Positions 1 through 64,000 of a stretch of DNA of 64,000 nucleotides are shown here, in pieces. Every line of letters begins with the position of its first letter. The first letter of the stretch is position 1. A program made the translations under genes and the position numbers. A model generated the notes under the pieces. The model did not search any database. It had not been told where the DNA came from and saw nothing but the letters and a program-made list of their open reading frames with translations. Origin of the DNA: an uncultured delta proteobacterium (lineage in GTDB: Bacteria > Desulfobacterota > WTBG01); the NCBI GenBank assembly GCA_963793865.1, contig CAWCBP010000011.1:96001-160000 (forward strand). The letters run 5' to 3'.

Positions 1-864
1 GGCGTGTTCAAGAACATGGAGGTGAACAGCAATCCCTGGGGTATCGGGCTGGCCAAGCGGGGCGACTGGGCAAAGGCGCTGGGGGTGAAGATATTGTCCG
101 AGTCGGAAGACAAGGATATTGATGTGCTCTATTACGTTGGCTGCTCCGGCTCTTTCGATGACCGCAACAAGAAGGTGGCCGCCTCTTTTGTTCAGATCCT
201 GCAGACGGCGGGAGTGCGCTTCGGCATCCTGGGCCCGGAGGAGAAGTGCTGCGGCGATTCCGCGCGCCGGATGGGAAACGAATACCTCTTCCAGCAGCTG
301 GCCCAGGAAAACATTGCCGCCATGCAGCAGTACGGCGTGAAGACGGTGGTGACCACCTGTCCCCACGGCTATAATATTATCAAGAACGAGTACCCTCAGC
401 TGGGCGGCGTTTTCCAGGTATATCACCACACCGAGTTCATCGCCCGCCTTGCGGCCGAGGGCAGATTGAAGCTCACCGGCGCATTAAACCACAGGCTGAC
501 CTTTCACGATTCCTGCTACCTCGGCCGGTACAACAGCATCTATGATCAGCCGCGGAAGGTGGTGGGGAGCATTCCCGGCATCACCCTGCAGGAGATGGAA
601 CGGAACCGCGAGCGGAGCTTCTGCTGCGGCGCCGGCGGCGGACGCATGTGGATGGAAGAACATCTGGGAACGAGAATCAACCACAGCCGCTTTGAAGACG
701 CGGTGAAGACCAAGGCGGACATGATCGGAACGGCATGCCCCTTCTGCCTCACCATGCTGGAAGACGCCACCAAGGACAAGGAGATGGAGGAATCCATCAG
801 GGTGCGTGATGTGGCGGAGCTGGTGGCGGAGTCGATGCATAAGCAAGAGAATACAACAACCTAG
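1..864 (+). CDS. CCG-domain Fe-S oxidoreductase (FadF/DUF224/HdrD-like), C-terminal part; 5'-truncated by window edge
   Basis: Two CCG domains (YVGC..EKCCG..TTCPHG; FHDSCYLGR..FCCGAGGG..TACPFC) and an NSNPWG motif; frame open from position 1. Confidence 0.85.
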   Translation, partial: GVFKNMEVNSNPWGIGLAKRGDWAKALGVKILSESEDKDIDVLYYVGCSGSFDDRNKKVAASFVQILQTAGVRFGILGPEEKCCGDSARRMGNEYLFQQLAQENIAAMQQYGVKTVVTTCPHGYNIIKNEYPQLGGVFQVYHHTEFIARLAAEGRLKLTGALNHRLTFHDSCYLGRYNSIYDQPRKVVGSIPGITLQEMERNRERSFCCGAGGGRMWMEEHLGTRINHSRFEDAVKTKADMIGTACPFCLTMLEDATKDKEMEESIRVRDVAELVAESMHKQENTTT

Positions 865-1767
865 TGCTTTTCGGGAAGCGTATGTTTGAAATGATCGGGC
901 GTTCATTCAGTGGCCGTTATATGTGCCGGGTTGCGTGCACGGTTGCTCTTGCGCTGTCGTGCCTTCTCGCTGCGCCGGGGGCATCCTCCGCTTACGAAAA
1001 TAAAGAGTGCCTGGCCTGCCACAGGGATTACGGGCGGGCGGCGGACAAGCTGCCGGAGAATGTTTCGAAACCTGTATGTGGACGAAGCGGCGTGGGAGAA
1101 GGACGTGCACTTCGAGGTGGCCGGCCTGACCTGCGATGATTGCCATGCGGACGCCAAACCGGAGACCCATCCCGCAGAGGGACTGCAAAAGGTAAACTGC
1201 GTCGAGTGCCACGAAGAGCAGGCGGAGGCTTATTATAAAACAGCACACTGGACGGCGGAAGTGCCGGAGGGAAAACAAAAACCGGACTGTTCCGATTGCC
1301 ATACCCCTCATGCCACGCGCTCCAAGGAAGACCCCGAATCCACAGTGTATAAGGGAAAGATCAAGGCAGTCTGCCTTTCCTGCCATGAGGACAGGGCAGC
1401 CTCGTTCAGTATTGCGAACCGGCTTTTGCTGTTCAGGATTTCGGCGCACCGGAAGTCTGATTTGGCAAACCCCTTTGACCGTTCCGAATGCATCAATTGC
1501 CACTTTTCAAAGGCCGTGGGGCACGGAACGGACCCGCTGACGGAAACTCACTGCGGCGAGTGCCATACCGATGAGGCCAAGGCGGGAAAGGCGGTTTTTG
1601 GGCCTTTTCACCTGGACCCGTCGCTCAAGGACCGGCCGATCGTCATGCTGATCCAGGTGGTCAATATACTCATTCTCCTTGCGCTGCTCGCGATGCTGGT
1701 CATCTGGCTGGCCAGGGGTTTTACCAAGCCGGCGGACGGCAAAACAGCGCAGGAGCCGGGAGGTTAG
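864..1767 (+). CDS. Exported multiheme cytochrome c (7 CxxCH) with C-terminal membrane anchor; apparent frameshift near 1070
   Basis: Signal peptide and CLACH in ORF 864..1139; CDDCH, CVECH, CSDCH, CLSCH, CINCH, CGECH and a hydrophobic helix in ORF 910..1767. Confidence 0.8.
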
Positions 1768-1777
1768 AAAAAAAGCT

Positions 1778-2254
1778 GTGTCATACCGGAGCCACACAAT
1801 TCGCCTGGTCATGATTATTGTTGCGCTGGTAGTGGTCTTTGCGCTGGTGCGGTCGTTCCTGATTCCGGAGTCCTTCGGCACCTACGGGCACTACCGGGGA
1901 GACAACCTGGCGGAACAGATGAACATGCCCTTGGTGCACCTGGAATCCGCCTTTTGCCGGGAGTGCCACCAGGAGCAGCACACGGCCTGGCAGGGAAGCA
2001 AGCACAGCGCGGTCAATTGCGAGGTCTGCCACGGCCACTGGGAGATTCATAACGGCAACCTCAAGACCATGACCGCGGTAAAAAGCAATGATGCCTGTCT
2101 GCTCTGCCATCAGGAGCTGACCGGACGGCCGGCAAGCGTATCCCAGATTAAAAACTTTGCCCTCCACCGTGCCGAGAAGGATGAAGGGAAGACCGGTGCG
2201 CAGACCTGTGTAGAATGCCACAACCCTCACGCGCCCCTGGAAACGGGTGCGTAA
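1778..2254 (+). CDS. Membrane-anchored tetraheme cytochrome c
   Basis: N-terminal TM helix; CRECH, CEVCH, CLLCH, CVECH; candidate GTG start downstream of GGAGG. Confidence 0.85.
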   Translation: MSYRSHTIRLVMIIVALVVVFALVRSFLIPESFGTYGHYRGDNLAEQMNMPLVHLESAFCRECHQEQHTAWQGSKHSAVNCEVCHGHWEIHNGNLKTMTAVKSNDACLLCHQELTGRPASVSQIKNFALHRAEKDEGKTGAQTCVECHNPHAPLETGA

Positions 2255-2286
2255 TGCGCCGTGCGGCGGATAAAACGCGGGACAAC

Positions 2287-3048
2287 ATGAAGAACATGGA
2301 CCGAAGAGATTTTTTGAAGACAGGCGGCAAGCTGTGCGCGGGAGGGCTGATTGTCTACACGGCTGAGCTTCTCCTGCCGCGGCTCGGGCGTTCAGCCAGG
2401 GGACCCGCCTACGACTGGGAGAAACATTTCTACGGATTCGTGGTGGACACCACCCTCTGCATCGGCTGCGGCCGGTGCGTCAAGGCCTGCAAGGGGGAAA
2501 ATGGCGTTCCCGACGGGTTTTACCGGACCTGGGTTGAGCGCTACCGCATTACCGAGCATGAGGAGGTGCTGGTGGATTCACCCCGCGGCGCCCTGGACGG
2601 ATTCACGGAGATCGAGTCCGAGGCGAAGGTGGTGAAGTCATTTTTCGTCCCCAAACTCTGCAACCAGTGCTCAAAGCCCAATTGCGTCCAGGTATGTCCC
2701 GTGGGGGCAACCTACCAGACGAAAGAAGGCGTCGTGCTGGTCGATGATAAATACTGCGTGGGATGCAGCTACTGCGTGCAGGCCTGCCCTTACGGGGCAC
2801 GCTACATAGATCACCATGGCAGGGGGGTGGCTGACAAATGCACCTGGTGTTATCACCGCCTGGTGAAGGGCCTGTCGCCGGCCTGTGTCCTGGCCTGCCC
2901 TGTCGGCGCGCGCAAGATCGGCGACCTGCGCGATCCGGCAAGCGAGGTAAGCATAATCTTGCGGGAAAAGCGGGTGAACGTCCTGAAGCCCGAAATCGGC
3001 AATGAGCCGCGGGCCTATTATCTGGGGCTGGACAAGGAGGTGCGCTAG
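2287..3048 (+). CDS. Tat-exported 4Fe-4S dicluster protein (NrfC/DmsB-like)
   Basis: DRRDFLK Tat motif; CIGCGRCVKAC, CNQC..CVQVCP, CVGCSYCVQACP, KCTWC..PACVLACP. Confidence 0.92.
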   Translation: MKNMDRRDFLKTGGKLCAGGLIVYTAELLLPRLGRSARGPAYDWEKHFYGFVVDTTLCIGCGRCVKACKGENGVPDGFYRTWVERYRITEHEEVLVDSPRGALDGFTEIESEAKVVKSFFVPKLCNQCSKPNCVQVCPVGATYQTKEGVVLVDDKYCVGCSYCVQACPYGARYIDHHGRGVADKCTWCYHRLVKGLSPACVLACPVGARKIGDLRDPASEVSIILREKRVNVLKPEIGNEPRAYYLGLDKEVR

Positions 3049-4224
3049 ATGCACGAAATAGCAACCCAGGGGTTTGCCTATCCCAATGAACTGCATGTGG
3101 CCTGGAGCGTGATGATCGCCCTCTATCCGTATATCACCGGTCTGGTTGCGGGAGCCTTCATTGTTTCCTCCCTCTACCACGTGTTCGGCGACAAGGACCT
3201 GAAACCGGTCGGCAACATGGCGCTGGTGGCGGCCCTCTGCTTCATCATGTTTTGCATGACCCCGCTGCTCTTTCATCTGGGGCAGCCCTTCAGGTGCTTT
3301 AACATCATGTTTACCCCCAACCTCATGTCGGCCATGTCCATTTTCGGCTATATCTGCTTCTTTTACATGGGCATCCTGATGGTGGAGATATGGCTGGTAT
3401 TCAGAGAGGACATCGTCAAGCGGTCAAAGGAAGGCTTCGTGGTCAAGCGCTGGTTTTACGCGCTGCTGGCGCTGGGAGTCACCGAGATGACCGATGAATC
3501 CCGTGCCCTGGACAAAAAAATCATCGGGGTTCTCGCCGCGGTGGGCATTCCCTCCGCCTGCATACTTCACGGGTATGTGGGATTCATCTTCGGCGCGGTC
3601 AAGTCGAATCCCTGGTGGTCGACGCCGCTCATGCCGCTCATCTTTCTTCTTTCCGCCATTGTCTCCGGCATCGCCGTATTGATACTGATGTACATGATCG
3701 CCATGAAGCTTACCGGAAGAGCAGTCAGCGTTCCCTGCATCCAGGCGCTCTGCAAGTACTTCTGGGGCTTCCTCATCGTTGATGTCACCCTGGAAGGGCT
3801 GGAGGTGCTCACCATGGGCTATGAGGGTGAGGAATCCTGGGGAATCCTTTCGCAGCTCATGACCGGGAAGCTGGCGTTCAGCTACATCTGGATACAGGGT
3901 ATTATCGGCTCCCTTATTCCGCTGGTTCTTTTGGGCATTGTTTCACTGCGGCCCCTGAATGATCGCACCAAAGTGCTTTTTGCCACATTCTCTGCGGTGC
4001 TGATTTTAATCCAGGTATTTGCCATGCGCTGGAATGTGGTCATCGGCGGCCAACTCTTCTCTAAAAGCCTGCGCGGGTTTACCGACTATAATCTTACCCT
4101 GCTCGGGAAAGAAGGCCTGCTGATGTCGCTTGTTCTCTTTTCCCTGCCCTTCATCACCTTTTATATCTGCACCCTGATTTTTCCCATCTTTAAGGATGCG
4201 GGTGAAGTCAAGTCAGGCAGCTGA
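3049..4224 (+). CDS. NrfD/PsrC-family quinone-interacting membrane subunit
   Basis: Polytopic; IALYPYITGLVAG, HLGQP, LHGYVGFIF, RWNVVIGGQ motifs; directly follows NrfC-like gene. Confidence 0.92.
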   Translation: MHEIATQGFAYPNELHVAWSVMIALYPYITGLVAGAFIVSSLYHVFGDKDLKPVGNMALVAALCFIMFCMTPLLFHLGQPFRCFNIMFTPNLMSAMSIFGYICFFYMGILMVEIWLVFREDIVKRSKEGFVVKRWFYALLALGVTEMTDESRALDKKIIGVLAAVGIPSACILHGYVGFIFGAVKSNPWWSTPLMPLIFLLSAIVSGIAVLILMYMIAMKLTGRAVSVPCIQALCKYFWGFLIVDVTLEGLEVLTMGYEGEESWGILSQLMTGKLAFSYIWIQGIIGSLIPLVLLGIVSLRPLNDRTKVLFATFSAVLILIQVFAMRWNVVIGGQLFSKSLRGFTDYNLTLLGKEGLLMSLVLFSLPFITFYICTLIFPIFKDAGEVKSGS

Positions 4225-4413
4225 GCTGACCCGGAAGGGTTTGAACGCCTATCAACATTTAAATGCTCCGCATCGTAACCCTCTGTCGTCGGTGCATCTG
4301 TTCCCGGTTTAAAGCTTGACAAATCAGCCTAACTCTTCTATAGATTTTTACAGGTTTACATCTGAGCATTTACCAGCCACAGGCTGGTTTTTCTCTCAGA
4401 CACATTCATAACC

Positions 4414-4465
4414 GGTAGGAGCGGCTTTAAGCCGCGAAAGTATCGCGCATGAATGCGCTCCTGCC
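4414..4465. repeat. GTAG-family REP inverted doublet
   Basis: ggtaggagcggctttaagccgcga ... tcgcgcatgaatgcgctcctgcc; relatives at 17721, 46541, 53123. Confidence 0.75.
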
Positions 4466-4648
4466 GAAATTTCAAATATGTTTGTTCAGATTTAAGCAGA
4501 AAGAGCTGTTCATACAATACGTAATTATACAGGGAGTCACTGTATGGAATGTATTGTGCCAGCAGGGGCAGCCTCAAGGGACAAATCATGAAATGCATGG
4601 TTTGTCTTATTTTTTTGTAACATTTTATAACCTGAAAGGAGGTTCATC

Positions 4649-7600
4649 ATGAATAAAAGAAAGGTGTTTTTAAGTTTGTTGGCTGTTCTGATGGTGTGCA
4701 GCTTTTTCTGTGCTGCTCCCGCCATGGCGGCCGGTGAGTCGGTAACGTTTACCTCCAACATCGGGGGATCCGCCCGCCACGGTATCATCTCCGGCAATTA
4801 CCTGTACAGCCTCATCGGCAGCAAGCTCTATGTCCACAATGTGAGTGATATAGCCAACCCGGTGCCGGTGGGCAGTTTGCCCCTGCCCGGCCAGGCCAGA
4901 AGAAGCGATATCAATGGCAACACGCTCTACATTGCCTGCAGCGAGGGCGGCCTGGTTGCGGTTGACGTGAGCGACCCGGCAAACCCGCAGCAGTTGAGTG
5001 ACACCACGTTTGACACCAGTGAGGAAATCACCAATACCTTTGATGTTGAGATCCGGGGCTCCCTCGCCTATGTCGCCGATTATAACGGGTTCTTCATCCT
5101 TGACATTACCAGCCCCTCCGCTCCCTCGGTTCGCGGTTCATACACCGCTTTTGAAGCCGAGAATCCCCATCTGTACGGAGTTCATATTAACGGCGACTAC
5201 GCTTATGTGTGCTGTGAGTTTGACGGCCTGTATATCTTCAACATAGCCAACCCGGCGGCCATTGCCGTGGAATCACATTATTCCGGATCGCCGGCGGACG
5301 GGCTGAGCAACCAGTATTACGACAGCATCCGTGAAGGGAATTACCTCTACCTGGGGGCAGGCGGCAACGGCTTTGCCATCCTCGACGTGAGTGACGTAAC
5401 CAGCCCGGGTTTCGTTTCATTGATCAACAACGACTACGGCGGCATTCTCGGTCTGGTCAAGTATGGCAACTATGTGTATCCGTTTTCCGAGTTTTACGAC
5501 CAGCCTGAAATTGATGTGTCGGACCCGGCAAATCCGGTGCAGACCGAGATCTTTGACGTGGGCGGGAACCACAGCCTGGGTATCAGCCTGAGCGGCGATT
5601 ACATGATACTGGCGAACTCGACATACGGCATACGCCTGCTGGACATCTCCGGTGCCACCATCACGCAAGTGGGGGCAGTGAGGACCATAGGCCGCGTCAT
5701 GGACTGCGAGGGCAGGGGAGACTATGCCTTCGTTGCCGCCGCGCAGAACGGCCTGCAGGTGCTTGACATGACCGATCCTTCCGCACCTACAGTTGCAGCG
5801 TCGTTTGCGCTTATGGGATATGCCAACGGGCTTGCGCTTGACGGTGATACTGCATACATTGCCCAGCTCACCGAAGAAGGGGCCAGCGGCGGGTTGCTCG
5901 AGATTGTGGATATCTCCAATCCACTAGCCCCGGTTTCAATCGGTTCTGTAGAGCTTGCCGGCGAGCCCAATGATGTGACCGTGCATGATGACATCGCGTA
6001 TGTCGCCGCACAGACGGAAGGGATTTTTCTGGTGGACGTGTCTAATCCGGAAAGCCCGTCAGTGATCACCGATTATAATTCCGGCGGCTCATGCCTGCGT
6101 CTACCCTGTGGGGCCAGTATATTATAGGCGCTGACGGCCTTTCCGGCTTTTTTGTGTTGAAGCCGGACGGAACCACGCTGCATAAAGTGGCCGGCGTGCT
6201 TGACCTCGGGGTGGTGCAGGACATTGCCGTGTGGGACACGGCGCTTTTCCTTCCCGGCACGGTTGCTGAAAAAGGGCTTTCCATTTATGATCTTACCCAG
6301 CCCTATGCGCCGGCGCCCCTCGCGCAGATTGAACAGCGTGACGGACAGAAACCAGGCGGGCCAGATAAAGGCGGTGGCGTTGAGGACAGCTATCTTATGG
6401 TTGCTGACTCGGTGGGCGGCCTCCGGCTGTTTAACATTGCAATCTCGCCAGTCCGGTGGAGCTTGCGCGCACGTTGCGCAGCATCCACGGCGATCCGGTG
6501 CGGGTGACCTATAGCCGTGAGCAGGGACTGGCTTATGTTCCTTCGCAGATAATCGGTTTGTATATTTATGATGTCGTACTGCCCGAACCTGCCGCCGTTA
6601 ATCTTGAAGGGCGCTGGATCGGCACCGGCACGGCGGAGGGATCGGCCATCGGCATATCCGCGGAACTCAACCAGGCCCAAGACCTGCTTGCCGGCACGGT
6701 AATGTTTTATAGGGGAGGACAACCGAAGACGCAGTGCCGTCAATACCACGGTGAGCGATTCAACCACCATTGCGATGTCATCGCCGGCGTAGTCCCGCGC
6801 GGGATTCCTCACTGATGTCCAGATGAGCTATGCCGGGATACGGGGATACGGCGATGTAAGCGACATGACTGCCGTGCTTGATGCTGCCGTGACCGCCCAG
6901 CTTGCTGCCACCCAAAGCCGGTGGAAAGAATCGGGTTGAACCTGGCCCAGCCATCCATTAAGAGAGCCCTTGCGGCAGAGGATTTGAGCAGCCAGCTTAC
7001 GGATCTTGCCTTTGCCGAACTTTTCATTTCGCTCACCCCGATGGGCGGCGCAGTCGCTCCGGCGGCTGTCTATATGAATGATGCGGCATTGCAGGAATCC
7101 TACGTCGCGCAGGCCATTGCCCAGAACCAGGTCGACGATATCTGCGCCGATTACGAACGCCAGTTGACTCGTCATGATGATCGCGGCGACCGGGCAATGA
7201 CCGGCGCGGCAACAAGGAATGGTGCCGCCGCGCTGTCCGCCCTCAGCAGGGCAAACCGCCAGTATGAAGCTGTATCGGAAGCCTACCTTGAAAACAAGCC
7301 GAACTGCCCGGAGTGGGGCATAGCCACCTTTGACGGCTACTACGAAGGAACCGTCAACTTTCTGGGCATCATCAGCGGCATTTTCAAGGTCTGCGCGGAT
7401 GAGGATGAGGCGGGCGCCATAACCGGCGATGTTTTCATAGAGATTGAAGCGTCCGGTGAATACATGGGCGGGCCCATAACCGAGGCGACCAACAGCACCG
7501 CTACCGGTATCAGCGTGGTTAACGGCGTTTTCACCGTCCAGATAGGCGATCTTACAGTGCCGATTTTAATCCAGGAATGGAAGTACGATCCCGCCGCTGA

Positions 7601-7727
7601 CACGTGGATCGGCAAGATTTATGTCGAGGCCCAGAAGACGACCGGTAACATCACCCTCAAGCGCAGTCCGATATATGCCCCGAAGGGTGGAATGCAAAAC
7701 CCATGTAAGAGAAGTTGGCAGGTTTAG
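4649..7727 (+). CDS. Secreted LVIVD-repeat (beta-propeller) protein with unknown C-terminal region, about 1000 aa, split by several apparent frameshifts
   Basis: Signal peptide; repeated YAYVA..GL.IxDVSDPxxP units continuing through ORFs 4649, 6091, 6456 and 6921; AAGGAGG RBS. Confidence 0.8.
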
Positions 7728-7754
7728 TATAGTAGTCTGAAGTTAATTGAGAGG

Positions 7755-7801
7755 CCGGACCACGCTGGCGGTTTACATGTTGAGCGTGGTCCGGTTTTTT
7801 T
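7755..7801 (+). terminator. Rho-independent terminator
   Basis: ccggaccacgct / agcgtggtccgg stem followed by a T tract. Confidence 0.8.
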
Positions 7802-7862
7802 GTGTTGTTGGATTTAGGATTCATATTTCATGATGCAGGCTTAAAAAGCGGGGCATCTGGGG

Positions 7863-7935
7863 AGAGGGACGCCCTTAAATTTCTAATATTCATTTTGCAG
7901 TTTACACAAACTTAGATATTTAAGGGCGTCCCTCT
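7863..7935. repeat. 24-bp inverted repeat (23/24 match)
   Basis: agagggacgcccttaaatttctaa ... ttagatatttaagggcgtccctct. Confidence 0.85.
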
Positions 7936-8029
7936 TTTACTTCCTTAAAAGCCCCGGGAATTAACCTTGCCATTTCGCAGTAATTGTAATAGGTTGGAAG
8001 AAGTGTGAACAGGCAACATACAGGATGCA

Positions 8030-8160
8030 TAGTGCAGGGTTCATGATACAAGTGGAAAGAATTTTCACAGGCTGCCAGGTCCTTTCCAGTAACCTGCAAC
8101 GTGCAACATGTAACTTGCAACCTTCTTTTCGTGCATCCTGTATCGTGCGTCATGGGCCAT
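8030..8160. repeat. Degenerate 7-bp tandem repeats in inverted arrangement
   Basis: caggatg catagtg cagggtt catgata; gtaacct gcaacgt gcaacat gtaactt gcaacct; gtgcatc ctgtatc gtgcgtc; tacaggatgca/tgcatcctgta inverted pair. Confidence 0.7.
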
Positions 8161-8183
8161 CAAACATTCCCTCCTGAGATGCC

Positions 8184-10832
8184 ATGGAAGTCATAACCAC
8201 CCATGTCAACGCGGACTTTGATGCCTTTGCCTCCATGGTGGCGGCGAAGAAGCTCTACCCTGATGCGGTGGTGGCATTTGCCGGGAGCCAGGAAAAAAGC
8301 CTGCGCGACTTCTTCCTCACCTCCGCCTACTATGCCTTCAAGTGGGAAAAGCTCAAAAACATCGATTTGAAAAAGATCACCCGGCTCATCCTGGTGGACA
8401 TCCGCCAGAAAAGCCGCATCGGGCAATTTGCCAGGGTTGCTGACCGGCCTGATGTTGATCTGCACATTTACGATCACCACCCCCCGGCGGATGATGACCT
8501 GCGCGGCTCCGTGGAAGTGGTGCAGGAGGTCGGGGCCACGACGACCGTTTTGTGCGGGCTGCTCAAGAAGAAAAAGATAGACATTCAGCCGGAAGAAGCA
8601 ACCATCATGATGCTCGGCATTTATGAGGACACCGGCAACCTTACCTTTCCCTCCACTACCAGGGAGGATTACCTGGCGGCGGCATATCTCAAGTCGAAAG
8701 GGGCGGACCTCAACCTGATCAGCGACATCCTGGTCAAGGGATTTACCGCCGAGCAGATTGCACTCTTGAACGAGCTGGTCGAGTCGGCTGCCACGTACCA
8801 AATCAACGGCATTGACGTGGTCGTGGCCAAGGTGTCCAGCAAGACCTATGTGAGCGATTTTGCCGTGCTGGTCCACAAGCTGCGGGAGATGGAGCGCTGC
8901 GATGTCTTGTTTGTGCTTGCCCGCATGGAGGACAGGGTTTACCTGGTGGCACGGAGCCGGAATCCTGAAGTGGATGTGGGCGACATCGCCAAGGAGTTCG
9001 GTGGGGGAGGGCACAGCAGCGCCGCCTCGGCAACCATACGGGATCAAACGCTGGTCCAGGTGGAGGAAAAGTTAAAGACCATTTTGCACAGCACCATTTC
9101 CCCTCCCCGGGTGGCGCGGGATTTCATGTCCTACCCGGTCAAAACGGTTGATGCCTCGGAAACCCTGAGCAGGGCCGGGCAGGTGCTTACCCGTTACAAC
9201 ATTAATGTGTTGCCGGTTCTGAAGGACGGGCAGCTTGCCGGACTGATATCGAGGCAGGTGATTGAAAAGGCGGCGCATCACGGCCTCAAGGACCTTCCGG
9301 TGGAAGAATATATGGTCAGGGAATTTTCCACCGTGGGTCCGCAAACCCCCTGGCCGTCCATTCAGCAGATCATCATCGAAGGCAACCAGCGGTTTCTCCC
9401 GGTCATCCAGAAGGGCAAGCTGATTGGAGGCATTACCCGGACCGATCTGCTGCGCGTGCTCCATGCTGATTTGGCCGAGGAGCCCCGGTATCTCTTCGAA
9501 GAGGGGGCGTATGCCTCGCGCAAGCAGAACAAGCTGATGGTAAACCAGCTGGAAGAGCACCTGCCGCCGCAGATGGTCCGCATGCTGCGGGAGCTGGGGG
9601 AAACCGCCGAAGCGATGGGAATGAATGCGTACATCATCGGTGGTTTTGTGCGGGATATTTTCCTGCGCCGTGACAACCTGGACGTCGACCTGGTCATTGA
9701 AGGGGACGGCATTGCCTTCGCGCAGAGAGTGGCCGCGCAGCACAAAGTGAAGGTGAAGGTGCACAGGACCTTCGGAACGGCGGTGCTCAGCCTTCCCGGC
9801 GGTTTCAAGGTGGACGTGGCCAGCGCGCGGCTGGAGTATTACGAGCGACCGGCGGCCCTGCCCCAGGTGGAGATGAGCTCCATCAAGCTTGATCTCTACC
9901 GGCGCGATTTTACCATCAACACCCTGGCCATCAGGCTCAACCCCGCCTACTTCGGGGAGCTGATCGATTTTTTCGGGGCGCGAAAGGACATCAAGGAAAA
10001 AACCATCCGGGTGATCCACAATTTGAGCTTTGTGGAGGACCCCACCCGGATATTGCGGGCAATCCGCTTCGAGCAGCGCTTCGGGTTCCATCTGGGCAAG
10101 CTCACCCAGAGCCTGATCGAAAACGCGGTCAAGTTTAATTTTCTGGAGCGGCTGGACGGGCGGCGCCTGCTTGCGGAGCTGATGCTCATGCTGCAGGAGG
10201 AAGAGGTGATCTTGAACCTTGAGCGGATGCAGGCGCTGTCGGTGCTTTCCTGCATCCATCCCGCGCTTACGTTTGACAGGGCGCGTAAGGCCCTGTGCGA
10301 AAGAGTCAAAGAGGCCATCAGGTGGTATGAGCTCTCCTTTCTGGAGGACGGCTACGCCCAGTGGAAAATATACTTTATGGCCTTAATCGACGGATTGTTG
10401 AAAAGCGAGGTGGTGAACGTGTGCCGGCGTCTCTTTTTCAGCGAAAAGGAGGGGCGGGAACTACTCGCCAACCGTGAGCAGATAAAGAACGTCCTGGTAA
10501 AAATGGCGCGGCGAAAAACGCTCGGCACCAGCGAGCTCTACCACCTCCTGAAGCCCCTCTCCGCGGAATGCCTCATCTACCTGATGGGCAGGGTCACCAG
10601 GAGAGAGGCGCAGAAGGCCATCTCAACCTTTGTGACCCACCTGCGGCACACCGCCATTGAAACCGGGGGGGAGGATTTGAAGAAGCTGGGACTCCAGCCC
10701 GGCAGGCTCTACAAGAAAATTCTGGAGAGCCTGCTTGATGCCCGGCTCGAAGGAAAGGTCCAGACCAAGGCCGACGAACTGGACTATGTGCAGAGGCACT
10801 TTTTAAGCGGCGGCTCCGCTCATGCTGATTGA
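8184..10832 (+). CDS. tRNA nucleotidyltransferase with DHH/DHHA1 and CBS domains (likely A-adding type)
   Basis: ADFDA, YDHH, GGGH; CBS pair; GGFVRD..DVDLV, DLYRRDFTIN, EDPTRILRAIRF. Confidence 0.9.
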   Translation: MEVITTHVNADFDAFASMVAAKKLYPDAVVAFAGSQEKSLRDFFLTSAYYAFKWEKLKNIDLKKITRLILVDIRQKSRIGQFARVADRPDVDLHIYDHHPPADDDLRGSVEVVQEVGATTTVLCGLLKKKKIDIQPEEATIMMLGIYEDTGNLTFPSTTREDYLAAAYLKSKGADLNLISDILVKGFTAEQIALLNELVESAATYQINGIDVVVAKVSSKTYVSDFAVLVHKLREMERCDVLFVLARMEDRVYLVARSRNPEVDVGDIAKEFGGGGHSSAASATIRDQTLVQVEEKLKTILHSTISPPRVARDFMSYPVKTVDASETLSRAGQVLTRYNINVLPVLKDGQLAGLISRQVIEKAAHHGLKDLPVEEYMVREFSTVGPQTPWPSIQQIIIEGNQRFLPVIQKGKLIGGITRTDLLRVLHADLAEEPRYLFEEGAYASRKQNKLMVNQLEEHLPPQMVRMLRELGETAEAMGMNAYIIGGFVRDIFLRRDNLDVDLVIEGDGIAFAQRVAAQHKVKVKVHRTFGTAVLSLPGGFKVDVASARLEYYERPAALPQVEMSSIKLDLYRRDFTINTLAIRLNPAYFGELIDFFGARKDIKEKTIRVIHNLSFVEDPTRILRAIRFEQRFGFHLGKLTQSLIENAVKFNFLERLDGRRLLAELMLMLQEEEVILNLERMQALSVLSCIHPALTFDRARKALCERVKEAIRWYELSFLEDGYAQWKIYFMALIDGLLKSEVVNVCRRLFFSEKEGRELLANREQIKNVLVKMARRKTLGTSELYHLLKPLSAECLIYLMGRVTRREAQKAISTFVTHLRHTAIETGGEDLKKLGLQPGRLYKKILESLLDARLEGKVQTKADELDYVQRHFLSGGSAHAD

Positions 10833-10982
10833 CAGGCCCCGGTTAATCTGATAAATACTGTGACCGTTGATCTCCGGCCGGCCTGGCGGAGGGGCGATTG
10901 AAGCGTACCGGTTATCGATATGACGGAAGCGCGCGGGGACGGATCCGGCTTTTGAGCGCGCGGCTGCCTGTCAGGGGAGAAG

Positions 10983-11975
10983 GTGATTGTGTCTAAACAG
11001 AGAGTGCTGAGCGGAATGCGGCCCACGGGCAAACTGCATCTGGGCCATTTGCATGGGACGCTCGACAACTGGGTGAAGCTGCAGGACAACTATGACTGTT
11101 TTTTCTTCATTGCCGACTGGCATGCCCTGACCAGCGAGTATGAAAATACCGGGGTGATCAGGGAAAGCATTCCCGGGATGGTCATTGACTGGCTCAGCGC
11201 GGGCATTGACCCGGAGAAGAGCACCCTGTTTATTCAAAGCAGGCTCCTGGAGCACGCCGAACTGCATCTCCTGCTTTCAATGATTGTGCCTCTTCCCTGG
11301 CTGGAGAGAAACCCGACCTACAAGGAGCAGCAGGACGAGCTGGCGGGCAGGGACCTCACCACCTACGGCTTTCTCGGCTATCCGGTTCTGCAGGCCGCGG
11401 ACATCATAATGTACAAGGCCAACAAGGTGCCGGTGGGCAAGGATCAGGTTCCCCACCTCGAACTCACGCGGGAAATCGTGCGCCGATTCAATTATCTCTA
11501 CGGCGAGGTTTTCCCGGAGCCGGAACAGATTCTCACCGAAATGTCCAAGGTGCTGGGGATTGACCGGCGCAAGATGAGCAAATCATACAACAATGCCATC
11601 TATCTCTCTGATGAGCCGGATGTGATCAGGCAGAAGGTCTCACAAATGATTACCGATCCCCAGCGGATGCGCAGAAATGATCCGGGGAATCCGGAGATTT
11701 GCAATGTTTTTTCCTTTCACAACCTCTACAGCCCGGCTGACCTCATCAGCTCGGTTGACCGGGAATGCAGAAGGGCAGGCATCGGGTGCGTTGAATGCAA
11801 GGGAAAGATGGTGGAAAACCTCATTGCCTTCCTGACCCCTTTCAGGGAAAAGAGGGCCTACTACCTCTCACACGCTTCCAGGGTCAATGAGATACTGGAG
11901 GAAGGCATCAGCAGGGCCAGGCTGACCGCCGCCCGGACCATGGATGAGGTGCGGGAGGCAGTCAAGATTAAATAG
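10983..11975 (+). CDS. trpS: Tryptophan--tRNA ligase
   Basis: SGMRPTGKLHLGH, YPVLQAADI, VPVGKDQ, KMSKS. Confidence 0.97.
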   Translation: MIVSKQRVLSGMRPTGKLHLGHLHGTLDNWVKLQDNYDCFFFIADWHALTSEYENTGVIRESIPGMVIDWLSAGIDPEKSTLFIQSRLLEHAELHLLLSMIVPLPWLERNPTYKEQQDELAGRDLTTYGFLGYPVLQAADIIMYKANKVPVGKDQVPHLELTREIVRRFNYLYGEVFPEPEQILTEMSKVLGIDRRKMSKSYNNAIYLSDEPDVIRQKVSQMITDPQRMRRNDPGNPEICNVFSFHNLYSPADLISSVDRECRRAGIGCVECKGKMVENLIAFLTPFREKRAYYLSHASRVNEILEEGISRARLTAARTMDEVREAVKIK

Positions 11976-12022
11976 AGAGGCGTTGCAGCGTTTTCATGTA
12001 GCCGCACTCTGAGATATTTGAA

Positions 12023-12221
12023 CGGGTTTCAAGCTTTGATTCTATCAATGAACGACATGTTTAAAAAATAAGATAGTCGTATGCGAGATGTCCCGCTTGG
12101 GCGGGACGACGAAGCAATCTCTGTTTAGCACAATGCAAGCAATCTCATTAGATTGCTACGTCGCTTGCGCTCCTCGCAATGACCATGTGGTTTGGTCGTT
12201 TACCGTAGAGTTATCAAACCC
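12023..12221. repeat. Nested palindromic intergenic element with TGCGAG..GAAGCAATCT / AGATTGC..CTCGCAATGAC core
   Basis: Core 12076-12183; outer inverted matches cgggttt/aaacccg and aacgac/gtcgtt. Confidence 0.6.
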
Positions 12222-12306
12222 GAGAGTATATACTCTTAGATTTGCACAGTATCAAGAATCTTAAAGACACAACTGATAATATTTTACTCCTCCGGTGAAA
12301 CCGCCA

Positions 12307-13056
12307 ATGCAGTACCAGGTAAAGCTTGATATTTTTGAAGGGCCGCTGGATCTTCTCCTCTACCTCATCAAGAAAAACGAGGTGGATATTTACGATATTC
12401 CCATGGCCCTCATTACCGGCCAGTATCTTGAATACCTGGAGCTGATGAAGGAGCTCAACCTGGACATTGCCGGCGAGTTCCTGGTCATGGCATCGACGCT
12501 CATCAAGATCAAGTCACAGATGCTGCTGCCTCCCGTGGAGGGCGAAGGGGAGGGTGAGGATGAGACGGATCCCCGGGCGGAACTGATGGAACACCTGCTT
12601 GAGTATCAGCGCTATAAGGAGGCCGCCCATCAGCTGGTCACCAGGGAATTGCTTGAAAAGGACATCTTTAAGCGGCCTCAGACAGAAGATCCCGGCGAGG
12701 TAAAAGTCGATGGAGACATGCTGATAGAAGCGAGCCTGTTTGACCTGGTCGATGCCCTGAGAAAGGTGATCGAAAGAAAGGACCTCCCCGAAAACATCAT
12801 GGGGGTGGCGGTTGAAAAAATGACCGTGCGGGACAAGATCGTTTCCATTCTGCAGCAGCTCAGGGAAACGCCGCAGCTTGTTTTTCAATCCCTCTTTGAT
12901 CCCCTGGTAACCAGATACGAAATTGTTGTTGCCTTCCTGGCAGTGCTGGAGCTGATACGGCTGCGGGCAATCCGGGTTTTCCAGGTGCAGCCCTATGGTG
13001 AAATACGCATTGTCGCCCTGGCCGGCCAGGTGCCACTCGATGATATCAGTTCATGA
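12307..13056 (+). CDS. scpA: Segregation and condensation protein A
   Basis: FEGPLDLLLYLI, EFLVMASTLIKIKS, FLAVLEL. Confidence 0.95.
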   Translation: MQYQVKLDIFEGPLDLLLYLIKKNEVDIYDIPMALITGQYLEYLELMKELNLDIAGEFLVMASTLIKIKSQMLLPPVEGEGEGEDETDPRAELMEHLLEYQRYKEAAHQLVTRELLEKDIFKRPQTEDPGEVKVDGDMLIEASLFDLVDALRKVIERKDLPENIMGVAVEKMTVRDKIVSILQQLRETPQLVFQSLFDPLVTRYEIVVAFLAVLELIRLRAIRVFQVQPYGEIRIVALAGQVPLDDISS

Positions 13057-13114
13057 AAGTGAAGATACACATTCCCGCAGGCCGGAAGGCCATGAGCAAT
13101 AAGAAGGAGCGGCT

Positions 13115-13783
13115 TTGGAAGAGGATAGCAGGGTAGAACAGACGGTAATACCAACTGAAAACGCGGAACAGGCGGCAGAGCAAACTGCTGAGCAAGCAGC
13201 ACAAACGGCCGATGCAACCGATCCGGGTAAAGAGCGGTTAAAATGCATCATCGAGTGCCTGATTTTTGCCTCTGATATCCCGCTCACCATAGACAGGATA
13301 AAGCAGGTTCTGGAAGATCTGGCGCCCAGGCAGATCAGAGGGCTGGTTGAAGAGCTGATCGAGGACTACCGGACGAGCCCGCGGGGGATTTATATCAGGG
13401 AAGTTGCCCACGGCTTCCAGTTCTGTACCAGGCCTGAGTATGCATCTTTGGTGCATCAGCTGAGAAAATCGAAGCCGTATCATCTTACCCAGCCCACCCT
13501 GGAGACGCTGGCGATTATCGCCTACAAGCAGCCGGTCACCAAGGCCGAGATCGAGCTGGTGCGGGGGGTTGATTGCGCCGGGGTGGTAAAGTCGCTGATG
13601 GATAAAAACCTGGTTGCCATCCAGGGCAGAAAAGAGGTCATCGGCAGGCCCTTCCTCTATGCCACGACACAGAAATTTCTTGAAGTCTTCGGGCTGGAAA
13701 CGCTCGCAAGTTTGCCGACCATAGAAGAAATAAAGCAGCTCGGTGATGCCGCTCTCCCGGTTGCTGAAGAGGATACCCAATAG
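13115..13783 (+). CDS. scpB: Segregation and condensation protein B
   Basis: IECLIFAS, LETLAIIAYKQPVT, GRPFLYATT..FL..FGL. Confidence 0.95.
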   Translation: MEEDSRVEQTVIPTENAEQAAEQTAEQAAQTADATDPGKERLKCIIECLIFASDIPLTIDRIKQVLEDLAPRQIRGLVEELIEDYRTSPRGIYIREVAHGFQFCTRPEYASLVHQLRKSKPYHLTQPTLETLAIIAYKQPVTKAEIELVRGVDCAGVVKSLMDKNLVAIQGRKEVIGRPFLYATTQKFLEVFGLETLASLPTIEEIKQLGDAALPVAEEDTQ

Positions 13784-13794
13784 CTCCTATTGCC

Positions 13795-14523
13795 ATGCAG
13801 GAAAGACTGCAAAAAGTGATTGCCCGGGCGGGCATAGCCTCCAGAAGGGATGCCGAGCGCCTCATAAGGGAAGGGCGGGTAACGGTAAACCGGAGCACCG
13901 TCACTGAACTGGGCACGAAGGTTGATCCCGCGAGTGATGTGATCGCGGTTGACGGGAAAAAGCTTGCCGGCCCGCCGGCTCATCTCTACATCCTGCTGCA
14001 TAAGCCTCACGGGTATGTTTCCACCCTGCGCGATCCCGAGAAGCGGCCCATTATCCTGGATTTGCTCCGCGGCGTCAAGGCCAGGGTTTTCCCGGTGGGA
14101 AGACTGGACTATGACGCGGAAGGTCTTCTGCTGCTGACCAATGATGGTCCGCTGACCCACAGGCTGCATCATCCCCGCTACGGCATCAAGCGTACCTACG
14201 AGGTCAAGGTAAAGGGCGTTCCCTCTGAAGAGGCGCTGGACCATTTGCGCAAGGGCATACCGCTTGAGGACGGCATGACCCATCCCGCGCGCGTCGGGTT
14301 CCTGCGCAGTTCCATCAACAACAGCTGGATACGGATAACGCTCGGTGAAGGAAGGAACAGGCAGGTAAAGCGCATGTGCGCCTTCGTCGGCCACCCGGCC
14401 ATTAAAATAAAACGGGTGAGCTTTGGCTCCCTGAGGCTGGGCACGCTGGAGCCCGGCCGGCACCGGTATCTGACCAGGGAGGAAGTAAAGGAACTGTATA
14501 AGCTGGTTGCATTGAATACGTAA
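13795..14523 (+). CDS. rluB: rRNA pseudouridine synthase with S4 domain (RluB/RsuA family)
   Basis: ERLQKVIARAGIASRR, VGRLDYD, EGRNRQVKRM; follows scpAB. Confidence 0.88.
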   Translation: MQERLQKVIARAGIASRRDAERLIREGRVTVNRSTVTELGTKVDPASDVIAVDGKKLAGPPAHLYILLHKPHGYVSTLRDPEKRPIILDLLRGVKARVFPVGRLDYDAEGLLLLTNDGPLTHRLHHPRYGIKRTYEVKVKGVPSEEALDHLRKGIPLEDGMTHPARVGFLRSSINNSWIRITLGEGRNRQVKRMCAFVGHPAIKIKRVSFGSLRLGTLEPGRHRYLTREEVKELYKLVALNT

Positions 14524-14535
14524 GGAGGTTGACCG

Positions 14536-15387
14536 ATGCTCACCGCAGAAGGACTGAAAAAAGAACTGGCGGATTTGGAGAAGCGATACGTTGATCACCT
14601 GATCAAGCGTTTCGGCACGTGGGAGGTCTGGGCCGAGGCCTCGCAGAAAGTGGCCGATGGGAAGGAGGTCGGGGAGGACGAGGTCCCCGAGGCGTTTCGC
14701 GCGGAATTGAAAATGATGAAGGTGATTCTGGAGATGGAGGCGCTGGGTAAGTTTGACTGGAACAACCCCCGGCTGCGCGAGATCTTCGGTGAGATTGCCA
14801 GGGAGGAGTTTTACACCTTTTTCGGTGAAATGATCACCTCCATAGCCCTGCGCGTGGCACGGGAGGCAGGCGTCAAGACCTTTCTGGAAATCGGCGCAGG
14901 CAGGGCCAATTTGACGAAAATCATGCTGGAGCAGATGAGCAAGGCTGATGTAAATCTGCCCCTGGTGGTGACCGACGCGCAGCCGGTTGTGCTTGAGAAT
15001 GTGGGGCAGCTTAAAAGCAGCCATCCCCGGGCGGACGTCAGGACTGCCTTATGGAACATCATGGAGCCGCCCCCGGCCCAGCTGCTTGAGCAGCTCACCG
15101 GCCCGACACTGCTCTATGAGCGGTACACGCTGAACTACGCCGCCCTGAAGGCATTTGAGAATATTGCCCGGGTGGCGGACATCCTGATCCTGGGCGACTG
15201 GTTTAACCGTACCGGCAGGCTGTATGCCTACGATGAAGTCTTTAAAAGGATAGGGTCCCAGCCGCTCTTTTTCAAGGACGTGGAACCCCTGCTTGACAGG
15301 TATTTCCCCCATCGGTTAATCTTTGACCAGCGGGCCCAGGATGCCATCAAGCTTCCCAACATAACCATGCTCATTGCGTGGAAATAG
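14536..15387 (+). CDS. Hypothetical class I SAM-dependent methyltransferase-like protein
   Basis: FLEIGAGRA glycine-rich motif I followed by VVTD; strong TAAGGAGG RBS. Confidence 0.55.
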   Translation: MLTAEGLKKELADLEKRYVDHLIKRFGTWEVWAEASQKVADGKEVGEDEVPEAFRAELKMMKVILEMEALGKFDWNNPRLREIFGEIAREEFYTFFGEMITSIALRVAREAGVKTFLEIGAGRANLTKIMLEQMSKADVNLPLVVTDAQPVVLENVGQLKSSHPRADVRTALWNIMEPPPAQLLEQLTGPTLLYERYTLNYAALKAFENIARVADILILGDWFNRTGRLYAYDEVFKRIGSQPLFFKDVEPLLDRYFPHRLIFDQRAQDAIKLPNITMLIAWK

Positions 15388-15432
15388 TCCCGCGAAGGGG
15401 ACAAACCAATACCCTCTGATGTGTATCCGGTA

Positions 15433-16167
15433 ATGGACAAAAAGGAAGGAGAAAGCTATTTCATCGCCGACGTTCACCTGGAAAGGGATGAGCTGAAGAA
15501 GCGGATGCTGTTTCTCTCCTTTCTGGAGATGGTGGGCGCGGGAGGCGCCGACCTCTATATCCTCGGGGACCTCTTTGATTACTGGGCCAACAACCGGCAG
15601 GTGATAAAGGATCACCGCGAGGTGCTGGACGCCCTGCTTGAGCTGTGCGGCAAGGGCTCGAAGGTTTTCTTTCTTATCGGCAACCGCGACCTCCTCCTGG
15701 GGAAGAAAGTGCTCTCCCGCCATGGTGTCCATTTTCTGGGCGAGCGCACGACGCTTAAACTCCAGGGCAGGCGCCTCATGATAACCCACGGGCACCTTCT
15801 TTTAACCAATGATGCGCACTTCCAGCGATACCGGAGGACCGCTTGGCCCATCTATCGGATGCTCGACGCAGTCCTCCCTGGATGGATTGAAGACAGGCTC
15901 GCCCGGCGATTCATGCGCAGAAGTAAACAGGTGATTGAAGCCCAGGACCCCTGGAGATTCCAATTCCCCGATGAGACCATCAGAAAGACCTTTGCGGAGG
16001 GTGCCGACATGATTGTTTGCGGGCATACCCATTCCCCGCTGGTGAGGGAGTACGACGGAAGGAACACCTTTGTCGTGCTTCCCTGCTGGACCGCGGAAAA
16101 AGGGGGATACCTCCGCCTGAAGGACGGGCTTTATGAGGTGAGAGACTTTTTTGCCCATGCAAAATGA
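15433..16167 (+). CDS. lpxH: UDP-2,3-diacylglucosamine diphosphatase (calcineurin-like)
   Basis: ADVHL, LGDLFDYW, GNRD, THG, CGHTH. Confidence 0.82.
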   Translation: MDKKEGESYFIADVHLERDELKKRMLFLSFLEMVGAGGADLYILGDLFDYWANNRQVIKDHREVLDALLELCGKGSKVFFLIGNRDLLLGKKVLSRHGVHFLGERTTLKLQGRRLMITHGHLLLTNDAHFQRYRRTAWPIYRMLDAVLPGWIEDRLARRFMRRSKQVIEAQDPWRFQFPDETIRKTFAEGADMIVCGHTHSPLVREYDGRNTFVVLPCWTAEKGGYLRLKDGLYEVRDFFAHAK

Positions 16168-16239
16168 TGCTCAGCGCTTAAACTCGCGGTAAGCAGGACC
16201 GCGGACGGCACGCAGGCGCTCTATCATGGTAGAGGATGG

Positions 16240-16674
16240 ATGGCACGAGAAAAGCACTGCCGGGGATTTGCCTACCATTATGATCTGGGTTCAGTGAAGG
16301 TGGGCCGCCCCGTGCCCAAATCGACGGGCAAGGCTGCCCGGGTGTGGCTTGAGTACCTCGGGCTGTCCCGGATGCAGCTCATGCTCATCGGCCGTGAAAC
16401 CCACGATCCCCTGAGTTCAGGCAGCGGCTCAGCGCTCTTCAAGGGTGAAGAGATGCTGCCCCCCGGTGATGTTAAGAGAGTCATACACCGGGACTTTGAC
16501 TGCATCTGTATTATTATAGAAAATGACGTGGAAGGGAAATTGTTTAAAAAGCGGGACCGTCTGGCACGGGTTGTACTTCGAGAGCTGGTGCATGTTGCGC
16601 GCCCTGAGACAAGGGGCAATCCTGAAAGCTGTCTCAAAATGGTTGAGGATATTTTAGCGCGAACCGGGAGGTGA
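16240..16674 (+). CDS. Hypothetical protein
   Basis: Fits between neighbours with RBS-like GAGG; RELVH resembles a degenerate HExxH. Confidence 0.55.
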   Translation: MAREKHCRGFAYHYDLGSVKVGRPVPKSTGKAARVWLEYLGLSRMQLMLIGRETHDPLSSGSGSALFKGEEMLPPGDVKRVIHRDFDCICIIIENDVEGKLFKKRDRLARVVLRELVHVARPETRGNPESCLKMVEDILARTGR

Positions 16675-16677
16675 GGC

Positions 16678-17676
16678 ATGATGATGCATGAAGAATCGTG
16701 GAATGCCGAGAAGCTGTTAAGAACTTCGGGATCATACTGGGAAGCATGTACGCTGCACACGGCCGTGGCCATGGGGATTTTCAGCCTTCTGGGCAACGAG
16801 TATCTTGAGGCCGAAGATCTTGCGCAAAAAACCAATTCCAGCACGCGGGCCTTGAGCATGCTCCTCAATGCCCTGGCCGCCATGGGCTTGCTGATCAAGA
16901 CGGGTGAACGTTATGCCAATACCGCTGCCGCCAACACCTTTCTCAACAAGTCATCCCCGCACTACTGCGGCTATCTGATCGGCCACCACGAGCAGGCAGT
17001 GAAGGCCTGGGCCGATTTAGAACAGGCTGTGCGAAGCGGGAAGCCCCTGAAGCAGCAGCCGTACAATGAGGATGAGGAGCGTGAGAGTTTTTTGATGGGC
17101 ATGCATAACCTTGCCATGGCCATTGCCCCCGCCCTCTCGCAGCAGGTGGACCTCCGGGGCAGAAAGCACCTGATTGATGTGGGCGGCGGTCCCGGAACCT
17201 ACGCGATTTTTTTCTGCCTCGCCAATCCCCGTCTTAAGGCAACTGTCTTTGACCTTGAAGCCACCTCTCCCTTCGCCCTGCGCACCATAGAGCAGTTCGG
17301 GCTGCCGAACCGCATTGATTTCATGGCCGGTGATTACCTCCGGGAAGACATCCGCGGCTCCTATGATGTTGCCATGCTTTCTCACATTTTGCACGCGGAG
17401 GGGCCTGACACCTGCCAGGAGATTATTGAAAGAACCATGAAGGTGCTGGAGCCGGGCGGTCTGATTCTGGTCCATGAATTTATTCTCGGTGACACCCTTG
17501 ATCAGCCCCTTTTCCCGGCGCTGTTTTCGCTCAACATGCTGATCAATACCCCCGAGGGGCAGAGCTATTCAGAATCCCAGATTACGCAGATGTTAAGCGA
17601 TGCCGGTGTCAGGGATGTCACCAGATTGCTGTTCCGCGGCCCCAATGACTCGGGGGTGATTGCCGGGACGGTGTAA
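16678..17676 (+). CDS. SAM-dependent O-methyltransferase (Methyltransf_2 with dimerisation domain)
   Basis: LIDVGGGPG, ATVFDL, AGDY, LSHILH, LEPGG. Confidence 0.9.
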   Translation: MMMHEESWNAEKLLRTSGSYWEACTLHTAVAMGIFSLLGNEYLEAEDLAQKTNSSTRALSMLLNALAAMGLLIKTGERYANTAAANTFLNKSSPHYCGYLIGHHEQAVKAWADLEQAVRSGKPLKQQPYNEDEERESFLMGMHNLAMAIAPALSQQVDLRGRKHLIDVGGGPGTYAIFFCLANPRLKATVFDLEATSPFALRTIEQFGLPNRIDFMAGDYLREDIRGSYDVAMLSHILHAEGPDTCQEIIERTMKVLEPGGLILVHEFILGDTLDQPLFPALFSLNMLINTPEGQSYSESQITQMLSDAGVRDVTRLLFRGPNDSGVIAGTV

Positions 17677-17678
17677 GA

Positions 17679-17894
17679 GGGATCTGGGATGTGCGATGTG
17701 GGATATGGGACGAAAAACCGGTAGGAGCGGCTTTAGCCGCGACCGTGTTGCGAGTAAGATGTTGTGGGATATGCAAGGTATTAGATCTGTGATGAGTGAG
17801 CCAGGTGTCTTTATCGCATATCACAGATCTCACATCACATATCCATCTTTCCACAACGCATATCCCACATCACAGATCGCACATCTCATATCTT
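17679..17894. repeat. Inverted arrays of 7-bp repeats (GGGATGT/ACATCCC-like) enclosing a single REP at 17721-17742
   Basis: gggatct gggatgt gcgatgt gggatat ... cgcatat cccacat cacagat cgcacat ctcatat. Confidence 0.8.
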
Positions 17895-17919
17895 AACCTA
17901 GGGGAAAGGAACTAGGCTC

Positions 17920-18657
17920 ATGACAACAAACATCGAGCAGGTAAATATTGCCGATCTCATCGTGGAAAAGCTGAGAGAGGGGTTTGGCGATTTGAAAGCA
18001 GTGCCTTCCAAGATGCCGGCCATGGACCGCATGGGTGAGACCACCTGGTACGATCCGGGCGATGCCGCCCGGGCACCGTTCCAGTCCATGAGGGTGCAGG
18101 TTATCCGCGATGTGGAAATCAGGAACTTTTACGATCGGTCACAGCTCGACATGTCCAATTCCTTTATCATTACGGTTATGCCGGACCCGTCGGTTCCCCT
18201 TCCGCTCTACGCGGCTGATGTGGACGTGCACAAGGGTAAATATGTCCACATTATTACCGATCTCATTCCGCTCTCACAGGACATGGCATACCGGCGTAAG
18301 TATGAGACCCCGGTTGGAAAGCTGCGGGAGAAATATCGGGACCTGCCGGGGTTGATCAACCATATCACCGATGATGTGCACAAAATATATCCGGCATTGC
18401 GGGAGTTTGAAACCTTTAATTCGGCGGGCAGGATTTTCGGCAATGTGCCGGTCGACCAGGGCGCTCTCATTATAAGCCTGCTCACCGACTACGCGGGCCT
18501 CTTCAGCTCCTTCGTCAAGGAGAGCAGGGCATGCGAAGTGCTCAAGCGGGATGATGTCAGGAAGGAGGCCGAGGATACCCTGAGGCGCTTCATGATGATG
18601 ATGTCGCGGTTTGACTTCAGCGAGGACATGCCCAAGCAACCGAAGCGCACCGCGTAG
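17920..18657 (+). CDS. Ferredoxin-dependent bilin reductase (PcyA/PebA/PebB/RCCR)-like protein
   Basis: VMPDPSVPLPLYAADVD..HIITDLIPLSQDMAYRRKY resembles the PebB-type core FP..xYDLPFFGADLV..ALDxQP...Y..KY. Confidence 0.65.
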   Translation: MTTNIEQVNIADLIVEKLREGFGDLKAVPSKMPAMDRMGETTWYDPGDAARAPFQSMRVQVIRDVEIRNFYDRSQLDMSNSFIITVMPDPSVPLPLYAADVDVHKGKYVHIITDLIPLSQDMAYRRKYETPVGKLREKYRDLPGLINHITDDVHKIYPALREFETFNSAGRIFGNVPVDQGALIISLLTDYAGLFSSFVKESRACEVLKRDDVRKEAEDTLRRFMMMMSRFDFSEDMPKQPKRTA

Positions 18658-18670
18658 AGCACGTCAGGCG

Positions 18671-19513
18671 ATGAAAAAAGCCGTTTCAAGGGAAAAGGGT
18701 GTAAAGCCGCCTGACCTGCGCTCATTTAAGAGGCTGATATACGATTACTACCGGAAGCACGGCCGCTCGCTGCCCTGGCGAGATACAAGGAATCCCTACC
18801 ATATTCTTGTTTCAGAGCTGATGCTGCAGCAGACCCAGGTTAACAGGGTTATCGAAAAGTACCGGGAGTTCACCGCCCGGTTTCCCGATGCCGCGGCACT
18901 GGCCAATGCCCCTCTCCGCTCAATCCTCAAGCTGTGGCAGGGCCTCGGTTATAACCGGCGGGCGCTGGCGCTGAAGCAGATTGCCCTGGCGGTGGTCTCG
19001 CAGCACAGGGGAAAGGTACCCGCCTCGTTTGATGACCTGCTCAAACTCCCCGGCGTGGGAAAAGCCACCGCTTCCGCGATTCTGGCCTTTGCCTTCAACC
19101 AGCCGGTTGTCTTTATCGAGACCAATATTCGCACCGTCTTCATCCATTTCTTCTTCCCCGGGCAGGACGAGGTCAGCGACGAAGAGATTATTCCCCTGGT
19201 GACAAAAACGCTGGACGCCGCTAACCCGCGTGAGTGGTACTATGCGCTCATGGACTACGGGACATTCCTGAAGAAATCCATTGTCAACCCGGGCAGGAAA
19301 AGCAGGCATTACCAAAAGCAATCACCTTTTGACGGTTCAAACAGGCAGGTGAGGGGAAGGATTCTGCGCTACCTTACCAGGGAGCACAAGAGCACGCAGG
19401 AAGTACTGGCACAGCAACTGGGACTGGCTCCGGGCCGGGTGCACAGCGCTCTGCTTGAACTGGTGAAAGAAGGCATGATTACCCGAAAAGGCACGATGCT
19501 GAAAATAGGGTAG
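18671..19513 (+). CDS. mutY: A/G-specific adenine glycosylase (MutY-like, short form)
   Basis: LPWR, VSELMLQQTQV, WQGLGYNRR, LPGVG HhH; no Cys cluster. Confidence 0.82.
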   Translation: MKKAVSREKGVKPPDLRSFKRLIYDYYRKHGRSLPWRDTRNPYHILVSELMLQQTQVNRVIEKYREFTARFPDAAALANAPLRSILKLWQGLGYNRRALALKQIALAVVSQHRGKVPASFDDLLKLPGVGKATASAILAFAFNQPVVFIETNIRTVFIHFFFPGQDEVSDEEIIPLVTKTLDAANPREWYYALMDYGTFLKKSIVNPGRKSRHYQKQSPFDGSNRQVRGRILRYLTREHKSTQEVLAQQLGLAPGRVHSALLELVKEGMITRKGTMLKIG

Positions 19514-19530
19514 GGTGCTTGTACCATCTC

Positions 19531-19558
19531 GTAGGGGCGACCGGCCGGTCGCCCTTAC
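19531..19558. repeat. GTAG-type REP palindrome between convergent genes
   Basis: gtaggggcgaccggccggtcgcccttac. Confidence 0.7.
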
Positions 19559-19618
19559 AAGTCAGACGTTATGTTCGTGTTAAAGGGGGATGAGAATAAT
19601 GGAGAGACTTCTGCGGGT

Positions 19619-20169
19619 TTATTGAACGATGCTGATTTTCAGCTCTTCAAAGATCGTTTTCTTAATGAGGTCGCTTTTTGCCATTCTCAGCACATCCTTC
19701 AATTCCGAGCTGGCGCTGCGGGCAATCTCGTTTATCAGGCCGTCCATGTCATCGAGCGTTTTTTGGGGAAGAGAGGCCTCTCCTTTTTGAAGGCGCGGGA
19801 AACAACCGGAAGAAGGTCAGACAGGATTTTCCGGGCGTGGGCCCTGATATCATTGTCCGTCAGGAGGATAAGGGTAATTTCGGGCGAGTGAATGTAATAA
19901 AGCCTGGTGTAGTTTATTCCCCGCTCATTTTCTGCCAACACCCTGTCCCTGAACCGGGCAAAAATTTCCTGCTCATGGTCACTGCCTTCCAGGAGGAGAG
20001 AAACCGGGCATGAACCGGGTTCTTCGCCGGAGGTCGCGGTGCCGACGGTTTCAGTTTGCTCTGAGGGCGCTGTTGACGGCATGTCTGAAGCCAGACAATG
20101 CCCCACACTGAAAGAGAGAATGATAAAAAACAATGCCGTTATTTTCATTGAGCTGTGCGATGGAACCAT
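19619..20169 (-). CDS. Exported protein with CFI-box-CTERM-like domain; apparent frameshift near 19790
   Basis: Signal peptide; CPVS..RFRDRVL..G..YTRLYYIHSPE; alternative frame continues LQKGEASLPQKTLDDMDGLINE..SIVQ*. Confidence 0.55.
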
Positions 20170-20335
20170 TTCAAAACCCTTTTTAAAAAAATTGTTCACT
20201 CAAAAAGTATATATCGGTATTTTTTTGCTTATCTTAAACCAATCCTCTCAAGCAAGAAATTTTAAAATAGTAACGTATCAGTTGCGGAAACAATCTATAA
20301 CAATTCAAATTTATTAAAAATATTGAACAAACGTT

Positions 20336-20570
20336 TTACTTGTTGCGGTTAAAATCCTGAACAATCCTGACAATAGTTGCGGGATCATCAACCAGCCGGA
20401 ATATGGCAAGATCCGACTCGGAAATTTTTTTTGTTCCGGCCATGGTTTCCTTCATCCATGCGACCAGTCCCTTCCAAAAATCACTTCCGACCAGAATAAC
20501 CGGAAAACGGGAAGCCCGCCGGGTTTGAATGAGGGTAATGGATTCCATGAACTCGTCCACGGTGTCTATA
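20336..20570 (-). pseudogene. C-terminal fragment of LOG/TIGR00730 family protein
   Basis: TVDEFMESITLIQT..FPVILVGSDFWKGL; the PGGxGT motif and N-terminal half are absent. Confidence 0.7.
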
Positions 20571-20670
20571 GAAAACTGTTTCTTTTCATTCACAAAAGCT
20601 TTTGCCAATTGCTTCAGCTGATTATATAGTGCGGTTGGGTGGTTGAGGTTGTCCGGGAGAAGAGATATAT

Positions 20671-21375
20671 ATGGTTATGAAACCATTACAGCTGCATTCC
20701 TGGGATGTTACACCCGGCGAGGCTATAGCCATACAGGAAATGCTGCGTAAGCGGATTAGGCTGCGTGACACGTTCGCCGCAACTCATATCATCGCAGGTG
20801 CTGATATGTCTTTTGATGGCGATTGGGGCTATGGCGGGGTCATCACCTATACCTTTCCCCGCCTGGAGGAGATTGAGCGCCGCTCGGTGAGGATGAAGTT
20901 AAAATTTCCATATGTGCCGGGGCTGCTGGCATTCCGTGAGGCCCCCGTCCTGCTTGCGGCATTTGAACTGCTTTCAACAGAGCCCGACCTGCTTCTGTTT
21001 GATGGGCAGGGTATAGCACACGGCAGGAGGATGGGAATTGCGACGCACATGGGCATCTTGCTTAATAAGCCGACCATAGGGTGCGCCAAGTCGCGCCTGG
21101 TGGGGACGTTTGAAGAGCCGGGAGCGGACAGGGGCTGTTATGAGCCCCTGGTGCATGGGGGAGAAACCGTCGGTGCTGTCCTGCGCACCAGGAAACAGGT
21201 CAGGCCGATCTTTGTTTCGCCGGGTACGGGGATTTCGCTTAACACCTCTATCAACATTGTGATGCGATGCCTGGATGGCTACCGCATTCCCAAACCCACC
21301 CGCGAGGCGGATCACTACGTGGGAAGCATAAAAAGGAAGCCTCGTGCGCCTGCAGTAGATCAGCGCAAAAAATAG
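20671..21375 (+). CDS. nfi: Endonuclease V
   Basis: AGADMS, FPYVPGLLAFRE, FDGQGIAH, GCAKSRL, RIPKPTREAD. Confidence 0.95.
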   Translation: MVMKPLQLHSWDVTPGEAIAIQEMLRKRIRLRDTFAATHIIAGADMSFDGDWGYGGVITYTFPRLEEIERRSVRMKLKFPYVPGLLAFREAPVLLAAFELLSTEPDLLLFDGQGIAHGRRMGIATHMGILLNKPTIGCAKSRLVGTFEEPGADRGCYEPLVHGGETVGAVLRTRKQVRPIFVSPGTGISLNTSINIVMRCLDGYRIPKPTREADHYVGSIKRKPRAPAVDQRKK

Positions 21376-21456
21376 CAGCGTGTAAAAAGCAATGGCGTGA
21401 ATGTAATAATTCACGCCATTGTCAGGATGTGCTTAATTAATAACAGCGCACGGATA

Positions 21457-22155
21457 TCAGGATGCGCTTGGTGCCTGCTGCTGGGCGGGTGGAACGATGA
21501 CAATCTCCACTCTCCGGTTCAGCTGGCGGCCGCCTTCCGTATCGTTGCCCGCAACCGGTTTGGATTCGCCGAAACCAATGGTCTGGAGGCGGGTCTCAGA
21601 AACATTTTTTGCCAGCAGGGAATTCTTCACCGACGCGGCACGTTTTTCTGAGAGATCCTGGTTGAAGCTTTCACTTCCGGTGCTATCGGTATGCCCCTCT
21701 ATCCGGATGGAAGTTTCGGGATAGCGGTTCAGGATAGCTGCCACCCGGTCAATCTCATCATAGGAGCCGGCTTTTAAAGCCGAGGAACCGGTATCAAACC
21801 AGACATCTCCCTGGAAGGTCAGCACCAGGACTTCGACGTCACGTCGCCCGGCTTCATTGGTTGCATCTTCGAGGACCCTCTGCTCGCGTTTGATCGATGC
21901 TCCTTCTGCATCGCCAAGAGCCTGTTTGAATTCTTTTTCCTGTTTCTCAAACATATAGCCAATTACGCCTCCGGCAAGTGCACCCACAGCAGCTCCTATG
22001 CCGGCACCTTTACCCCCGCCTATGGCCGCGCCGACGCCGGCCCCGACAGCTGCCCCGGCCACTGTTCCGATTGCCGTCTTTTTGTGCTCCTTAATGGTCG
22101 AGCATCCTCCAGCAATAAGCGCAATTGAGATACACAAAACCACACATCTTTTCAT
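21457..22155 (-). CDS. OmpA-family lipoprotein with glycine zipper
   Basis: IAGGC lipobox-like; GAAVGAGVGA; IEGHTD..NQDLSEKRA..NRRVEI. Confidence 0.92.
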   Translation of the reverse strand: MKRCVVLCISIALIAGGCSTIKEHKKTAIGTVAGAAVGAGVGAAIGGGKGAGIGAAVGALAGGVIGYMFEKQEKEFKQALGDAEGASIKREQRVLEDATNEAGRRDVEVLVLTFQGDVWFDTGSSALKAGSYDEIDRVAAILNRYPETSIRIEGHTDSTGSESFNQDLSEKRAASVKNSLLAKNVSETRLQTIGFGESKPVAGNDTEGGRQLNRRVEIVIVPPAQQQAPSAS

Positions 22156-22259
22156 CGCCTTTCCTCCTTTCCGTTTATTACATACCGCAAAGTACATTCC
22201 TTTAATACAATCTATGCCAAAATAATTCATTAGTCAATCTGAATTTCAATGCCGCATAC

Positions 22260-24127
22260 TTATCTCCTCCCGAAACCCATTGCTTTGGGCTGCAAGTATG
22301 AGCGGTTCATGCTGCCTTTATTAGAAGGGGCAGGCCGCTCTGTCTTCAGCCTGGGCGTGCTTTCATGCCTTTGAACATTTAACGTTCGTGGTGCTTCCCG
22401 CTTTTGGAACGTAAACCCTGAAGCGCTTGACGGCCTTCGCTGATTAATGTCCGGGAGCACCTGCCTCCGCTCTCCTCCCGGTATTCCAACGCGCTGCTTC
22501 CGCTCCGGTGTCGCCCGCAATTGTGGTGCTGTCTGCGGAATCTTTGTTTCCGGTTTATAGCGTTGAATGGGCTTGAATATTGACGCAGTATTGCCCCGGA
22601 TTGTCTGCACGCCGGATGATTTTTTTGTCTGCGCCGGCAGTGTTTTAACAGGTTGTTTGAAAGCCTTGCTGCGACCGACCGGGGGCGCGGTTTTCCGAAT
22701 TGCTGTTGCCTTCCCGGTTGTAAAAGGATTGTCTGCCGCTTTCATCCGGGCAGTGGTCCTGAATGCTGCCGGCTGCGGTAATTTTTTCCCTTCGCGGGCA
22801 TCAAAGGCAAACCGCCGCTTCATGGTGGTGAAGTCGTTTATGACCCTGCTGTTTATGCCTGCTTCCCTCCGGAAATTGTCGATAAAGGCATCAGCCCGGT
22901 TCCGGATTCTCTCATTGCTGTAATTGGTAACGCTGTAGAAATTGCTTTTTTTGACAATGACAGCATGCTTTTTGTACCGGCAGTGTTTGATATCAAAATC
23001 CTTCGGGTGATGGCGGGGATCCTTGCCAACCACGCGTGATAGAGAACCCCAGGACCGGTTGCAGTAATATGGTTCACGGGGTGCCAGGGGAATCCAGCCG
23101 ACATAGTCGCCCCTGTGGATCCACGACACCCTGCCGGGATACCATGCCGGGGGGATGGCCGGGAAATAAACATCCCTGCGTCTTCGATGACAGTCCGGCG
23201 GCGCCCAGTACCATCGATTGCAGCTGTCTATGTATACCCAGTTTCCGTAGTGGTGGGTTACGTATCCAAAGGGTTCATAGGGAATCCAGCAGTGGTCGCC
23301 GTACCAGCTTGTCCATCTTCCCACCGTGAACGGCGACCAGTACGATGAAACGTGCAGCGGTCTCCAGAAGGAGCAATTTCTTCCTTCGTAATAAACTGTT
23401 TCCCAGATGCCGTTATTGCGCAGCGCATGGGATTCATAGCCGATCTCCTCGGGCAGGTAATTGTCCTCATCCCCCTGGTCCTGCAACCGCTCTTCCCACT
23501 GTCGGTCCATTTCCCGGTTCCATTCATCCCAGGCTTCATCCATCACCGCTTCTTCCTCGGTCAGGTTTTCAAAGCCCGCCAGGAGCGAAGCGTTGCCCGC
23601 GCTTACTTCATAATTCGAATTGTCATGGGGCCAGTTGAAGGTCACGGTTCCCTCAAGCGCCCGTATCCGGACTGTGTCAGTCTGCAGGCGTATGTCGCAC
23701 GCGGTCAGCGGCGGCGCCTGCACGATGCCGAAGGGGGTGGTTACATTTATGGCGGTATCAGTGCTTTTGTTGTAAAAGCGCGCCATTCCCGAGTCAATCT
23801 CCATTTCGGATCTATCCTGTTCCAGGGCGGTGATGTGAAGTCTGGTATTGCCCCCGGTCCTGACCCAGGTGTTATTGGGTATGATGAATTCAGCCTTTGA
23901 TCGTCTTCACAGAGCAGGAGATCTTCCGCTCCAACCGGCGAGTCCTTAACCATGGGCACCCACTCCTCGTCGTCATCAATGTAGCGCAGGAGATTGCCCT
24001 CAACATGGGTCAGATGCCCAACCACTGCCGTGCCCTGCTCCTCAAGTGCCTGGAGTGCGAAGGCGGAGGGAATGGCCGTGAGCACCGGAATCAATGCTGC
24101 AACGATGATGGTTCTTATTGTGTTCAT
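22260..24127 (-). CDS. Exported FecR-like + DUF6600 protein with low-complexity basic tail; apparent frameshift near 23899
   Basis: Signal peptide; WSPFTVGRW..WIPYEPFGYVTHHYGNW, VGWIPLAP; one added base joins ORFs 23747..24127 and 22260..23804. Confidence 0.75.
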
Positions 24128-24533
24128 GGCTGTCTGTGACCTCGCGCGTTGTTATTGTGCCTGACACATAAATAAACACGGCCCGGGGTAAGGAAATTGC
24201 GCGCTTTTTAATGGATGAACATAAAAAGAGTAACCCGATTTCAGTTCAAATGCAAGGTCATGCCACTGCAGGCGCTAAGGGGATGATAAATAAGAAAAAT
24301 ATCAGAAAAGCGTTCAGGTACGGTCTTGCTTTTTAATACCTCCTGCTGCTGGTCAATAGATTCTTTCTATAGTAAAGCTGTTAAGTATTGAGATTATCAA
24401 ATTGACATGTGTGCAGGGTGTCTGTCATTCTACCTCACGGGTAATTGTACCTTAAGGAAGATCGCGAGTAACTGCAGGCTGATTCGGCCTGGAAATGGAA
24501 AAATCAGCGTTCAGCTTAAACAAGGGGTAGTAT

Positions 24534-25136
24534 ATGAAGAAAAAAGAAATTGATACGCGGGGGCTTGCCTGTCCCGAGCCGGTGGTTTTAACCAAAAAGG
24601 CGCTCGATGAAACGGGGGCAGGAGAAATCCTGGTCCTGGCAGACACGGAAAACGCCCGTGACAACATCGTCCGCTTTGCTCAGAGCCAGGGCTGTGAGGT
24701 GAACGTGGCTGAAGATCAGGGATATTACCGGATCAGCATCACAAAGAAAGCGGGCTCGAAGCCGGTTGCTGAGCCTTATGTTGACACGTGCCCTTCTTCC
24801 GGCAGGGAAATTGTGTATCTTTTTGACAGCGACCACGTGGGCAGCAATCGAGAGCTGGGAAAAGTGCTGTTAAACGGCTTTATGAATGCGGCGCTTTCGC
24901 TTCCCTATAAAAAGTGCGCAGTGATATTGATCAGCAAAGGGGTAAAGCTTGCCATCAGAGGTTCCTACGCGCTTGAGGTGCTGGGCAAGCTGCAAAAACA
25001 GGGGGTCAGCATTTTAATCTGCGGAACATGCCTTGACTTTTTCAAAATACGGGAGGCGGTGGAAATCGGGACCGTTTCAAATGCTCTGGAGATCATGGAG
25101 TGTATGACCGGCGCATCTAAAACCATAAAATTGTGA
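24534..25136 (+). CDS. yedF: Sulfurtransferase-like selenium metabolism protein YedF (TusA + DsrE domains)
   Basis: DTRGLACPEPVV, ICGTCLDF, GTVSN. Confidence 0.85.
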   Translation: MKKKEIDTRGLACPEPVVLTKKALDETGAGEILVLADTENARDNIVRFAQSQGCEVNVAEDQGYYRISITKKAGSKPVAEPYVDTCPSSGREIVYLFDSDHVGSNRELGKVLLNGFMNAALSLPYKKCAVILISKGVKLAIRGSYALEVLGKLQKQGVSILICGTCLDFFKIREAVEIGTVSNALEIMECMTGASKTIKL

Positions 25137-25235
25137 CTTGCCGGCGTTTATAAGGGTGAGGTTGATTTTCCTGATGATAATTCTGTTGGTGCGGGGTGTC
25201 ACCTGGGGTTTTGCTTTTAAGCTTATGCTCCGGCA

Positions 25236-26210
25236 CTACGCAACCAGCTTTAATCCGGATGCGAGCATGGCATTTTTGGTCATCTGCTTATCGAACGCGG
25301 AAAAACTGATTTTGGGCATGCGCAGTTCTCCCCCGGTCATTCCCACCAGGCCTTCCATGTATTTCCACTGCTGCAGGTTGTAGAGTCCGGTGAGCGGCAG
25401 CGTGGTGAGCACGGAGCGGATAAAAAATTTTCTCAGGGGGTCAATGGCCCAGTACAATTGCATGGCCTCATCCATTTTGCCTTCCTGCACCAGGTGGAAC
25501 AGGCGGATTTCCCGCGGGTCATCCGGCGTCTGGAACACCTGCCAGGGGGCGCACCCCGACCACTGCATGCCATATTTTCTGATGAAGGTGGGCCATGCGT
25601 CGTCAAAGGGGTAGCTGATGAGAATCTTGTCCCCGAAGAGCCGAAAGCACTCGTCGATCCATGCCCAGTCCAGGATGCCGATTTTCATTGAGACCACGTT
25701 CTCAATCTCAGCAATGCGGTTCAGGAGGGGTGCCGGGAAAATCCCGGGGAAGGGGAAGTCGTACTTGACGGAGGGGAACAATTCAATGGCCAGATTGGTT
25801 GCCCTGCAGATGGCACAGGTGTAATCGTAGATGTCTTCCGGCTTCCGGGGATGAAAGTTGGAAGGATAGCTCACCAGAAGGGAGTCGCATCCCACGGCTT
25901 CCGCGTAATGGGCCATCCCGATATTGTCCTGCAGAGAATAATAGCGAAGCTCCGTGGCTATGCCGATTTCGCCCCGGGCCTCGTCGACGCACCACTGGAT
26001 GAACAGCTTGTCTTCATCCAGCGTGGTCCCGGCGCTGGTCACCAGCGCGGTGGAGAAAAATCCGTGCTTGATCAGCTCTCTGATATCATGCCGTATCCCT
26101 GCTTCATCCAGCCCAAGCGTGTCCGGGGTAAAGGATGGAAGGATGGTGCTTTCCAGCCCCCGGTAAAAACCCCTTGCCCAGCTTTTCGCCTCCGCCTTTT
26201 TGTATTCCAT
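25236..26210 (-). CDS. DHDPS/NAL-family class I aldolase-like protein
   Basis: PSFTPD..LDEAGIRHD, AEAVGCD..LVSYP, NVVSMK Schiff-base Lys. Confidence 0.8.
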   Translation of the reverse strand: MEYKKAEAKSWARGFYRGLESTILPSFTPDTLGLDEAGIRHDIRELIKHGFFSTALVTSAGTTLDEDKLFIQWCVDEARGEIGIATELRYYSLQDNIGMAHYAEAVGCDSLLVSYPSNFHPRKPEDIYDYTCAICRATNLAIELFPSVKYDFPFPGIFPAPLLNRIAEIENVVSMKIGILDWAWIDECFRLFGDKILISYPFDDAWPTFIRKYGMQWSGCAPWQVFQTPDDPREIRLFHLVQEGKMDEAMQLYWAIDPLRKFFIRSVLTTLPLTGLYNLQQWKYMEGLVGMTGGELRMPKISFSAFDKQMTKNAMLASGLKLVA

Positions 26211-26270
26211 GGTTTCCTCCTGGTGTGGATGTGAAGACCGGCATCCGGGCACTGCAGGTAAGCGCGCGTC

Positions 26271-28370
26271 TTAGGTGAGGCCCAGTTTTTTCATCTTCCG
26301 GTAGAGAGAGGTTCTCCCGATTTTCAGATACTGCGCCGCCAGCGCCCTGTTGTCGCCCGCCTGCTGAAGCGCCTTGGAGATGATTTCTCTTTCAGCGGAT
26401 TCGCTGGTGCGGGAGAGGGTCTGCCTGAGACCTTCAGCCTTAAGCCGCCCCTCTTTTTTGTGCCGGGGGGATGCGGGGTTGATTACTTCAGGCGGCAGAT
26501 CAGTCGGCCTGATGATGTTGCCTTCGCAGAGAATGCATGCCCGCTCGATGATGTTTTCCAGCTCCCGGACATTACCCGGATATGAGTAGCCGAGGAGTAT
26601 TTTCATGGCCTCACGCGAAAGCGAGATGACTTCGGAGCCGGCCTTGCATTTGTTTAAGAAGAAATTGATCAGGGGGGGTATGTCCTCAACCCGCTCTCGC
26701 AGCGGAGGAATATTGATGGTCACCACATTGATGCGATAGTAGAGGTCCTCGCGAAACCGTTTTTTCCGGGTTTCCTCAAACAGGTCCTTATGGGTGGCGG
26801 TGATGATCCGGACATCTATTTTTACCGAGCGGTTATCCCCCACGCGCCTGATTTCATGGTCCTGGATTGTCCGCAGCAGCTTCACCTGCATATCAAGGGG
26901 GAGATCGCCGATTTCGTCCAGAAAGATGACGCCGCAATGAGCTTCTTCGAAAAGGCCGTTTTTGTCGCGGGATGCCCCGGTAAAAGCCCCCTTCACGTGC
27001 CCGAACAGCTCGCTCTCAAGCAGGTCATGGGGGATGGCGCCGCAGTTCAGTGCCACAAAGGGACCTTTGCTCCGGTAGCTTTGATGATAGAGGGCATGGG
27101 CGATAAGCTCCTTTCCCGTGCCGCTTTCGCCCTGGATGAGCACCGTGCAGTCGTTGTCGGCAACCTTGGCGATGAGCCTGAAAATGTTCTGCATTGCCAG
27201 GCTCTTGCCGACGATGGTGTCGGGTCCGTACTGCCCGGTGAGCTCCTTTTTAAGCAGGGTGATCTTTTCATCCTTCTCCATCAGCTCCTGCTCCAGGCGG
27301 GCTTTTTCGGACATGTCATGGATGTTGCGCACAAAACCGGTGATCTCGCCGGTGCCGTCCTTAAGCAGTGAGATATTCACCTCGGTGGGGATCAAAAAAC
27401 CGTCCTTGTTATTGAAATACTGCCTGAAGCCGTATACCTTTCCCGCCCCGAAAAGATTGTCGATCATTTCCGCCATGGTAACAAAGTACCCCTCGTCAAT
27501 GGTAACCGAACCTCCTATGGTGAGCGGATAGGTGCCGATATCCGGAGAAACGATGGTTACCGGCTGATTGAACAGCTCCTTCTCAGTGTAGCCCACCAGT
27601 TTTTTGAATGACTCATTGGAGGTCATAATCAGTCCCGCGGGGCTGGTGACCAGGATGGCATCGATGGCATTGCCCATCACATTGTTGATGTTCACCTCGG
27701 TCTGCAGCAGATCGGCCACCAGGTCGCGGCGCATCTCGGGCGTGAGCTCGATGGTGCTCTGCTGCAAGAGCCCCTGCTTTATATGATTCATGATCTCCTT
27801 CAGGGCGTACGAGCAGTCTACGAGCTGCTGGATGTTGAGAATAAGGTAGAGAAAGCCGATGGTTTCGCCGGCCCAGTTTACCAGGCTGAGCCGGTGCTGC
27901 AGTACGGAGATGACCTCTCCGTCGCTGGTTATGTAGGCATCTTCATGAATCCCATGGTAATGTTTTTGCTTTACCTCATAAATAAGGTAGGCGGCCCTGT
28001 TGCTCCGCTGGTCTTCAGCTTTTTTAGGCCGCTCAATCCAGAGCTTGCCCTTATACGCGCCGATGACTTCGTCTGGTGCGTAGCGGAGGGCGTCAAGCAG
28101 GTTTTGTGAGGCGTCGAGCATGATGTCCTGTGTGTCACAGACAATGCACCAGATTTCCGGGTGATCGATGACGGCGGACAATTCATCGGCGCTTTGCTCG
28201 CGGGAGAGCCGCAGAAAGGATGACAGTTGATCCGGCGTCCCGGCCGGGATGCCCCCGGGGTATATTTCTATCGCCCGTCGAATCAGGTCCTTCAAAAGAT
28301 CAAGACGGCCGGCCTCTTCGTTTTTCCACTCCCGGAGGCGGTCGAATTCCTTCTGATAGTCAGTGGCCAT
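26271..28370 (-). CDS. PAS-domain sigma54-dependent transcriptional activator
   Basis: GESGTGKE, ESELFGHVKGAFTGA, FLDEIGD, PGNVREL, Fis-type HTH. Confidence 0.95.
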   Translation of the reverse strand: MATDYQKEFDRLREWKNEEAGRLDLLKDLIRRAIEIYPGGIPAGTPDQLSSFLRLSREQSADELSAVIDHPEIWCIVCDTQDIMLDASQNLLDALRYAPDEVIGAYKGKLWIERPKKAEDQRSNRAAYLIYEVKQKHYHGIHEDAYITSDGEVISVLQHRLSLVNWAGETIGFLYLILNIQQLVDCSYALKEIMNHIKQGLLQQSTIELTPEMRRDLVADLLQTEVNINNVMGNAIDAILVTSPAGLIMTSNESFKKLVGYTEKELFNQPVTIVSPDIGTYPLTIGGSVTIDEGYFVTMAEMIDNLFGAGKVYGFRQYFNNKDGFLIPTEVNISLLKDGTGEITGFVRNIHDMSEKARLEQELMEKDEKITLLKKELTGQYGPDTIVGKSLAMQNIFRLIAKVADNDCTVLIQGESGTGKELIAHALYHQSYRSKGPFVALNCGAIPHDLLESELFGHVKGAFTGASRDKNGLFEEAHCGVIFLDEIGDLPLDMQVKLLRTIQDHEIRRVGDNRSVKIDVRIITATHKDLFEETRKKRFREDLYYRINVVTINIPPLRERVEDIPPLINFFLNKCKAGSEVISLSREAMKILLGYSYPGNVRELENIIERACILCEGNIIRPTDLPPEVINPASPRHKKEGRLKAEGLRQTLSRTSESAEREIISKALQQAGDNRALAAQYLKIGRTSLYRKMKKLGLT

Positions 28371-28702
28371 GACACCCGGTCTCGTGCTAAAAGTTGTCAG
28401 ATTAATCTTATATGCAGGATCAGAAGACTTTCAGGCATGGGATGCTTGATTATTGCACTCTATTAAGTTCTATTCTTACATAGCATATGCGCTGCGGGCA
28501 GGCAAGTAAAATGTTGCTTCCGTGGAACGTTTCTTTTGTGGTACACACAGAAATAAACCAATAATTATTAATTACTTAAATTGTTATAATTGTTTTTTCA
28601 AGGTGCAAAAATGGTACATAATTCCATGAGCATGTGGCAGCGCGCATATGCCCTATAATAAAATAGTTAATCAAAACAAATGCTTGCGATATTATTTTTG
28701 TG

Positions 28703-28718
28703 TGGCACGCATCTTGAA
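28703..28718 (+). promoter_or_regulatory. Sigma54 (-24/-12) promoter
   Basis: TGGCACG-catc-TTGAA about 50 bp upstream of mmsA, divergent from the activator gene. Confidence 0.7.
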
Positions 28719-28769
28719 TAATACTTGGAGACAGGGCAACTCATTTTATTGTGAAAAGAGGAGAAAGAT

Positions 28770-30371
28770 ATGAGCGTAGATAAGTCAAAGAATGGATTGG
28801 ATCAGGAAACTGCTACGACAAATAAGGCAAAAAAGAGGTATCTTGCTGTCGTCAAATCAAACTTCCGCAAGCTCAACTACTGCGTCAATAATGAGTGGAA
28901 GGAATCAAAAACCACAAAATACATGCCGGTCACCGACTCGAGCACCGGCGAAGCCATTGCCGAGGCCCCCTGCTGTACAAAGGAAGAGGTGCTGGAAGCA
29001 GTCAAGGCGGCCAAGGATGCATATCCGGGATGGAGAAGCACGCCGGTTCAGCAGCGCATTGAGGTGATGTTCAAATTGAAGGCGCTGATGGACGAGCACC
29101 TTGACGCACTTACCCTGAGTGTTTCGAAAGAGCTGGGCAAAAACCTTGATGAGGCCCGCGGCGACGTTATCAAGGCCATCGAGGTGATGGAATGCGCCTG
29201 CGCGACACCCTACCTCATGCAGGGTGATTCACTGATGAACGTTTCAAGAGGCCATGATACGGTGCTTTTCCGTGAACCTCTGGGTGTTTTTGCCGGCATC
29301 GTTCCCTTCAACTTCCCGGCGATGATTCCCTGGGGCTGGATGATACCTTTCTGCATCAGCTGCGGCAACACCTTCGTTCTGAAATCCGCCAGCCTGACAC
29401 CGATTACCTCAATGAGAATTCTCGAACTTGCCATTGAAGCCGGGCTTCCCAAGGGGGTGGTAAACCTGGTTACCTGCAGCAGAAATGAGGCAGACCTTCT
29501 GCTTGAGCACCCGGATGTCCGGGGCATTTCCTTCGTCGGCTCCACCTCGGTCGGCAAACACATTTACTCGACCGCGGCCTTAAATGGCAAAAGAGTGCAG
29601 TGCCTGACAGAGGCCAAGAATCACGCCCTGGTTTTGCGGGACGCGGAGCTTGATGTCGCAGCCCAGAGAATCACCAACTCCACCTTCGGGTGCGCCGGGA
29701 TGCGATGCATGGCGCTGCCGGTTCTGGTGGTTGAAGAATGTGTGGCCGATGAATTTGTATCCTACTTGAAGCGCTACGCAGAAACACTGAAAATCGGGTG
29801 TGCATACGACCCCGCGACGCAGCTGGGACCGGTGGTTTCCGCTGAGCACAAGAAATTTGTTTTAGACTGGATCAACACGGCTGTGAAGGAGGGCGCAAAG
29901 CTGCTTCTTGACGGCAGGAATAAAGTTGTTCCGGGATACGAAAAGGGCTTTTTCATAGGACCCACCATTTTTGATCATGTCACCGAAGAGATGACCTGCG
30001 GACAGCAGGAGGTGTTCGGCCCGGTTACGTTTGTTAAACGGGTGCAAGATTTTGAGGAAGGCATTACCCTGATGAACAGGAACCAGTTTGCAAACGGCTC
30101 GGCCATCTTTACCGAGAGCGGACACTATGCGCGCGAGTTTACCTTCAGGACTGACGGCGGCATGGTGGGAGTGAATGTGGGCATACCGGTTCCGGTTTCC
30201 TACTTCCCCTTCTGCGGGCACAAGAATTCATTTTTCGGTGATCTGCACTGCATGGGAAGGGACGGTGTGCAGTTCTACACCGAGTCCAAAACGATCACCT
30301 ACCGCTGGCTGAAAGGTACAGTCAAGGCGAAGAAGGTGAGCACCTGGGAAGGAACCATCGCCCGCGAATAA
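28770..30371 (+). CDS. mmsA: CoA-acylating (methyl)malonate-semialdehyde dehydrogenase
   Basis: PFNFPAMIP, SFVGST, AKNH, GCAGMRCMA, EVFGP, VGVNVGIPVP. Confidence 0.9.
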   Translation: MSVDKSKNGLDQETATTNKAKKRYLAVVKSNFRKLNYCVNNEWKESKTTKYMPVTDSSTGEAIAEAPCCTKEEVLEAVKAAKDAYPGWRSTPVQQRIEVMFKLKALMDEHLDALTLSVSKELGKNLDEARGDVIKAIEVMECACATPYLMQGDSLMNVSRGHDTVLFREPLGVFAGIVPFNFPAMIPWGWMIPFCISCGNTFVLKSASLTPITSMRILELAIEAGLPKGVVNLVTCSRNEADLLLEHPDVRGISFVGSTSVGKHIYSTAALNGKRVQCLTEAKNHALVLRDAELDVAAQRITNSTFGCAGMRCMALPVLVVEECVADEFVSYLKRYAETLKIGCAYDPATQLGPVVSAEHKKFVLDWINTAVKEGAKLLLDGRNKVVPGYEKGFFIGPTIFDHVTEEMTCGQQEVFGPVTFVKRVQDFEEGITLMNRNQFANGSAIFTESGHYAREFTFRTDGGMVGVNVGIPVPVSYFPFCGHKNSFFGDLHCMGRDGVQFYTESKTITYRWLKGTVKAKKVSTWEGTIARE

Positions 30372-30426
30372 CCTGTTGGTTTCGTCCCTCGCATAAAAGA
30401 GGGATGAAAGAAATTCAGAAGGTAGT

Positions 30427-30462
30427 AAAAGAGCCATTTCCTTGTGGGGAAATGGCTCTTTT
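30427..30462. terminator. Bidirectional Rho-independent terminator
   Basis: aaaagagccatttcc-loop-ggaaatggctctttt between convergent genes. Confidence 0.85.
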
Positions 30463-30495
30463 GTCATGAGCAGTGATAACCATGTTTGCGAAAGC

Positions 30496-32019
30496 TTATT
30501 CCGAGAGAGGGAAGGACACGCCGGGTGAGAGAAAACCGGTGGGGTCAATCACCTGCTTGATTACCTTTGCCATGGCAAAGTGGGCCGGGCATTCGGTCCA
30601 GGTCCTCTTGTCCCGGCCGACGCCGAGTGGCGCCATGCCGATCTCCTGCATCAGGCCGTCAAACTTGGCTTTAATGGCCCCGATGTAGGGGAGAAAATCC
30701 CTGCGTGCGTAATCCACCAGAAAGATGACCTCGCCCGCCGCGTTGGCATGGCCTCCCATGGACAGGTAGGTCTGGCCGCAGCTGGCGTAAAGTCGGAGTA
30801 TGGGATGGGGGTGGTTGAGAAACACCGGGTTTTCCCTGCAGATCTGCTGATAGGTTTTCATTCCCCGGTCCATGTAATCTTCAAGTTTTTCCAGAGAGTC
30901 GAACACACCACCCGAAACGAAAATGCCGCCGGAGTCGGACTGCCCGTTAAAGGTGCCGCAAATCTTCGGACTGTTGCACTGCTGCCAGCCTGCGGCGTTT
31001 TCCTCGTGCCCGTCAAGAATGGCCACCATCCACGGGGGCATCACCGTGCCTCCTCCTTCCTCGAGAATGCGGATGCATGCTTTCTGCTCAAACGCGACCT
31101 TGGCCGGAGTGCCCCTGAAAGACATGCCGATGAGATTAATGTCCTGGGTGGCCTTGACAAAATGGGCGCCTTCCTGCCAGTGCTTGCTTGAATACAGCGC
31201 ATGTGTCCAGCATCCCGGCCCCATGACCGTGGCACCGCAGGCATAATCCTGCATCATCACGTTATACATGGCCTTCACCGCGCCGCTCAGGGTGGGAAAG
31301 GTAACCCAGAGGGACCTGACTTCCTGAGGGGTGGGGAAAAAGCGGAATTCCATTTGGCTCACGATGCCGTATCCGCCATTGGAGAAAAAGGGCAGATAGG
31401 TGAGCGCCGGTCCCGGGCCGTGGGGCCAGCCCGGGCTTTTGGGGTGGGCCATGGAACCGGTTCGTATTATTTCACCGTTTGCCAGTACCAGTTCCATGCC
31501 GGCAACGCAGTTAATGCCCATGCCGTCCTGATAACCCGCCATCTTGTTCTGGCCGGTAAACACCTGGTAGGGTACAAACAGGGATGTTCCCGGACTGCCG
31601 CCAAAGTAGGGCCTGTATCCAAGATCCATTTCCCGTATCAGCTGGCTTACCTGCAGGCCGGTAGCACCCGGTTCCGCCCTGACCACCATCCGTTCCCTGT
31701 CAACTGCAACCTTCTGCATGCGGCGGAAATCGAGGACAATGCCGGCATTGGGCTTGCCGGGTATGGATCCCACCAGCAGAACCGTACCGCCTCCCACCGG
31801 GTAAATGGGCAGATCATGCTTGCGGGCAACGTTGATGATGCCCTGCAGGTGCTTGGCCGACCCGGGATAGACGACAGCCACGGGGAGGTTTTCAGGATAG
31901 AGATTGCCCTGACCAAAATGGGTCATCACATCGGAGGCATGGTAATACCTGCTCAGGGCATCCGTGCGCACCCACTCTGAACCAACAACCTTTTTCAGTT
32001 TACTGATTACGTTCTTCAT
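30496..32019 (-). CDS. FAD-linked oxidase (GlcD/VAO family), type B paralog
   Basis: PVAVVYP, PVGGGT, ELVLANGEIIRTGS, GPGP, IDPTGFLSPG. Confidence 0.85.
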   Translation of the reverse strand: MKNVISKLKKVVGSEWVRTDALSRYYHASDVMTHFGQGNLYPENLPVAVVYPGSAKHLQGIINVARKHDLPIYPVGGGTVLLVGSIPGKPNAGIVLDFRRMQKVAVDRERMVVRAEPGATGLQVSQLIREMDLGYRPYFGGSPGTSLFVPYQVFTGQNKMAGYQDGMGINCVAGMELVLANGEIIRTGSMAHPKSPGWPHGPGPALTYLPFFSNGGYGIVSQMEFRFFPTPQEVRSLWVTFPTLSGAVKAMYNVMMQDYACGATVMGPGCWTHALYSSKHWQEGAHFVKATQDINLIGMSFRGTPAKVAFEQKACIRILEEGGGTVMPPWMVAILDGHEENAAGWQQCNSPKICGTFNGQSDSGGIFVSGGVFDSLEKLEDYMDRGMKTYQQICRENPVFLNHPHPILRLYASCGQTYLSMGGHANAAGEVIFLVDYARRDFLPYIGAIKAKFDGLMQEIGMAPLGVGRDKRTWTECPAHFAMAKVIKQVIDPTGFLSPGVSFPLSE

Positions 32020-33164
32020 CGAGCCACCGCCTTTCTCTTGTAACCGAATGCCTCTGCCATGAGGGATGTTAAATCGACCACGCTGAAGCCTTTGGGCTTG
32101 CTCGCTCCCAGGTTGATGTTGCAGAAGGGGCAGGCGGTAACCATGACCCGGGCACCTGTTGCCTGTGCCTCCTGCCAGCGGTTTGACGCGTATCGTTTGG
32201 CGAGCGAAGCATCCGTAAACAGCACACCCCCTCCTGCGCCGCAGCACAGCGAGTTGTGCCCGGAACGCCACATCTCTTTGAGGGTAAGTCCCAGACCGGC
32301 GATGACCTGGCGCGGGGCCATGTATTCCTTCGCGTAGCGTCCCAGGTGGCAGGGATCCTGGTAGGTAACCGGGGGCATTTTTAATTTTTTATGGGCCTTC
32401 TTTGCGATCATCTGGCTGTAGAGCCGGCTGATGGGGATGAATTCAACCCGGCTGTTGCTGCGTCTGAGCAGCACTGACAGGCTCTCCGGGTTGTAGCAGA
32501 TGACCTGCCGTATCCCGAATTTTTCCAGGCGGGTGTCAATGTCCTCCATGCACTCTTCAAGCAGCTCGCTGCAGCCGGCACTGAGAAGTGCCGTGTCAAC
32601 AGGGGGAAGGGGATCGTTAATGAAGCACCCGATCCTCCTCCCGCTCTTCTGCAGTAAAAAGCCTATTTCCTGCAGCTTGGGGGTGTTAGCCATAATTGTT
32701 TTGTCGGCAAAGAGGATGGTTTCTATCCTGCTGTCTTCCGCGGGGTCGGCAATGCCGTATGCTTTCAGGACATCGAGGTTATGGCCCGTGGCGGTGCTCA
32801 GGGATTGTGCCATCCTGATGAGGCTTTGCGGCTTCAACTCATCCGGTACCATCCTGCGCAGCTCTTCCATGATGGTGATGGCCGGGGTGTGACGGTAACC
32901 GCGGCTGCACAGATCTTCGCAATAACCGCAGAGCGTGCATGAATAGAGGAAGTTGGCGAGCTCCTTGTCCCAGTTCAGGGCGCCCAGGGCAAGACCGCGG
33001 GCGATATACATCAATCCCGCCGGTTCGTAGGCACCGAGAAGCGTCATTCCGGAAGGGCATTGCAGTGAGAATGACGTGTCCGGAACTGTGTCCTGAGAAA
33101 CCCCCCGGCAACTCCCGCATCGGTTGCAAGAAAGCGCTTTGTCCAGTAATTCTTCCCTGGTCAC
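32016..33164 (-). CDS. Fe-S-binding CCG-domain subunit (GlcF/HdrD-like)
   Basis: CNRCGSC..CP, CTLCGYCEDLC, YQDPCHLGR, CCGAGGG, TACPFC. Confidence 0.88.
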   Translation of the reverse strand: MTREELLDKALSCNRCGSCRGVSQDTVPDTSFSLQCPSGMTLLGAYEPAGLMYIARGLALGALNWDKELANFLYSCTLCGYCEDLCSRGYRHTPAITIMEELRRMVPDELKPQSLIRMAQSLSTATGHNLDVLKAYGIADPAEDSRIETILFADKTIMANTPKLQEIGFLLQKSGRRIGCFINDPLPPVDTALLSAGCSELLEECMEDIDTRLEKFGIRQVICYNPESLSVLLRRSNSRVEFIPISRLYSQMIAKKAHKKLKMPPVTYQDPCHLGRYAKEYMAPRQVIAGLGLTLKEMWRSGHNSLCCGAGGGVLFTDASLAKRYASNRWQEAQATGARVMVTACPFCNINLGASKPKGFSVVDLTSLMAEAFGYKRKAVAR

Positions 33165-33178
33165 GGTTTGTACCTCCT

Positions 33179-34462
33179 TTAAAGCCCCAGTTTGCCCGGG
33201 TTCATGATGTTGTTGGGGTCGACGGCTTTTTTGATGGAACGAAGCAGTTTAAAAGAAAGAGGATAGGCGGCAGCAACCTGCCTGGCAATCAGGGCTGATG
33301 GCCGCGGAAAGGTGACGCCTTCCTTTAACAGCTTGCCGCAGATGGTGCTGTATTTCTTCCGGGACTCCCTTTCAGTTCCCTTGGGGTAGCGGAGGTCGGG
33401 CTGGTAATAAAAGCACCCGCCGGACTGGAGGGGCATGAGCAGCGCCCCCGAGTTTTTGGGGAACAGGCTTGAACACTTCTGAACCTGCGCGGCCGTGGCA
33501 ACGGTAACAACGGGAACCCACTCGAGTTCCGCCTCCTGGTGGAGCGAGGGCCCGGTGGGATGGTCAATCTCGGACAGGATGGTATCTCCGGCATTCTTTA
33601 TCCCTTTGAGACCCGGGGACAACTCACCTTTCAGATTCCTGGCAATGGCGGAGAGGTCGTTTTTCTTGTATGCGATTTCAGCCTTCTCAAAGCCGCGCAG
33701 ACCCACCACCACCGTCCAGGCGGGAAGCTTTGCCGCACCGTCCAGGGCCAGCAGATCCCGAAGGTATGTGCTGTTTACCGCGAAGATTTCGTTGGGCTCT
33801 TCGGTGGCGGTAAAAAGCTGCATTGCCTTAAGCGCTGTATTGATGTTCGCACATGGTAAAAAGAACACCTGGTTTTCCGGTGATGCCGTCTTCAGGGTCA
33901 CTGCCGCTTCAGTGATGATGCCCAGCGTACCCTGGGCCTGGCAGTAAATGCGGGATACCATGGCAAGCGACGTACCCCAGGAGTACTTGTCAGGCCTGTT
34001 TTGTGACATGGCCATCTGCCCGGTGGCGAATGCTTCCCCGTCCGCCCTGAAGCCCTGCATGGTGAGCATTTCCCAGGGATGGTACTTCGTCCACCCGAAG
34101 AGGGGCATCATTTCCAGGTAGGTTGCCAGAACGGAAGCATGTCCGGGGACATCAATGGCGGCAAGGGTGCGCCGCCCCTCAGCCGCGCATGCCTTTTCAA
34201 GCTGGCTGAAGGTTACGCCCGGCTGGATGACCGCGTTGCGGTTCCGGGCATCAAAATATGTTATTTTATTGAGCCGGGAAAGGTCAACCGCCGTGGCGCC
34301 CTTTACCGAGGGCAGATGGGTGTCCTGCAGATTGGTCCCGGAGCTCACCGGTACAAGCGGCGTGCGGTCTCTGTTGGCCTTGAGAATAATTTCCCGGACT
34401 TCCCCCGGGCTGGTCGGGGTTACTGTCTGCTGCGGCTGATAATCGGAAAAGAACGTGGTCAT
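33179..34462 (-). CDS. FAD-linked oxidase (GlcD/VAO family), type A paralog
   Basis: PLVPVSSG, IQPGVTF, AQGTLGIIT, VDPNNIMNPGKL. Confidence 0.85.
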   Translation of the reverse strand: MTTFFSDYQPQQTVTPTSPGEVREIILKANRDRTPLVPVSSGTNLQDTHLPSVKGATAVDLSRLNKITYFDARNRNAVIQPGVTFSQLEKACAAEGRRTLAAIDVPGHASVLATYLEMMPLFGWTKYHPWEMLTMQGFRADGEAFATGQMAMSQNRPDKYSWGTSLAMVSRIYCQAQGTLGIITEAAVTLKTASPENQVFFLPCANINTALKAMQLFTATEEPNEIFAVNSTYLRDLLALDGAAKLPAWTVVVGLRGFEKAEIAYKKNDLSAIARNLKGELSPGLKGIKNAGDTILSEIDHPTGPSLHQEAELEWVPVVTVATAAQVQKCSSLFPKNSGALLMPLQSGGCFYYQPDLRYPKGTERESRKKYSTICGKLLKEGVTFPRPSALIARQVAAAYPLSFKLLRSIKKAVDPNNIMNPGKLGL

Positions 34463-34851
34463 CTGTTCGCACCTCCTTCCATGCATTCCTGAAGCATGAC
34501 CAAAAAGCTGACCACCAGCGAGCCATTGTGATGGTCTTTGCCCATGCGTATGTTAGCCTGGTCATTGTTCATCGCCACCAGAAGCGGAGGGCAGGTCCCG
34601 AGGAAAAGGCGGTTGAAGGCATCCTCAGTCATGGCCCATGAACAGAAGGGTTTTTTTGCCTCCCGCTGCGCCACGCTGATCTCTGATCCGTCCCAGCTAA
34701 CCACCAGCGGCGTGTTATCACCCACCGTGAGACAGAGCAGGTCTCCGCGCACGGTTGCCGGTAAGCCCGCGGCGTTGAGGCGCCTCAGCCGTTCTTCAAG
34801 CGCGGGGTCGGTTCGAAGTGTTGCTTCCCATTTTTCTCTGTTGATATTCAT
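34459..34851 (-). CDS. Small hypothetical protein, possibly SCP2-like lipid-binding fold
   Basis: Overlaps the downstream start (translational coupling); beta/helix pattern ..KPFCSWAMTEDAFNRLFLG..IRMG resembles SCP2. Confidence 0.55.
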   Translation of the reverse strand: MNINREKWEATLRTDPALEERLRRLNAAGLPATVRGDLLCLTVGDNTPLVVSWDGSEISVAQREAKKPFCSWAMTEDAFNRLFLGTCPPLLVAMNNDQANIRMGKDHHNGSLVVSFLVMLQECMEGGANR

Positions 34852-34910
34852 TGCTGCAGACCTCCCTGTACAGGTGTCATCCGGATTTGACTGCGGAACG
34901 CTGAAACGGA

Positions 34911-35915
34911 TCAGGCCTTGCTCTTCCAGTTGAGGAATTTTCTGAAGTTGTCCCCCATCAGCTTGTACTTGAAATCCATGGAAAGAGGAAGGTTCATGAT
35001 GTTATCGATCATCGGTTTATACACCGGCAGCGTGAGAGGGAAGTCCGTGCCGTAAAACACCTTGTCAGGCATGAAGAATTCGAGAAAGCGCAGGTGGTCC
35101 AGGTCCCAGTAATACTTGAATTGCATCAGCGTGGGATGGGGAACGGTAATGTCGGTGTACATGTTGTCAAACTTCATGACATTCCAGAGTCCCTGCATGG
35201 GGTTATTAAAAAGGCCGCAGTGCAGCTGCAGGATTTTCAGGTTGGGGAAATCCATGGCCACATCATCGAGGTAGACAGGGTCCTGGTATTTGGCCCTGGT
35301 GCCCGGGAGTTCCTCCTGTCCGGTATGCACCTGGAGGTGCAGTCCCAGTTCCACCATTTTCTCGTAAGCAGGGTAGAGGTCGGGGTTGTTGGGATAGCCG
35401 GCGGTCGGGGTGTGAAACTTGCAGCCCGGGAATCCGCACTCATGGGCCGATATGACCATTTCCACCGCCGCCTGCTTCCCGTAACGGGCATGGACGCCGC
35501 CAACAGCGGTAAAGCGTCCGGGGAAGGCGTCGATGAAGTTCTTCTTCACATATTCATTGGGCACATACCACTTCCAGCCGTCCTTGTTGCCGGGGTAGGG
35601 GTCGGAGATGCCGTGGATGCATTGCAGGCACATGGCCTCAACATTGGCGCTGTCCATGAAGGCAATGAATGTTTCCGGGGTGAGGTTGGGGCACTCTTCG
35701 GGCTTGGTGATGATTTTGGTGGGGTTGGGATCACCGAGGAACGCCCGCGCGCCCATCAGGCTTCGGGAGCCCACCGTGTTGCCGGCCCACATGTCAAAAC
35801 AGCCCGGCCGGCTCATAATATCCTTTTTCTCCAGTCCGGGATGGGCGTGACTGTCGAAAAACTTAAAGGGCTTGGGAAGCATCATTTTTTCAATGGTTCC
35901 TTCCATTTCCGTCAT
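34911..35915 (-). CDS. Amidohydrolase_2 family metallo-hydrolase/decarboxylase
   Basis: DSHAH, GCKFH, VHTG, LHCG, YGTDFP. Confidence 0.88.
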   Translation of the reverse strand: MTEMEGTIEKMMLPKPFKFFDSHAHPGLEKKDIMSRPGCFDMWAGNTVGSRSLMGARAFLGDPNPTKIITKPEECPNLTPETFIAFMDSANVEAMCLQCIHGISDPYPGNKDGWKWYVPNEYVKKNFIDAFPGRFTAVGGVHARYGKQAAVEMVISAHECGFPGCKFHTPTAGYPNNPDLYPAYEKMVELGLHLQVHTGQEELPGTRAKYQDPVYLDDVAMDFPNLKILQLHCGLFNNPMQGLWNVMKFDNMYTDITVPHPTLMQFKYYWDLDHLRFLEFFMPDKVFYGTDFPLTLPVYKPMIDNIMNLPLSMDFKYKLMGDNFRKFLNWKSKA

Positions 35916-35978
35916 AGCAGTCTCCTTTCGTAACGTAAAAGGCTGGACAGCGTTCAGGCCGTCCAGCCGAATCGGTGA

Positions 35979-37670
35979 TTAAAGTACCTTGGTCATCTCT
36001 GCCAGCTGTTCAGGCGGCACCACGTTGGGCGTGGTGGCATAGGGCGGATTGGAAACGTTGTTGGGATCAAATTCCCGCTTCATGGCCTTGACCAGCAGAT
36101 GCACGTTAAAGAACTGCGGTCCGAGCAGATCATACACGGGTCCGAGCAACACCACCGTCGAAGCCGCGCTCTTGGTTTTTACCCATTCCTTGAGATTGCC
36201 CAGGAGGAAAGTGATTGCCTCGGATGCCTTCGCCGGTTCCTGTTCCGGCCAGAGGTCGGTGGTCATTAATGCGCCGTAGCCCTTTTCAGTGGGGCTGATC
36301 CAGCCGCCGTGAAAGCTGATGGGAAGCAGGTGGCTGCCCTCGCCCTTTGCCCGCCGCTCCCGCTGGATGCGGTTGGCCCGCAGGATTTCTTCGGCCACGG
36401 TGTCGATGGAGTCGAGGCAGGCGGTACCCTGGTGGAAGCAGTCGCTGGGACGGCTCAGGCGCATGGAGTGGCCGACCCGGATCCAGTCGTTGGTGATGCG
36501 CATCCAGACCTTGTAACGCTCCCGGTCCATTGGATCCGGTGAGTTTTCAGAAAGGAAGCTGCCGCCCATTTTGTCCACGATATGCTTCAGGACCTTTTCT
36601 TCATAGTCAAGCTGCTCGACGCTGGTCAGGGCAGCCAGGGCGACAATGTTGTAGCCGTGGGGGAAGAAATCCTCGTTGGCGCCCTTGTGGAACTCCTCCT
36701 TGGTGCGCGCCGCCCAGGTCCACATGAACTGCTTGGCGTTGTGCTGAACCACCATGGCCAGCTCGGCCCGCGCTATCTCGTAATGGAGATCGCACGACCA
36801 GCGGAGCTGCTTCTCTTCATTTTCAGGATAGGGCTTGATGGCCTTGGGGAAATCGATCATATACCATCGCAGCTTGTCCTTGGGGAAGTGAGACTCCTTC
36901 AACAGGGCAGTGCCCGAGGTGGGAAAGGTTGAAGGACCCGGCCAGGGGAAAAGGCGGGTGGAAATCTTGGTGACCATGCCCATGCCGCCGGCGTGGCTGA
37001 ACTGGGCGCCGCGCTGGAACCCGCGCAGGTCGGGACCGGGGCCGTCGTTCCATATCCAGTCGTCGCTTCCTTCCTGGGCGATGGAGCCGCTTCGGAGAAG
37101 CTCGCCGTTGGGCAGAACCAGCTCGAAGGCCAGCAGCTGGTTGGCTCCCAGCGCGGCAAGCCAGGAGGTGCCGTAGGCGCCGTGCCATTGTATATTGGCA
37201 AGGGCTGATATTTGCGCTCCGGCAGGCGGCGTGGGTACGGTACATCCCACCTGCATTGCCTCGGCCTGGAGGGAGGCAAAGCTCACGTACGGCTCTATGA
37301 CCGCGTACATATTGTTGGCATCAACCTTGAGTATCCTGTCCATGCGCTTGGGGTCGATGATGACCACCCCCTTGCCCATCATTGCCTGCCCGGGATTGGG
37401 GAAGGCGCTGTTGATCATGCCCGTTCCCCGGGGAATGAAAAAGAAATCATAGCGGTTGGCAAGCTTGATGATCGCCTGCACCTCCTCGGTTGACTGGGGC
37501 AGGACCACGCAGTCCGGCCGCATCTTGGTGCCGAGCTGCGATCGCTGCACGCAGCCGTCTGCGGTCCACTGGACACGCGAGTAAGACTGGCACATGACCG
37601 GATCGTTGGTCAGGTTTTCTTTGCCGACAACGTCCTGCAGGGCCCTATAGGCAATATCCGAAAACGACAT
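35979..37670 (-). CDS. FAD-linked oxidase (GlcD/VAO family), type B paralog
   Basis: PDCVVLPQSTEEV, IEPYV, ELVLPNGELLRSGS, GPGPDLRG, FDPNNVSNP. Confidence 0.85.
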   Translation of the reverse strand: MSFSDIAYRALQDVVGKENLTNDPVMCQSYSRVQWTADGCVQRSQLGTKMRPDCVVLPQSTEEVQAIIKLANRYDFFFIPRGTGMINSAFPNPGQAMMGKGVVIIDPKRMDRILKVDANNMYAVIEPYVSFASLQAEAMQVGCTVPTPPAGAQISALANIQWHGAYGTSWLAALGANQLLAFELVLPNGELLRSGSIAQEGSDDWIWNDGPGPDLRGFQRGAQFSHAGGMGMVTKISTRLFPWPGPSTFPTSGTALLKESHFPKDKLRWYMIDFPKAIKPYPENEEKQLRWSCDLHYEIARAELAMVVQHNAKQFMWTWAARTKEEFHKGANEDFFPHGYNIVALAALTSVEQLDYEEKVLKHIVDKMGGSFLSENSPDPMDRERYKVWMRITNDWIRVGHSMRLSRPSDCFHQGTACLDSIDTVAEEILRANRIQRERRAKGEGSHLLPISFHGGWISPTEKGYGALMTTDLWPEQEPAKASEAITFLLGNLKEWVKTKSAASTVVLLGPVYDLLGPQFFNVHLLVKAMKREFDPNNVSNPPYATTPNVVPPEQLAEMTKVL

Positions 37671-37730
37671 ACGTCCTCCTTTGCGGCACGGTGGCGGACG
37701 GGGTCCGCCAGAGGCCAATAGATGCGGTTG

Positions 37731-39218
37731 TTACAGGGCAAGCTTTCCCGGGTTAAGGATGGTATTGGGATCGAGTATTTTTTTCAGCCGCCTGATCATC
37801 TCGTGGGTGTAGCCTGCCCGCGCGTAGATCAGCTGCGCCCAATCGTAGTAGGGCCGGTAGAAAAAGGCGCCGGCGCTCATCAGCCCTTCGAATGCCGCCC
37901 GCTGAAATCCCTTCACCTGTGCCACTTCTGCCGCGTCATTGGGATCGCAGGGAATGTGGAACTCGACGTGGCAGACGCGGGCGCGCTGGCGGGGCTGAAT
38001 GTAGAGGCCGAGATTGGTGGTGTCAATGCCGTGCTCCCCGGCCATGGTCTTGAAGAGCTTCCAGTAGGAGGGCACTTTATCCAGGCCGGATTCAAATACC
38101 ATTTCCAGACACCCGCCCGACTGGCGCTCCTTCCAGTACACCTCGCCCTCCCAGGGCCGGTTGAGCATTTTCTGAAAGCGCAGGTTGGCCTCGGGCACGC
38201 CGTCAAGCCGCTCGCCGACCTCCAGGTTGTACCGCTCGGCGATTTCGCCCACCGCCTTTTCTTCAAAGGCAATCCGGTCCTCGGGGAAGAACTGCCCGCC
38301 CCAGAGATTCAAGACGATGGCATAGCGGGGTATTTTTTTCGCCAGCCCGGGGATGTCGCCCTGGTTCTGGGCCATGATGGCGGCGATGTCATAACCGTTG
38401 AGCAGAAAGCATTCATGCCCGATTTCCCTTCTCTGTATGGCGTAGAAGGGCGTGACCGCGTCTTCCAGGGAATCGAAGGTGATAAACACCACCTTCTGCT
38501 TGATCGGTTTGTGGAAAATTTTCACGTTCATGATGGTGACCACGCCGAAGGTACCCTGGCATCCGGTCAGAAGCCGCCACCAGTCAATGCCGGGCCCGCC
38601 GACGCTGCACAGGTCGGAGTTGGTTTTATCGGGGATCTCCTCCGCCGGGATGGTGTCGACGCACATGGAGCCGGTCCGCAGCAGCTCACCGGTCCCCCAG
38701 ACCAGTTCCATGGTCCGGAGCGGCTCATCGCATTCGGTTTTACAGGTAAGCACCGGCTCGCGTTCCAAAACGCTGGTAATGACCGACTTGTCCTTCCGGG
38801 GCAGAAGCGGGTTGAGCGGCTGCATGCCGTGCCTGGCAAGCTCTTGCTCGAGCTCTCCGAAGGTCGCCCCCGGCTCAATCAGCACCCATCTGTTCCTGGT
38901 GTCGGTGCGGGGAATGCGCTTCATGCCCGAGAGGTCGAGCACCAGCCCGCCCTCCTCGGGAATACCGGTTCCATAGGTGCCGGTTCCCGAGCTGCGGGGA
39001 ACAACCGGGTAGTTGTTGGCGTTGGCGATCCTGAGTACCCCCTGCACCTCATCCCGGGTGCGCACCTTCACCGCCATGTCCGGCAGGTGACAGGGTGAAA
39101 GGCTGGTGTCGCACGAGTAGCGTTTGAGGGTGTCGGCGTCGGTGAGGACGTTCGCTTTGCCCACCACCCCTTCAATCGATTCCTTGATCTGTGCTATTGA
39201 TGCTGCAGGTGTGTTCAT
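37731..39218 (-). CDS. FAD-linked oxidase (GlcD/VAO family), type A paralog
   Basis: PVVPRSSG, IEPGATF, ELVWGTGELLRTG, CQGTFGVVT, LDPNTILNPGKL; GGAGG RBS. Confidence 0.88.
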   Translation of the reverse strand: MNTPAASIAQIKESIEGVVGKANVLTDADTLKRYSCDTSLSPCHLPDMAVKVRTRDEVQGVLRIANANNYPVVPRSSGTGTYGTGIPEEGGLVLDLSGMKRIPRTDTRNRWVLIEPGATFGELEQELARHGMQPLNPLLPRKDKSVITSVLEREPVLTCKTECDEPLRTMELVWGTGELLRTGSMCVDTIPAEEIPDKTNSDLCSVGGPGIDWWRLLTGCQGTFGVVTIMNVKIFHKPIKQKVVFITFDSLEDAVTPFYAIQRREIGHECFLLNGYDIAAIMAQNQGDIPGLAKKIPRYAIVLNLWGGQFFPEDRIAFEEKAVGEIAERYNLEVGERLDGVPEANLRFQKMLNRPWEGEVYWKERQSGGCLEMVFESGLDKVPSYWKLFKTMAGEHGIDTTNLGLYIQPRQRARVCHVEFHIPCDPNDAAEVAQVKGFQRAAFEGLMSAGAFFYRPYYDWAQLIYARAGYTHEMIRRLKKILDPNTILNPGKLAL

Positions 39219-39263
39219 GTTTTCCTCCGCCCAATTTCCAAAGATGTTGTACTCCAATTAAAA

Positions 39264-39306
39264 ATGAGTGCACTCATATAAAATCAAAGTTCTACCCCCC
39301 TGTCAA
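39264..39306 (-). promoter_or_regulatory. Perfect palindrome ATGAGTGCACTCAT (putative TetR operator) downstream of a TTGACA -35 box
   Basis: Palindrome 39264-39277; tgtcaa at 39301-39306; near-identical site at 59153. Confidence 0.7.
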
Positions 39307-39338
39307 GCAAAAAATGTGCAGGGTTGATTATGTGGCGA

Positions 39339-40659
39339 TTAATCAGCCCGCTTGGCCAGAACGGTTGCTATTTTAGCCATGTCCGCCTGCTTAACCGTTT
39401 TACATTTTTCCTGCAATGCGGGCGAGAGGCCGGGCATGCTTAAAAAATGATTCATGACCGCCTCGGTATAGTTGTAGACCCCCGCCTCCATTGCATCGGC
39501 GACTGCGGGGTATTGTTTTGTCAGGTTAAAGAGAAAATCTATCTCCTCCTGGGTGAAGAAACGCATCCAGACCACGCGCTTCACATAATCCGCCATGCGC
39601 TGGGGGTTTACATTCCACTCGAAGGTGGAACCCCACCAGGCGGTGTAGTCCTTGAATCCGCTTTTGCCCTTGAGCTCGTCGGCCATGCAGTGGCCGGCCA
39701 TGTACCCGCAGCAGGTAGCGCCCTGGTACAGGCATTCGGCAAAAGCGGCTGCGTCACCCACCAGCAGGACGTTGCCGCGGTAGGGGACTTTGATGGGGGT
39801 GAAGATTTCAACAATGGCTCCGCTCTTTTCCACTATTTTCGCTTTTTTGAACCATGACGCCAGGGGGCTTTTGTTCATGAAAAATTCGATGATGTCATAC
39901 GCCATTTTGCCCGGCAGGGCGCCCGTGGTCTCAAATCGATAGGCGCCATTCCCCCGCGGGCTGGGGACTGCTATGATGGATCCGCGGGTGCCGATGTTGT
40001 TTTCGCCGGTGAAATACATGTCCCCGCGGTCGAGGGGACAGTCAACATCCGTTATCTCGTATTCGATGGTGGGGCCTTTGCCGAAGCACATGCGCTCCCG
40101 GTTGAAACCGAGGGTCCTGGCGATGCGGGAGGAAAGGCCGTCGGAGGCAATCAGCTTTCTGCAGGTTTTGGTGGTGGTTTTGCCCCTGGTCCTCAGGGTC
40201 AGCTCAACCCCCCCGCTGATCTCACTGGCGCGCAGGAAGGTGGTGCCGGTCATGAAGGAGACACCCAGCTTTTTTGCCCGCTTGTAGCGGTCGGAGAGCC
40301 AGGTAGTGGGATTGAAGAGATGGTAGAAGGGTTTCACACGGGAGGTGGCCTGAAAGTGGCTCCCGGAATTGGAAATGATATGGCTGTGGTGGATGCCTTC
40401 CATGAAGCCTGAATATTCAAGGGAAAAACCGCACATGCGTGTAAGTGATTTTGGTCTTGCCGTTCAAGGGCTCCAGTTTGACATTTTCACCGTTAAAATC
40501 CTGGTCATCCATGCAAAAACCGGAGGCGGATCTGACATTCACATCAAGCCGCGGTTTTCTGTCTATGCCGAGCACCTTGATGCCCTTTTCCTGGAGTTCA
40601 GCAGCCGCCATAAGCCCTGCCGGACCGCAGCCCGCAACAATCACATCATAATCAAACAT
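39339..40659 (-). CDS. GGR/FixC-family FAD-dependent oxidoreductase; apparent frameshift near 40435
   Basis: YDVIVAGCGPAG, LIASDG, LLVGDAA split across ORFs 40417 and 39339. Confidence 0.85.
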
Positions 40660-40889
40660 TATTGCTACCTCCTTCGTTGATTGACTCAAGAACTCCTGAA
40701 GATTGCACCTGCTTTATCACAGGTGTTTTTCCATATCACCATTATCCTTGCTTGTAAACAAAATATTTCCCTACCAGGTTGTTGAAAAACACCCATCTGT
40801 TTCGTGGCTCAAGGGGAGGGGCTTTTGACGCCACAACAATGTATCTTTACGCAGCTCAATCGGGCAATATGAACATTACTCGCCATGAA

Positions 40890-41645
40890 TCAAAATTTTA
40901 CCACCGGCGGAAGGTTGTGGAGCATAAAACTTTCCGCGGGTGCACCGAACTGCATGCCGCCCAGAAAAAAACGGTTTTCCAGGAAGTTGAAGCGAATCCA
41001 CTCCGCCCGCTGCCGGAACATCTCGCTCACCTGATCCGGGGAGGGTTTCATTTCATTTCTTTTGTCCACCAGCTCGAAATATATGGTAAACATGGCCAGG
41101 GCGGCATCGTGAAAGTAATCGAAATCCTCCTCCTCGGGCCCAAAAGCCATTCCCACGCCGTAGCCGACCCCGGTCCCGGCTTTTTTCAGCTGGAACATCT
41201 TCATGTAGCCCTCCGCCAGGTCCTGCAACTCCTTGCCATGCTTTTTTGCAACCGCCTCCATTGCCGTTCTTGCATATCGCCTGTCCTCCTCGAAGGGGAT
41301 TACAGGATAAATGTCGTAGTAGCCGGGGGTATGCTCCTGCCCCGTCTCTGACACATGTTCATAGACGCCCATGGTGAGGGGAACGCAGGGATTGGAGGGA
41401 AAGGTCTGCACCCCGAGCCACTGGATGCTGCTTTCATAGTCCCTTCCCGGTATGGTCACCCGGGCGCTTATGCTGGACACGCAGGCCTTTTCAAATACCG
41501 GGCCTCTGCTGGTGTTTACCTCCACCGTACCCACTTTGGTGGTGAAATCCCATTGCCGCGTTTCAAGGGGAGCTCCCTGGTTGTAACGGGTGATGGTTTC
41601 GATGTACTTCTTCTTGAGGTCAATCAAAAACGGATCGGTAAGCAT
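40890..41645 (-). CDS. Divergent coproporphyrinogen III oxidase (HemF)-fold protein
   Basis: GPVFEKA, FPSNPCVP, DIYP...FEED, RAEWIRFNFLENR, ESFMLHNLPPVVKF parallel HemF motifs, but catalytic positions differ. Confidence 0.7.
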   Translation of the reverse strand: MLTDPFLIDLKKKYIETITRYNQGAPLETRQWDFTTKVGTVEVNTSRGPVFEKACVSSISARVTIPGRDYESSIQWLGVQTFPSNPCVPLTMGVYEHVSETGQEHTPGYYDIYPVIPFEEDRRYARTAMEAVAKKHGKELQDLAEGYMKMFQLKKAGTGVGYGVGMAFGPEEEDFDYFHDAALAMFTIYFELVDKRNEMKPSPDQVSEMFRQRAEWIRFNFLENRFFLGGMQFGAPAESFMLHNLPPVVKF

Positions 41646-41754
41646 ACACATCTCCTGGTAAGTATTGTTTGCGAAGTTCGCGGCTACCATAGCACACTGC
41701 CGGGTAACTGCAAAAATAAAAATGCAGTATTACCATACCGTGGTTGTTTCTTCC

Positions 41755-43550
41755 TTATCGCGGAAAGTACATGGCCTTGCCGAACCGTTTCTTGAATCCG
41801 GGATGGTGCATCAGTTCCACATGGCAGATCTGCCGGGCGAGGGCAGATGCCTTTGTCCGTTCTGAAGTGGACATGAGGCAGCGCAGGGCGCCGGCTCCGG
41901 CTCCGTTTTCCATCGTCCGGATGCGGTCAGTCTTGAAAGGAGGAAACATGCCGATGTCAATGGCCGATGCCGGGTCGAGCACCGTGCCAAATCCTCCGGT
42001 GAGTATTACCTCATCCACTGTTTCCAGGTGATTCCCGTTTTATCGAGGAGGATATCAATTCCTGCGCGAATGGCGGCTTTGGCCAGCTGGATTTCACTGA
42101 TATCCTTCTGGCTGATAGTGATTGCCCTGCCTGTTGCCGTTTGTTCCGGGGGAACCAGGACGAAGGCAACGTTTTCTTGACTGAAACCAGTGTCCCGGCC
42201 GATGGTGAGGCGTCCCTGCCGGTCAATGGTGCCGAGGCGCGAAAGTCCTGCTATGGCATCGAGGATGCCCGATCCGCACAGTCCATGGGGAGGGATTTGG
42301 CCGATGGTATGAAAGGTAACTCCAGTTGTACCTATGCTCACCCTGTCTATGGCTCCGGCGGTTGCCCAGGTGCCGTGAGTGAGATGGCCTCCCTCAAAGG
42401 CGGGGCCTGAGGCACAGGAGATGCTTTTTATCTTGCCCCGGTGCGTCAGGGCCGCTTCAGTATTGGTGCCCACATCCAATGCCAGCACCGTTCTTTCAGT
42501 TTTGTCGATGCCGGCCGCGATGATCATGGCAACATGATCTGAGCCCACGAAACCGCCCACCGGGGGCGGCAGATGTACATAAGCCCCGGGTGCAACCGCC
42601 AATCCCAGGTCACGGGACTTGCAATCAATAGTCTCACGAACGCTGGGCTGATAGGGTGCCCGACCCAGCTGCTGTACCGGCATTCCCAGAAAAATATGGT
42701 GCATGGCGGTATTGCCAACCAGGGTGAGATCGACGATTCTTTCGGGTTCATCGCACAGTGCGGTGATAAGAGTGTTGATGCCGTCAGCTGCCGCCCGGCG
42801 AAGCTCCCGGTCACCCTTTTCAAGAACGCAGGCCATGCGGCTCATGACATCCTCTCCGAAGGCATGCTGGGGATTCATGATCGCACGGGCAGACAGAAGC
42901 GTTCCGTTTTCGAGATCGACCAGATAGCCCGCTATGGTGGTGGTGCCGAGATCGATGGCCAATCCACAGGGTGTGCTGTCGGCCTGGCGGATGGATATGG
43001 CTTCTCTTGCGCGGATGCTGATTCTCAACCTTTCCCGCGCTTTCCCGGAGCGCATCAGGAAGGGAGGCGAGAACCGCGGCATCTGTTCGGTGGCATCCTG
43101 ATGATGCCTTTGCTCAGCTCTGTAAAGCCTCTCCAGATGGCTTGCGCATCATGCGGGATACCGCGTTCAGTCGCCTCGACGGTAAAATCATGCACCGATG
43201 GCTCGATGCGGTACTGCGGGGTCCATCTACCCTGAGAGGGATGGTGAGCTGCGTGAACAAGGGAAGGGAAGGGGAATGTCGACAGTGGTGTCGCCCGCAA
43301 CGCGGACCTGACAGGCCAGTCGATACCCATCGGACAGATCCGTATCAGGAATGTGCTATTATTTCTTCGGCATTCGGCGGTTGCATCTGCTGCCTGAGAG
43401 GATCCTGACCCGGCAGCGGCCGCAGGTGCCGTTTCCTCCGCAGGAGGATTGCAGCAGTATGCCTGCCCGGCGCGCAACCTCGACGAGAGACGTGCCCTTC
43501 TTGCAGGTGACCGAGAGACCGGCGGGTTTGAAGATAACCGTGCAGGGCAT
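41755..43550 (-). CDS. ASKHA-domain reductive activator of corrinoid proteins (RACE/RamA-like) with N-terminal 2Fe-2S domain; several apparent frameshifts
   Basis: CGGNGTCGRC; AIDLGTTT, GEDVMSR, VGNTAMHH, GFVGSD, DVGTNTE, SGPAFEG, IQLAKAAI, GGFG, NGAGAGA. Confidence 0.88.
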
Positions 43551-43559
43551 GATGGAGTG

Positions 43560-44462
43560 CTAAAATATTTTATAGAGGGGGTGTTCCCGGCCGGCAGGTC
43601 GTATTCCGCGCAGCCTTCCACCGTAGGCAAGCAGGGCATCGGTCGCGGCGCACGCCGGATATGCCCAGGGCGCGAAACGCATGGGGCCGTAGAAAAGGAA
43701 GTTTGCGCCCATGAGCTGGGTTGCGGCGAAAACTGCCGCCGCCGCGGCCTGAAAGACCGATTCACCCCGGCCGCGCATCTTCTCCCACTGCAGCAGGGCA
43801 TTGGAAGGAGCGCACCCTGCCGGGTAACCCAGCTCCTCTTTTATCATCTGAATGGCCTGTGCCGTCCAGCTGATGCTGGGAATATCCAGCACGCCGGGAT
43901 CGATCAGCATCTGCTCAATGCCGGCCCGCTCGGCCGCGGGCAGCAGTTTGTCCTTGAGCAGGCTCAGGCGGTCGGCCGGCTTTATGGCCCTGGTGCTGAA
44001 GGCCAGGATGATGGCGCTTTTGACCCCGCATTCCCTGATGCAGGCAAGCTCCTCTTCGGTGAAATCTTCACCGATGGAGTTGTATATCAGCCGGCTGATC
44101 ACCGGAGTTCCGGCAAAATGGCGGAGGGCCTGCAGCCGTGCCTTTTGCGCCGGTGAGTCGACCAGGATGGGGGCTTCGGTATGGTCGGCAATGAACCGGA
44201 TGTAGTTGATCAGCGCCTCGCCGGTATCCCCTATGGGGTCGATGATGCGCGGGTTGGCGGTGGCGCGGGATGCCTCTGCCTCGCGTTCAAGCAGCTGCAG
44301 TGCCTTCCCGGTATCGAACGTCCCTTTGGACGGATCGGTGACAATCCGGTGCCTGCTGAAGAAAATGCTTCCCATGAGCACCGTCGGCCATTCACCCGGC
44401 TGCCCGCCGATGGTCACGCCGGCGATGGAATATACTTTTTGTTCCGCGGAGAATTTTTTCAT
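43560..44462 (-). CDS. MtrH-family methylcorrinoid:pterin methyltransferase
   Basis: IGGQPGEWPTVLMGSIFF, LVDS, IYNSI, GCAPSNA, GANFLFYGP. Confidence 0.88.
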   Translation of the reverse strand: MKKFSAEQKVYSIAGVTIGGQPGEWPTVLMGSIFFSRHRIVTDPSKGTFDTGKALQLLEREAEASRATANPRIIDPIGDTGEALINYIRFIADHTEAPILVDSPAQKARLQALRHFAGTPVISRLIYNSIGEDFTEEELACIRECGVKSAIILAFSTRAIKPADRLSLLKDKLLPAAERAGIEQMLIDPGVLDIPSISWTAQAIQMIKEELGYPAGCAPSNALLQWEKMRGRGESVFQAAAAAVFAATQLMGANFLFYGPMRFAPWAYPACAATDALLAYGGRLRGIRPAGREHPLYKIF

Positions 44463-45804
44463 TGTTGTCGGTTCCGTTTAGCTGACCGGGCAACCCCCGA
44501 CCCCCGGACATGGCGGCTATATATTCCTGAAGCGACTCCCGCTCGGGTACGGTAACCGCAATCTCATCCGGGTCTTTTCCCGGCGGCAGATTACTGCAGG
44601 CGCGGGTTGCTGCCACTGCGGTGTGTATATGGCGGGGCGGCGTGTCGGCCGGTATATTGGCAAGCACGATGGCCAGGTTGTGGGCCTTGCCCAGCACCTT
44701 GATAAATCGTTTGACCGCCCCGACAATCCGTTCCGGGGGGCCGTCCCTGAGCAGACGGGCATTCAGGTTGGCCATGATGGATGCGCGTATTCCCCTGTCC
44801 TGGTATTTCTTCAGGTATTCCACGACCGGCTCCAGGGGATATTCGTGCCAGCGTCCCATGCCCAGGATAAGCATGGGCGTGTTCAGCAGGAGTTTCTGCT
44901 GGATGGCAAAGCACCGGTGAAGGATCTGCTTGTCAAACTTTTCAATCCGCTCCTCGCAGTAATCTCCCCCGCCTCCCGCCGCCATGGTAATAAGGCCGAA
45001 GTCGGTGCATTTCTTAAAGAGCCGGTCTGCGTAGGGGACAACCCACTGCTCGGTGAGTTCGGGGGTGAGGTTGGGAAACACCGCCCAGGCGTCGGCGCCG
45101 GTTGCCGCCTTGATGCCGCAGTATTTTTTCTGAACCTTCAGATAGGAGGCGAGGACTTCATCGACGAGGAAGGTCAGGAGGTCATGGGCAAACCCGGGAT
45201 CCTTGCGCAGGTCCCTTATCAGCTTCGGGTAGGTTCGCAGCGAGACCGCGAGGCTGAACGGCGCGCTGAACTTGCCGGTGGCGAATCCCATTTCGGCATT
45301 CATCCTGATGACCTCGAGGATGAAAGGAATGCGTGCCGCCCTTTCCCAGTCCGGCACCCTGACCTTCTTCAGGTCGGCGGTTTCCCTGATCAGGGGTTCG
45401 CGGGAATCAATGTCGGGCATGGCATGGTCGCTGTGAATCATCTTCTGCCCCAGTGCCTCCGCCTCGTAATTGTAGGTGTCTCCTCCCCCGGTGGCAGCGT
45501 CAAGGCGGTAATAGGCTGAGACCGCCGCTATGGTAGAAATGTGCGTCCGGGCATCGGAGTAAAACTTCTGTGCCGGGACGCCGGCCAGAAACATGGCGTG
45601 GTCGTACATCTGAGCCATGACCGGGATGGGGTTCTTTGCCCCTGACGCGCCTGCCATCCACCAGGTCCCGGGATCCGAAGGGTCGGGCTGCACCCCCTTC
45701 CGTACCTTCGGGGTGAGCAGCGACGGGCCGCTTCCGGTCCTCATGGTGCTGAGACGGATGAGCAGCGGCAGCGATGACCTGATGAGCATGCCTCGTATTC
45801 CCAT
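44392..45804 (-). CDS. UroD/MtaA-family corrinoid methyltransferase-like protein (true stop may be near 44478)
   Basis: DTYNYEAEALG, AARIPFILE, APFSLA, PELTEQWVVPY, DTPPRHIH; lies between corrinoid protein and MtrH genes. Confidence 0.78.
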   Translation of the reverse strand: MGIRGMLIRSSLPLLIRLSTMRTGSGPSLLTPKVRKGVQPDPSDPGTWWMAGASGAKNPIPVMAQMYDHAMFLAGVPAQKFYSDARTHISTIAAVSAYYRLDAATGGGDTYNYEAEALGQKMIHSDHAMPDIDSREPLIRETADLKKVRVPDWERAARIPFILEVIRMNAEMGFATGKFSAPFSLAVSLRTYPKLIRDLRKDPGFAHDLLTFLVDEVLASYLKVQKKYCGIKAATGADAWAVFPNLTPELTEQWVVPYADRLFKKCTDFGLITMAAGGGGDYCEERIEKFDKQILHRCFAIQQKLLLNTPMLILGMGRWHEYPLEPVVEYLKKYQDRGIRASIMANLNARLLRDGPPERIVGAVKRFIKVLGKAHNLAIVLANIPADTPPRHIHTAVAATRACSNLPPGKDPDEIAVTVPERESLQEYIAAMSGGRGLPGQLNGTDNNEKILRGTKSIFHRRRDHRRAAG

Positions 45805-45805
45805 C

Positions 45806-46450
45806 TCATTTCTCCATCAGCGCGCGGGCCTTTTCCACCGCATCCAGCGCATCTTTACCCCATGCGTCAGCGCCGACCTCGTCGGCAAATGACTGGGTGG
45901 TGGGGACGCCGCCAACCATTACCTTGATCCCGCCTCTCAAGCCGTTTTCGCTCAGTCCCTTCATCACCTCGTGCAGTTCCAGCATGGTGGTGGTCATGTA
46001 ACAGCCGATGCCGAGAATATGAGGTTTCAGATCTTTCACCTTCTCAATGAAGGTCGGGGTTGGGACGTCAACACCCAGGTCTATCACCTCGAATCCCGCC
46101 CCGGTGAGCATTGCCGCGACAATATTTTTCCCCAGATCGTGCATGTCACCGGCAACCACGCCCATGAGATATCTTCCCCGGCTGTCCGCGGCAAGGGCGG
46201 CAAGATGCGGCTCCACCGCGTTCATTGCCGCCTTGAAGGCCTCGGTGCTCAGGACCACGTCAGGCATGAAGTAGACATTTTCCTTCCACAGCTCGCCGGT
46301 CCGTTCAATGCCGGGCACGATGGCCTCTTTGACCACCGCGAGGGGACTGACCCCCTGATGAAGGGCTGCGCCCGCATGCGCCTGCGCGGCGTCTTCATCA
46401 CCTTCAATAATTGCCTGCTTCACTTGTTCCAGGATGGTGGACACGCGCAT
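45806..46450 (-). CDS. Corrinoid (B12-binding) protein
   Basis: GDMHDLGKNIV, DLGVDVP, VMVGG..T, GADAWGKDA. Confidence 0.93.
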   Translation of the reverse strand: MRVSTILEQVKQAIIEGDEDAAQAHAGAALHQGVSPLAVVKEAIVPGIERTGELWKENVYFMPDVVLSTEAFKAAMNAVEPHLAALAADSRGRYLMGVVAGDMHDLGKNIVAAMLTGAGFEVIDLGVDVPTPTFIEKVKDLKPHILGIGCYMTTTMLELHEVMKGLSENGLRGGIKVMVGGVPTTQSFADEVGADAWGKDALDAVEKARALMEK

Positions 46451-46540
46451 ACCTCCTCTGAAAGTGGATTATATTCTTACGAACGCAGTTAGGTGATGTA
46501 CTGCGGTTGGTAACTTGTCTCCCGCATATGCATGATCCCT

Positions 46541-46582
46541 GGAGCGGCTTTGCCGCGATTTATCGCGCATGAAGCGTCTACC
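46541..46582. repeat. Degenerate REP doublet
   Basis: ggagcggctttgccgcga tt tatcgcgcatgaagcgtctacc, closely similar to 4414-4465. Confidence 0.65.
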
Positions 46583-46645
46583 GCGGTAGGTATAAAAAAT
46601 ATTGTTACTAACGATTGCCGTTGTTTATCACAGGTTTCTCTCAGG

Positions 46646-47642
46646 TCAAAAATTATAGCAAATCCGGTAATCACTTTTTTCATAGATCCGTGGGTCGGGT
46701 TCGGTGTAGCGGCGCTGCTTTTCACGGCATGCCTTAAGGAAATCAGGGTCAATGTTCCGCCGTTACTAATCCTGTGATGCCTTCCGTTATGCACGCATGA
46801 CCGATCCGTCGGGAGCCGACAATGGTAGAACCGCCGCCGAACCGGATGCGTTGCGCTTTGCCGCGAACCATCGCTGTTTCCCGCGCTGGAACGGCGGAAA
46901 GCCAGTAGACGCCATGCGTGTAGGCGAGAGCCTGGCGTATGGCCTGGTAGGGTGGATAGCCGGGCCCATTGTGCTGGGCGGTGGGATGAAGGATAATCTC
47001 GGCGCCTTTCCTGCGCAATGTTGCCGTCGCTTCAGGAACGAGAAACTCGGTTTCTACCAGACAGCCCAGCCTGCCCGCGGGTGTTTCCGCCACGGGGAGA
47101 ATGGCATCAGGGCCAAAGTGATCGGTATATTCTTTATGGAAATCTTTGAGCAGGGTGATTCCGGGGGAGGTCGGTGCCTGCGTCTTGGGAGAGCGCAGGA
47201 CCAGCCCTTCGGGTCCCAGTATGAAACCGGTGTGAAAATACCTGCCGGGGAAGGCGGTGATTTTCTCAACGCAGGAGGAGGAGATGTAGCAGGAGTATGT
47301 GGCACAAACCCTGAGCAGCGGGTCAAGCCTTGCATCATGCGAGAGGTTCACGGCAATCGCTTCCGGGTCAACCCGGGGGGCGATGCCGAGCTTTTGCAGC
47401 ACTGCTCCAATGCCTGTGAGGCAGAGAACAGGAAGGACGATAATCCGCGGGGTGACACCGGCGGAAGGGATAAGCTCTTCAATAAGCCGGGCGGTGCGCC
47501 GGGCATTTCTCTCAACCATCTCGCCGGTGACCAGGGCGTCACCGAACCCCCGCAGCTCCATTTGAACAACTGCCGCTGTCAGCCCCCTGTTCTTTATACA
47601 CGCGCCGTTTTGATCAGGATTCAATGTTTCATCGATATCCAC
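46646..47642 (-). CDS. Nitrilase-superfamily (carbon-nitrogen hydrolase) protein, atypical; frameshifts near the 3' end
   Basis: AAVVQ, YFHTGFILGPEG..RSPK, ETPAGRLG, KGAEIILHP, GGGSTIV; alternative frame gives ..IDPDFLKACRE..*. Confidence 0.72.
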
Positions 47643-47726
47643 GCTTAATCACCGGGTTTTTTATTGCGTATCAATGTTGCTTGATTCATGAATGCTCAGG
47701 AATGTACCCCAATATTTTATATGCAG

Positions 47727-47762
47727 AGAGGGTGCTTAACACTTTTTTGCTAAGCACCCTCT
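47727..47762 (-). terminator. Stem-loop downstream of the DUF1329 gene
   Basis: agagggtgctta ... taagcaccctct 12-bp stem. Confidence 0.55.
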
Positions 47763-47786
47763 TGGCATGTGAGTTGTCAGACGTGA

Positions 47787-49040
47787 CTACCGCCCATATT
47801 CCTGCAGGTACTTGAAGGTGAAAATGTCTCGTTCAAATTCCACGCCGAATTCCTGTGTGGCTTGCGCGACGGTGGAATGAATGCGCTGCACGTCAATCAT
47901 CTGATTGCCGTTAAAATGCCCGAATTGCACGCCGCCGTACCCCTTGCCCACCATGCCATGCTGGTCCAGCACCTTCCATAATCTTCCCCGCCGGTCATAC
48001 CGGTCGGAATAGAGTATCTGCCAGCTTTCGGGGTCGAGATACCAGACCGACTTTTGGTAGAAAAAGTTGGGGTCTTTGCTCACCGCTTCAATCACCTGAG
48101 CTTTTACCCGTTCTCTCTGGGTGCCGTCCATGATACAATCGCCCGGCGTGTGGACCAGTTTGGAGTTATCGTTGTGGCGCACCAGCAGCAGATCCTTGGC
48201 GCCGACATAGGTGTAGGTGTTTTCCTGAATTTCGCCATCCCATCCCAGATTGTCGTACGCGGCGTTGTCTCCACCGCCCTTGGGGTCCTGCCGCTCGGTG
48301 GTGGAACTGCGCCGCACCCTGCGGATGGATGGTGTCCACATCCAGCGGTCATAGGGCTTGGTGCGGTCGATGTAATGTATCTCCAGTATCCGCATGTCCC
48401 GCACTTCCGGCGGATCAATCTGTTCCATGGTAAAGGTCCGCCAGATTCTTTTGGGGTTCGGAGTGAGCTCCGGCACCGGCAGGGCATCGGTGCGGCCGGC
48501 GAAAAAGCACATCTTGTTTCTGATCAGGATGCTCATGTCATACTTCAGCCGCCCGTCGACAATAAACCCCTTCTCTTCGCTTTGGTATGAATCACCGAAG
48601 CTGCGGCAGCGAAAGTTGTGCGCCATCTCGATTGCTGTCGTGGTGTCCGGGAAAGGAACACCGGATACAAAGTTCAACAACTCACCATCGGGTCCCAACG
48701 TGGATTTGCCGTATTGTTCCTTGGTAAACTTGATGTTGCCGGGTGTAACCGGAACCTGGCGGTAGGGAACAATTTCGAACCAGCTTTCTCCCCACCGGTC
48801 AGTTTCTTTCATGATGGTATATAAAGTTTCGGGCAAAAACTCCTTTACCTCATCTACATTGGCGCTACTGATCTTCTTGCCTGCCCACGTTTTCTCCCAT
48901 GCCTGCACTTTGGCCAGTTCTGCACCCTGATAACAGGGGACCGGGTACTGAAGATCCTTGGCCAGCCCGGCAACAGGTGCCAGCAGCAGGCAGATCAGCC
49001 CCAGGAGAGAAAGCATTGTCGTGAATGTACGCTGTAGCAT
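47787..49040 (-). CDS. DUF1329 family periplasmic protein (LolA-like)
   Basis: Signal peptide; GVPFP, WMWTPSIRRVRR, YLDPESW..DRYDRRGRLWK. Confidence 0.88.
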   Translation of the reverse strand: MLQRTFTTMLSLLGLICLLLAPVAGLAKDLQYPVPCYQGAELAKVQAWEKTWAGKKISSANVDEVKEFLPETLYTIMKETDRWGESWFEIVPYRQVPVTPGNIKFTKEQYGKSTLGPDGELLNFVSGVPFPDTTTAIEMAHNFRCRSFGDSYQSEEKGFIVDGRLKYDMSILIRNKMCFFAGRTDALPVPELTPNPKRIWRTFTMEQIDPPEVRDMRILEIHYIDRTKPYDRWMWTPSIRRVRRSSTTERQDPKGGGDNAAYDNLGWDGEIQENTYTYVGAKDLLLVRHNDNSKLVHTPGDCIMDGTQRERVKAQVIEAVSKDPNFFYQKSVWYLDPESWQILYSDRYDRRGRLWKVLDQHGMVGKGYGGVQFGHFNGNQMIDVQRIHSTVAQATQEFGVEFERDIFTFKYLQEYGR

Positions 49041-49061
49041 GGTTACCTCCCTTCCTCGCCG

Positions 49062-50579
49062 TTAGAATTCGTAAGTGATATCGAACAGTACGAAATCCAG
49101 ATTCTCTATGATGCTTCCGTAATCAATGTAATTGATGTACCGAACCATGTACGTCCAGCTGAAGGTGGGCTTAAATGCGATGGTGGGCGCGTAAAACGAC
49201 CGGCCGTCGTCGATGGCATGCGAGAGATAGACGGCAGGGATGATCCGGCTGTTCCAGAAGTCATAGGAGAACGACTGGGTGACGGTTGAGGCATGGTGCC
49301 TTGTCGGGCCATAGGTAACCCAAGGGTAGATGAAGTCATCCCGGTGTTTGCCCGGAACCCACTCCATGAAGAGCTGGGTGGAGGAGGAGAGCTTTCTGTT
49401 CCGGTTCCAGGTTGAAAGCCAGGGAATTTGAATGTAGGTGTCCCATCCGAGCACGAAGGCGTATCGGTTGTGTTCGGTAACATTCGGGGTGTACCCGCGG
49501 TCGTGGTCCTTATCAAGTTCCAGGACAAATTCGCCGCGCCAGATGTTTCCGGACATGTTGAAGGAGGGGACGCCGGGAAGCAGGGTGAACTGCTTGTTAA
49601 TGGGTTTGTTGAAGGTGAAGCCAATGGTGCTCTGATGGCCAAACTCCGTGACGTCCTCGGCCCTGCCTCTGCCGAGAAGAACCGGAAGCTGTGACGCAAC
49701 ACCTTGGCCCTCTCTCACGATTCCGGTGGGATTGCGATGGTAGAGGTACTGGAGGGACCAGTCGAATCCATAGGTGAGACCCCTTATCCTGAATCCCAAA
49801 GCGGGATCGTGGTATCCGATATCATCCGCATCGCGATAGGCAGGCTTGAATAGTTCGTTGGGATTTTTCAGAGAATTCATGGTTGGCGGATGGGTGAGAT
49901 GATAACCCGCGGGCCAGCCCCGGTTAGGCTCAAAATCGGGGATGACCAGGAATTCGAAAAACATATCCTGCCAGAAGTCGGGCGGGGTGATGGTGAGCCG
50001 CGCCATCCACAGCCCCCGCTTGATTTCATCAAAGTCGGGATAGGCAGGATTGAGATTGCCCCGTGCATCTATGGGATTGACCACGTCCGCCATCCGCTCA
50101 AAGCCGGCTTCACCCCAGGAAATGATCTGCTTCCCAAGGCGTATCTGCCAGACCGGATTGGTCAGTTCTACATAGAGTTCCCTGCAGATGTCGGTGAATG
50201 ATTCATAGGATTTGAGTTCTTCTATTGCACGGGAATTACCTCCGCTCCCCCATCTTAAGTAATCCTCGTAACCGCTATCGATATCGTGGGCGGCATCATA
50301 GAAATTGGTAAAAACACTGTAGAAGGTCAGGTCATACTTGTCGCCCTTGAGGGCATCCCATCGTGTCTCCAGCTTAAACGTGCTTCTTAAGTGAAAGAAA
50401 TCATAATCATACAGTTCATAGGGCCTTTTGTTTTTGGTCCTCACGGCGAGCTGTTCAGATGCCTTCCCGTGAATGACCAAGTCCCCGTCCAGATACTCAA
50501 GGGCTCGGACCTCATTCACCGCAACGAGAGAGGCCGCAAAAAGAATGCATAGACTAATTACCAGGATCCTCTGTTTCAT
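49062..50579 (-). CDS. DUF1302 family outer-membrane protein
   Basis: Signal peptide; RELYV..RLGKQIISWGE..DVVNPID; C-terminal YEF. Confidence 0.82.
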   Translation of the reverse strand: MKQRILVISLCILFAASLVAVNEVRALEYLDGDLVIHGKASEQLAVRTKNKRPYELYDYDFFHLRSTFKLETRWDALKGDKYDLTFYSVFTNFYDAAHDIDSGYEDYLRWGSGGNSRAIEELKSYESFTDICRELYVELTNPVWQIRLGKQIISWGEAGFERMADVVNPIDARGNLNPAYPDFDEIKRGLWMARLTITPPDFWQDMFFEFLVIPDFEPNRGWPAGYHLTHPPTMNSLKNPNELFKPAYRDADDIGYHDPALGFRIRGLTYGFDWSLQYLYHRNPTGIVREGQGVASQLPVLLGRGRAEDVTEFGHQSTIGFTFNKPINKQFTLLPGVPSFNMSGNIWRGEFVLELDKDHDRGYTPNVTEHNRYAFVLGWDTYIQIPWLSTWNRNRKLSSSTQLFMEWVPGKHRDDFIYPWVTYGPTRHHASTVTQSFSYDFWNSRIIPAVYLSHAIDDGRSFYAPTIAFKPTFSWTYMVRYINYIDYGSIIENLDFVLFDITYEF

Positions 50580-50696
50580 TGTTCCCTCCTTTCAATGACA
50601 AGAAACCGGTTTGAGGAGTTTCAAAGCCTCGAACTTTCCCTATTATCTCAGCAATTCAAAAGTACTCCTGCTGGAATAAAAGTAAAGAGTTTTATT

Positions 50697-53094
50697 TTAA
50701 TTGATGACTTCATGTCGATTGCGGTAAAGTGCTTTCCTCTTAGTTTTCTCATCCCCGCTGAGAAATCGTGGTTTGAAGAGCAGCACCAGCACCGGAACCA
50801 TGAATATCGCCCCCAGGCAATTGAGAAAGAGGATGACTGCCAGCATCAGTCCCATCTGCGCCTGGAACTTGAAGGCGGACAGATCCAGACCAATAGCCCG
50901 GCAACCAGTGTGCCCGCGATGACATAATCGATTTTCCATAGGTCTGAATGGTGCGGGTCATGATCGTGTTAAGCGAGCTGGATGGATCACGTTTTTTTTC
51001 CTCGGTCCATCCGGGCGATGCAGTAAATCCCGTAGTCCACCCCCATGCCGATTCCTGCGGCCGACACCGGCAGGGTTGAAACCGAAAGGCCGATACTGCG
51101 TTATGGCCATATAGGCAAACGCCATGAAGTTGGAAAGCGCCAGGGGAAGGGTCAGGACAAGGCCTGCCGTGATGGACATGAAGTTAAGCGCGCAGAACAG
51201 GAATACGCCAAGAGGGCAATAGATAAGGGTCTGCACCTGCTTGGAAGCGACCATTTCATTGATGGCGGCCTCGGTACCGATAACCCCGCCTGCAAGACTG
51301 TATTGAAAGCCCTCCGGCAAATTGGAATATTCCTTGATATACTGCTTGGCGGTGGCGATGGCGCGATCGATGGTGGGGCCGGTTTTGTCCTTGTAGTATA
51401 CAACCACATTAGTCTGCATGATTTTGGGATCGATAAACTTGTTCATGTCCCCCGGCTCAAATGCGAAAAGCAGTCCTACCAGATTGGCGCTGGCAGCGGC
51501 GGGGTCATCCGCCAGGCCGATCCACTTGGGATCATCTTCGTGATATTTCTGGGGCATAATCATGAGCGGGGCGACGATGTTCTGAAAACCGGCAGCCCCG
51601 GAGTTTTTCATCATGTACTCGGAAAAGTTTTTAACATCCTCCATCACCCGGGGATTGGTCAGGGATCGCTGCTTATCTCCTTTAACCACAACGAAAAGAG
51701 GATTGATCAACGGCAGGTTCTGGTTGATGCGCACGCTGTCCTGATTATAGCGGGAACTGGGATAGAGCAGGTTTGAGCCGACCTGGGCATCGCCGATAAT
51801 CAGCTTTCCAGACCAGTAGTAGGAAAATCCAAGTATGATCAGTATGATGATGGATACGGTGTAAAGCCCCTTCTTCGAAATGAGCCAGGGGCCCAGCCAG
51901 TCGGCAAAGCGGTTGGCAAATCCCTCGCGCCGCTCATCGATGAGCCGTTCCCGTTCCATCTGCTCAACGAATTTGGGCGATATGGGGACATAGCTTAAAA
52001 GAACCGGCGTCAGAATGAGACCGACGATGACGGTTATGATGGACCAGAAGGCGCCGGCGATGGCGATGTTTTTTAGAACCGGTATGGGGGCAAGGGCGAC
52101 AATGGCAATGCCGAAGGCATCAGTGATAATGCTGGTCAGTCCGGCCATGAACATGTTTTCGATGATCACGCGTATGCCGGCCAGGTTGTCCTTGGTCTTG
52201 GCATATTCTTCGTAATAGCGGTTGTACAGCTGATGCGAATGGCGGAAGGCCATGAGCGAGATAAGAAAGGGCATGACAAAAATGAGCGGGTCGAGATTGT
52301 AGCGCATGATGCCCATGAATCCCAGTCCCCAGATGCCGGAAACGATACCGGCGAGGGGTACAATGATCGTGGCCCAGATGGAACGGTAGGCGAAAAAGAG
52401 CAGGATGGGAGATTACAATTGCCGTGCCCAGCATGATCAGGTTGATCATTCTGATCATGCTCGCCACCACCCCCAGGTGCATGGGATGCCCGACGATGGA
52501 AACGGTGGTGTTGCTGTCTTCGGTCTTCTTGCGCATCTCCTCAAGCTGTTTATACACAGCAGTATAATTCAAGTCTCCTTCAAAGAAATCCGCAAAGATG
52601 AGTGATTTCTTTGAGTCCAGGGAAACGTAGAAACCGTAGTAGGCCTCATTGGAGTAAATGGCATTCTTCAGGGTTTCCATTCCCTTGTCGTCTTTGGGAA
52701 CCTCGGGGTACATCAGGGCCACCGCCTCCAGGCCCCAGGAGGTAATCTGGGTGTTTTTAAGCTTGCGTGAGGCAATGGAGACTATCTTATAGCGGTCAAT
52801 ACCCGGCAGGCCTTCCAGCTCGTTGGTGAGGTAGCGGATCTTTTCCAGCGTCTCCCGGTTGAAGATGGTGCCGTCCTTGACGGACACCATAATGACCAGA
52901 AAGTTGGCCCCGCCGAAGACCTCGCGAAATTCATTGTGGATTTTTACGTAGGGGTGAGTCTGGGGAAGCAGGTCATTAAAGTTGGTGGCGACGGTGAGAT
53001 GCCGGCACTGGTAGCCGAAGTAGACGGTAATGACGGTGATGACGACCAGTACCAGCAACCGTCTGTTAATAATAAAATCCGCGAGTTTCTTCAT
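50697..53094 (-). CDS. MMPL/RND family transporter; several apparent frameshifts
   Basis: DLLPQTHP..FGGAN, TSIITDAFG, PVLLS, FKFQAQMG..LNCLGAIFMVPVL across ORFs 52120, 50958 and 50697. Confidence 0.85.
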
Positions 53095-53122
53095 AATAAC
53101 GCGCCAAACATATTAGGCTTTT

Positions 53123-53176
53123 CGGTAGGAGCGCCTTCAGGCGCGATGCATTCGCGGCTTGAAGCCGCTCCTACCG
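53123..53176. repeat. GTAG-family REP inverted doublet
   Basis: cggtaggagcgccttcaggcgcga tgcat tcgcggcttgaagccgctcctaccg. Confidence 0.8.
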
Positions 53177-53210
53177 GTTGTAATGATTGCTAAGAGAACG
53201 ATTCTCAGAG

Positions 53211-53663
53211 TTACTTTACAATTATTTTTCCCTTAATATCCGGTGGCTCAGCAGGTATGGCTGCAAGTTTGCGCGGTTCCCGTTTTACCACGTATTCAAA
53301 CTCTCCCGCTTCAGTAAAGCACAGGCTTGCAACGGTACCCCGGAAAATCTTTTCCGATACATAGGTGCCACGATTATCAACCACAAAGCGCACCGGGCTC
53401 CCGCAGGCCAGGGTGACCTGTTTATCGGTGAACTCAATCTCCGCGAGGCTCTTGGATTCGTTGATCCAGATCACGGTGGTGCCGGGCTGGACGGTGAGCT
53501 GCTGCGGCTCAACCCCCCCCTTCTCGTAGAGACGAACGATTTTGTGCTGCAATTCCGGTGTTGCTTCCGTATCCACCCCATATGCCGTTTGCACGGAGAT
53601 AAAACTGATGATGCAGAAGAGCGCACACAGAGCCGTCACCATGTTCCCATTTGCTTTTAGCAT
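53211..53663 (-). CDS. Exported cupredoxin-like protein lacking type-1 copper ligands
   Basis: Signal peptide; EPQQLTVQPGTTVIWIN, FTEAGEFEY, terminal KGKIIVK. Confidence 0.65.
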   Translation of the reverse strand: MLKANGNMVTALCALFCIISFISVQTAYGVDTEATPELQHKIVRLYEKGGVEPQQLTVQPGTTVIWINESKSLAEIEFTDKQVTLACGSPVRFVVDNRGTYVSEKIFRGTVASLCFTEAGEFEYVVKREPRKLAAIPAEPPDIKGKIIVK

Positions 53664-53744
53664 AACACAACCCCCTTTCTTGTCTTTGACTGAAAGAATA
53701 CTGACCGGTTAAGGCGTTAAGAAAAATTGATTGTCATCTGTCTG

Positions 53745-54806
53745 CTATTGTTCAATTAAAAGGGGAATGCCGGATAACATCTTCCAGCTCCCCCCGCCGT
53801 CTTCGGTTTTGATGATTGTGCCTCGGGAACCGACTGCCCAGCCGGTTGTCGCGTCGGAAAAATCCATGTCCCGCAGCCAAAACTTGGTGTTGGTGGCATC
53901 CTCAGGCCGCTCCCAGGTCAGGCCACCGTCCTTAGAATGGATGTAAACCCCTTTCTGTCCGACCACCCACACTGTGCTGCTGTGTGCGGCGATTTTGTAA
54001 AAAGTCAGTCTTTCCTGTTCCAGGGGGTTCTTGACTTTCTTCCAGGTGACGCCGCCGTCGTTCGTGGCAATGGTGACGCTGTCCATGCCTGATGCCCAGC
54101 CATGGAGCGTATCAGTGAAGCAGATGCTGTACAGGGAAGGGGTCGGGGTTTCCCATTGCGTCTCATCCACCTTGCAGATTATATCCTGGCACATTTGCAG
54201 CTCCCAGGTGGAGCCTGAGTTCTGCGTGTGATAAATCAGCCCGTACTCACCCGCGACCCATGCGTTCTGCCGGTCTACACAAAAGATGTCATTATAAATT
54301 CTGTCCTCACCCGATCCCTGGGAAACCCAATTTGCGCCGCCGTCGGCAGTGTGCAGGATGGTGCCGAATTCTCCCACCGCCCAGCCGCAGGTTCATCGGC
54401 AAAGTCAATCCCGAAAAGCTGGCGGCTGGTGCCGCTTGACTGCGGTTGCCAGGTTCTTCCCGCCGTCCTTTGTATGCAGGATGGTCCCTCGGGCACCCGC
54501 TATCCAGCCGGTCTGAGGATTGACAAACGAGACATCATAGAGAGGAGCAGTTACGCCGCCATTCTGGATTTCCCACTTTGCACCCCCGCCGCAGCTGTGC
54601 ACGATTATGGCGTTGAATCCGACGACCCAGGCATTGTTGGAATCAGGGGCGCTGACGGCGAAAAGATTTTCACCGGTAACCATGGGGAAGGGAGCTTGTT
54701 GAGCGACGGGCTGTTTTTCAGGCCCGCATCCGGCGAAGAGGATGACAAGGATGGTTATAATTGAATGGAATGAAAGCAGGTTGTCTTTTAAGCGCCAGGG
54801 ATTCAC
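53745..54806 (-). CDS. YCF48/BNR-repeat lipoprotein; apparent frameshifts near 54390-54440
   Basis: LFAGC lipobox; repeated GWxxG..G.I.hT.DGG.tW. Confidence 0.85.
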
Positions 54807-54946
54807 AGTGAAGTCCGCAGCGGATAGTGTATGCGTAGATTAAAAATTTTTAATACTGCATTCATCTAAGCATATTAATTCGCGTGGTGCAAGTTTTTTT
54901 TAAATTATTTTAGTCTTTAAACTCATTTAATGACCGCAGTCAGCAC

Positions 54947-54985
54947 AAAAGCCGATTTGCATGAATCGCTGAGCAAACCGGCTTT
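54947..54985 (-). terminator. Putative terminator after the FDBR-like gene
   Basis: aaagccgatttgc / gcaaaccggcttt stem; T-rich on the minus strand. Confidence 0.55.
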
Positions 54986-55022
54986 CTGACGCTTTACCTC
55001 TTTGATGGTAAGAATGAACCCC

Positions 55023-55832
55023 CTAGTCCAGGCCGAACATCACCGTGCGGACGTATTCCTTCTGCTTCTCGGGCCCGAGGAGGGTTTTGAAGACATTTAC
55101 CGCGGGACCGCCCTTGGCAATGAGGGTGTCGACATACCATTCCATGCCCGCCTTGACCTTTGCGCTCTCTTCGGCGCCCAGCGGCTGCGCATTCTTCGCC
55201 ATATCGAGATAGGTGTTGAGATATGAGGTGTAGACATCAAAGAGCAGATCGTCGCGGGTGCGGTCCGCGCGGCTGTGGATGCTCACATCCCGCACCGCTT
55301 CTTCCGCCCACTCCATGGATACTTCCATTTTTTCCAGGGTGCCCTCCGCCGGCTTCAGGGAGCGCATCTTCGCGTAGCCCGCTTCAAGGTTGTCGTCCCT
55401 GATGCCTGCCGGGTCAATAAGCTCGATGACAAAGACCCTTTTGCCTCCCATGAAAATGATATCCACCGAGAGCATGGGCAGATTATAATTATAGTTGGGG
55501 AGGATGAGCAGGGTATACATCTTCATGAAGATCATGAGCGAGGCGTCGAGGTTGTTGATGCGCTTGAACTTATCAGTCTGCCAGGCCTCAATGGCGAATC
55601 TGAGCAGCTTCAGCCCCTTCCAGGGATGAACGATCCGGTACTCCTCCCTGATGGGATAGGGGGCGAGCGGAAGGGCCTGTGCCAGGACATCCTCGGTGTA
55701 GCGGTCATACTTCTCGTACATACGCTGCCCCTCGCTGCGCGCCTTGATGATGAGAGGGGCGGCGACGAGCGCGGCCAGGATGACGATTCCCGCCAGGGTG
55801 TAAGCGAGGTATTTTATTATTTTAAGCGCCAT
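55023..55832 (-). CDS. Ferredoxin-dependent bilin reductase-like protein with N-terminal TM anchor
   Basis: WQTDKFKRI, ILPNYNYNLPMLSVDII, YLNTYLDM, GPAVNVFKTLLGPEKQKEYVRTVMFG parallel the PebA/PebB/HY2 core and C-terminus. Confidence 0.72.
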   Translation of the reverse strand: MALKIIKYLAYTLAGIVILAALVAAPLIIKARSEGQRMYEKYDRYTEDVLAQALPLAPYPIREEYRIVHPWKGLKLLRFAIEAWQTDKFKRINNLDASLMIFMKMYTLLILPNYNYNLPMLSVDIIFMGGKRVFVIELIDPAGIRDDNLEAGYAKMRSLKPAEGTLEKMEVSMEWAEEAVRDVSIHSRADRTRDDLLFDVYTSYLNTYLDMAKNAQPLGAEESAKVKAGMEWYVDTLIAKGGPAVNVFKTLLGPEKQKEYVRTVMFGLD

Positions 55833-55880
55833 GGTTGTTCCCCATGTGGTAAAGGCACGGTTACCCGGCTGTTGCAGGGA

Positions 55881-57011
55881 TCATTGCATGCGGGCAATGA
55901 TTTCCTGAATGGTCTGCCGCTGCTCTCCCTCGATCTTTCTTCCTTCCGCCCAGAGCAGTTCCTCCGCCTTGGCAACATCCGCCTCCGCGCCTTTTCTGGC
56001 GTCGGGCTTTTCGTAGGAGCGGAATGATATGTGCACGTTCCCGGGGTCCTCGGTGAGCACCGCGGCGACCACATGAAGGGTATGCTCCGTGCCGTCATAT
56101 GATTTCACCGCATGATAATAAATATTAAAGGGGGATTTTTTCTGTTCCTGGAGGTTGATGCCCTGCTGCTGCGCCCAGGTCTCGAGGAGCGAAATTGCAT
56201 TTTCCATGGTGCTCCTGATGCGTGAGCGGGTATAAAAGATCCGGTCCGTGCTGTGGTGTTCATTGTAGGGCTTGGGCTTGAATTTTGCTTTTGAAGGGTC
56301 GGCCAGCGATCCCGGCTGGAGGGATGTCCAGTATCCCCGGTACTGTTCCACGTCCTCCCGCATCGGGAGGCCAAGAATAGTGGTCCTGATTTCGTTGGCA
56401 AAGACCTCCACGCGCTCCACCATGAGCGATTCCCAGATATCCAGCCCCTGCCAGGGAGCGCCTTCCTTTGCCAGCTTGCCCAGGAGCCAGGTAAATAAGG
56501 TATCCTTGGTGTTCATCTTAGTCAGCACCTGACGGCCGCCGAATCCCCCGATCACCACCGGCTTAACCGCGGGGTATTTTTCCATGATGTCGGAAAGGTA
56601 ATTCCGCCCGGCGATGAGGTGGGGCGTGCCTCCGGGGGTCTTGAGAATCTGGGTCTCGTCGTTGTCACCGCAGGTAAGAAAATAGGCCACCTCTTTTCTG
56701 GAAAGCTCGTCCTGGTTCGCCTCCACAAATTTGTAGATTTCCGGCGCGGGTTTTTCATTCCTGATCAAACTGCCGATGATCACGTAGTCGTAGGGCTTGA
56801 TGGTGATAATCTGGCTGAGCGGCTTCACATCCAGCAGGTTTTCGGGACCGATAAGCTGCTTGATCCAGTAGGCAACCTCGACGGTTGAACCGTAGATGGA
56901 GCTGTATACCAGCAGTCCCTTCTTGCCTTCGGCAGGTGCTGCCGGGGGGGTGATGAGTGCTGCCAGCATGAGCAGCACAACGATGTAAAAGGTTCTGGTC
57001 TTGAGTTTCAT
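55881..57011 (-). CDS. Exported flavodoxin_5 (HemG-like) domain protein with unknown C-terminal domain
   Basis: Signal peptide; LLVYSSIYGSTVEVA, YDYVIIGS, VAYFLTC, GFGG. Confidence 0.75.
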   Translation of the reverse strand: MKLKTRTFYIVVLLMLAALITPPAAPAEGKKGLLVYSSIYGSTVEVAYWIKQLIGPENLLDVKPLSQIITIKPYDYVIIGSLIRNEKPAPEIYKFVEANQDELSRKEVAYFLTCGDNDETQILKTPGGTPHLIAGRNYLSDIMEKYPAVKPVVIGGFGGRQVLTKMNTKDTLFTWLLGKLAKEGAPWQGLDIWESLMVERVEVFANEIRTTILGLPMREDVEQYRGYWTSLQPGSLADPSKAKFKPKPYNEHHSTDRIFYTRSRIRSTMENAISLLETWAQQQGINLQEQKKSPFNIYYHAVKSYDGTEHTLHVVAAVLTEDPGNVHISFRSYEKPDARKGAEADVAKAEELLWAEGRKIEGEQRQTIQEIIARMQ

Positions 57012-57053
57012 GACTTCCCTCCTTTGTTGCCGGTGCGTGTTGGTTTTTTAAGC

Positions 57054-58419
57054 TCAGATGGTAAAGTTGCAGTGAAAGCCCGACCTGATGGTGTTCCGCA
57101 GGACCACGTGCGCGGGGATAGGAGCTGAATTCCTCGATTTTTTTCAGCAGCTCCGGCCTTTGCTTCTTGAATGGTGGGGATGACTTTGGCCATGGCAACT
57201 GGCCCATGAGCGCCGGAATCTCGTAGGGGTCCAGCACGGTGGGAAGCGTCTCGTTGATGATGCTGAAGAGATAGTCAATTTCGCCGTCCGAACAGAGCAT
57301 GGGCATGTACAGGTTCTTGAGGAACACATTGTAATCCAGCTTGTCGAGGTAGGCGGATTTCCACCACGTGAGATAGGGCGCCATGCCCGCCGCGTTGTAC
57401 TGCTTCTCCTGCATGGCAAAGACCACGGTATTCCCGGCCTTCCAGCCGCTCATCACCGCGCCGGTCATCTCGGCTTCCTGGCACCAGCCCGCATCACCCA
57501 CAAAGAGCACATTGTCCTTATAGGGGTAAAACAGGGGGGCATACATGTTGCCGGTGCAGCCGCACCGGCGAATCTTGCGGGCCTTTTTGAACCAGGGGGC
57601 AAACCTGCTCCGCTGCGTCAATTCATCAAAGACGCCTTCATGGTCCGCCTGCATGTTAACATTTGATATCATCACCAGCCACACGTCTTCCCCTTCATGG
57701 TCCCAGGCGCGCGGACAGATGAACCCCATCATGGGCGGATCACCGCTTTTGAACAGCGGCTGATGGAGCGCGTAGGGATGTTCCAGGGTGAGGTTGGTCA
57801 TCTCGTACCCGATGGAGGTGACCGTGGCGTAAAGCCGGCGGCCCCTGTTCATGCCCATGCTGCGGGCCATCCGTGACTGTCGCCCGTCGGCGGCGATGAC
57901 GAACATGCCTTTGAACGCCCGGCCTCCGGCCGTGTAGACCACGACCCCTTGGCCGTCCTTTGCCGCACGGATGACGTTCTGCCCGGTGAACAGCTTAACC
58001 CCGAGGCGCCTGCATTCTTCGGTCAAACCGGCCAGGAGGCGGCCCTTGTGATATACCGCGCTGGCCCGGCCCGCCCGACCTTTTTGGACATTGGCCGTAT
58101 AGTTGCCGAAGGTGATGCTTTCCCCGCCGGGTGAGTAAATTTCCCAGGCGAAAAAATCCTTGGTGGGGCCGTCGTATTTCAGGCTGAACCCGTGATGGGG
58201 AAAGCCCAGCACGCCGCTTTGTTCGTTGTGGGTAAGACGTTCCCCCATGTAGTTCCCGGTGAGGGTGACCAGCATCATGCCGCACATCCTCAGGATGTCC
58301 GAGGGGCTGTCCTTCCGCTCGAGCAGGGCAACCGAAAGCCCGTTTTCCGCCGCCATCTTGGCCGCGGTCAGTCCGGCAGGTCCGGCACCGACTACGACGA
58401 GATCATAGGTCTTGCTCAT
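57054..58419 (-). CDS. GGR/FixC-family FAD-dependent oxidoreductase; frameshifts near the 3' end
   Basis: YDLVVVGAGPAG, VIAADG, LFVGDAG; reconstructed end ..LRNTIRSGFHCNFTI* at 57054. Confidence 0.85.
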
Positions 58420-58456
58420 AGTGTCTCTTCCTCCTGTAAAATGAATAAAAGAACCT

Positions 58457-59086
58457 TTACGCGGCCGGCCCCTCCGGTTGTATCATGCCTTCCAATACGA
58501 GATCAAGCCGCTGAAAAAGATCCTCAGATGTCATGCTATAGCTTTTTTTAATCAGGCAGTCAATGATAAAAAGGGTGAAAATCCCTTCCAGCATGGTTGC
58601 CAGCTTGAGCGCCGGCACATCGCTTCGCATCTGGCCCTGCTGCTGCCCCTTGTCTATGATCAGGGAGAGGGACTGCCTGAAATCATCAAAAAAGAGGCCG
58701 TTGTACTCTTTGTTGTTGAAGCTTGATAAATTCTTAAGCAGTATGGCCCGGGTAATTTCCTGGTTCTGGGCGGCAATGCGGGCGGTGGCGGCAAATACCT
58801 TGTTGATCTTTGTTTTCATCGGTGCGTCGGTGGAGACAATTTCCTGGCACTTTTTCCTCAGGAAGGGAATCTTTTTCTTGAAAATCTCGACCAGCACATC
58901 CTCCTTGCGGGGGAAGTAATTGAAGAAGGTGCTCTGGGCGATGTCGATCTTCTCGGTAATATCTTCGACGGAGGTATTCTCAAACCCCTTCTCATTGAAG
59001 AGCTTTTGTGCCACCGTGAAGATGGCATCCCGCGTGGCCTGCTTCTTCCGTTCTCTCCGCCTGACCGGTGTGCGCTTGCCGAACAT
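58457..59086 (-). CDS. TetR/AcrR family transcriptional regulator
   Basis: RRERKKQATRDAI..LFNEKGFENTSVEDI..STFFNYFPRKE. Confidence 0.93.
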   Translation of the reverse strand: MFGKRTPVRRRERKKQATRDAIFTVAQKLFNEKGFENTSVEDITEKIDIAQSTFFNYFPRKEDVLVEIFKKKIPFLRKKCQEIVSTDAPMKTKINKVFAATARIAAQNQEITRAILLKNLSSFNNKEYNGLFFDDFRQSLSLIIDKGQQQGQMRSDVPALKLATMLEGIFTLFIIDCLIKKSYSMTSEDLFQRLDLVLEGMIQPEGPAA

Positions 59087-59152
59087 TGGTTTCTTTTCAG
59101 GTGATGTGGTTATGACGTGGGAATAAACTGCCAATAAGCTGCTCAAACATTT

Positions 59153-59191
59153 ATAAGTGCACTCATATATCGTAACCGGAAGTGATGTCAA
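59153..59191 (-). promoter_or_regulatory. Palindrome ATAAGTGCACTCAT (putative TetR autoregulatory operator) with upstream TTGACA
   Basis: 13/14 identity to 39264-39277; tgtcaa at 59186-59191. Confidence 0.7.
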
Positions 59192-59328
59192 GAAAATTTG
59201 TTTCCACCCCGGCACGCATCGTCCCCCTCAGCGGGTAATGCGTTGACTTTTAGGCGGGGAGCTACTACTATAGCATATGCCCGACACGGGACAGAAGAGA
59301 AACGGTGAGGGAACAGGGGGCGTGGGCC

Positions 59329-60096
59329 ATGAAAATTGCGGTTACCGGCAAAGGGGGCGTGGGAAAGACGACCGTAGCAGCGGCGCTCTGCTATGCCTTC
59401 GCTGAAAAAGGCTATACGGTTGTGGCCATCGACGCCGACCCGGATGCGAATCTGGCTTCGGCCCTGGGCATCCCGGCGGATATCCATCCGGCGCCCATCA
59501 GCACGCTTGCCGACCTGATTGAGGAGCGCACCGGTGCGCGGCCGGGCGCCTCCGGCGGCATGTTCAAATTAAATCCGAAGGTTGATGACCTGCCGGAAAA
59601 ACTGTGGGTGGAGCATAACGGGATCCGGCTGATGGTCATGGGATCGGTAAAGAAGGGGGGAGGCGGATGCGTGTGCCCGGAGAGCGTCCTGCTCAAGTCG
59701 CTCGTGCAGCACCTTATACTTTACAGGAAGGAAGTGGTCATCATGGATATGGAGGCGGGCGTTGAGCACCTTGGCCGTGCCACCGCCCAGGCGGTGAATC
59801 ACTTTATGGTAGTGCTGGAACCGGGAATGCGCAGCATTGAGACGGCTCGCCAGATAAAGAAGCTGGCTCATGATATCGGCATAAAAAGCGTATACGGGAT
59901 TGGCAATAAGATCCGCAGGCAGTCCGACCGGGATTTTTTTCGGGAGGCGGCTGCCGACATTCCTATCCTCGCGTACATTCCCTATGATGAAAAAATCATC
60001 GAAGCGGACCTCACCCGGAGCTCCATCTGGCAGGAGGGCCGGGAAGTTGTGGCGGAAGTGAGGAGGCTGGTGAGCAGCCTGGCCGGGGATGGATAA
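59329..60096 (+). CDS. cooC: CODH/ACS nickel-insertion ATPase CooC/AcsF
   Basis: GKGGVGKT, IDADPDANL, GGGCVCPE, DMEAGVEHLGR. Confidence 0.9.
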   Translation: MKIAVTGKGGVGKTTVAAALCYAFAEKGYTVVAIDADPDANLASALGIPADIHPAPISTLADLIEERTGARPGASGGMFKLNPKVDDLPEKLWVEHNGIRLMVMGSVKKGGGGCVCPESVLLKSLVQHLILYRKEVVIMDMEAGVEHLGRATAQAVNHFMVVLEPGMRSIETARQIKKLAHDIGIKSVYGIGNKIRRQSDRDFFREAAADIPILAYIPYDEKIIEADLTRSSIWQEGREVVAEVRRLVSSLAGDG

Positions 60097-61066
60097 GATG
60101 AAGATAGCTGTCATCGGCGCAGGAGCCATGGGGAGCTTATTTGCCTGTTTTCTGCACCGTGCCGGACACGAGGTCTGGCTGCTCGATAAGGACGGGGAGC
60201 GGGTGGAGGCCATACGGCGGTCCGGACTGACGCTTGAGGACGCTTCCGGCACACACCGGCTGGACATTTCCACCGTAACCGGCTGTGCCGGCGATATCGG
60301 TGCGGCCGACCTGGTGATCGTCTTTGTCAAGTCCTATGATACGGCGGAAGCCCTGCGCGACGCCCGCCCCGTGGTCCGGGATGATACGAGGGTACTGAGC
60401 CTGCAAAACGGTCTCAATAACCTGGAAACCATTGCCGCCGCGACCGGCAAAGGCCGCCTGCTCGGCGGCACCACCGCTCACGGCGCCACCCTGATTGCCC
60501 ACGGCCGCGTCCGGCATGCCGGCAGCGGTGATACGGTGATCGGCGCCTTCGGGAGCGCCGGGGCAGGTGAGCTCGATGGCGTGGCCGGGCTTTTGAACGG
60601 CGCCGGCATCAGAACCGCCGTGACCGGCGATCTGACCGCAACCCTTTGGACGAAGCTTATGGTTAATGCCGCCATCAATCCCCTTACCGCACTTACCGGA
60701 TTGTGCAACGGGGAAATCATGGGGCACCCCGGATTGGCGGATATTCAGGAGCGCATCGTCATGGAGGCGTGCGCGGTTGCGGCCGCGCGGGGGATCAGCC
60801 TCGGCGCGGGTGATCCCCTGGCCACGGTCAGGGATGTGTGCCGGCGCACTGCCTCCAACCGGTCATCAATGCTGCAGGATGTCCTCAACCGGAGGCGGAC
60901 GGAAATTGATGCCATCAACGGGGCGCTTGTCGCGTCGGGCGCGGCATGCGCTGTTCCCACGCCGTACAATACCGTCGTAACCATGCTGGTGAAGGCCCTG
61001 GAGCTCAACCGCCGGTCATACTGTGCGGATGATCACTGCGGCCGCAAAGACACGGTCATGCAATGA
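60089..61066 (+). CDS. panE: 2-dehydropantoate 2-reductase
   Basis: GAGAMG, VKSY, LQNGL, WTKLMVNAAINPLTAL, SSMLQD, TEIDAING. Confidence 0.93.
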   Translation: MDKMKIAVIGAGAMGSLFACFLHRAGHEVWLLDKDGERVEAIRRSGLTLEDASGTHRLDISTVTGCAGDIGAADLVIVFVKSYDTAEALRDARPVVRDDTRVLSLQNGLNNLETIAAATGKGRLLGGTTAHGATLIAHGRVRHAGSGDTVIGAFGSAGAGELDGVAGLLNGAGIRTAVTGDLTATLWTKLMVNAAINPLTALTGLCNGEIMGHPGLADIQERIVMEACAVAAARGISLGAGDPLATVRDVCRRTASNRSSMLQDVLNRRRTEIDAINGALVASGAACAVPTPYNTVVTMLVKALELNRRSYCADDHCGRKDTVMQ

Positions 61067-61102
61067 GCGCGGGGGTACAAAAGCCTTGATGCGGGGTGAG
61101 AA

Positions 61103-62623
61103 ATGCGTCAGTTGAAGCATGTGCTCATGGTGATAACCTTCGGAACCTTCCTTCTGTGCCGGGGGCTTGCCTGCGGTCTGAGCCTTGAGGGGCGGGTGCA
61201 GGAGTTCGATCTCAGGAACGGCATGAAGGTGCTGATCCTGGAGCGGCACGTCGCCCCGGTGGCCTCCTTCTACCTGCGTTTCAAGGTCGGGGCGGTGGAT
61301 GAGCCGCGGGGGGAGACGGGAACCGCTCACCTGCTTGAGCATATGCTGTTCAAGGGTACGAAAACCCTCGGGACCAGGGACTATCAACAGGAGGAAAAGC
61401 TGCTCCAGGCAATGGATGCGGTTGCTGAAAAGATAGACCGGGAAATGATGCGGGGAGAAAAGGCTGATCAATCCGGCATCGCCGCCTGGAGGGAGCAGCT
61501 GAAGGCCCTGCAGGAGGAGCATGGAAAACTGGTCATTAAAGACGAGATCAGTTCGCTCTACGAAGAGAACGGGGCGGAGGGCCTGAATGCATCCACCGGC
61601 TATGATCTCACCACCTATCAGGTGAGCCTTCCGGCCGATCGCATGGAGCTCTGGGCGCGCATTGAGTCGGACCGGATGGTGAACCCCGTTTTCAGGGAAT
61701 TCTATCCGGAGCGGGATGTGGTGAGGGAGGAAAGAAGACAGCGGGAGGAGACCCAGCCCGAGGGAATGCTGACGGAGAACTTTTTCGCGGCGGCCTACAT
61801 GGCGCATGCCTATGGAAGGCCCATAATCGGCTGGGATTCCGACCTGCGGTATTTAAGCCGGAAGCGGGTGGAGCGGTTTTTCAAACAGCACTATGCCCCC
61901 AACAATGCGGTGGTTGCCGTGGTGGGGGCGGTCCCTGCGGCGGCGGCCCTGAAGATCATAGAGGACTATTTTGGAAACATCCCCCCACAGGTAATGCCGG
62001 AGCTGCCCGGAGATGAAGAGCCGAAGCAGGCGGGTGAGCGGCGGGTAAACGTCGAGTTTGATGCCTATCCCCAGGTGCTGATCGGCTATCATAAGCCGAC
62101 CATGCCCCATTTTGACGATTATGTCTTTGACGTGATCGACATGATCCTTTCCAGCGGCAGAACCTCCCGGCTTTACAAGTCGCTGGTTGAAGAGAAAAAG
62201 ATAGCGGTCAGCGTGAGCACGGCAAACGGCATGCCGGGGAGCAGATGCCCCAATCTTTTTACCATTGCCGCAACGCCCCGGAGTCCGCACACCTGCGCGG
62301 AAGTGGAGGAGGAGATTTACCTGCAGCTTAAGCTCCTGCAGGACCGGCCGGTGACGACCCGCGAACTTGAAAAGGTGAAGAACAACCTGGAGGCCGATTT
62401 CATCAGGGCGCTTTCTTCCAACGCCGGGCTGGCGGCGCAGCTTTCCTACTATCAGTCCATCGCCGGAAACTGGAGGTACATTGAGAACCATCTCCAGGTA
62501 ATCGGCAGGATTACCGCTGAGGACGTGAGGCGGGTGGCGCAGAGCTATCTGGTGGAACGGAACCGGACCGTGGCCACCCTGGTGAAACAAGAGGCCGCCG
62601 CACTGAAGGGTAACCGCCAATGA
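61103..62623 (+). CDS. M16 family zinc metallopeptidase, catalytic subunit
   Basis: AHLLEHMLFKGT (HxxEH), LNAST, ERDVVREER, HYAPNN. Confidence 0.93.
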   Translation: MRQLKHVLMVITFGTFLLCRGLACGLSLEGRVQEFDLRNGMKVLILERHVAPVASFYLRFKVGAVDEPRGETGTAHLLEHMLFKGTKTLGTRDYQQEEKLLQAMDAVAEKIDREMMRGEKADQSGIAAWREQLKALQEEHGKLVIKDEISSLYEENGAEGLNASTGYDLTTYQVSLPADRMELWARIESDRMVNPVFREFYPERDVVREERRQREETQPEGMLTENFFAAAYMAHAYGRPIIGWDSDLRYLSRKRVERFFKQHYAPNNAVVAVVGAVPAAAALKIIEDYFGNIPPQVMPELPGDEEPKQAGERRVNVEFDAYPQVLIGYHKPTMPHFDDYVFDVIDMILSSGRTSRLYKSLVEEKKIAVSVSTANGMPGSRCPNLFTIAATPRSPHTCAEVEEEIYLQLKLLQDRPVTTRELEKVKNNLEADFIRALSSNAGLAAQLSYYQSIAGNWRYIENHLQVIGRITAEDVRRVAQSYLVERNRTVATLVKQEAAALKGNRQ

Positions 62624-64000
62624 GCACACGACGCACGCTGCACAGAAGGGATGGAAAACATGTCATGGCGGCAGCCGCGCTCCGGCTGGCGCTCCTGCTC
62701 TTCGCCGCGCTGAGCGCCTGCAAGCCGCCGCTCCTCCCATCTCCGGCGGATATGGTTTTTCAGCCGGTACGCTTTTCCTTCCCGCAGGCCGACCGGGTGC
62801 AGCTGTCCAACGGCATGGTGCTCTACCTCCGGGAGGACCACGAGCTTCCGCTGCTTAATCTGGTTGCCGTGATCCGGACCGGAGCCGTTTACGAGCCCGA
62901 GGAAAAGCTGGGACTGGCGTCATTAACCGGGACGGTGATGAGAACCGGGGGGACAAGCGCCCTCTCCGGAGATGAGATCAATGAGCAGCTGGAATTCATC
63001 GCCGCATCAATGGAGACCGGCATCAGCAGGGAGTCGGGCAGCGCTTCGCTCTCCGTTCTGAGCAAGGACCGGGAGATCGGCTTTCGCATCTTCGCCGATG
63101 TCCTGATGCACCCCGTCTTTGCACAGGATAAAGTGGACCTGGCAAAAAAGAAGGAGCTGGAGGCCATACGGCGCAGGAATGATAATCCGCAGGATATTGC
63201 CTTCCGCGAGTTTCGCAGAACGCTCTTCCGGGGCAATCCCCGGGGGCGCGTGCCGACGCTGAAAACGGTTTCCGCTGTTACACGCGAGGACATGATCGCC
63301 TTTCACCGGACCCATGTTCGGCCCAACACGATGATTCTGGGGGTGTCGGGGGACTTCAAGCGGGAGGAGATGATCGGGACCCTGGAGAGATTGTTTGCGG
63401 GATGGGAACCTGCGGAAGCGAACTTGCCTTCCATACCCATCCAGGAAGCGCCTGCAAAGACCCTTATTGAGTATGCCCGCAAGGACCTTCCCCAGTCTAC
63501 CATTGTTATGGGCCATCCCGCCATCGGAAAACGGCATCCCGATTTTTTCGCCTTTGAGGTGCTCAACTTCATACTGGGTGACGGGGGCTTCAGGTCTCGC
63601 CTCATGTCGGAAGTGCGCTCCAGCCGGGGTCTGGCCTACAGCGTGGGAAGCATTTATAATGCCGAGGCGGATCACGGCCTCTTTGCCACCTACTGCTTTA
63701 CCAAGTCAGGATCCACCCTGGAATCCATCAGGCTCATGTCGGACATCGTGAGGAACCTGAAGGAAAAGGGCATATCGCCGGAGGAGCTTGACTGGGCCAG
63801 GAGCAGCATCATCAATAACTTCGTCTTTAAGTTCACCTCCCCGGCCCGGATTGTCGGGGCGCAGGTTGGAATTGCCTACGACAAATTGCCTCAAGAGTTT
63901 TTGCAAACCTACCGAGACAGCATCATGGCCATCACTGTGGAGGACGTCAACAGGGCGGCTGCAGAGCATTTGCAGCCCGATCGCATGGCGGTGATGGTGG
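62620..64000 (+). CDS. M16 peptidase non-catalytic partner (probable lipoprotein); 3'-truncated by window edge
   Basis: ATG overlaps the upstream TGA; LSAC lipobox; LSNGM..EDHELP, GLASLTG (no HxxEH), SRLMSEVRSSRGLAYSV; frame open to the window end. Confidence 0.88.
   Translation, partial: MSTRRTLHRRDGKHVMAAAALRLALLLFAALSACKPPLLPSPADMVFQPVRFSFPQADRVQLSNGMVLYLREDHELPLLNLVAVIRTGAVYEPEEKLGLASLTGTVMRTGGTSALSGDEINEQLEFIAASMETGISRESGSASLSVLSKDREIGFRIFADVLMHPVFAQDKVDLAKKKELEAIRRRNDNPQDIAFREFRRTLFRGNPRGRVPTLKTVSAVTREDMIAFHRTHVRPNTMILGVSGDFKREEMIGTLERLFAGWEPAEANLPSIPIQEAPAKTLIEYARKDLPQSTIVMGHPAIGKRHPDFFAFEVLNFILGDGGFRSRLMSEVRSSRGLAYSVGSIYNAEADHGLFATYCFTKSGSTLESIRLMSDIVRNLKEKGISPEELDWARSSIINNFVFKFTSPARIVGAQVGIAYDKLPQEFLQTYRDSIMAITVEDVNRAAAEHLQPDRMAVMV

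Follow-up and report, generated by a model that had tools for sequence, protein, structure and literature searches.

The 34-kb gene cluster is a mosaic of four separately conserved gene modules (A, B, C and D) rather than a single island. Judging from its gene content and predicted folds, the case that the cluster may serve to import scavenged tetrapyrroles (pigments derived from chlorophyll or haem) and process them anaerobically is evenly balanced. If this is true, the bacterium would gain carbon and electrons, plus haem salvage. The novel points are the module anatomy, the linkage to a demethylase and a gap in haem synthesis.

Organisation of the cluster

The window (the whole stretch of DNA analysed, 64,000 nucleotides) contains 26 cluster genes at positions 25236..59086. 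The preliminary description had put nearly all of them on the minus strand, and this holds for 25; the exception is MMSDH, the only gene on the plus strand. Coordinates below refer to the minus strand unless stated. Every gene named earlier was found at its given position, and the four fold assignments stand: the Pfam scores exceed the cut-offs for Fe_bilin_red (FDBR; 77 bits, cut-off 31), Coprogen_oxidas (HemF; 37.9, cut-off 31.8), Flavodoxin_5 (HemG-like flavodoxin; 65.5, cut-off 27) and URO-D (72, cut-off 23.9), and the FDBR-like model matches as well. Co-occurrence of these folds recurs in other genomes. An island defined by composition was rejected: GC content is 55.3% (genome, 53.5%), the tetranucleotide distance ranks 47th of 106 windows, and no tRNA was found in the cluster. 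Several genes are frameshifted here and intact in the related genome G003 (YCF48, MMPL, RACo, both GGRs, the URO-D stop and the C-N hydrolase end), probably as a result of assembly indels.

Our main sample for comparison was 42 genomes of the class; these are kin, and counts across them are therefore not independent. The complete gene order occurs in genus g1 only, module B in 8/42 genomes and the aldolase of module D in 2/42, and in other families the modules are located apart from each other. This could mean that the modules are functionally unrelated and were joined merely by rearrangement within one genus. We consider this very unlikely, given that in G008 module C directly adjoins module A, that three families keep the uptake genes next to module A in differing arrangements, and that module B recurs alongside one or another FDBR/HemF-fold gene.

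Module A and the uptake genes

Module A, conserved across four families, comprises a repressor, a GGR-like flavoprotein, a signal-peptide flavodoxin and an N-terminally anchored FDBR-fold protein, and frequently adjoins the DUF1302/1329-YCF48-MMPL genes. The TetR-family repressor at its head (58457..59086; Pfam TetR_N) is also found upstream of the flavoprotein, GGR2, in G003, G008, G004, G013 and G029. GGR2 (57058..58419) has a frameshift near its 3' end, which makes the end approximate; the intact G003 copy scores 78.7 bits with TIGR02032, below the cut-off of 158.8. Of 20 loci with the FDBR orthologue, 11 have GGR2 no more than 2.5 kb away from it, and 15 have the HemG-type long flavodoxin (55881..57011) within 400 bp. 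The flavodoxin has a hydrophobic N-terminus with a predicted signal peptide and an extra C-terminal domain, and reaches 31 bits against the HemG model (cut-off 142).

The FDBR-fold protein (55023..55832; PF05996) has a predicted N-terminal membrane anchor, and orthologues are present in 27 of the 42 class genomes. The structures that its AlphaFold model (pLDDT 92.5) retrieves with Z 12.8-26.1 are all FDBRs, RCCRs or CPOs (next row, 4.8), the families of this fold known to bind tetrapyrroles (PMC13193486); the solved structures matching the model include no non-tetrapyrrole member. The two acidic active-site positions are occupied by Glu137 and Gly242, and these residues and the anchor are kept in 93/93 aligned homologues. 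Given this Glu/Gly pair, the protein may not be a reductase.

The uptake module consists of a YCF48/BNR β-propeller (53745..54806; PF14870; split by a frameshift), an MMPL/RND transporter (50739..53094; split by frameshifts; weak TIGR00921 match, and a PF03176 match on the intact G003 copy), a DUF1302 protein predicted to be the outer-membrane component (49062..50579; PF06980) and a DUF1329/LolA-like periplasmic protein (47787..49040; PF07044, PF17131). An accessory small cupredoxin-like protein (53211..53663; weak Cupredoxin_1, hydrophobic N-terminus) was found in one of 40 relative loci fetched and is absent from the G003 loci. The proposed link between uptake and the FDBR gene is borne out by their distance, which is at most 9 kb in 11/20 loci. 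Fitness data on DUF1302/1329 systems concern fatty esters, not pigments (10.1101/2020.07.04.188060).

Module B is a corrinoid methyltransferase cassette

Demethylation of the substrate had been part of the original proposal. A methyl-transfer step is supported; the gene for the UroD-fold methyltransferase belongs to a four-gene corrinoid methyltransferase cassette, which comprises a corrinoid protein (45806..46450; B12-binding domains, MtgC/MtbC-like below cut-offs), the URO-D/MtaA-fold protein (44479..45804, the frame here continuing to 44392; PF01208), an MtrH/MtgA-like methylcorrinoid:tetrahydrofolate methyltransferase (43560..44462; PF02007; 390 bits with the MtgA model, cut-off 550, and 280 with the MtrH family, cut-off 287) and the corrinoid activator RACo (41755..43550; RACo domains, split by frameshifts; 597 aa in G003). 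The URO-D/MtaA-fold protein is likely the substrate-specific MT1. Its model (pLDDT 94.3) best matches MtaA (4ay7, Z 26.5), followed by UROD (Z 24.8), and a corrinoid gene adjoins its homologues in 65 of 80 loci.

All six genome loci of the cassette have an FDBR/HemF-fold gene at most 1.2 kb away (background, 1.75% within 1.5 kb), and at least four different genes serve as the partner. No such neighbour was seen for 67 more distant homologues of the methyltransferase, a widespread family that outside this clade has no link to FDBR folds.

Module C and the case for another lipophilic substrate

Module C combines FAD dehydrogenases with a HemF-like gene and is confined to one family. The HemF/CPO-fold protein at its head (40890..41645; PF01218) retains Arg from the CPO motif D-R-G-T, whose Asp is replaced by Asn; a profile from 14 orthologues retrieves CPO structures only (best E 5e-13). 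Orthologues are present in 20/42 genomes, and in five of seven family-f6 loci fetched the gene is the last of a housekeeping operon. The flavoprotein GGR1 (39339..40659; TIGR02032 below cut-off; split by a frameshift, and intact in G003, G002 and G008) has a 68%-identical paralogue that terminates a menaquinone operon. There follow two VAO/PCMH-superfamily FAD dehydrogenases (37731..39218, FAD_binding_4, conserved in family f1; 35979..37670), an Amidohydrolase-2 enzyme (34911..35915; PF04909) with intact metal-ligand motifs in the window copy and four orthologues, an SCP2-like lipid carrier (34459..34851; weak PF02036, conserved in f1), and two FAD dehydrogenase subunits (33179..34486 and 30496..32019; both FAD_binding_4) flanking a 4Fe-4S/CCG protein (32016..33047; CCG, Fer4_8) that is likely their electron-transfer partner. 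In G008, DUF6600 and OmpA genes come directly after the last FAD gene.

The folds could have been repurposed for methoxylated phenols, flavonoids, alkaloids or steroids, in which case the FAD enzymes would be alkylphenol-type hydroxylases and the cassette an O-demethylase of the usual kind. For the FAD dehydrogenase at 35979..37670, 4-phenol oxidases (E 9e-19 to 7e-12) indeed outrank glycolate and lactate dehydrogenases (1e-9) in the PDB. SCP2 and DUF1302/1329 belong to general lipid handling, and homologues of the methyltransferase with 44-55% identity occur in many anaerobes without FDBR neighbours. We nevertheless regard this explanation as unlikely: the 4-phenol-oxidase match is confined to the FAD domain, the positions that we take to be the phenolate-binding tyrosines are not conserved among 16 aligned paralogues, and the solved FDBR-fold structures speak for tetrapyrroles.

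Module D and a second FDBR-fold gene

The cluster had been interpreted as one coherent pathway ending in acyl-CoA. This is not supported, because the aldolase, MMSDH and C-N hydrolase, which make up module D, are genus-level additions. The DHDPS-family aldolase (25236..26210; PF00701) has close homologues labelled as from other Desulfobacterales and Proteobacteria. The CoA-acylating (methyl)malonate-semialdehyde dehydrogenase (MMSDH; 28770..30371, plus strand; TIGR01722 above cut-off) and an add-on PAS sigma-54 activator (26271..28370) are both absent at the corresponding place in G008. The nitrilase-fold 'C-N hydrolase' (46749..47561; PF00795), is found in this gene order only; alignment with an intact paralogue shows that the catalytic Glu and Cys are missing in 6/6 orthologues. 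Nor was a ring-opening enzyme identified for the proposed ring opening.

A second, divergent FDBR-fold gene lies outside the originally described span (17920..18657, plus strand; 27.3 bits, below cut-off) and is adjoined by an O-methyltransferase gene (16678-17676).

Genome context and the haem-synthesis gap

Tetrapyrroles are indicated more strongly by the genome as a whole than by the window on its own. There are 24 FDBR/HemF-fold loci in the genome, and 11 of 15 other full-length FDBR-type paralogues retain both acidic residues. The FDBR family is restricted to this class (13/401 phylum genomes); PF05996 has 6-22 matches per genome in 31/41 class genomes, a number reached in 0/387 phylum genomes outside it. 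Elsewhere the genome encodes BchF, a BchB/Z-like pair, and BchE-like and BciB-like proteins. Its genes are of anaerobe type, and it also carries an acetophenone-carboxylase-like cluster and a phenylacetate-CoA-ligase-like gene.

HemA-L-C-D-B are present without HemE or AhbA/B; a recognisable route from uroporphyrinogen III to haem is absent from the genome, as are haem oxygenase and dsrA. HemE exceeds the cut-off in 0/33 genomes of FDBR-rich families and in 7/9 of FDBR-free families. AhbA/B were not found in families f1, f3 and f4, despite 36 multi-CxxCH proteins in G000, and are kept in 8/17 f6 genomes.

A phenolic or other lipophilic substrate would find support in the two aromatic-type loci just mentioned. 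It leaves the co-occurrence of BchF, BchB/Z, BciB and HemF-like genes and the loss of HemE unexplained, and the benzoyl-CoA ring hydrolase (6-oxocyclohexenecarbonyl-CoA hydrolase) is missing from this genome and was found in 0/4 FDBR-rich genomes tested.

The haem-synthesis gap fits a different proposal, in which the genes are anabolic only and convert imported or self-made porphyrins into haem or a novel pigment or cofactor, bridging the missing HemE/Ahb route. In other systems, folds of the HemF and HemG type serve biosynthesis; the HemF-like orthologue occurs as a single copy, placed in f6 within a housekeeping operon; and a preprint interprets the bch-like genes found in a similar lineage as serving pigment synthesis. 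We think this improbable: 24 fold, 18 GGR, 16 FAD-dehydrogenase and 28 aldehyde-oxidoreductase loci exceed the need of one biosynthetic route, the cluster holds an importer-type module, a repressor and a methyl-to-tetrahydrofolate cassette, and no Mg-chelatase, CobN/BchH or type II reaction centre was found in G000.

Proposed function

In the tetrapyrrole reading, DUF1302/DUF1329/YCF48/MMPL would bring a lipophilic pigment through the cell envelope. On the periplasmic side, the anchored FDBR-fold protein would bind this pigment and then reduce it or pass it on, with the exported flavodoxin taking the place of ferredoxin. The module B cassette would remove a methyl group, for which a chlorophyll-type methyl ester is the most plausible source, and feed it via tetrahydrofolate into the Wood-Ljungdahl pathway. 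Two further steps are the weakest. In one, GGR-type flavoproteins and the HemF-fold protein would act in the cytoplasm to alter side chains or double bonds. In the other, the pairs of FAD dehydrogenases, together with the CCG protein, would oxidise the reduced pigment at its bridges or side chains, and the products would be hydrolysed or decarboxylated by the amidohydrolase.

The folds, their linkage and methyl transfer survive from the original tetrapyrrole interpretation; the acyl-CoA pathway is not supported, and no enzyme for ring opening was identified. We count against the tetrapyrrole reading the FDBR Glu/Gly pair, the missing CPO Asp, the 4-phenol-oxidase relatives, the methyltransferase unlinked to FDBR outside its clade, its nearest structure being a coenzyme M methyltransferase in a genome that encodes CoM synthesis, the fatty-ester data, the GGR1 menaquinone paralogue, and the f6 housekeeping operon and AhbA/B.

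Comparison with known systems

The bilin reductases PebB/HY2, PebA/PebS, PcyA and pre-PcyA (PF05996; 6qx6, 2g18, 2x9o) share their fold with the cluster protein (Z 24-26, r.m.s. deviation 2.6-3.0 over about 230 residues). They lack its N-terminal membrane anchor, Glu/Gly pair and flavodoxin neighbour, and work downstream of an O2-dependent oxygenase (PMC10151467); this genome has no haem oxygenase, and the annotated neighbours include no BBAG globin/V4R cluster. RCCR (2zxk, 3aga; Z about 21), which is catabolic on a chlorophyll-derived bilin, also shares the fold, but acts after an O2-dependent oxygenase, and the cluster protein has no PF06405 match.

The HemF-like protein matches PF01218 over its whole length and has the G-x-V-F-E-K and P-x-N-P motifs and the conserved arginines. 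It differs from HemF in the D-R-G-T Asp, in its NCBIfam score (54, cut-off 297), and in having seven paralogues and no HemE to provide substrate.

Bacteria also convert tetrapyrroles without oxygen when BilR/BilV reduce bilirubin in the gut and when ChuW/HutW open haem anaerobically, and BilR operons, too, contain a flavodoxin-like gene (PMC10769871). The folds of these enzymes (old yellow enzyme, radical SAM) differ from those of the cluster; as originally stated, none is recognisable in the cluster, and none scored above cut-off in the genome tests run.

Candidatus 'Anaeropigmentia' resembles this bacterium in gene content: Desulfobacterota, archaeal-type CoM genes, the Wood-Ljungdahl pathway, crtI, and bchE/bciB/bchF/DPOR-like/chlP-like genes without a reaction centre. 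The preprint takes the genes as pigment synthesis or relics, and 'bilin' appears nowhere in its main text (bioRxiv 10.1101/2021.03.22.436540).

Finally, the four-component corrinoid demethylases (MT1, corrinoid protein, MT2, RACo; MtaA 4ay7, MtgA/MtgC) are matched by module B, which has all four components adjacent and the MtaA fold. Unlike theirs, its MT1 belongs to an uncharacterised subfamily, in a clade tied to FDBR/HemF-fold genes.

Organisation of the gene cluster

The cluster comprises 26 genes across positions 25236-59086, 25 of them on the minus strand, in a genome (G000) of 3.85 Mb and 98.6% completeness. The window spans positions 96001-160000 of contig C11 of this genome. The four folds named in the preliminary description all score above their Pfam cut-offs (Fe_bilin_red, 77 bits; Coprogen_oxidas, 37.9; Flavodoxin_5, 65.5; URO-D, 72), and none of the four proteins reaches the equivalog cut-offs for PebA, PebB, PcyA, HemF, HemG or MtaA. 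Frameshifts split several cluster genes; because the copies in G003, a genome of the same genus, are free of them, we read the frameshifts as assembly errors. The composition is ordinary for the genome and there is no tRNA; we therefore regard the cluster as native and reject a horizontally acquired island.

Forty stretches from related genomes, picked around orthologues of the FDBR, HemF-like and URO-D-fold genes with long contigs favoured, were mapped with the proteins of G000. Four separate modules emerge, which also speaks against the term "island" used in the preliminary description. Module A consists of TetR, GGR2, flavodoxin and FDBR genes, and its FDBR orthologue is present in 27 of the 42 genomes of the class. 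We counted spacings in 20 fetched loci with this orthologue, from 40 matches outside G000: the flavodoxin lies within 400 bp in 15 loci, while 11 loci have GGR2 no more than 2.5 kb away and 11 have uptake genes (DUF1302/DUF1329/YCF48/MMPL) no more than 9 kb away. For most such loci in families f4 and f6, the uptake block is found upstream in divergent orientation; in the genus of G000 it is found downstream. Module B is a corrinoid cassette (corrinoid protein, URO-D-fold methyltransferase, MtrH/MtgA-like protein, RACo), whose methyltransferase occurs in 8 of 42 class genomes. Module C (HemF-like, GGR1, four FAD subunits, amidohydrolase, SCP2 and CCG protein) was seen as a block in family f1 only (G002, G003, G008 and also G009, whose GGR is more distant). 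In G008, the HemF-like gene starts 206 bp after the FDBR gene; the segment that separates modules A and C in the genus of G000 (uptake genes, nitrilase-fold gene and module B) is therefore probably an insertion.

Module D contains the aldolase, a sigma-54 activator and MMSDH. The aldolase is found in 2 of 42 class genomes, its named homologues are spread among other taxa, and the module is missing at the corresponding position of G008. A TusA-DsrE fusion gene (24534-25136) borders this genus-level addition. The ring opening, aldolase and MMSDH steps with which the preliminary description ended its pathway find no support. Searches for a conserved TetR operator and for an intergenic sigma-54 site found neither. 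Four of 13 listed runs were aligned to window positions 35900-55899; contigs of relatives, taken from the sediment RNA libraries that two studies produced, cover parts of the HemF-like, FDBR, URO-D, MtrH, MMPL and FAD genes, and as these contigs carry no level we do not count them as expression.

The FDBR-fold protein and its flavodoxin neighbour

The protein encoded at 55023-55832 (minus strand) has the alpha/beta/alpha fold of FDBRs and matches PF05996 above the cut-off. Its model, built from a 93-row alignment, has a pLDDT of 92.5. The nearest structure in Foldseek is PebB with dihydrobiliverdin (6qx6, E 9e-15); VIA-align places PcyA first (Z 26.1, rmsd 2.6, 232 aligned), with PebB at 25.1, RCCR at 21, CPO at 13-18 and the next row at 4.8. 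The original FDBR-like call thus stands in both profile and structure searches. The best score against the PebA, PebB and PcyA equivalogs is 47.9 bits (cut-off, 327).

At the two acidic active-site positions of PebB-type enzymes, which have a catalytic role, all 93 homologues have the same two residues, Glu137 and Gly242; both Asp are kept in 11 of 15 other paralogues. A hydrophobic N-terminal helix is likewise retained in all 93 homologues and is unique to the module A protein among 16 full-length FDBR-type paralogues of the genome. The anchored orthologues form one group in the paralogue tree. A signal-peptide-like N-terminus is seen in most orthologues of the neighbouring flavodoxin, which also carries an additional domain, about 170 residues long, that belongs to no known family (an ESM Atlas search with this C-terminal domain gave no usable match). 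It differs in both respects from the HemG protoporphyrinogen dehydrogenase, a single cytoplasmic flavodoxin domain, and scores 31 bits against a HemG equivalog cut-off of 142. From the anchored FDBR-fold protein and the putative export of the flavodoxin, we infer that the former may perform a binding or redox step in the periplasm. Haem oxygenase, the source of biliverdin for known FDBRs, was searched as PF01126 alone and found in none of five genomes.

In its accessible text, PMC13193486 lists three FDBR lineages, none of which is described there as membrane-anchored and probably periplasmic with a flavodoxin neighbour, as the module A protein is. The same text mentions two clades that are new, uncharacterised and left unnamed there, so some FDBR-fold sequences of our lineage may already be in its trees. 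According to the proposal in PMC10151467, FDBR, RCCR and CPOX originated later than oxygenic photosynthesis. Its RCCR outgroup includes Schekmanbacteria sequences, and that outgroup tree, too, may already contain sequences of this lineage.

The corrinoid demethylase cassette

The genes for MT1, corrinoid protein, MT2 and activator stand together, as in a corrinoid demethylase system. The model of the URO-D-fold protein, the likely MT1 (44479-45804, minus strand), has a pLDDT of 94.3 and resembles MtaA (Z 26.5) and UROD (24.8) to a similar degree. With the folds similarly near, gene context decides: among the neighbours of 80 metagenomic homologues are a corrinoid gene in 65 cases, MtrH in 32 and RACo in 18. 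We therefore assign the URO-D-fold protein to a corrinoid system, as its methyltransferase. A decarboxylase of haem synthesis is rejected on this context, on the lack of a TIGR01464 match at 1e-30 in G000 and on the C-terminal G-H-G histidine of HemE, which aligns to Ile/Pro. A zinc-site check on 106 aligned MT1 sequences revealed invariant His, Glu and Asp and no invariant Cys. The ESM Atlas returned unnamed URO-D clusters only, and a PDB sequence search with the single protein gave no match. A second URO-D-fold (ApcE-like) gene lies elsewhere in the genome, in an acetophenone-carboxylase-like cluster (L174:6538-12068).

In all six genome loci with flanking sequence (G003, G006, G008, G013 and two in G029; the G002 contig stops inside the cassette, and G007 was left out), an FDBR- or HemF-fold gene lies 93-1169 bp from the whole cassette, and the partners belong to at least four different paralogue types. 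As a background, a 5.2-kb block placed at each of the 3256 gene starts in G000 would have such a gene no more than 1.5 kb away in 57 cases. Together with module A in the fetched loci, these six loci bear out the co-occurrence of the fold genes in related genomes on which the preliminary description had staked its reading. Metagenomic loci of at least 57% identity have an FDBR/HemF-fold neighbour in 5 of 13 cases, most of the remainder being short; the 67 more distant loci, 41 of them with 3 kb of flanking sequence to one side or both, have none. A FastTree tree of 74 rows puts every locus with such a neighbour into one 14-row group (support 99). Since some rows are near-copies, we count four or five independent arrangements. 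A chance mosaic is very improbable given the recurrence of the pairing with different paralogues.

HemF-like, FAD and hydrolase enzymes

The HemF-like protein (40890-41645, minus strand) has the CPO fold and matches PF01218 above the cut-off. Searched against the PDB, a profile of its 14 orthologues matches coproporphyrinogen oxidases only. The D-R-G-T motif is not intact, reading N-R-F in 14 of 14 sequences with Asn in place of Asp, and the score of 54 bits falls short of the HemF equivalog cut-off of 297.

The predicted C-N hydrolase is degenerate: the Glu-Lys-Cys triad of the nitrilase-fold protein is broken, its Glu and Cys being replaced in six of six sequences. The amidohydrolase retains its metal ligands. 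A PDB sequence search with GGR2 gave no match at 1e-8. Of the 18 GGR-family loci in G000, five have an FDBR/HemF-fold gene no more than 3 kb away (background, 3.6%). A futalosine menaquinone operon (L068:949-6220) ends with a GGR gene of 68% identity to GGR1. The 3.85 Mb genome also has 28 loci of the aldehyde:ferredoxin oxidoreductase family and 16 of VAO-type FAD enzymes.

The substrate could be another lipophilic compound, such as a methoxyphenol, although we consider this unlikely. One FAD enzyme is nearest to 4-phenol oxidases, in an alignment limited to the FAD domain. At the motifs expected to hold the phenolate-binding Tyr pair of VAO, PCMH and eugenol oxidase, the 16 FAD paralogues have no conserved Tyr.

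FDBR/HemF-fold paralogues and haem synthesis in the lineage

Profile searches of G000 gave 14 matches to PF05996, five to PF01218 and two to RCC_reductase; after iteration there are 24 loci, 17 FDBR-type and seven HemF-type. PF05996 is matched 6-22 times per genome in 31 of 41 class genomes, from families f1, f3, f4 and f6, and in none of f2 or f5. In a sample of the phylum, 13 of 401 genomes have a match, all belonging to this class. G037, a 95%-complete f6 genome, has none; the other 15 f6 genomes in the same search do. At 16678-18657 of the window, flanked by housekeeping genes, an O-methyltransferase gene (Methyltransf_2 with dimerisation domain) lies directly 5' of a second, divergent FDBR-fold gene, and L005:8142-9143 encodes a 2x[4Fe-4S] ferredoxin naturally fused to an FDBR/RCCR-fold domain. 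Copies of the small PCP_red domain (PF08369) number 2-11 per genome in FDBR-rich families, against 0-1 in families free of FDBRs.

HemB is present in 35 of 42 class genomes, which rules out tetrapyrrole auxotrophy; only late haem steps are missing. HemE scores above the cut-off in seven of nine f2/f5 genomes. None of the 33 others reaches it; among them, three f1 genomes carry a HemE-like gene with a weaker score. G000 has no match to TIGR01464 at 1e-30. AhbA/B are found in eight of 17 f6 genomes, in none of f1, f3 or f4 and not in G000, where a lone, split AhbD-like gene is located at L173:8132-9225. The hem operon of G000 (L178:5642-17023) continues straight into cobalamin genes, yet 36 proteins have two or more CxxCH motifs. 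The simplest inference is that the organism scavenges haem or porphyrin.

G000 further encodes the Wood-Ljungdahl pathway, comABDE, BchF (in 11 of 42 class genomes) and BciB-like, BchE-like and BchB/Z-like proteins. We found no haem oxygenase, CobN/BchH, type II reaction centre, dsrA, benzoyl-CoA ring hydrolase or HutW above the cut-off. A sulfate reducer is ruled out, dsrA being absent from all four FDBR-rich genomes tested. The com genes form an archaeal-type comA-comB-comD-comE cluster (L063:8805-11505); ComA occurs in three of three FDBR-rich and none of two FDBR-free genomes tested. The available text of two papers (one being 10.1101/2021.03.22.436540) takes "orphan" bacteriochlorophyll genes as pigment synthesis, relics or unexplained. 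Purely anabolic remodelling would suit the bch-like genes and the missing late haem steps, a gap that it would fill; we give it a low probability.

Proposed function

What we observe directly is confined to folds, gene linkages and gene absences. Tetrapyrrole handling of some kind is probable. More specifically, there is about an even chance that scavenged tetrapyrroles are used for carbon, electrons and haem: the pigment would be imported, bound or reduced in the periplasm, modified at its side chains in the cytoplasm, demethylated by the corrinoid system to yield methyl-THF, and oxidised by flavoenzymes. Chlorophyll derivatives carry a methyl ester; biliverdin and haem do not. This ester is thus the candidate target of the demethylase.

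We also entertain, with more doubt, a wider proposal: an anaerobic lineage of class rank may live on pigments derived from chlorophyll and haem. The cluster would be its entry route, comprising import across the envelope, a flavodoxin-driven periplasmic enzyme of bilin reductase fold and a B12-dependent step that feeds the methyl group of the chlorophyll ester to the Wood-Ljungdahl pathway. Late haem synthesis would have been given up, and the FDBR/RCCR/HemF radiation would be O2-independent. On this proposal, the "orphan" bacteriochlorophyll genes of non-phototrophs would be catabolic.

Neither this cluster nor any FDBR radiation among Desulfobacterota is described in the literature searched, which leaves out most subscription journals; nor does that literature contain a gene-level pathway for chlorophyll or haem consumption in anoxic sediments. 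The cluster supplies named genes and organisms with which such consumption can be tested.

Comparison with known systems

BilR and BilV are marked, in the accessible parts of PMC10769871 and 10.64898/2026.06.10.731317, by an old yellow enzyme with an HGDR or AHAH motif. The cluster has no such enzyme, and two old yellow enzymes elsewhere in G000 have neither motif. One of these two is encoded behind an FDBR-fold gene at L018:8416-11156 and scores 382 on the long BilR model (cut-off, 750) and 378 on BaiCD (825). ChuW/HutW (TIGR04107) exceeds 400 bits in none of five genomes, the best score being 219. The earlier statement that neither the BilR nor the ChuW route is recognisable here is thus supported by motif and model searches.

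The gene content of G000 matches that of Candidatus 'Anaeropigmentia', a Desulfobacterota lineage, in its CoM genes, Wood-Ljungdahl pathway, bch-like genes and lack of a reaction centre (type II searched). The cluster is real and unusual: its parts all come from known families, and what is new is the system, which is of no described kind and has a putative pigment substrate.
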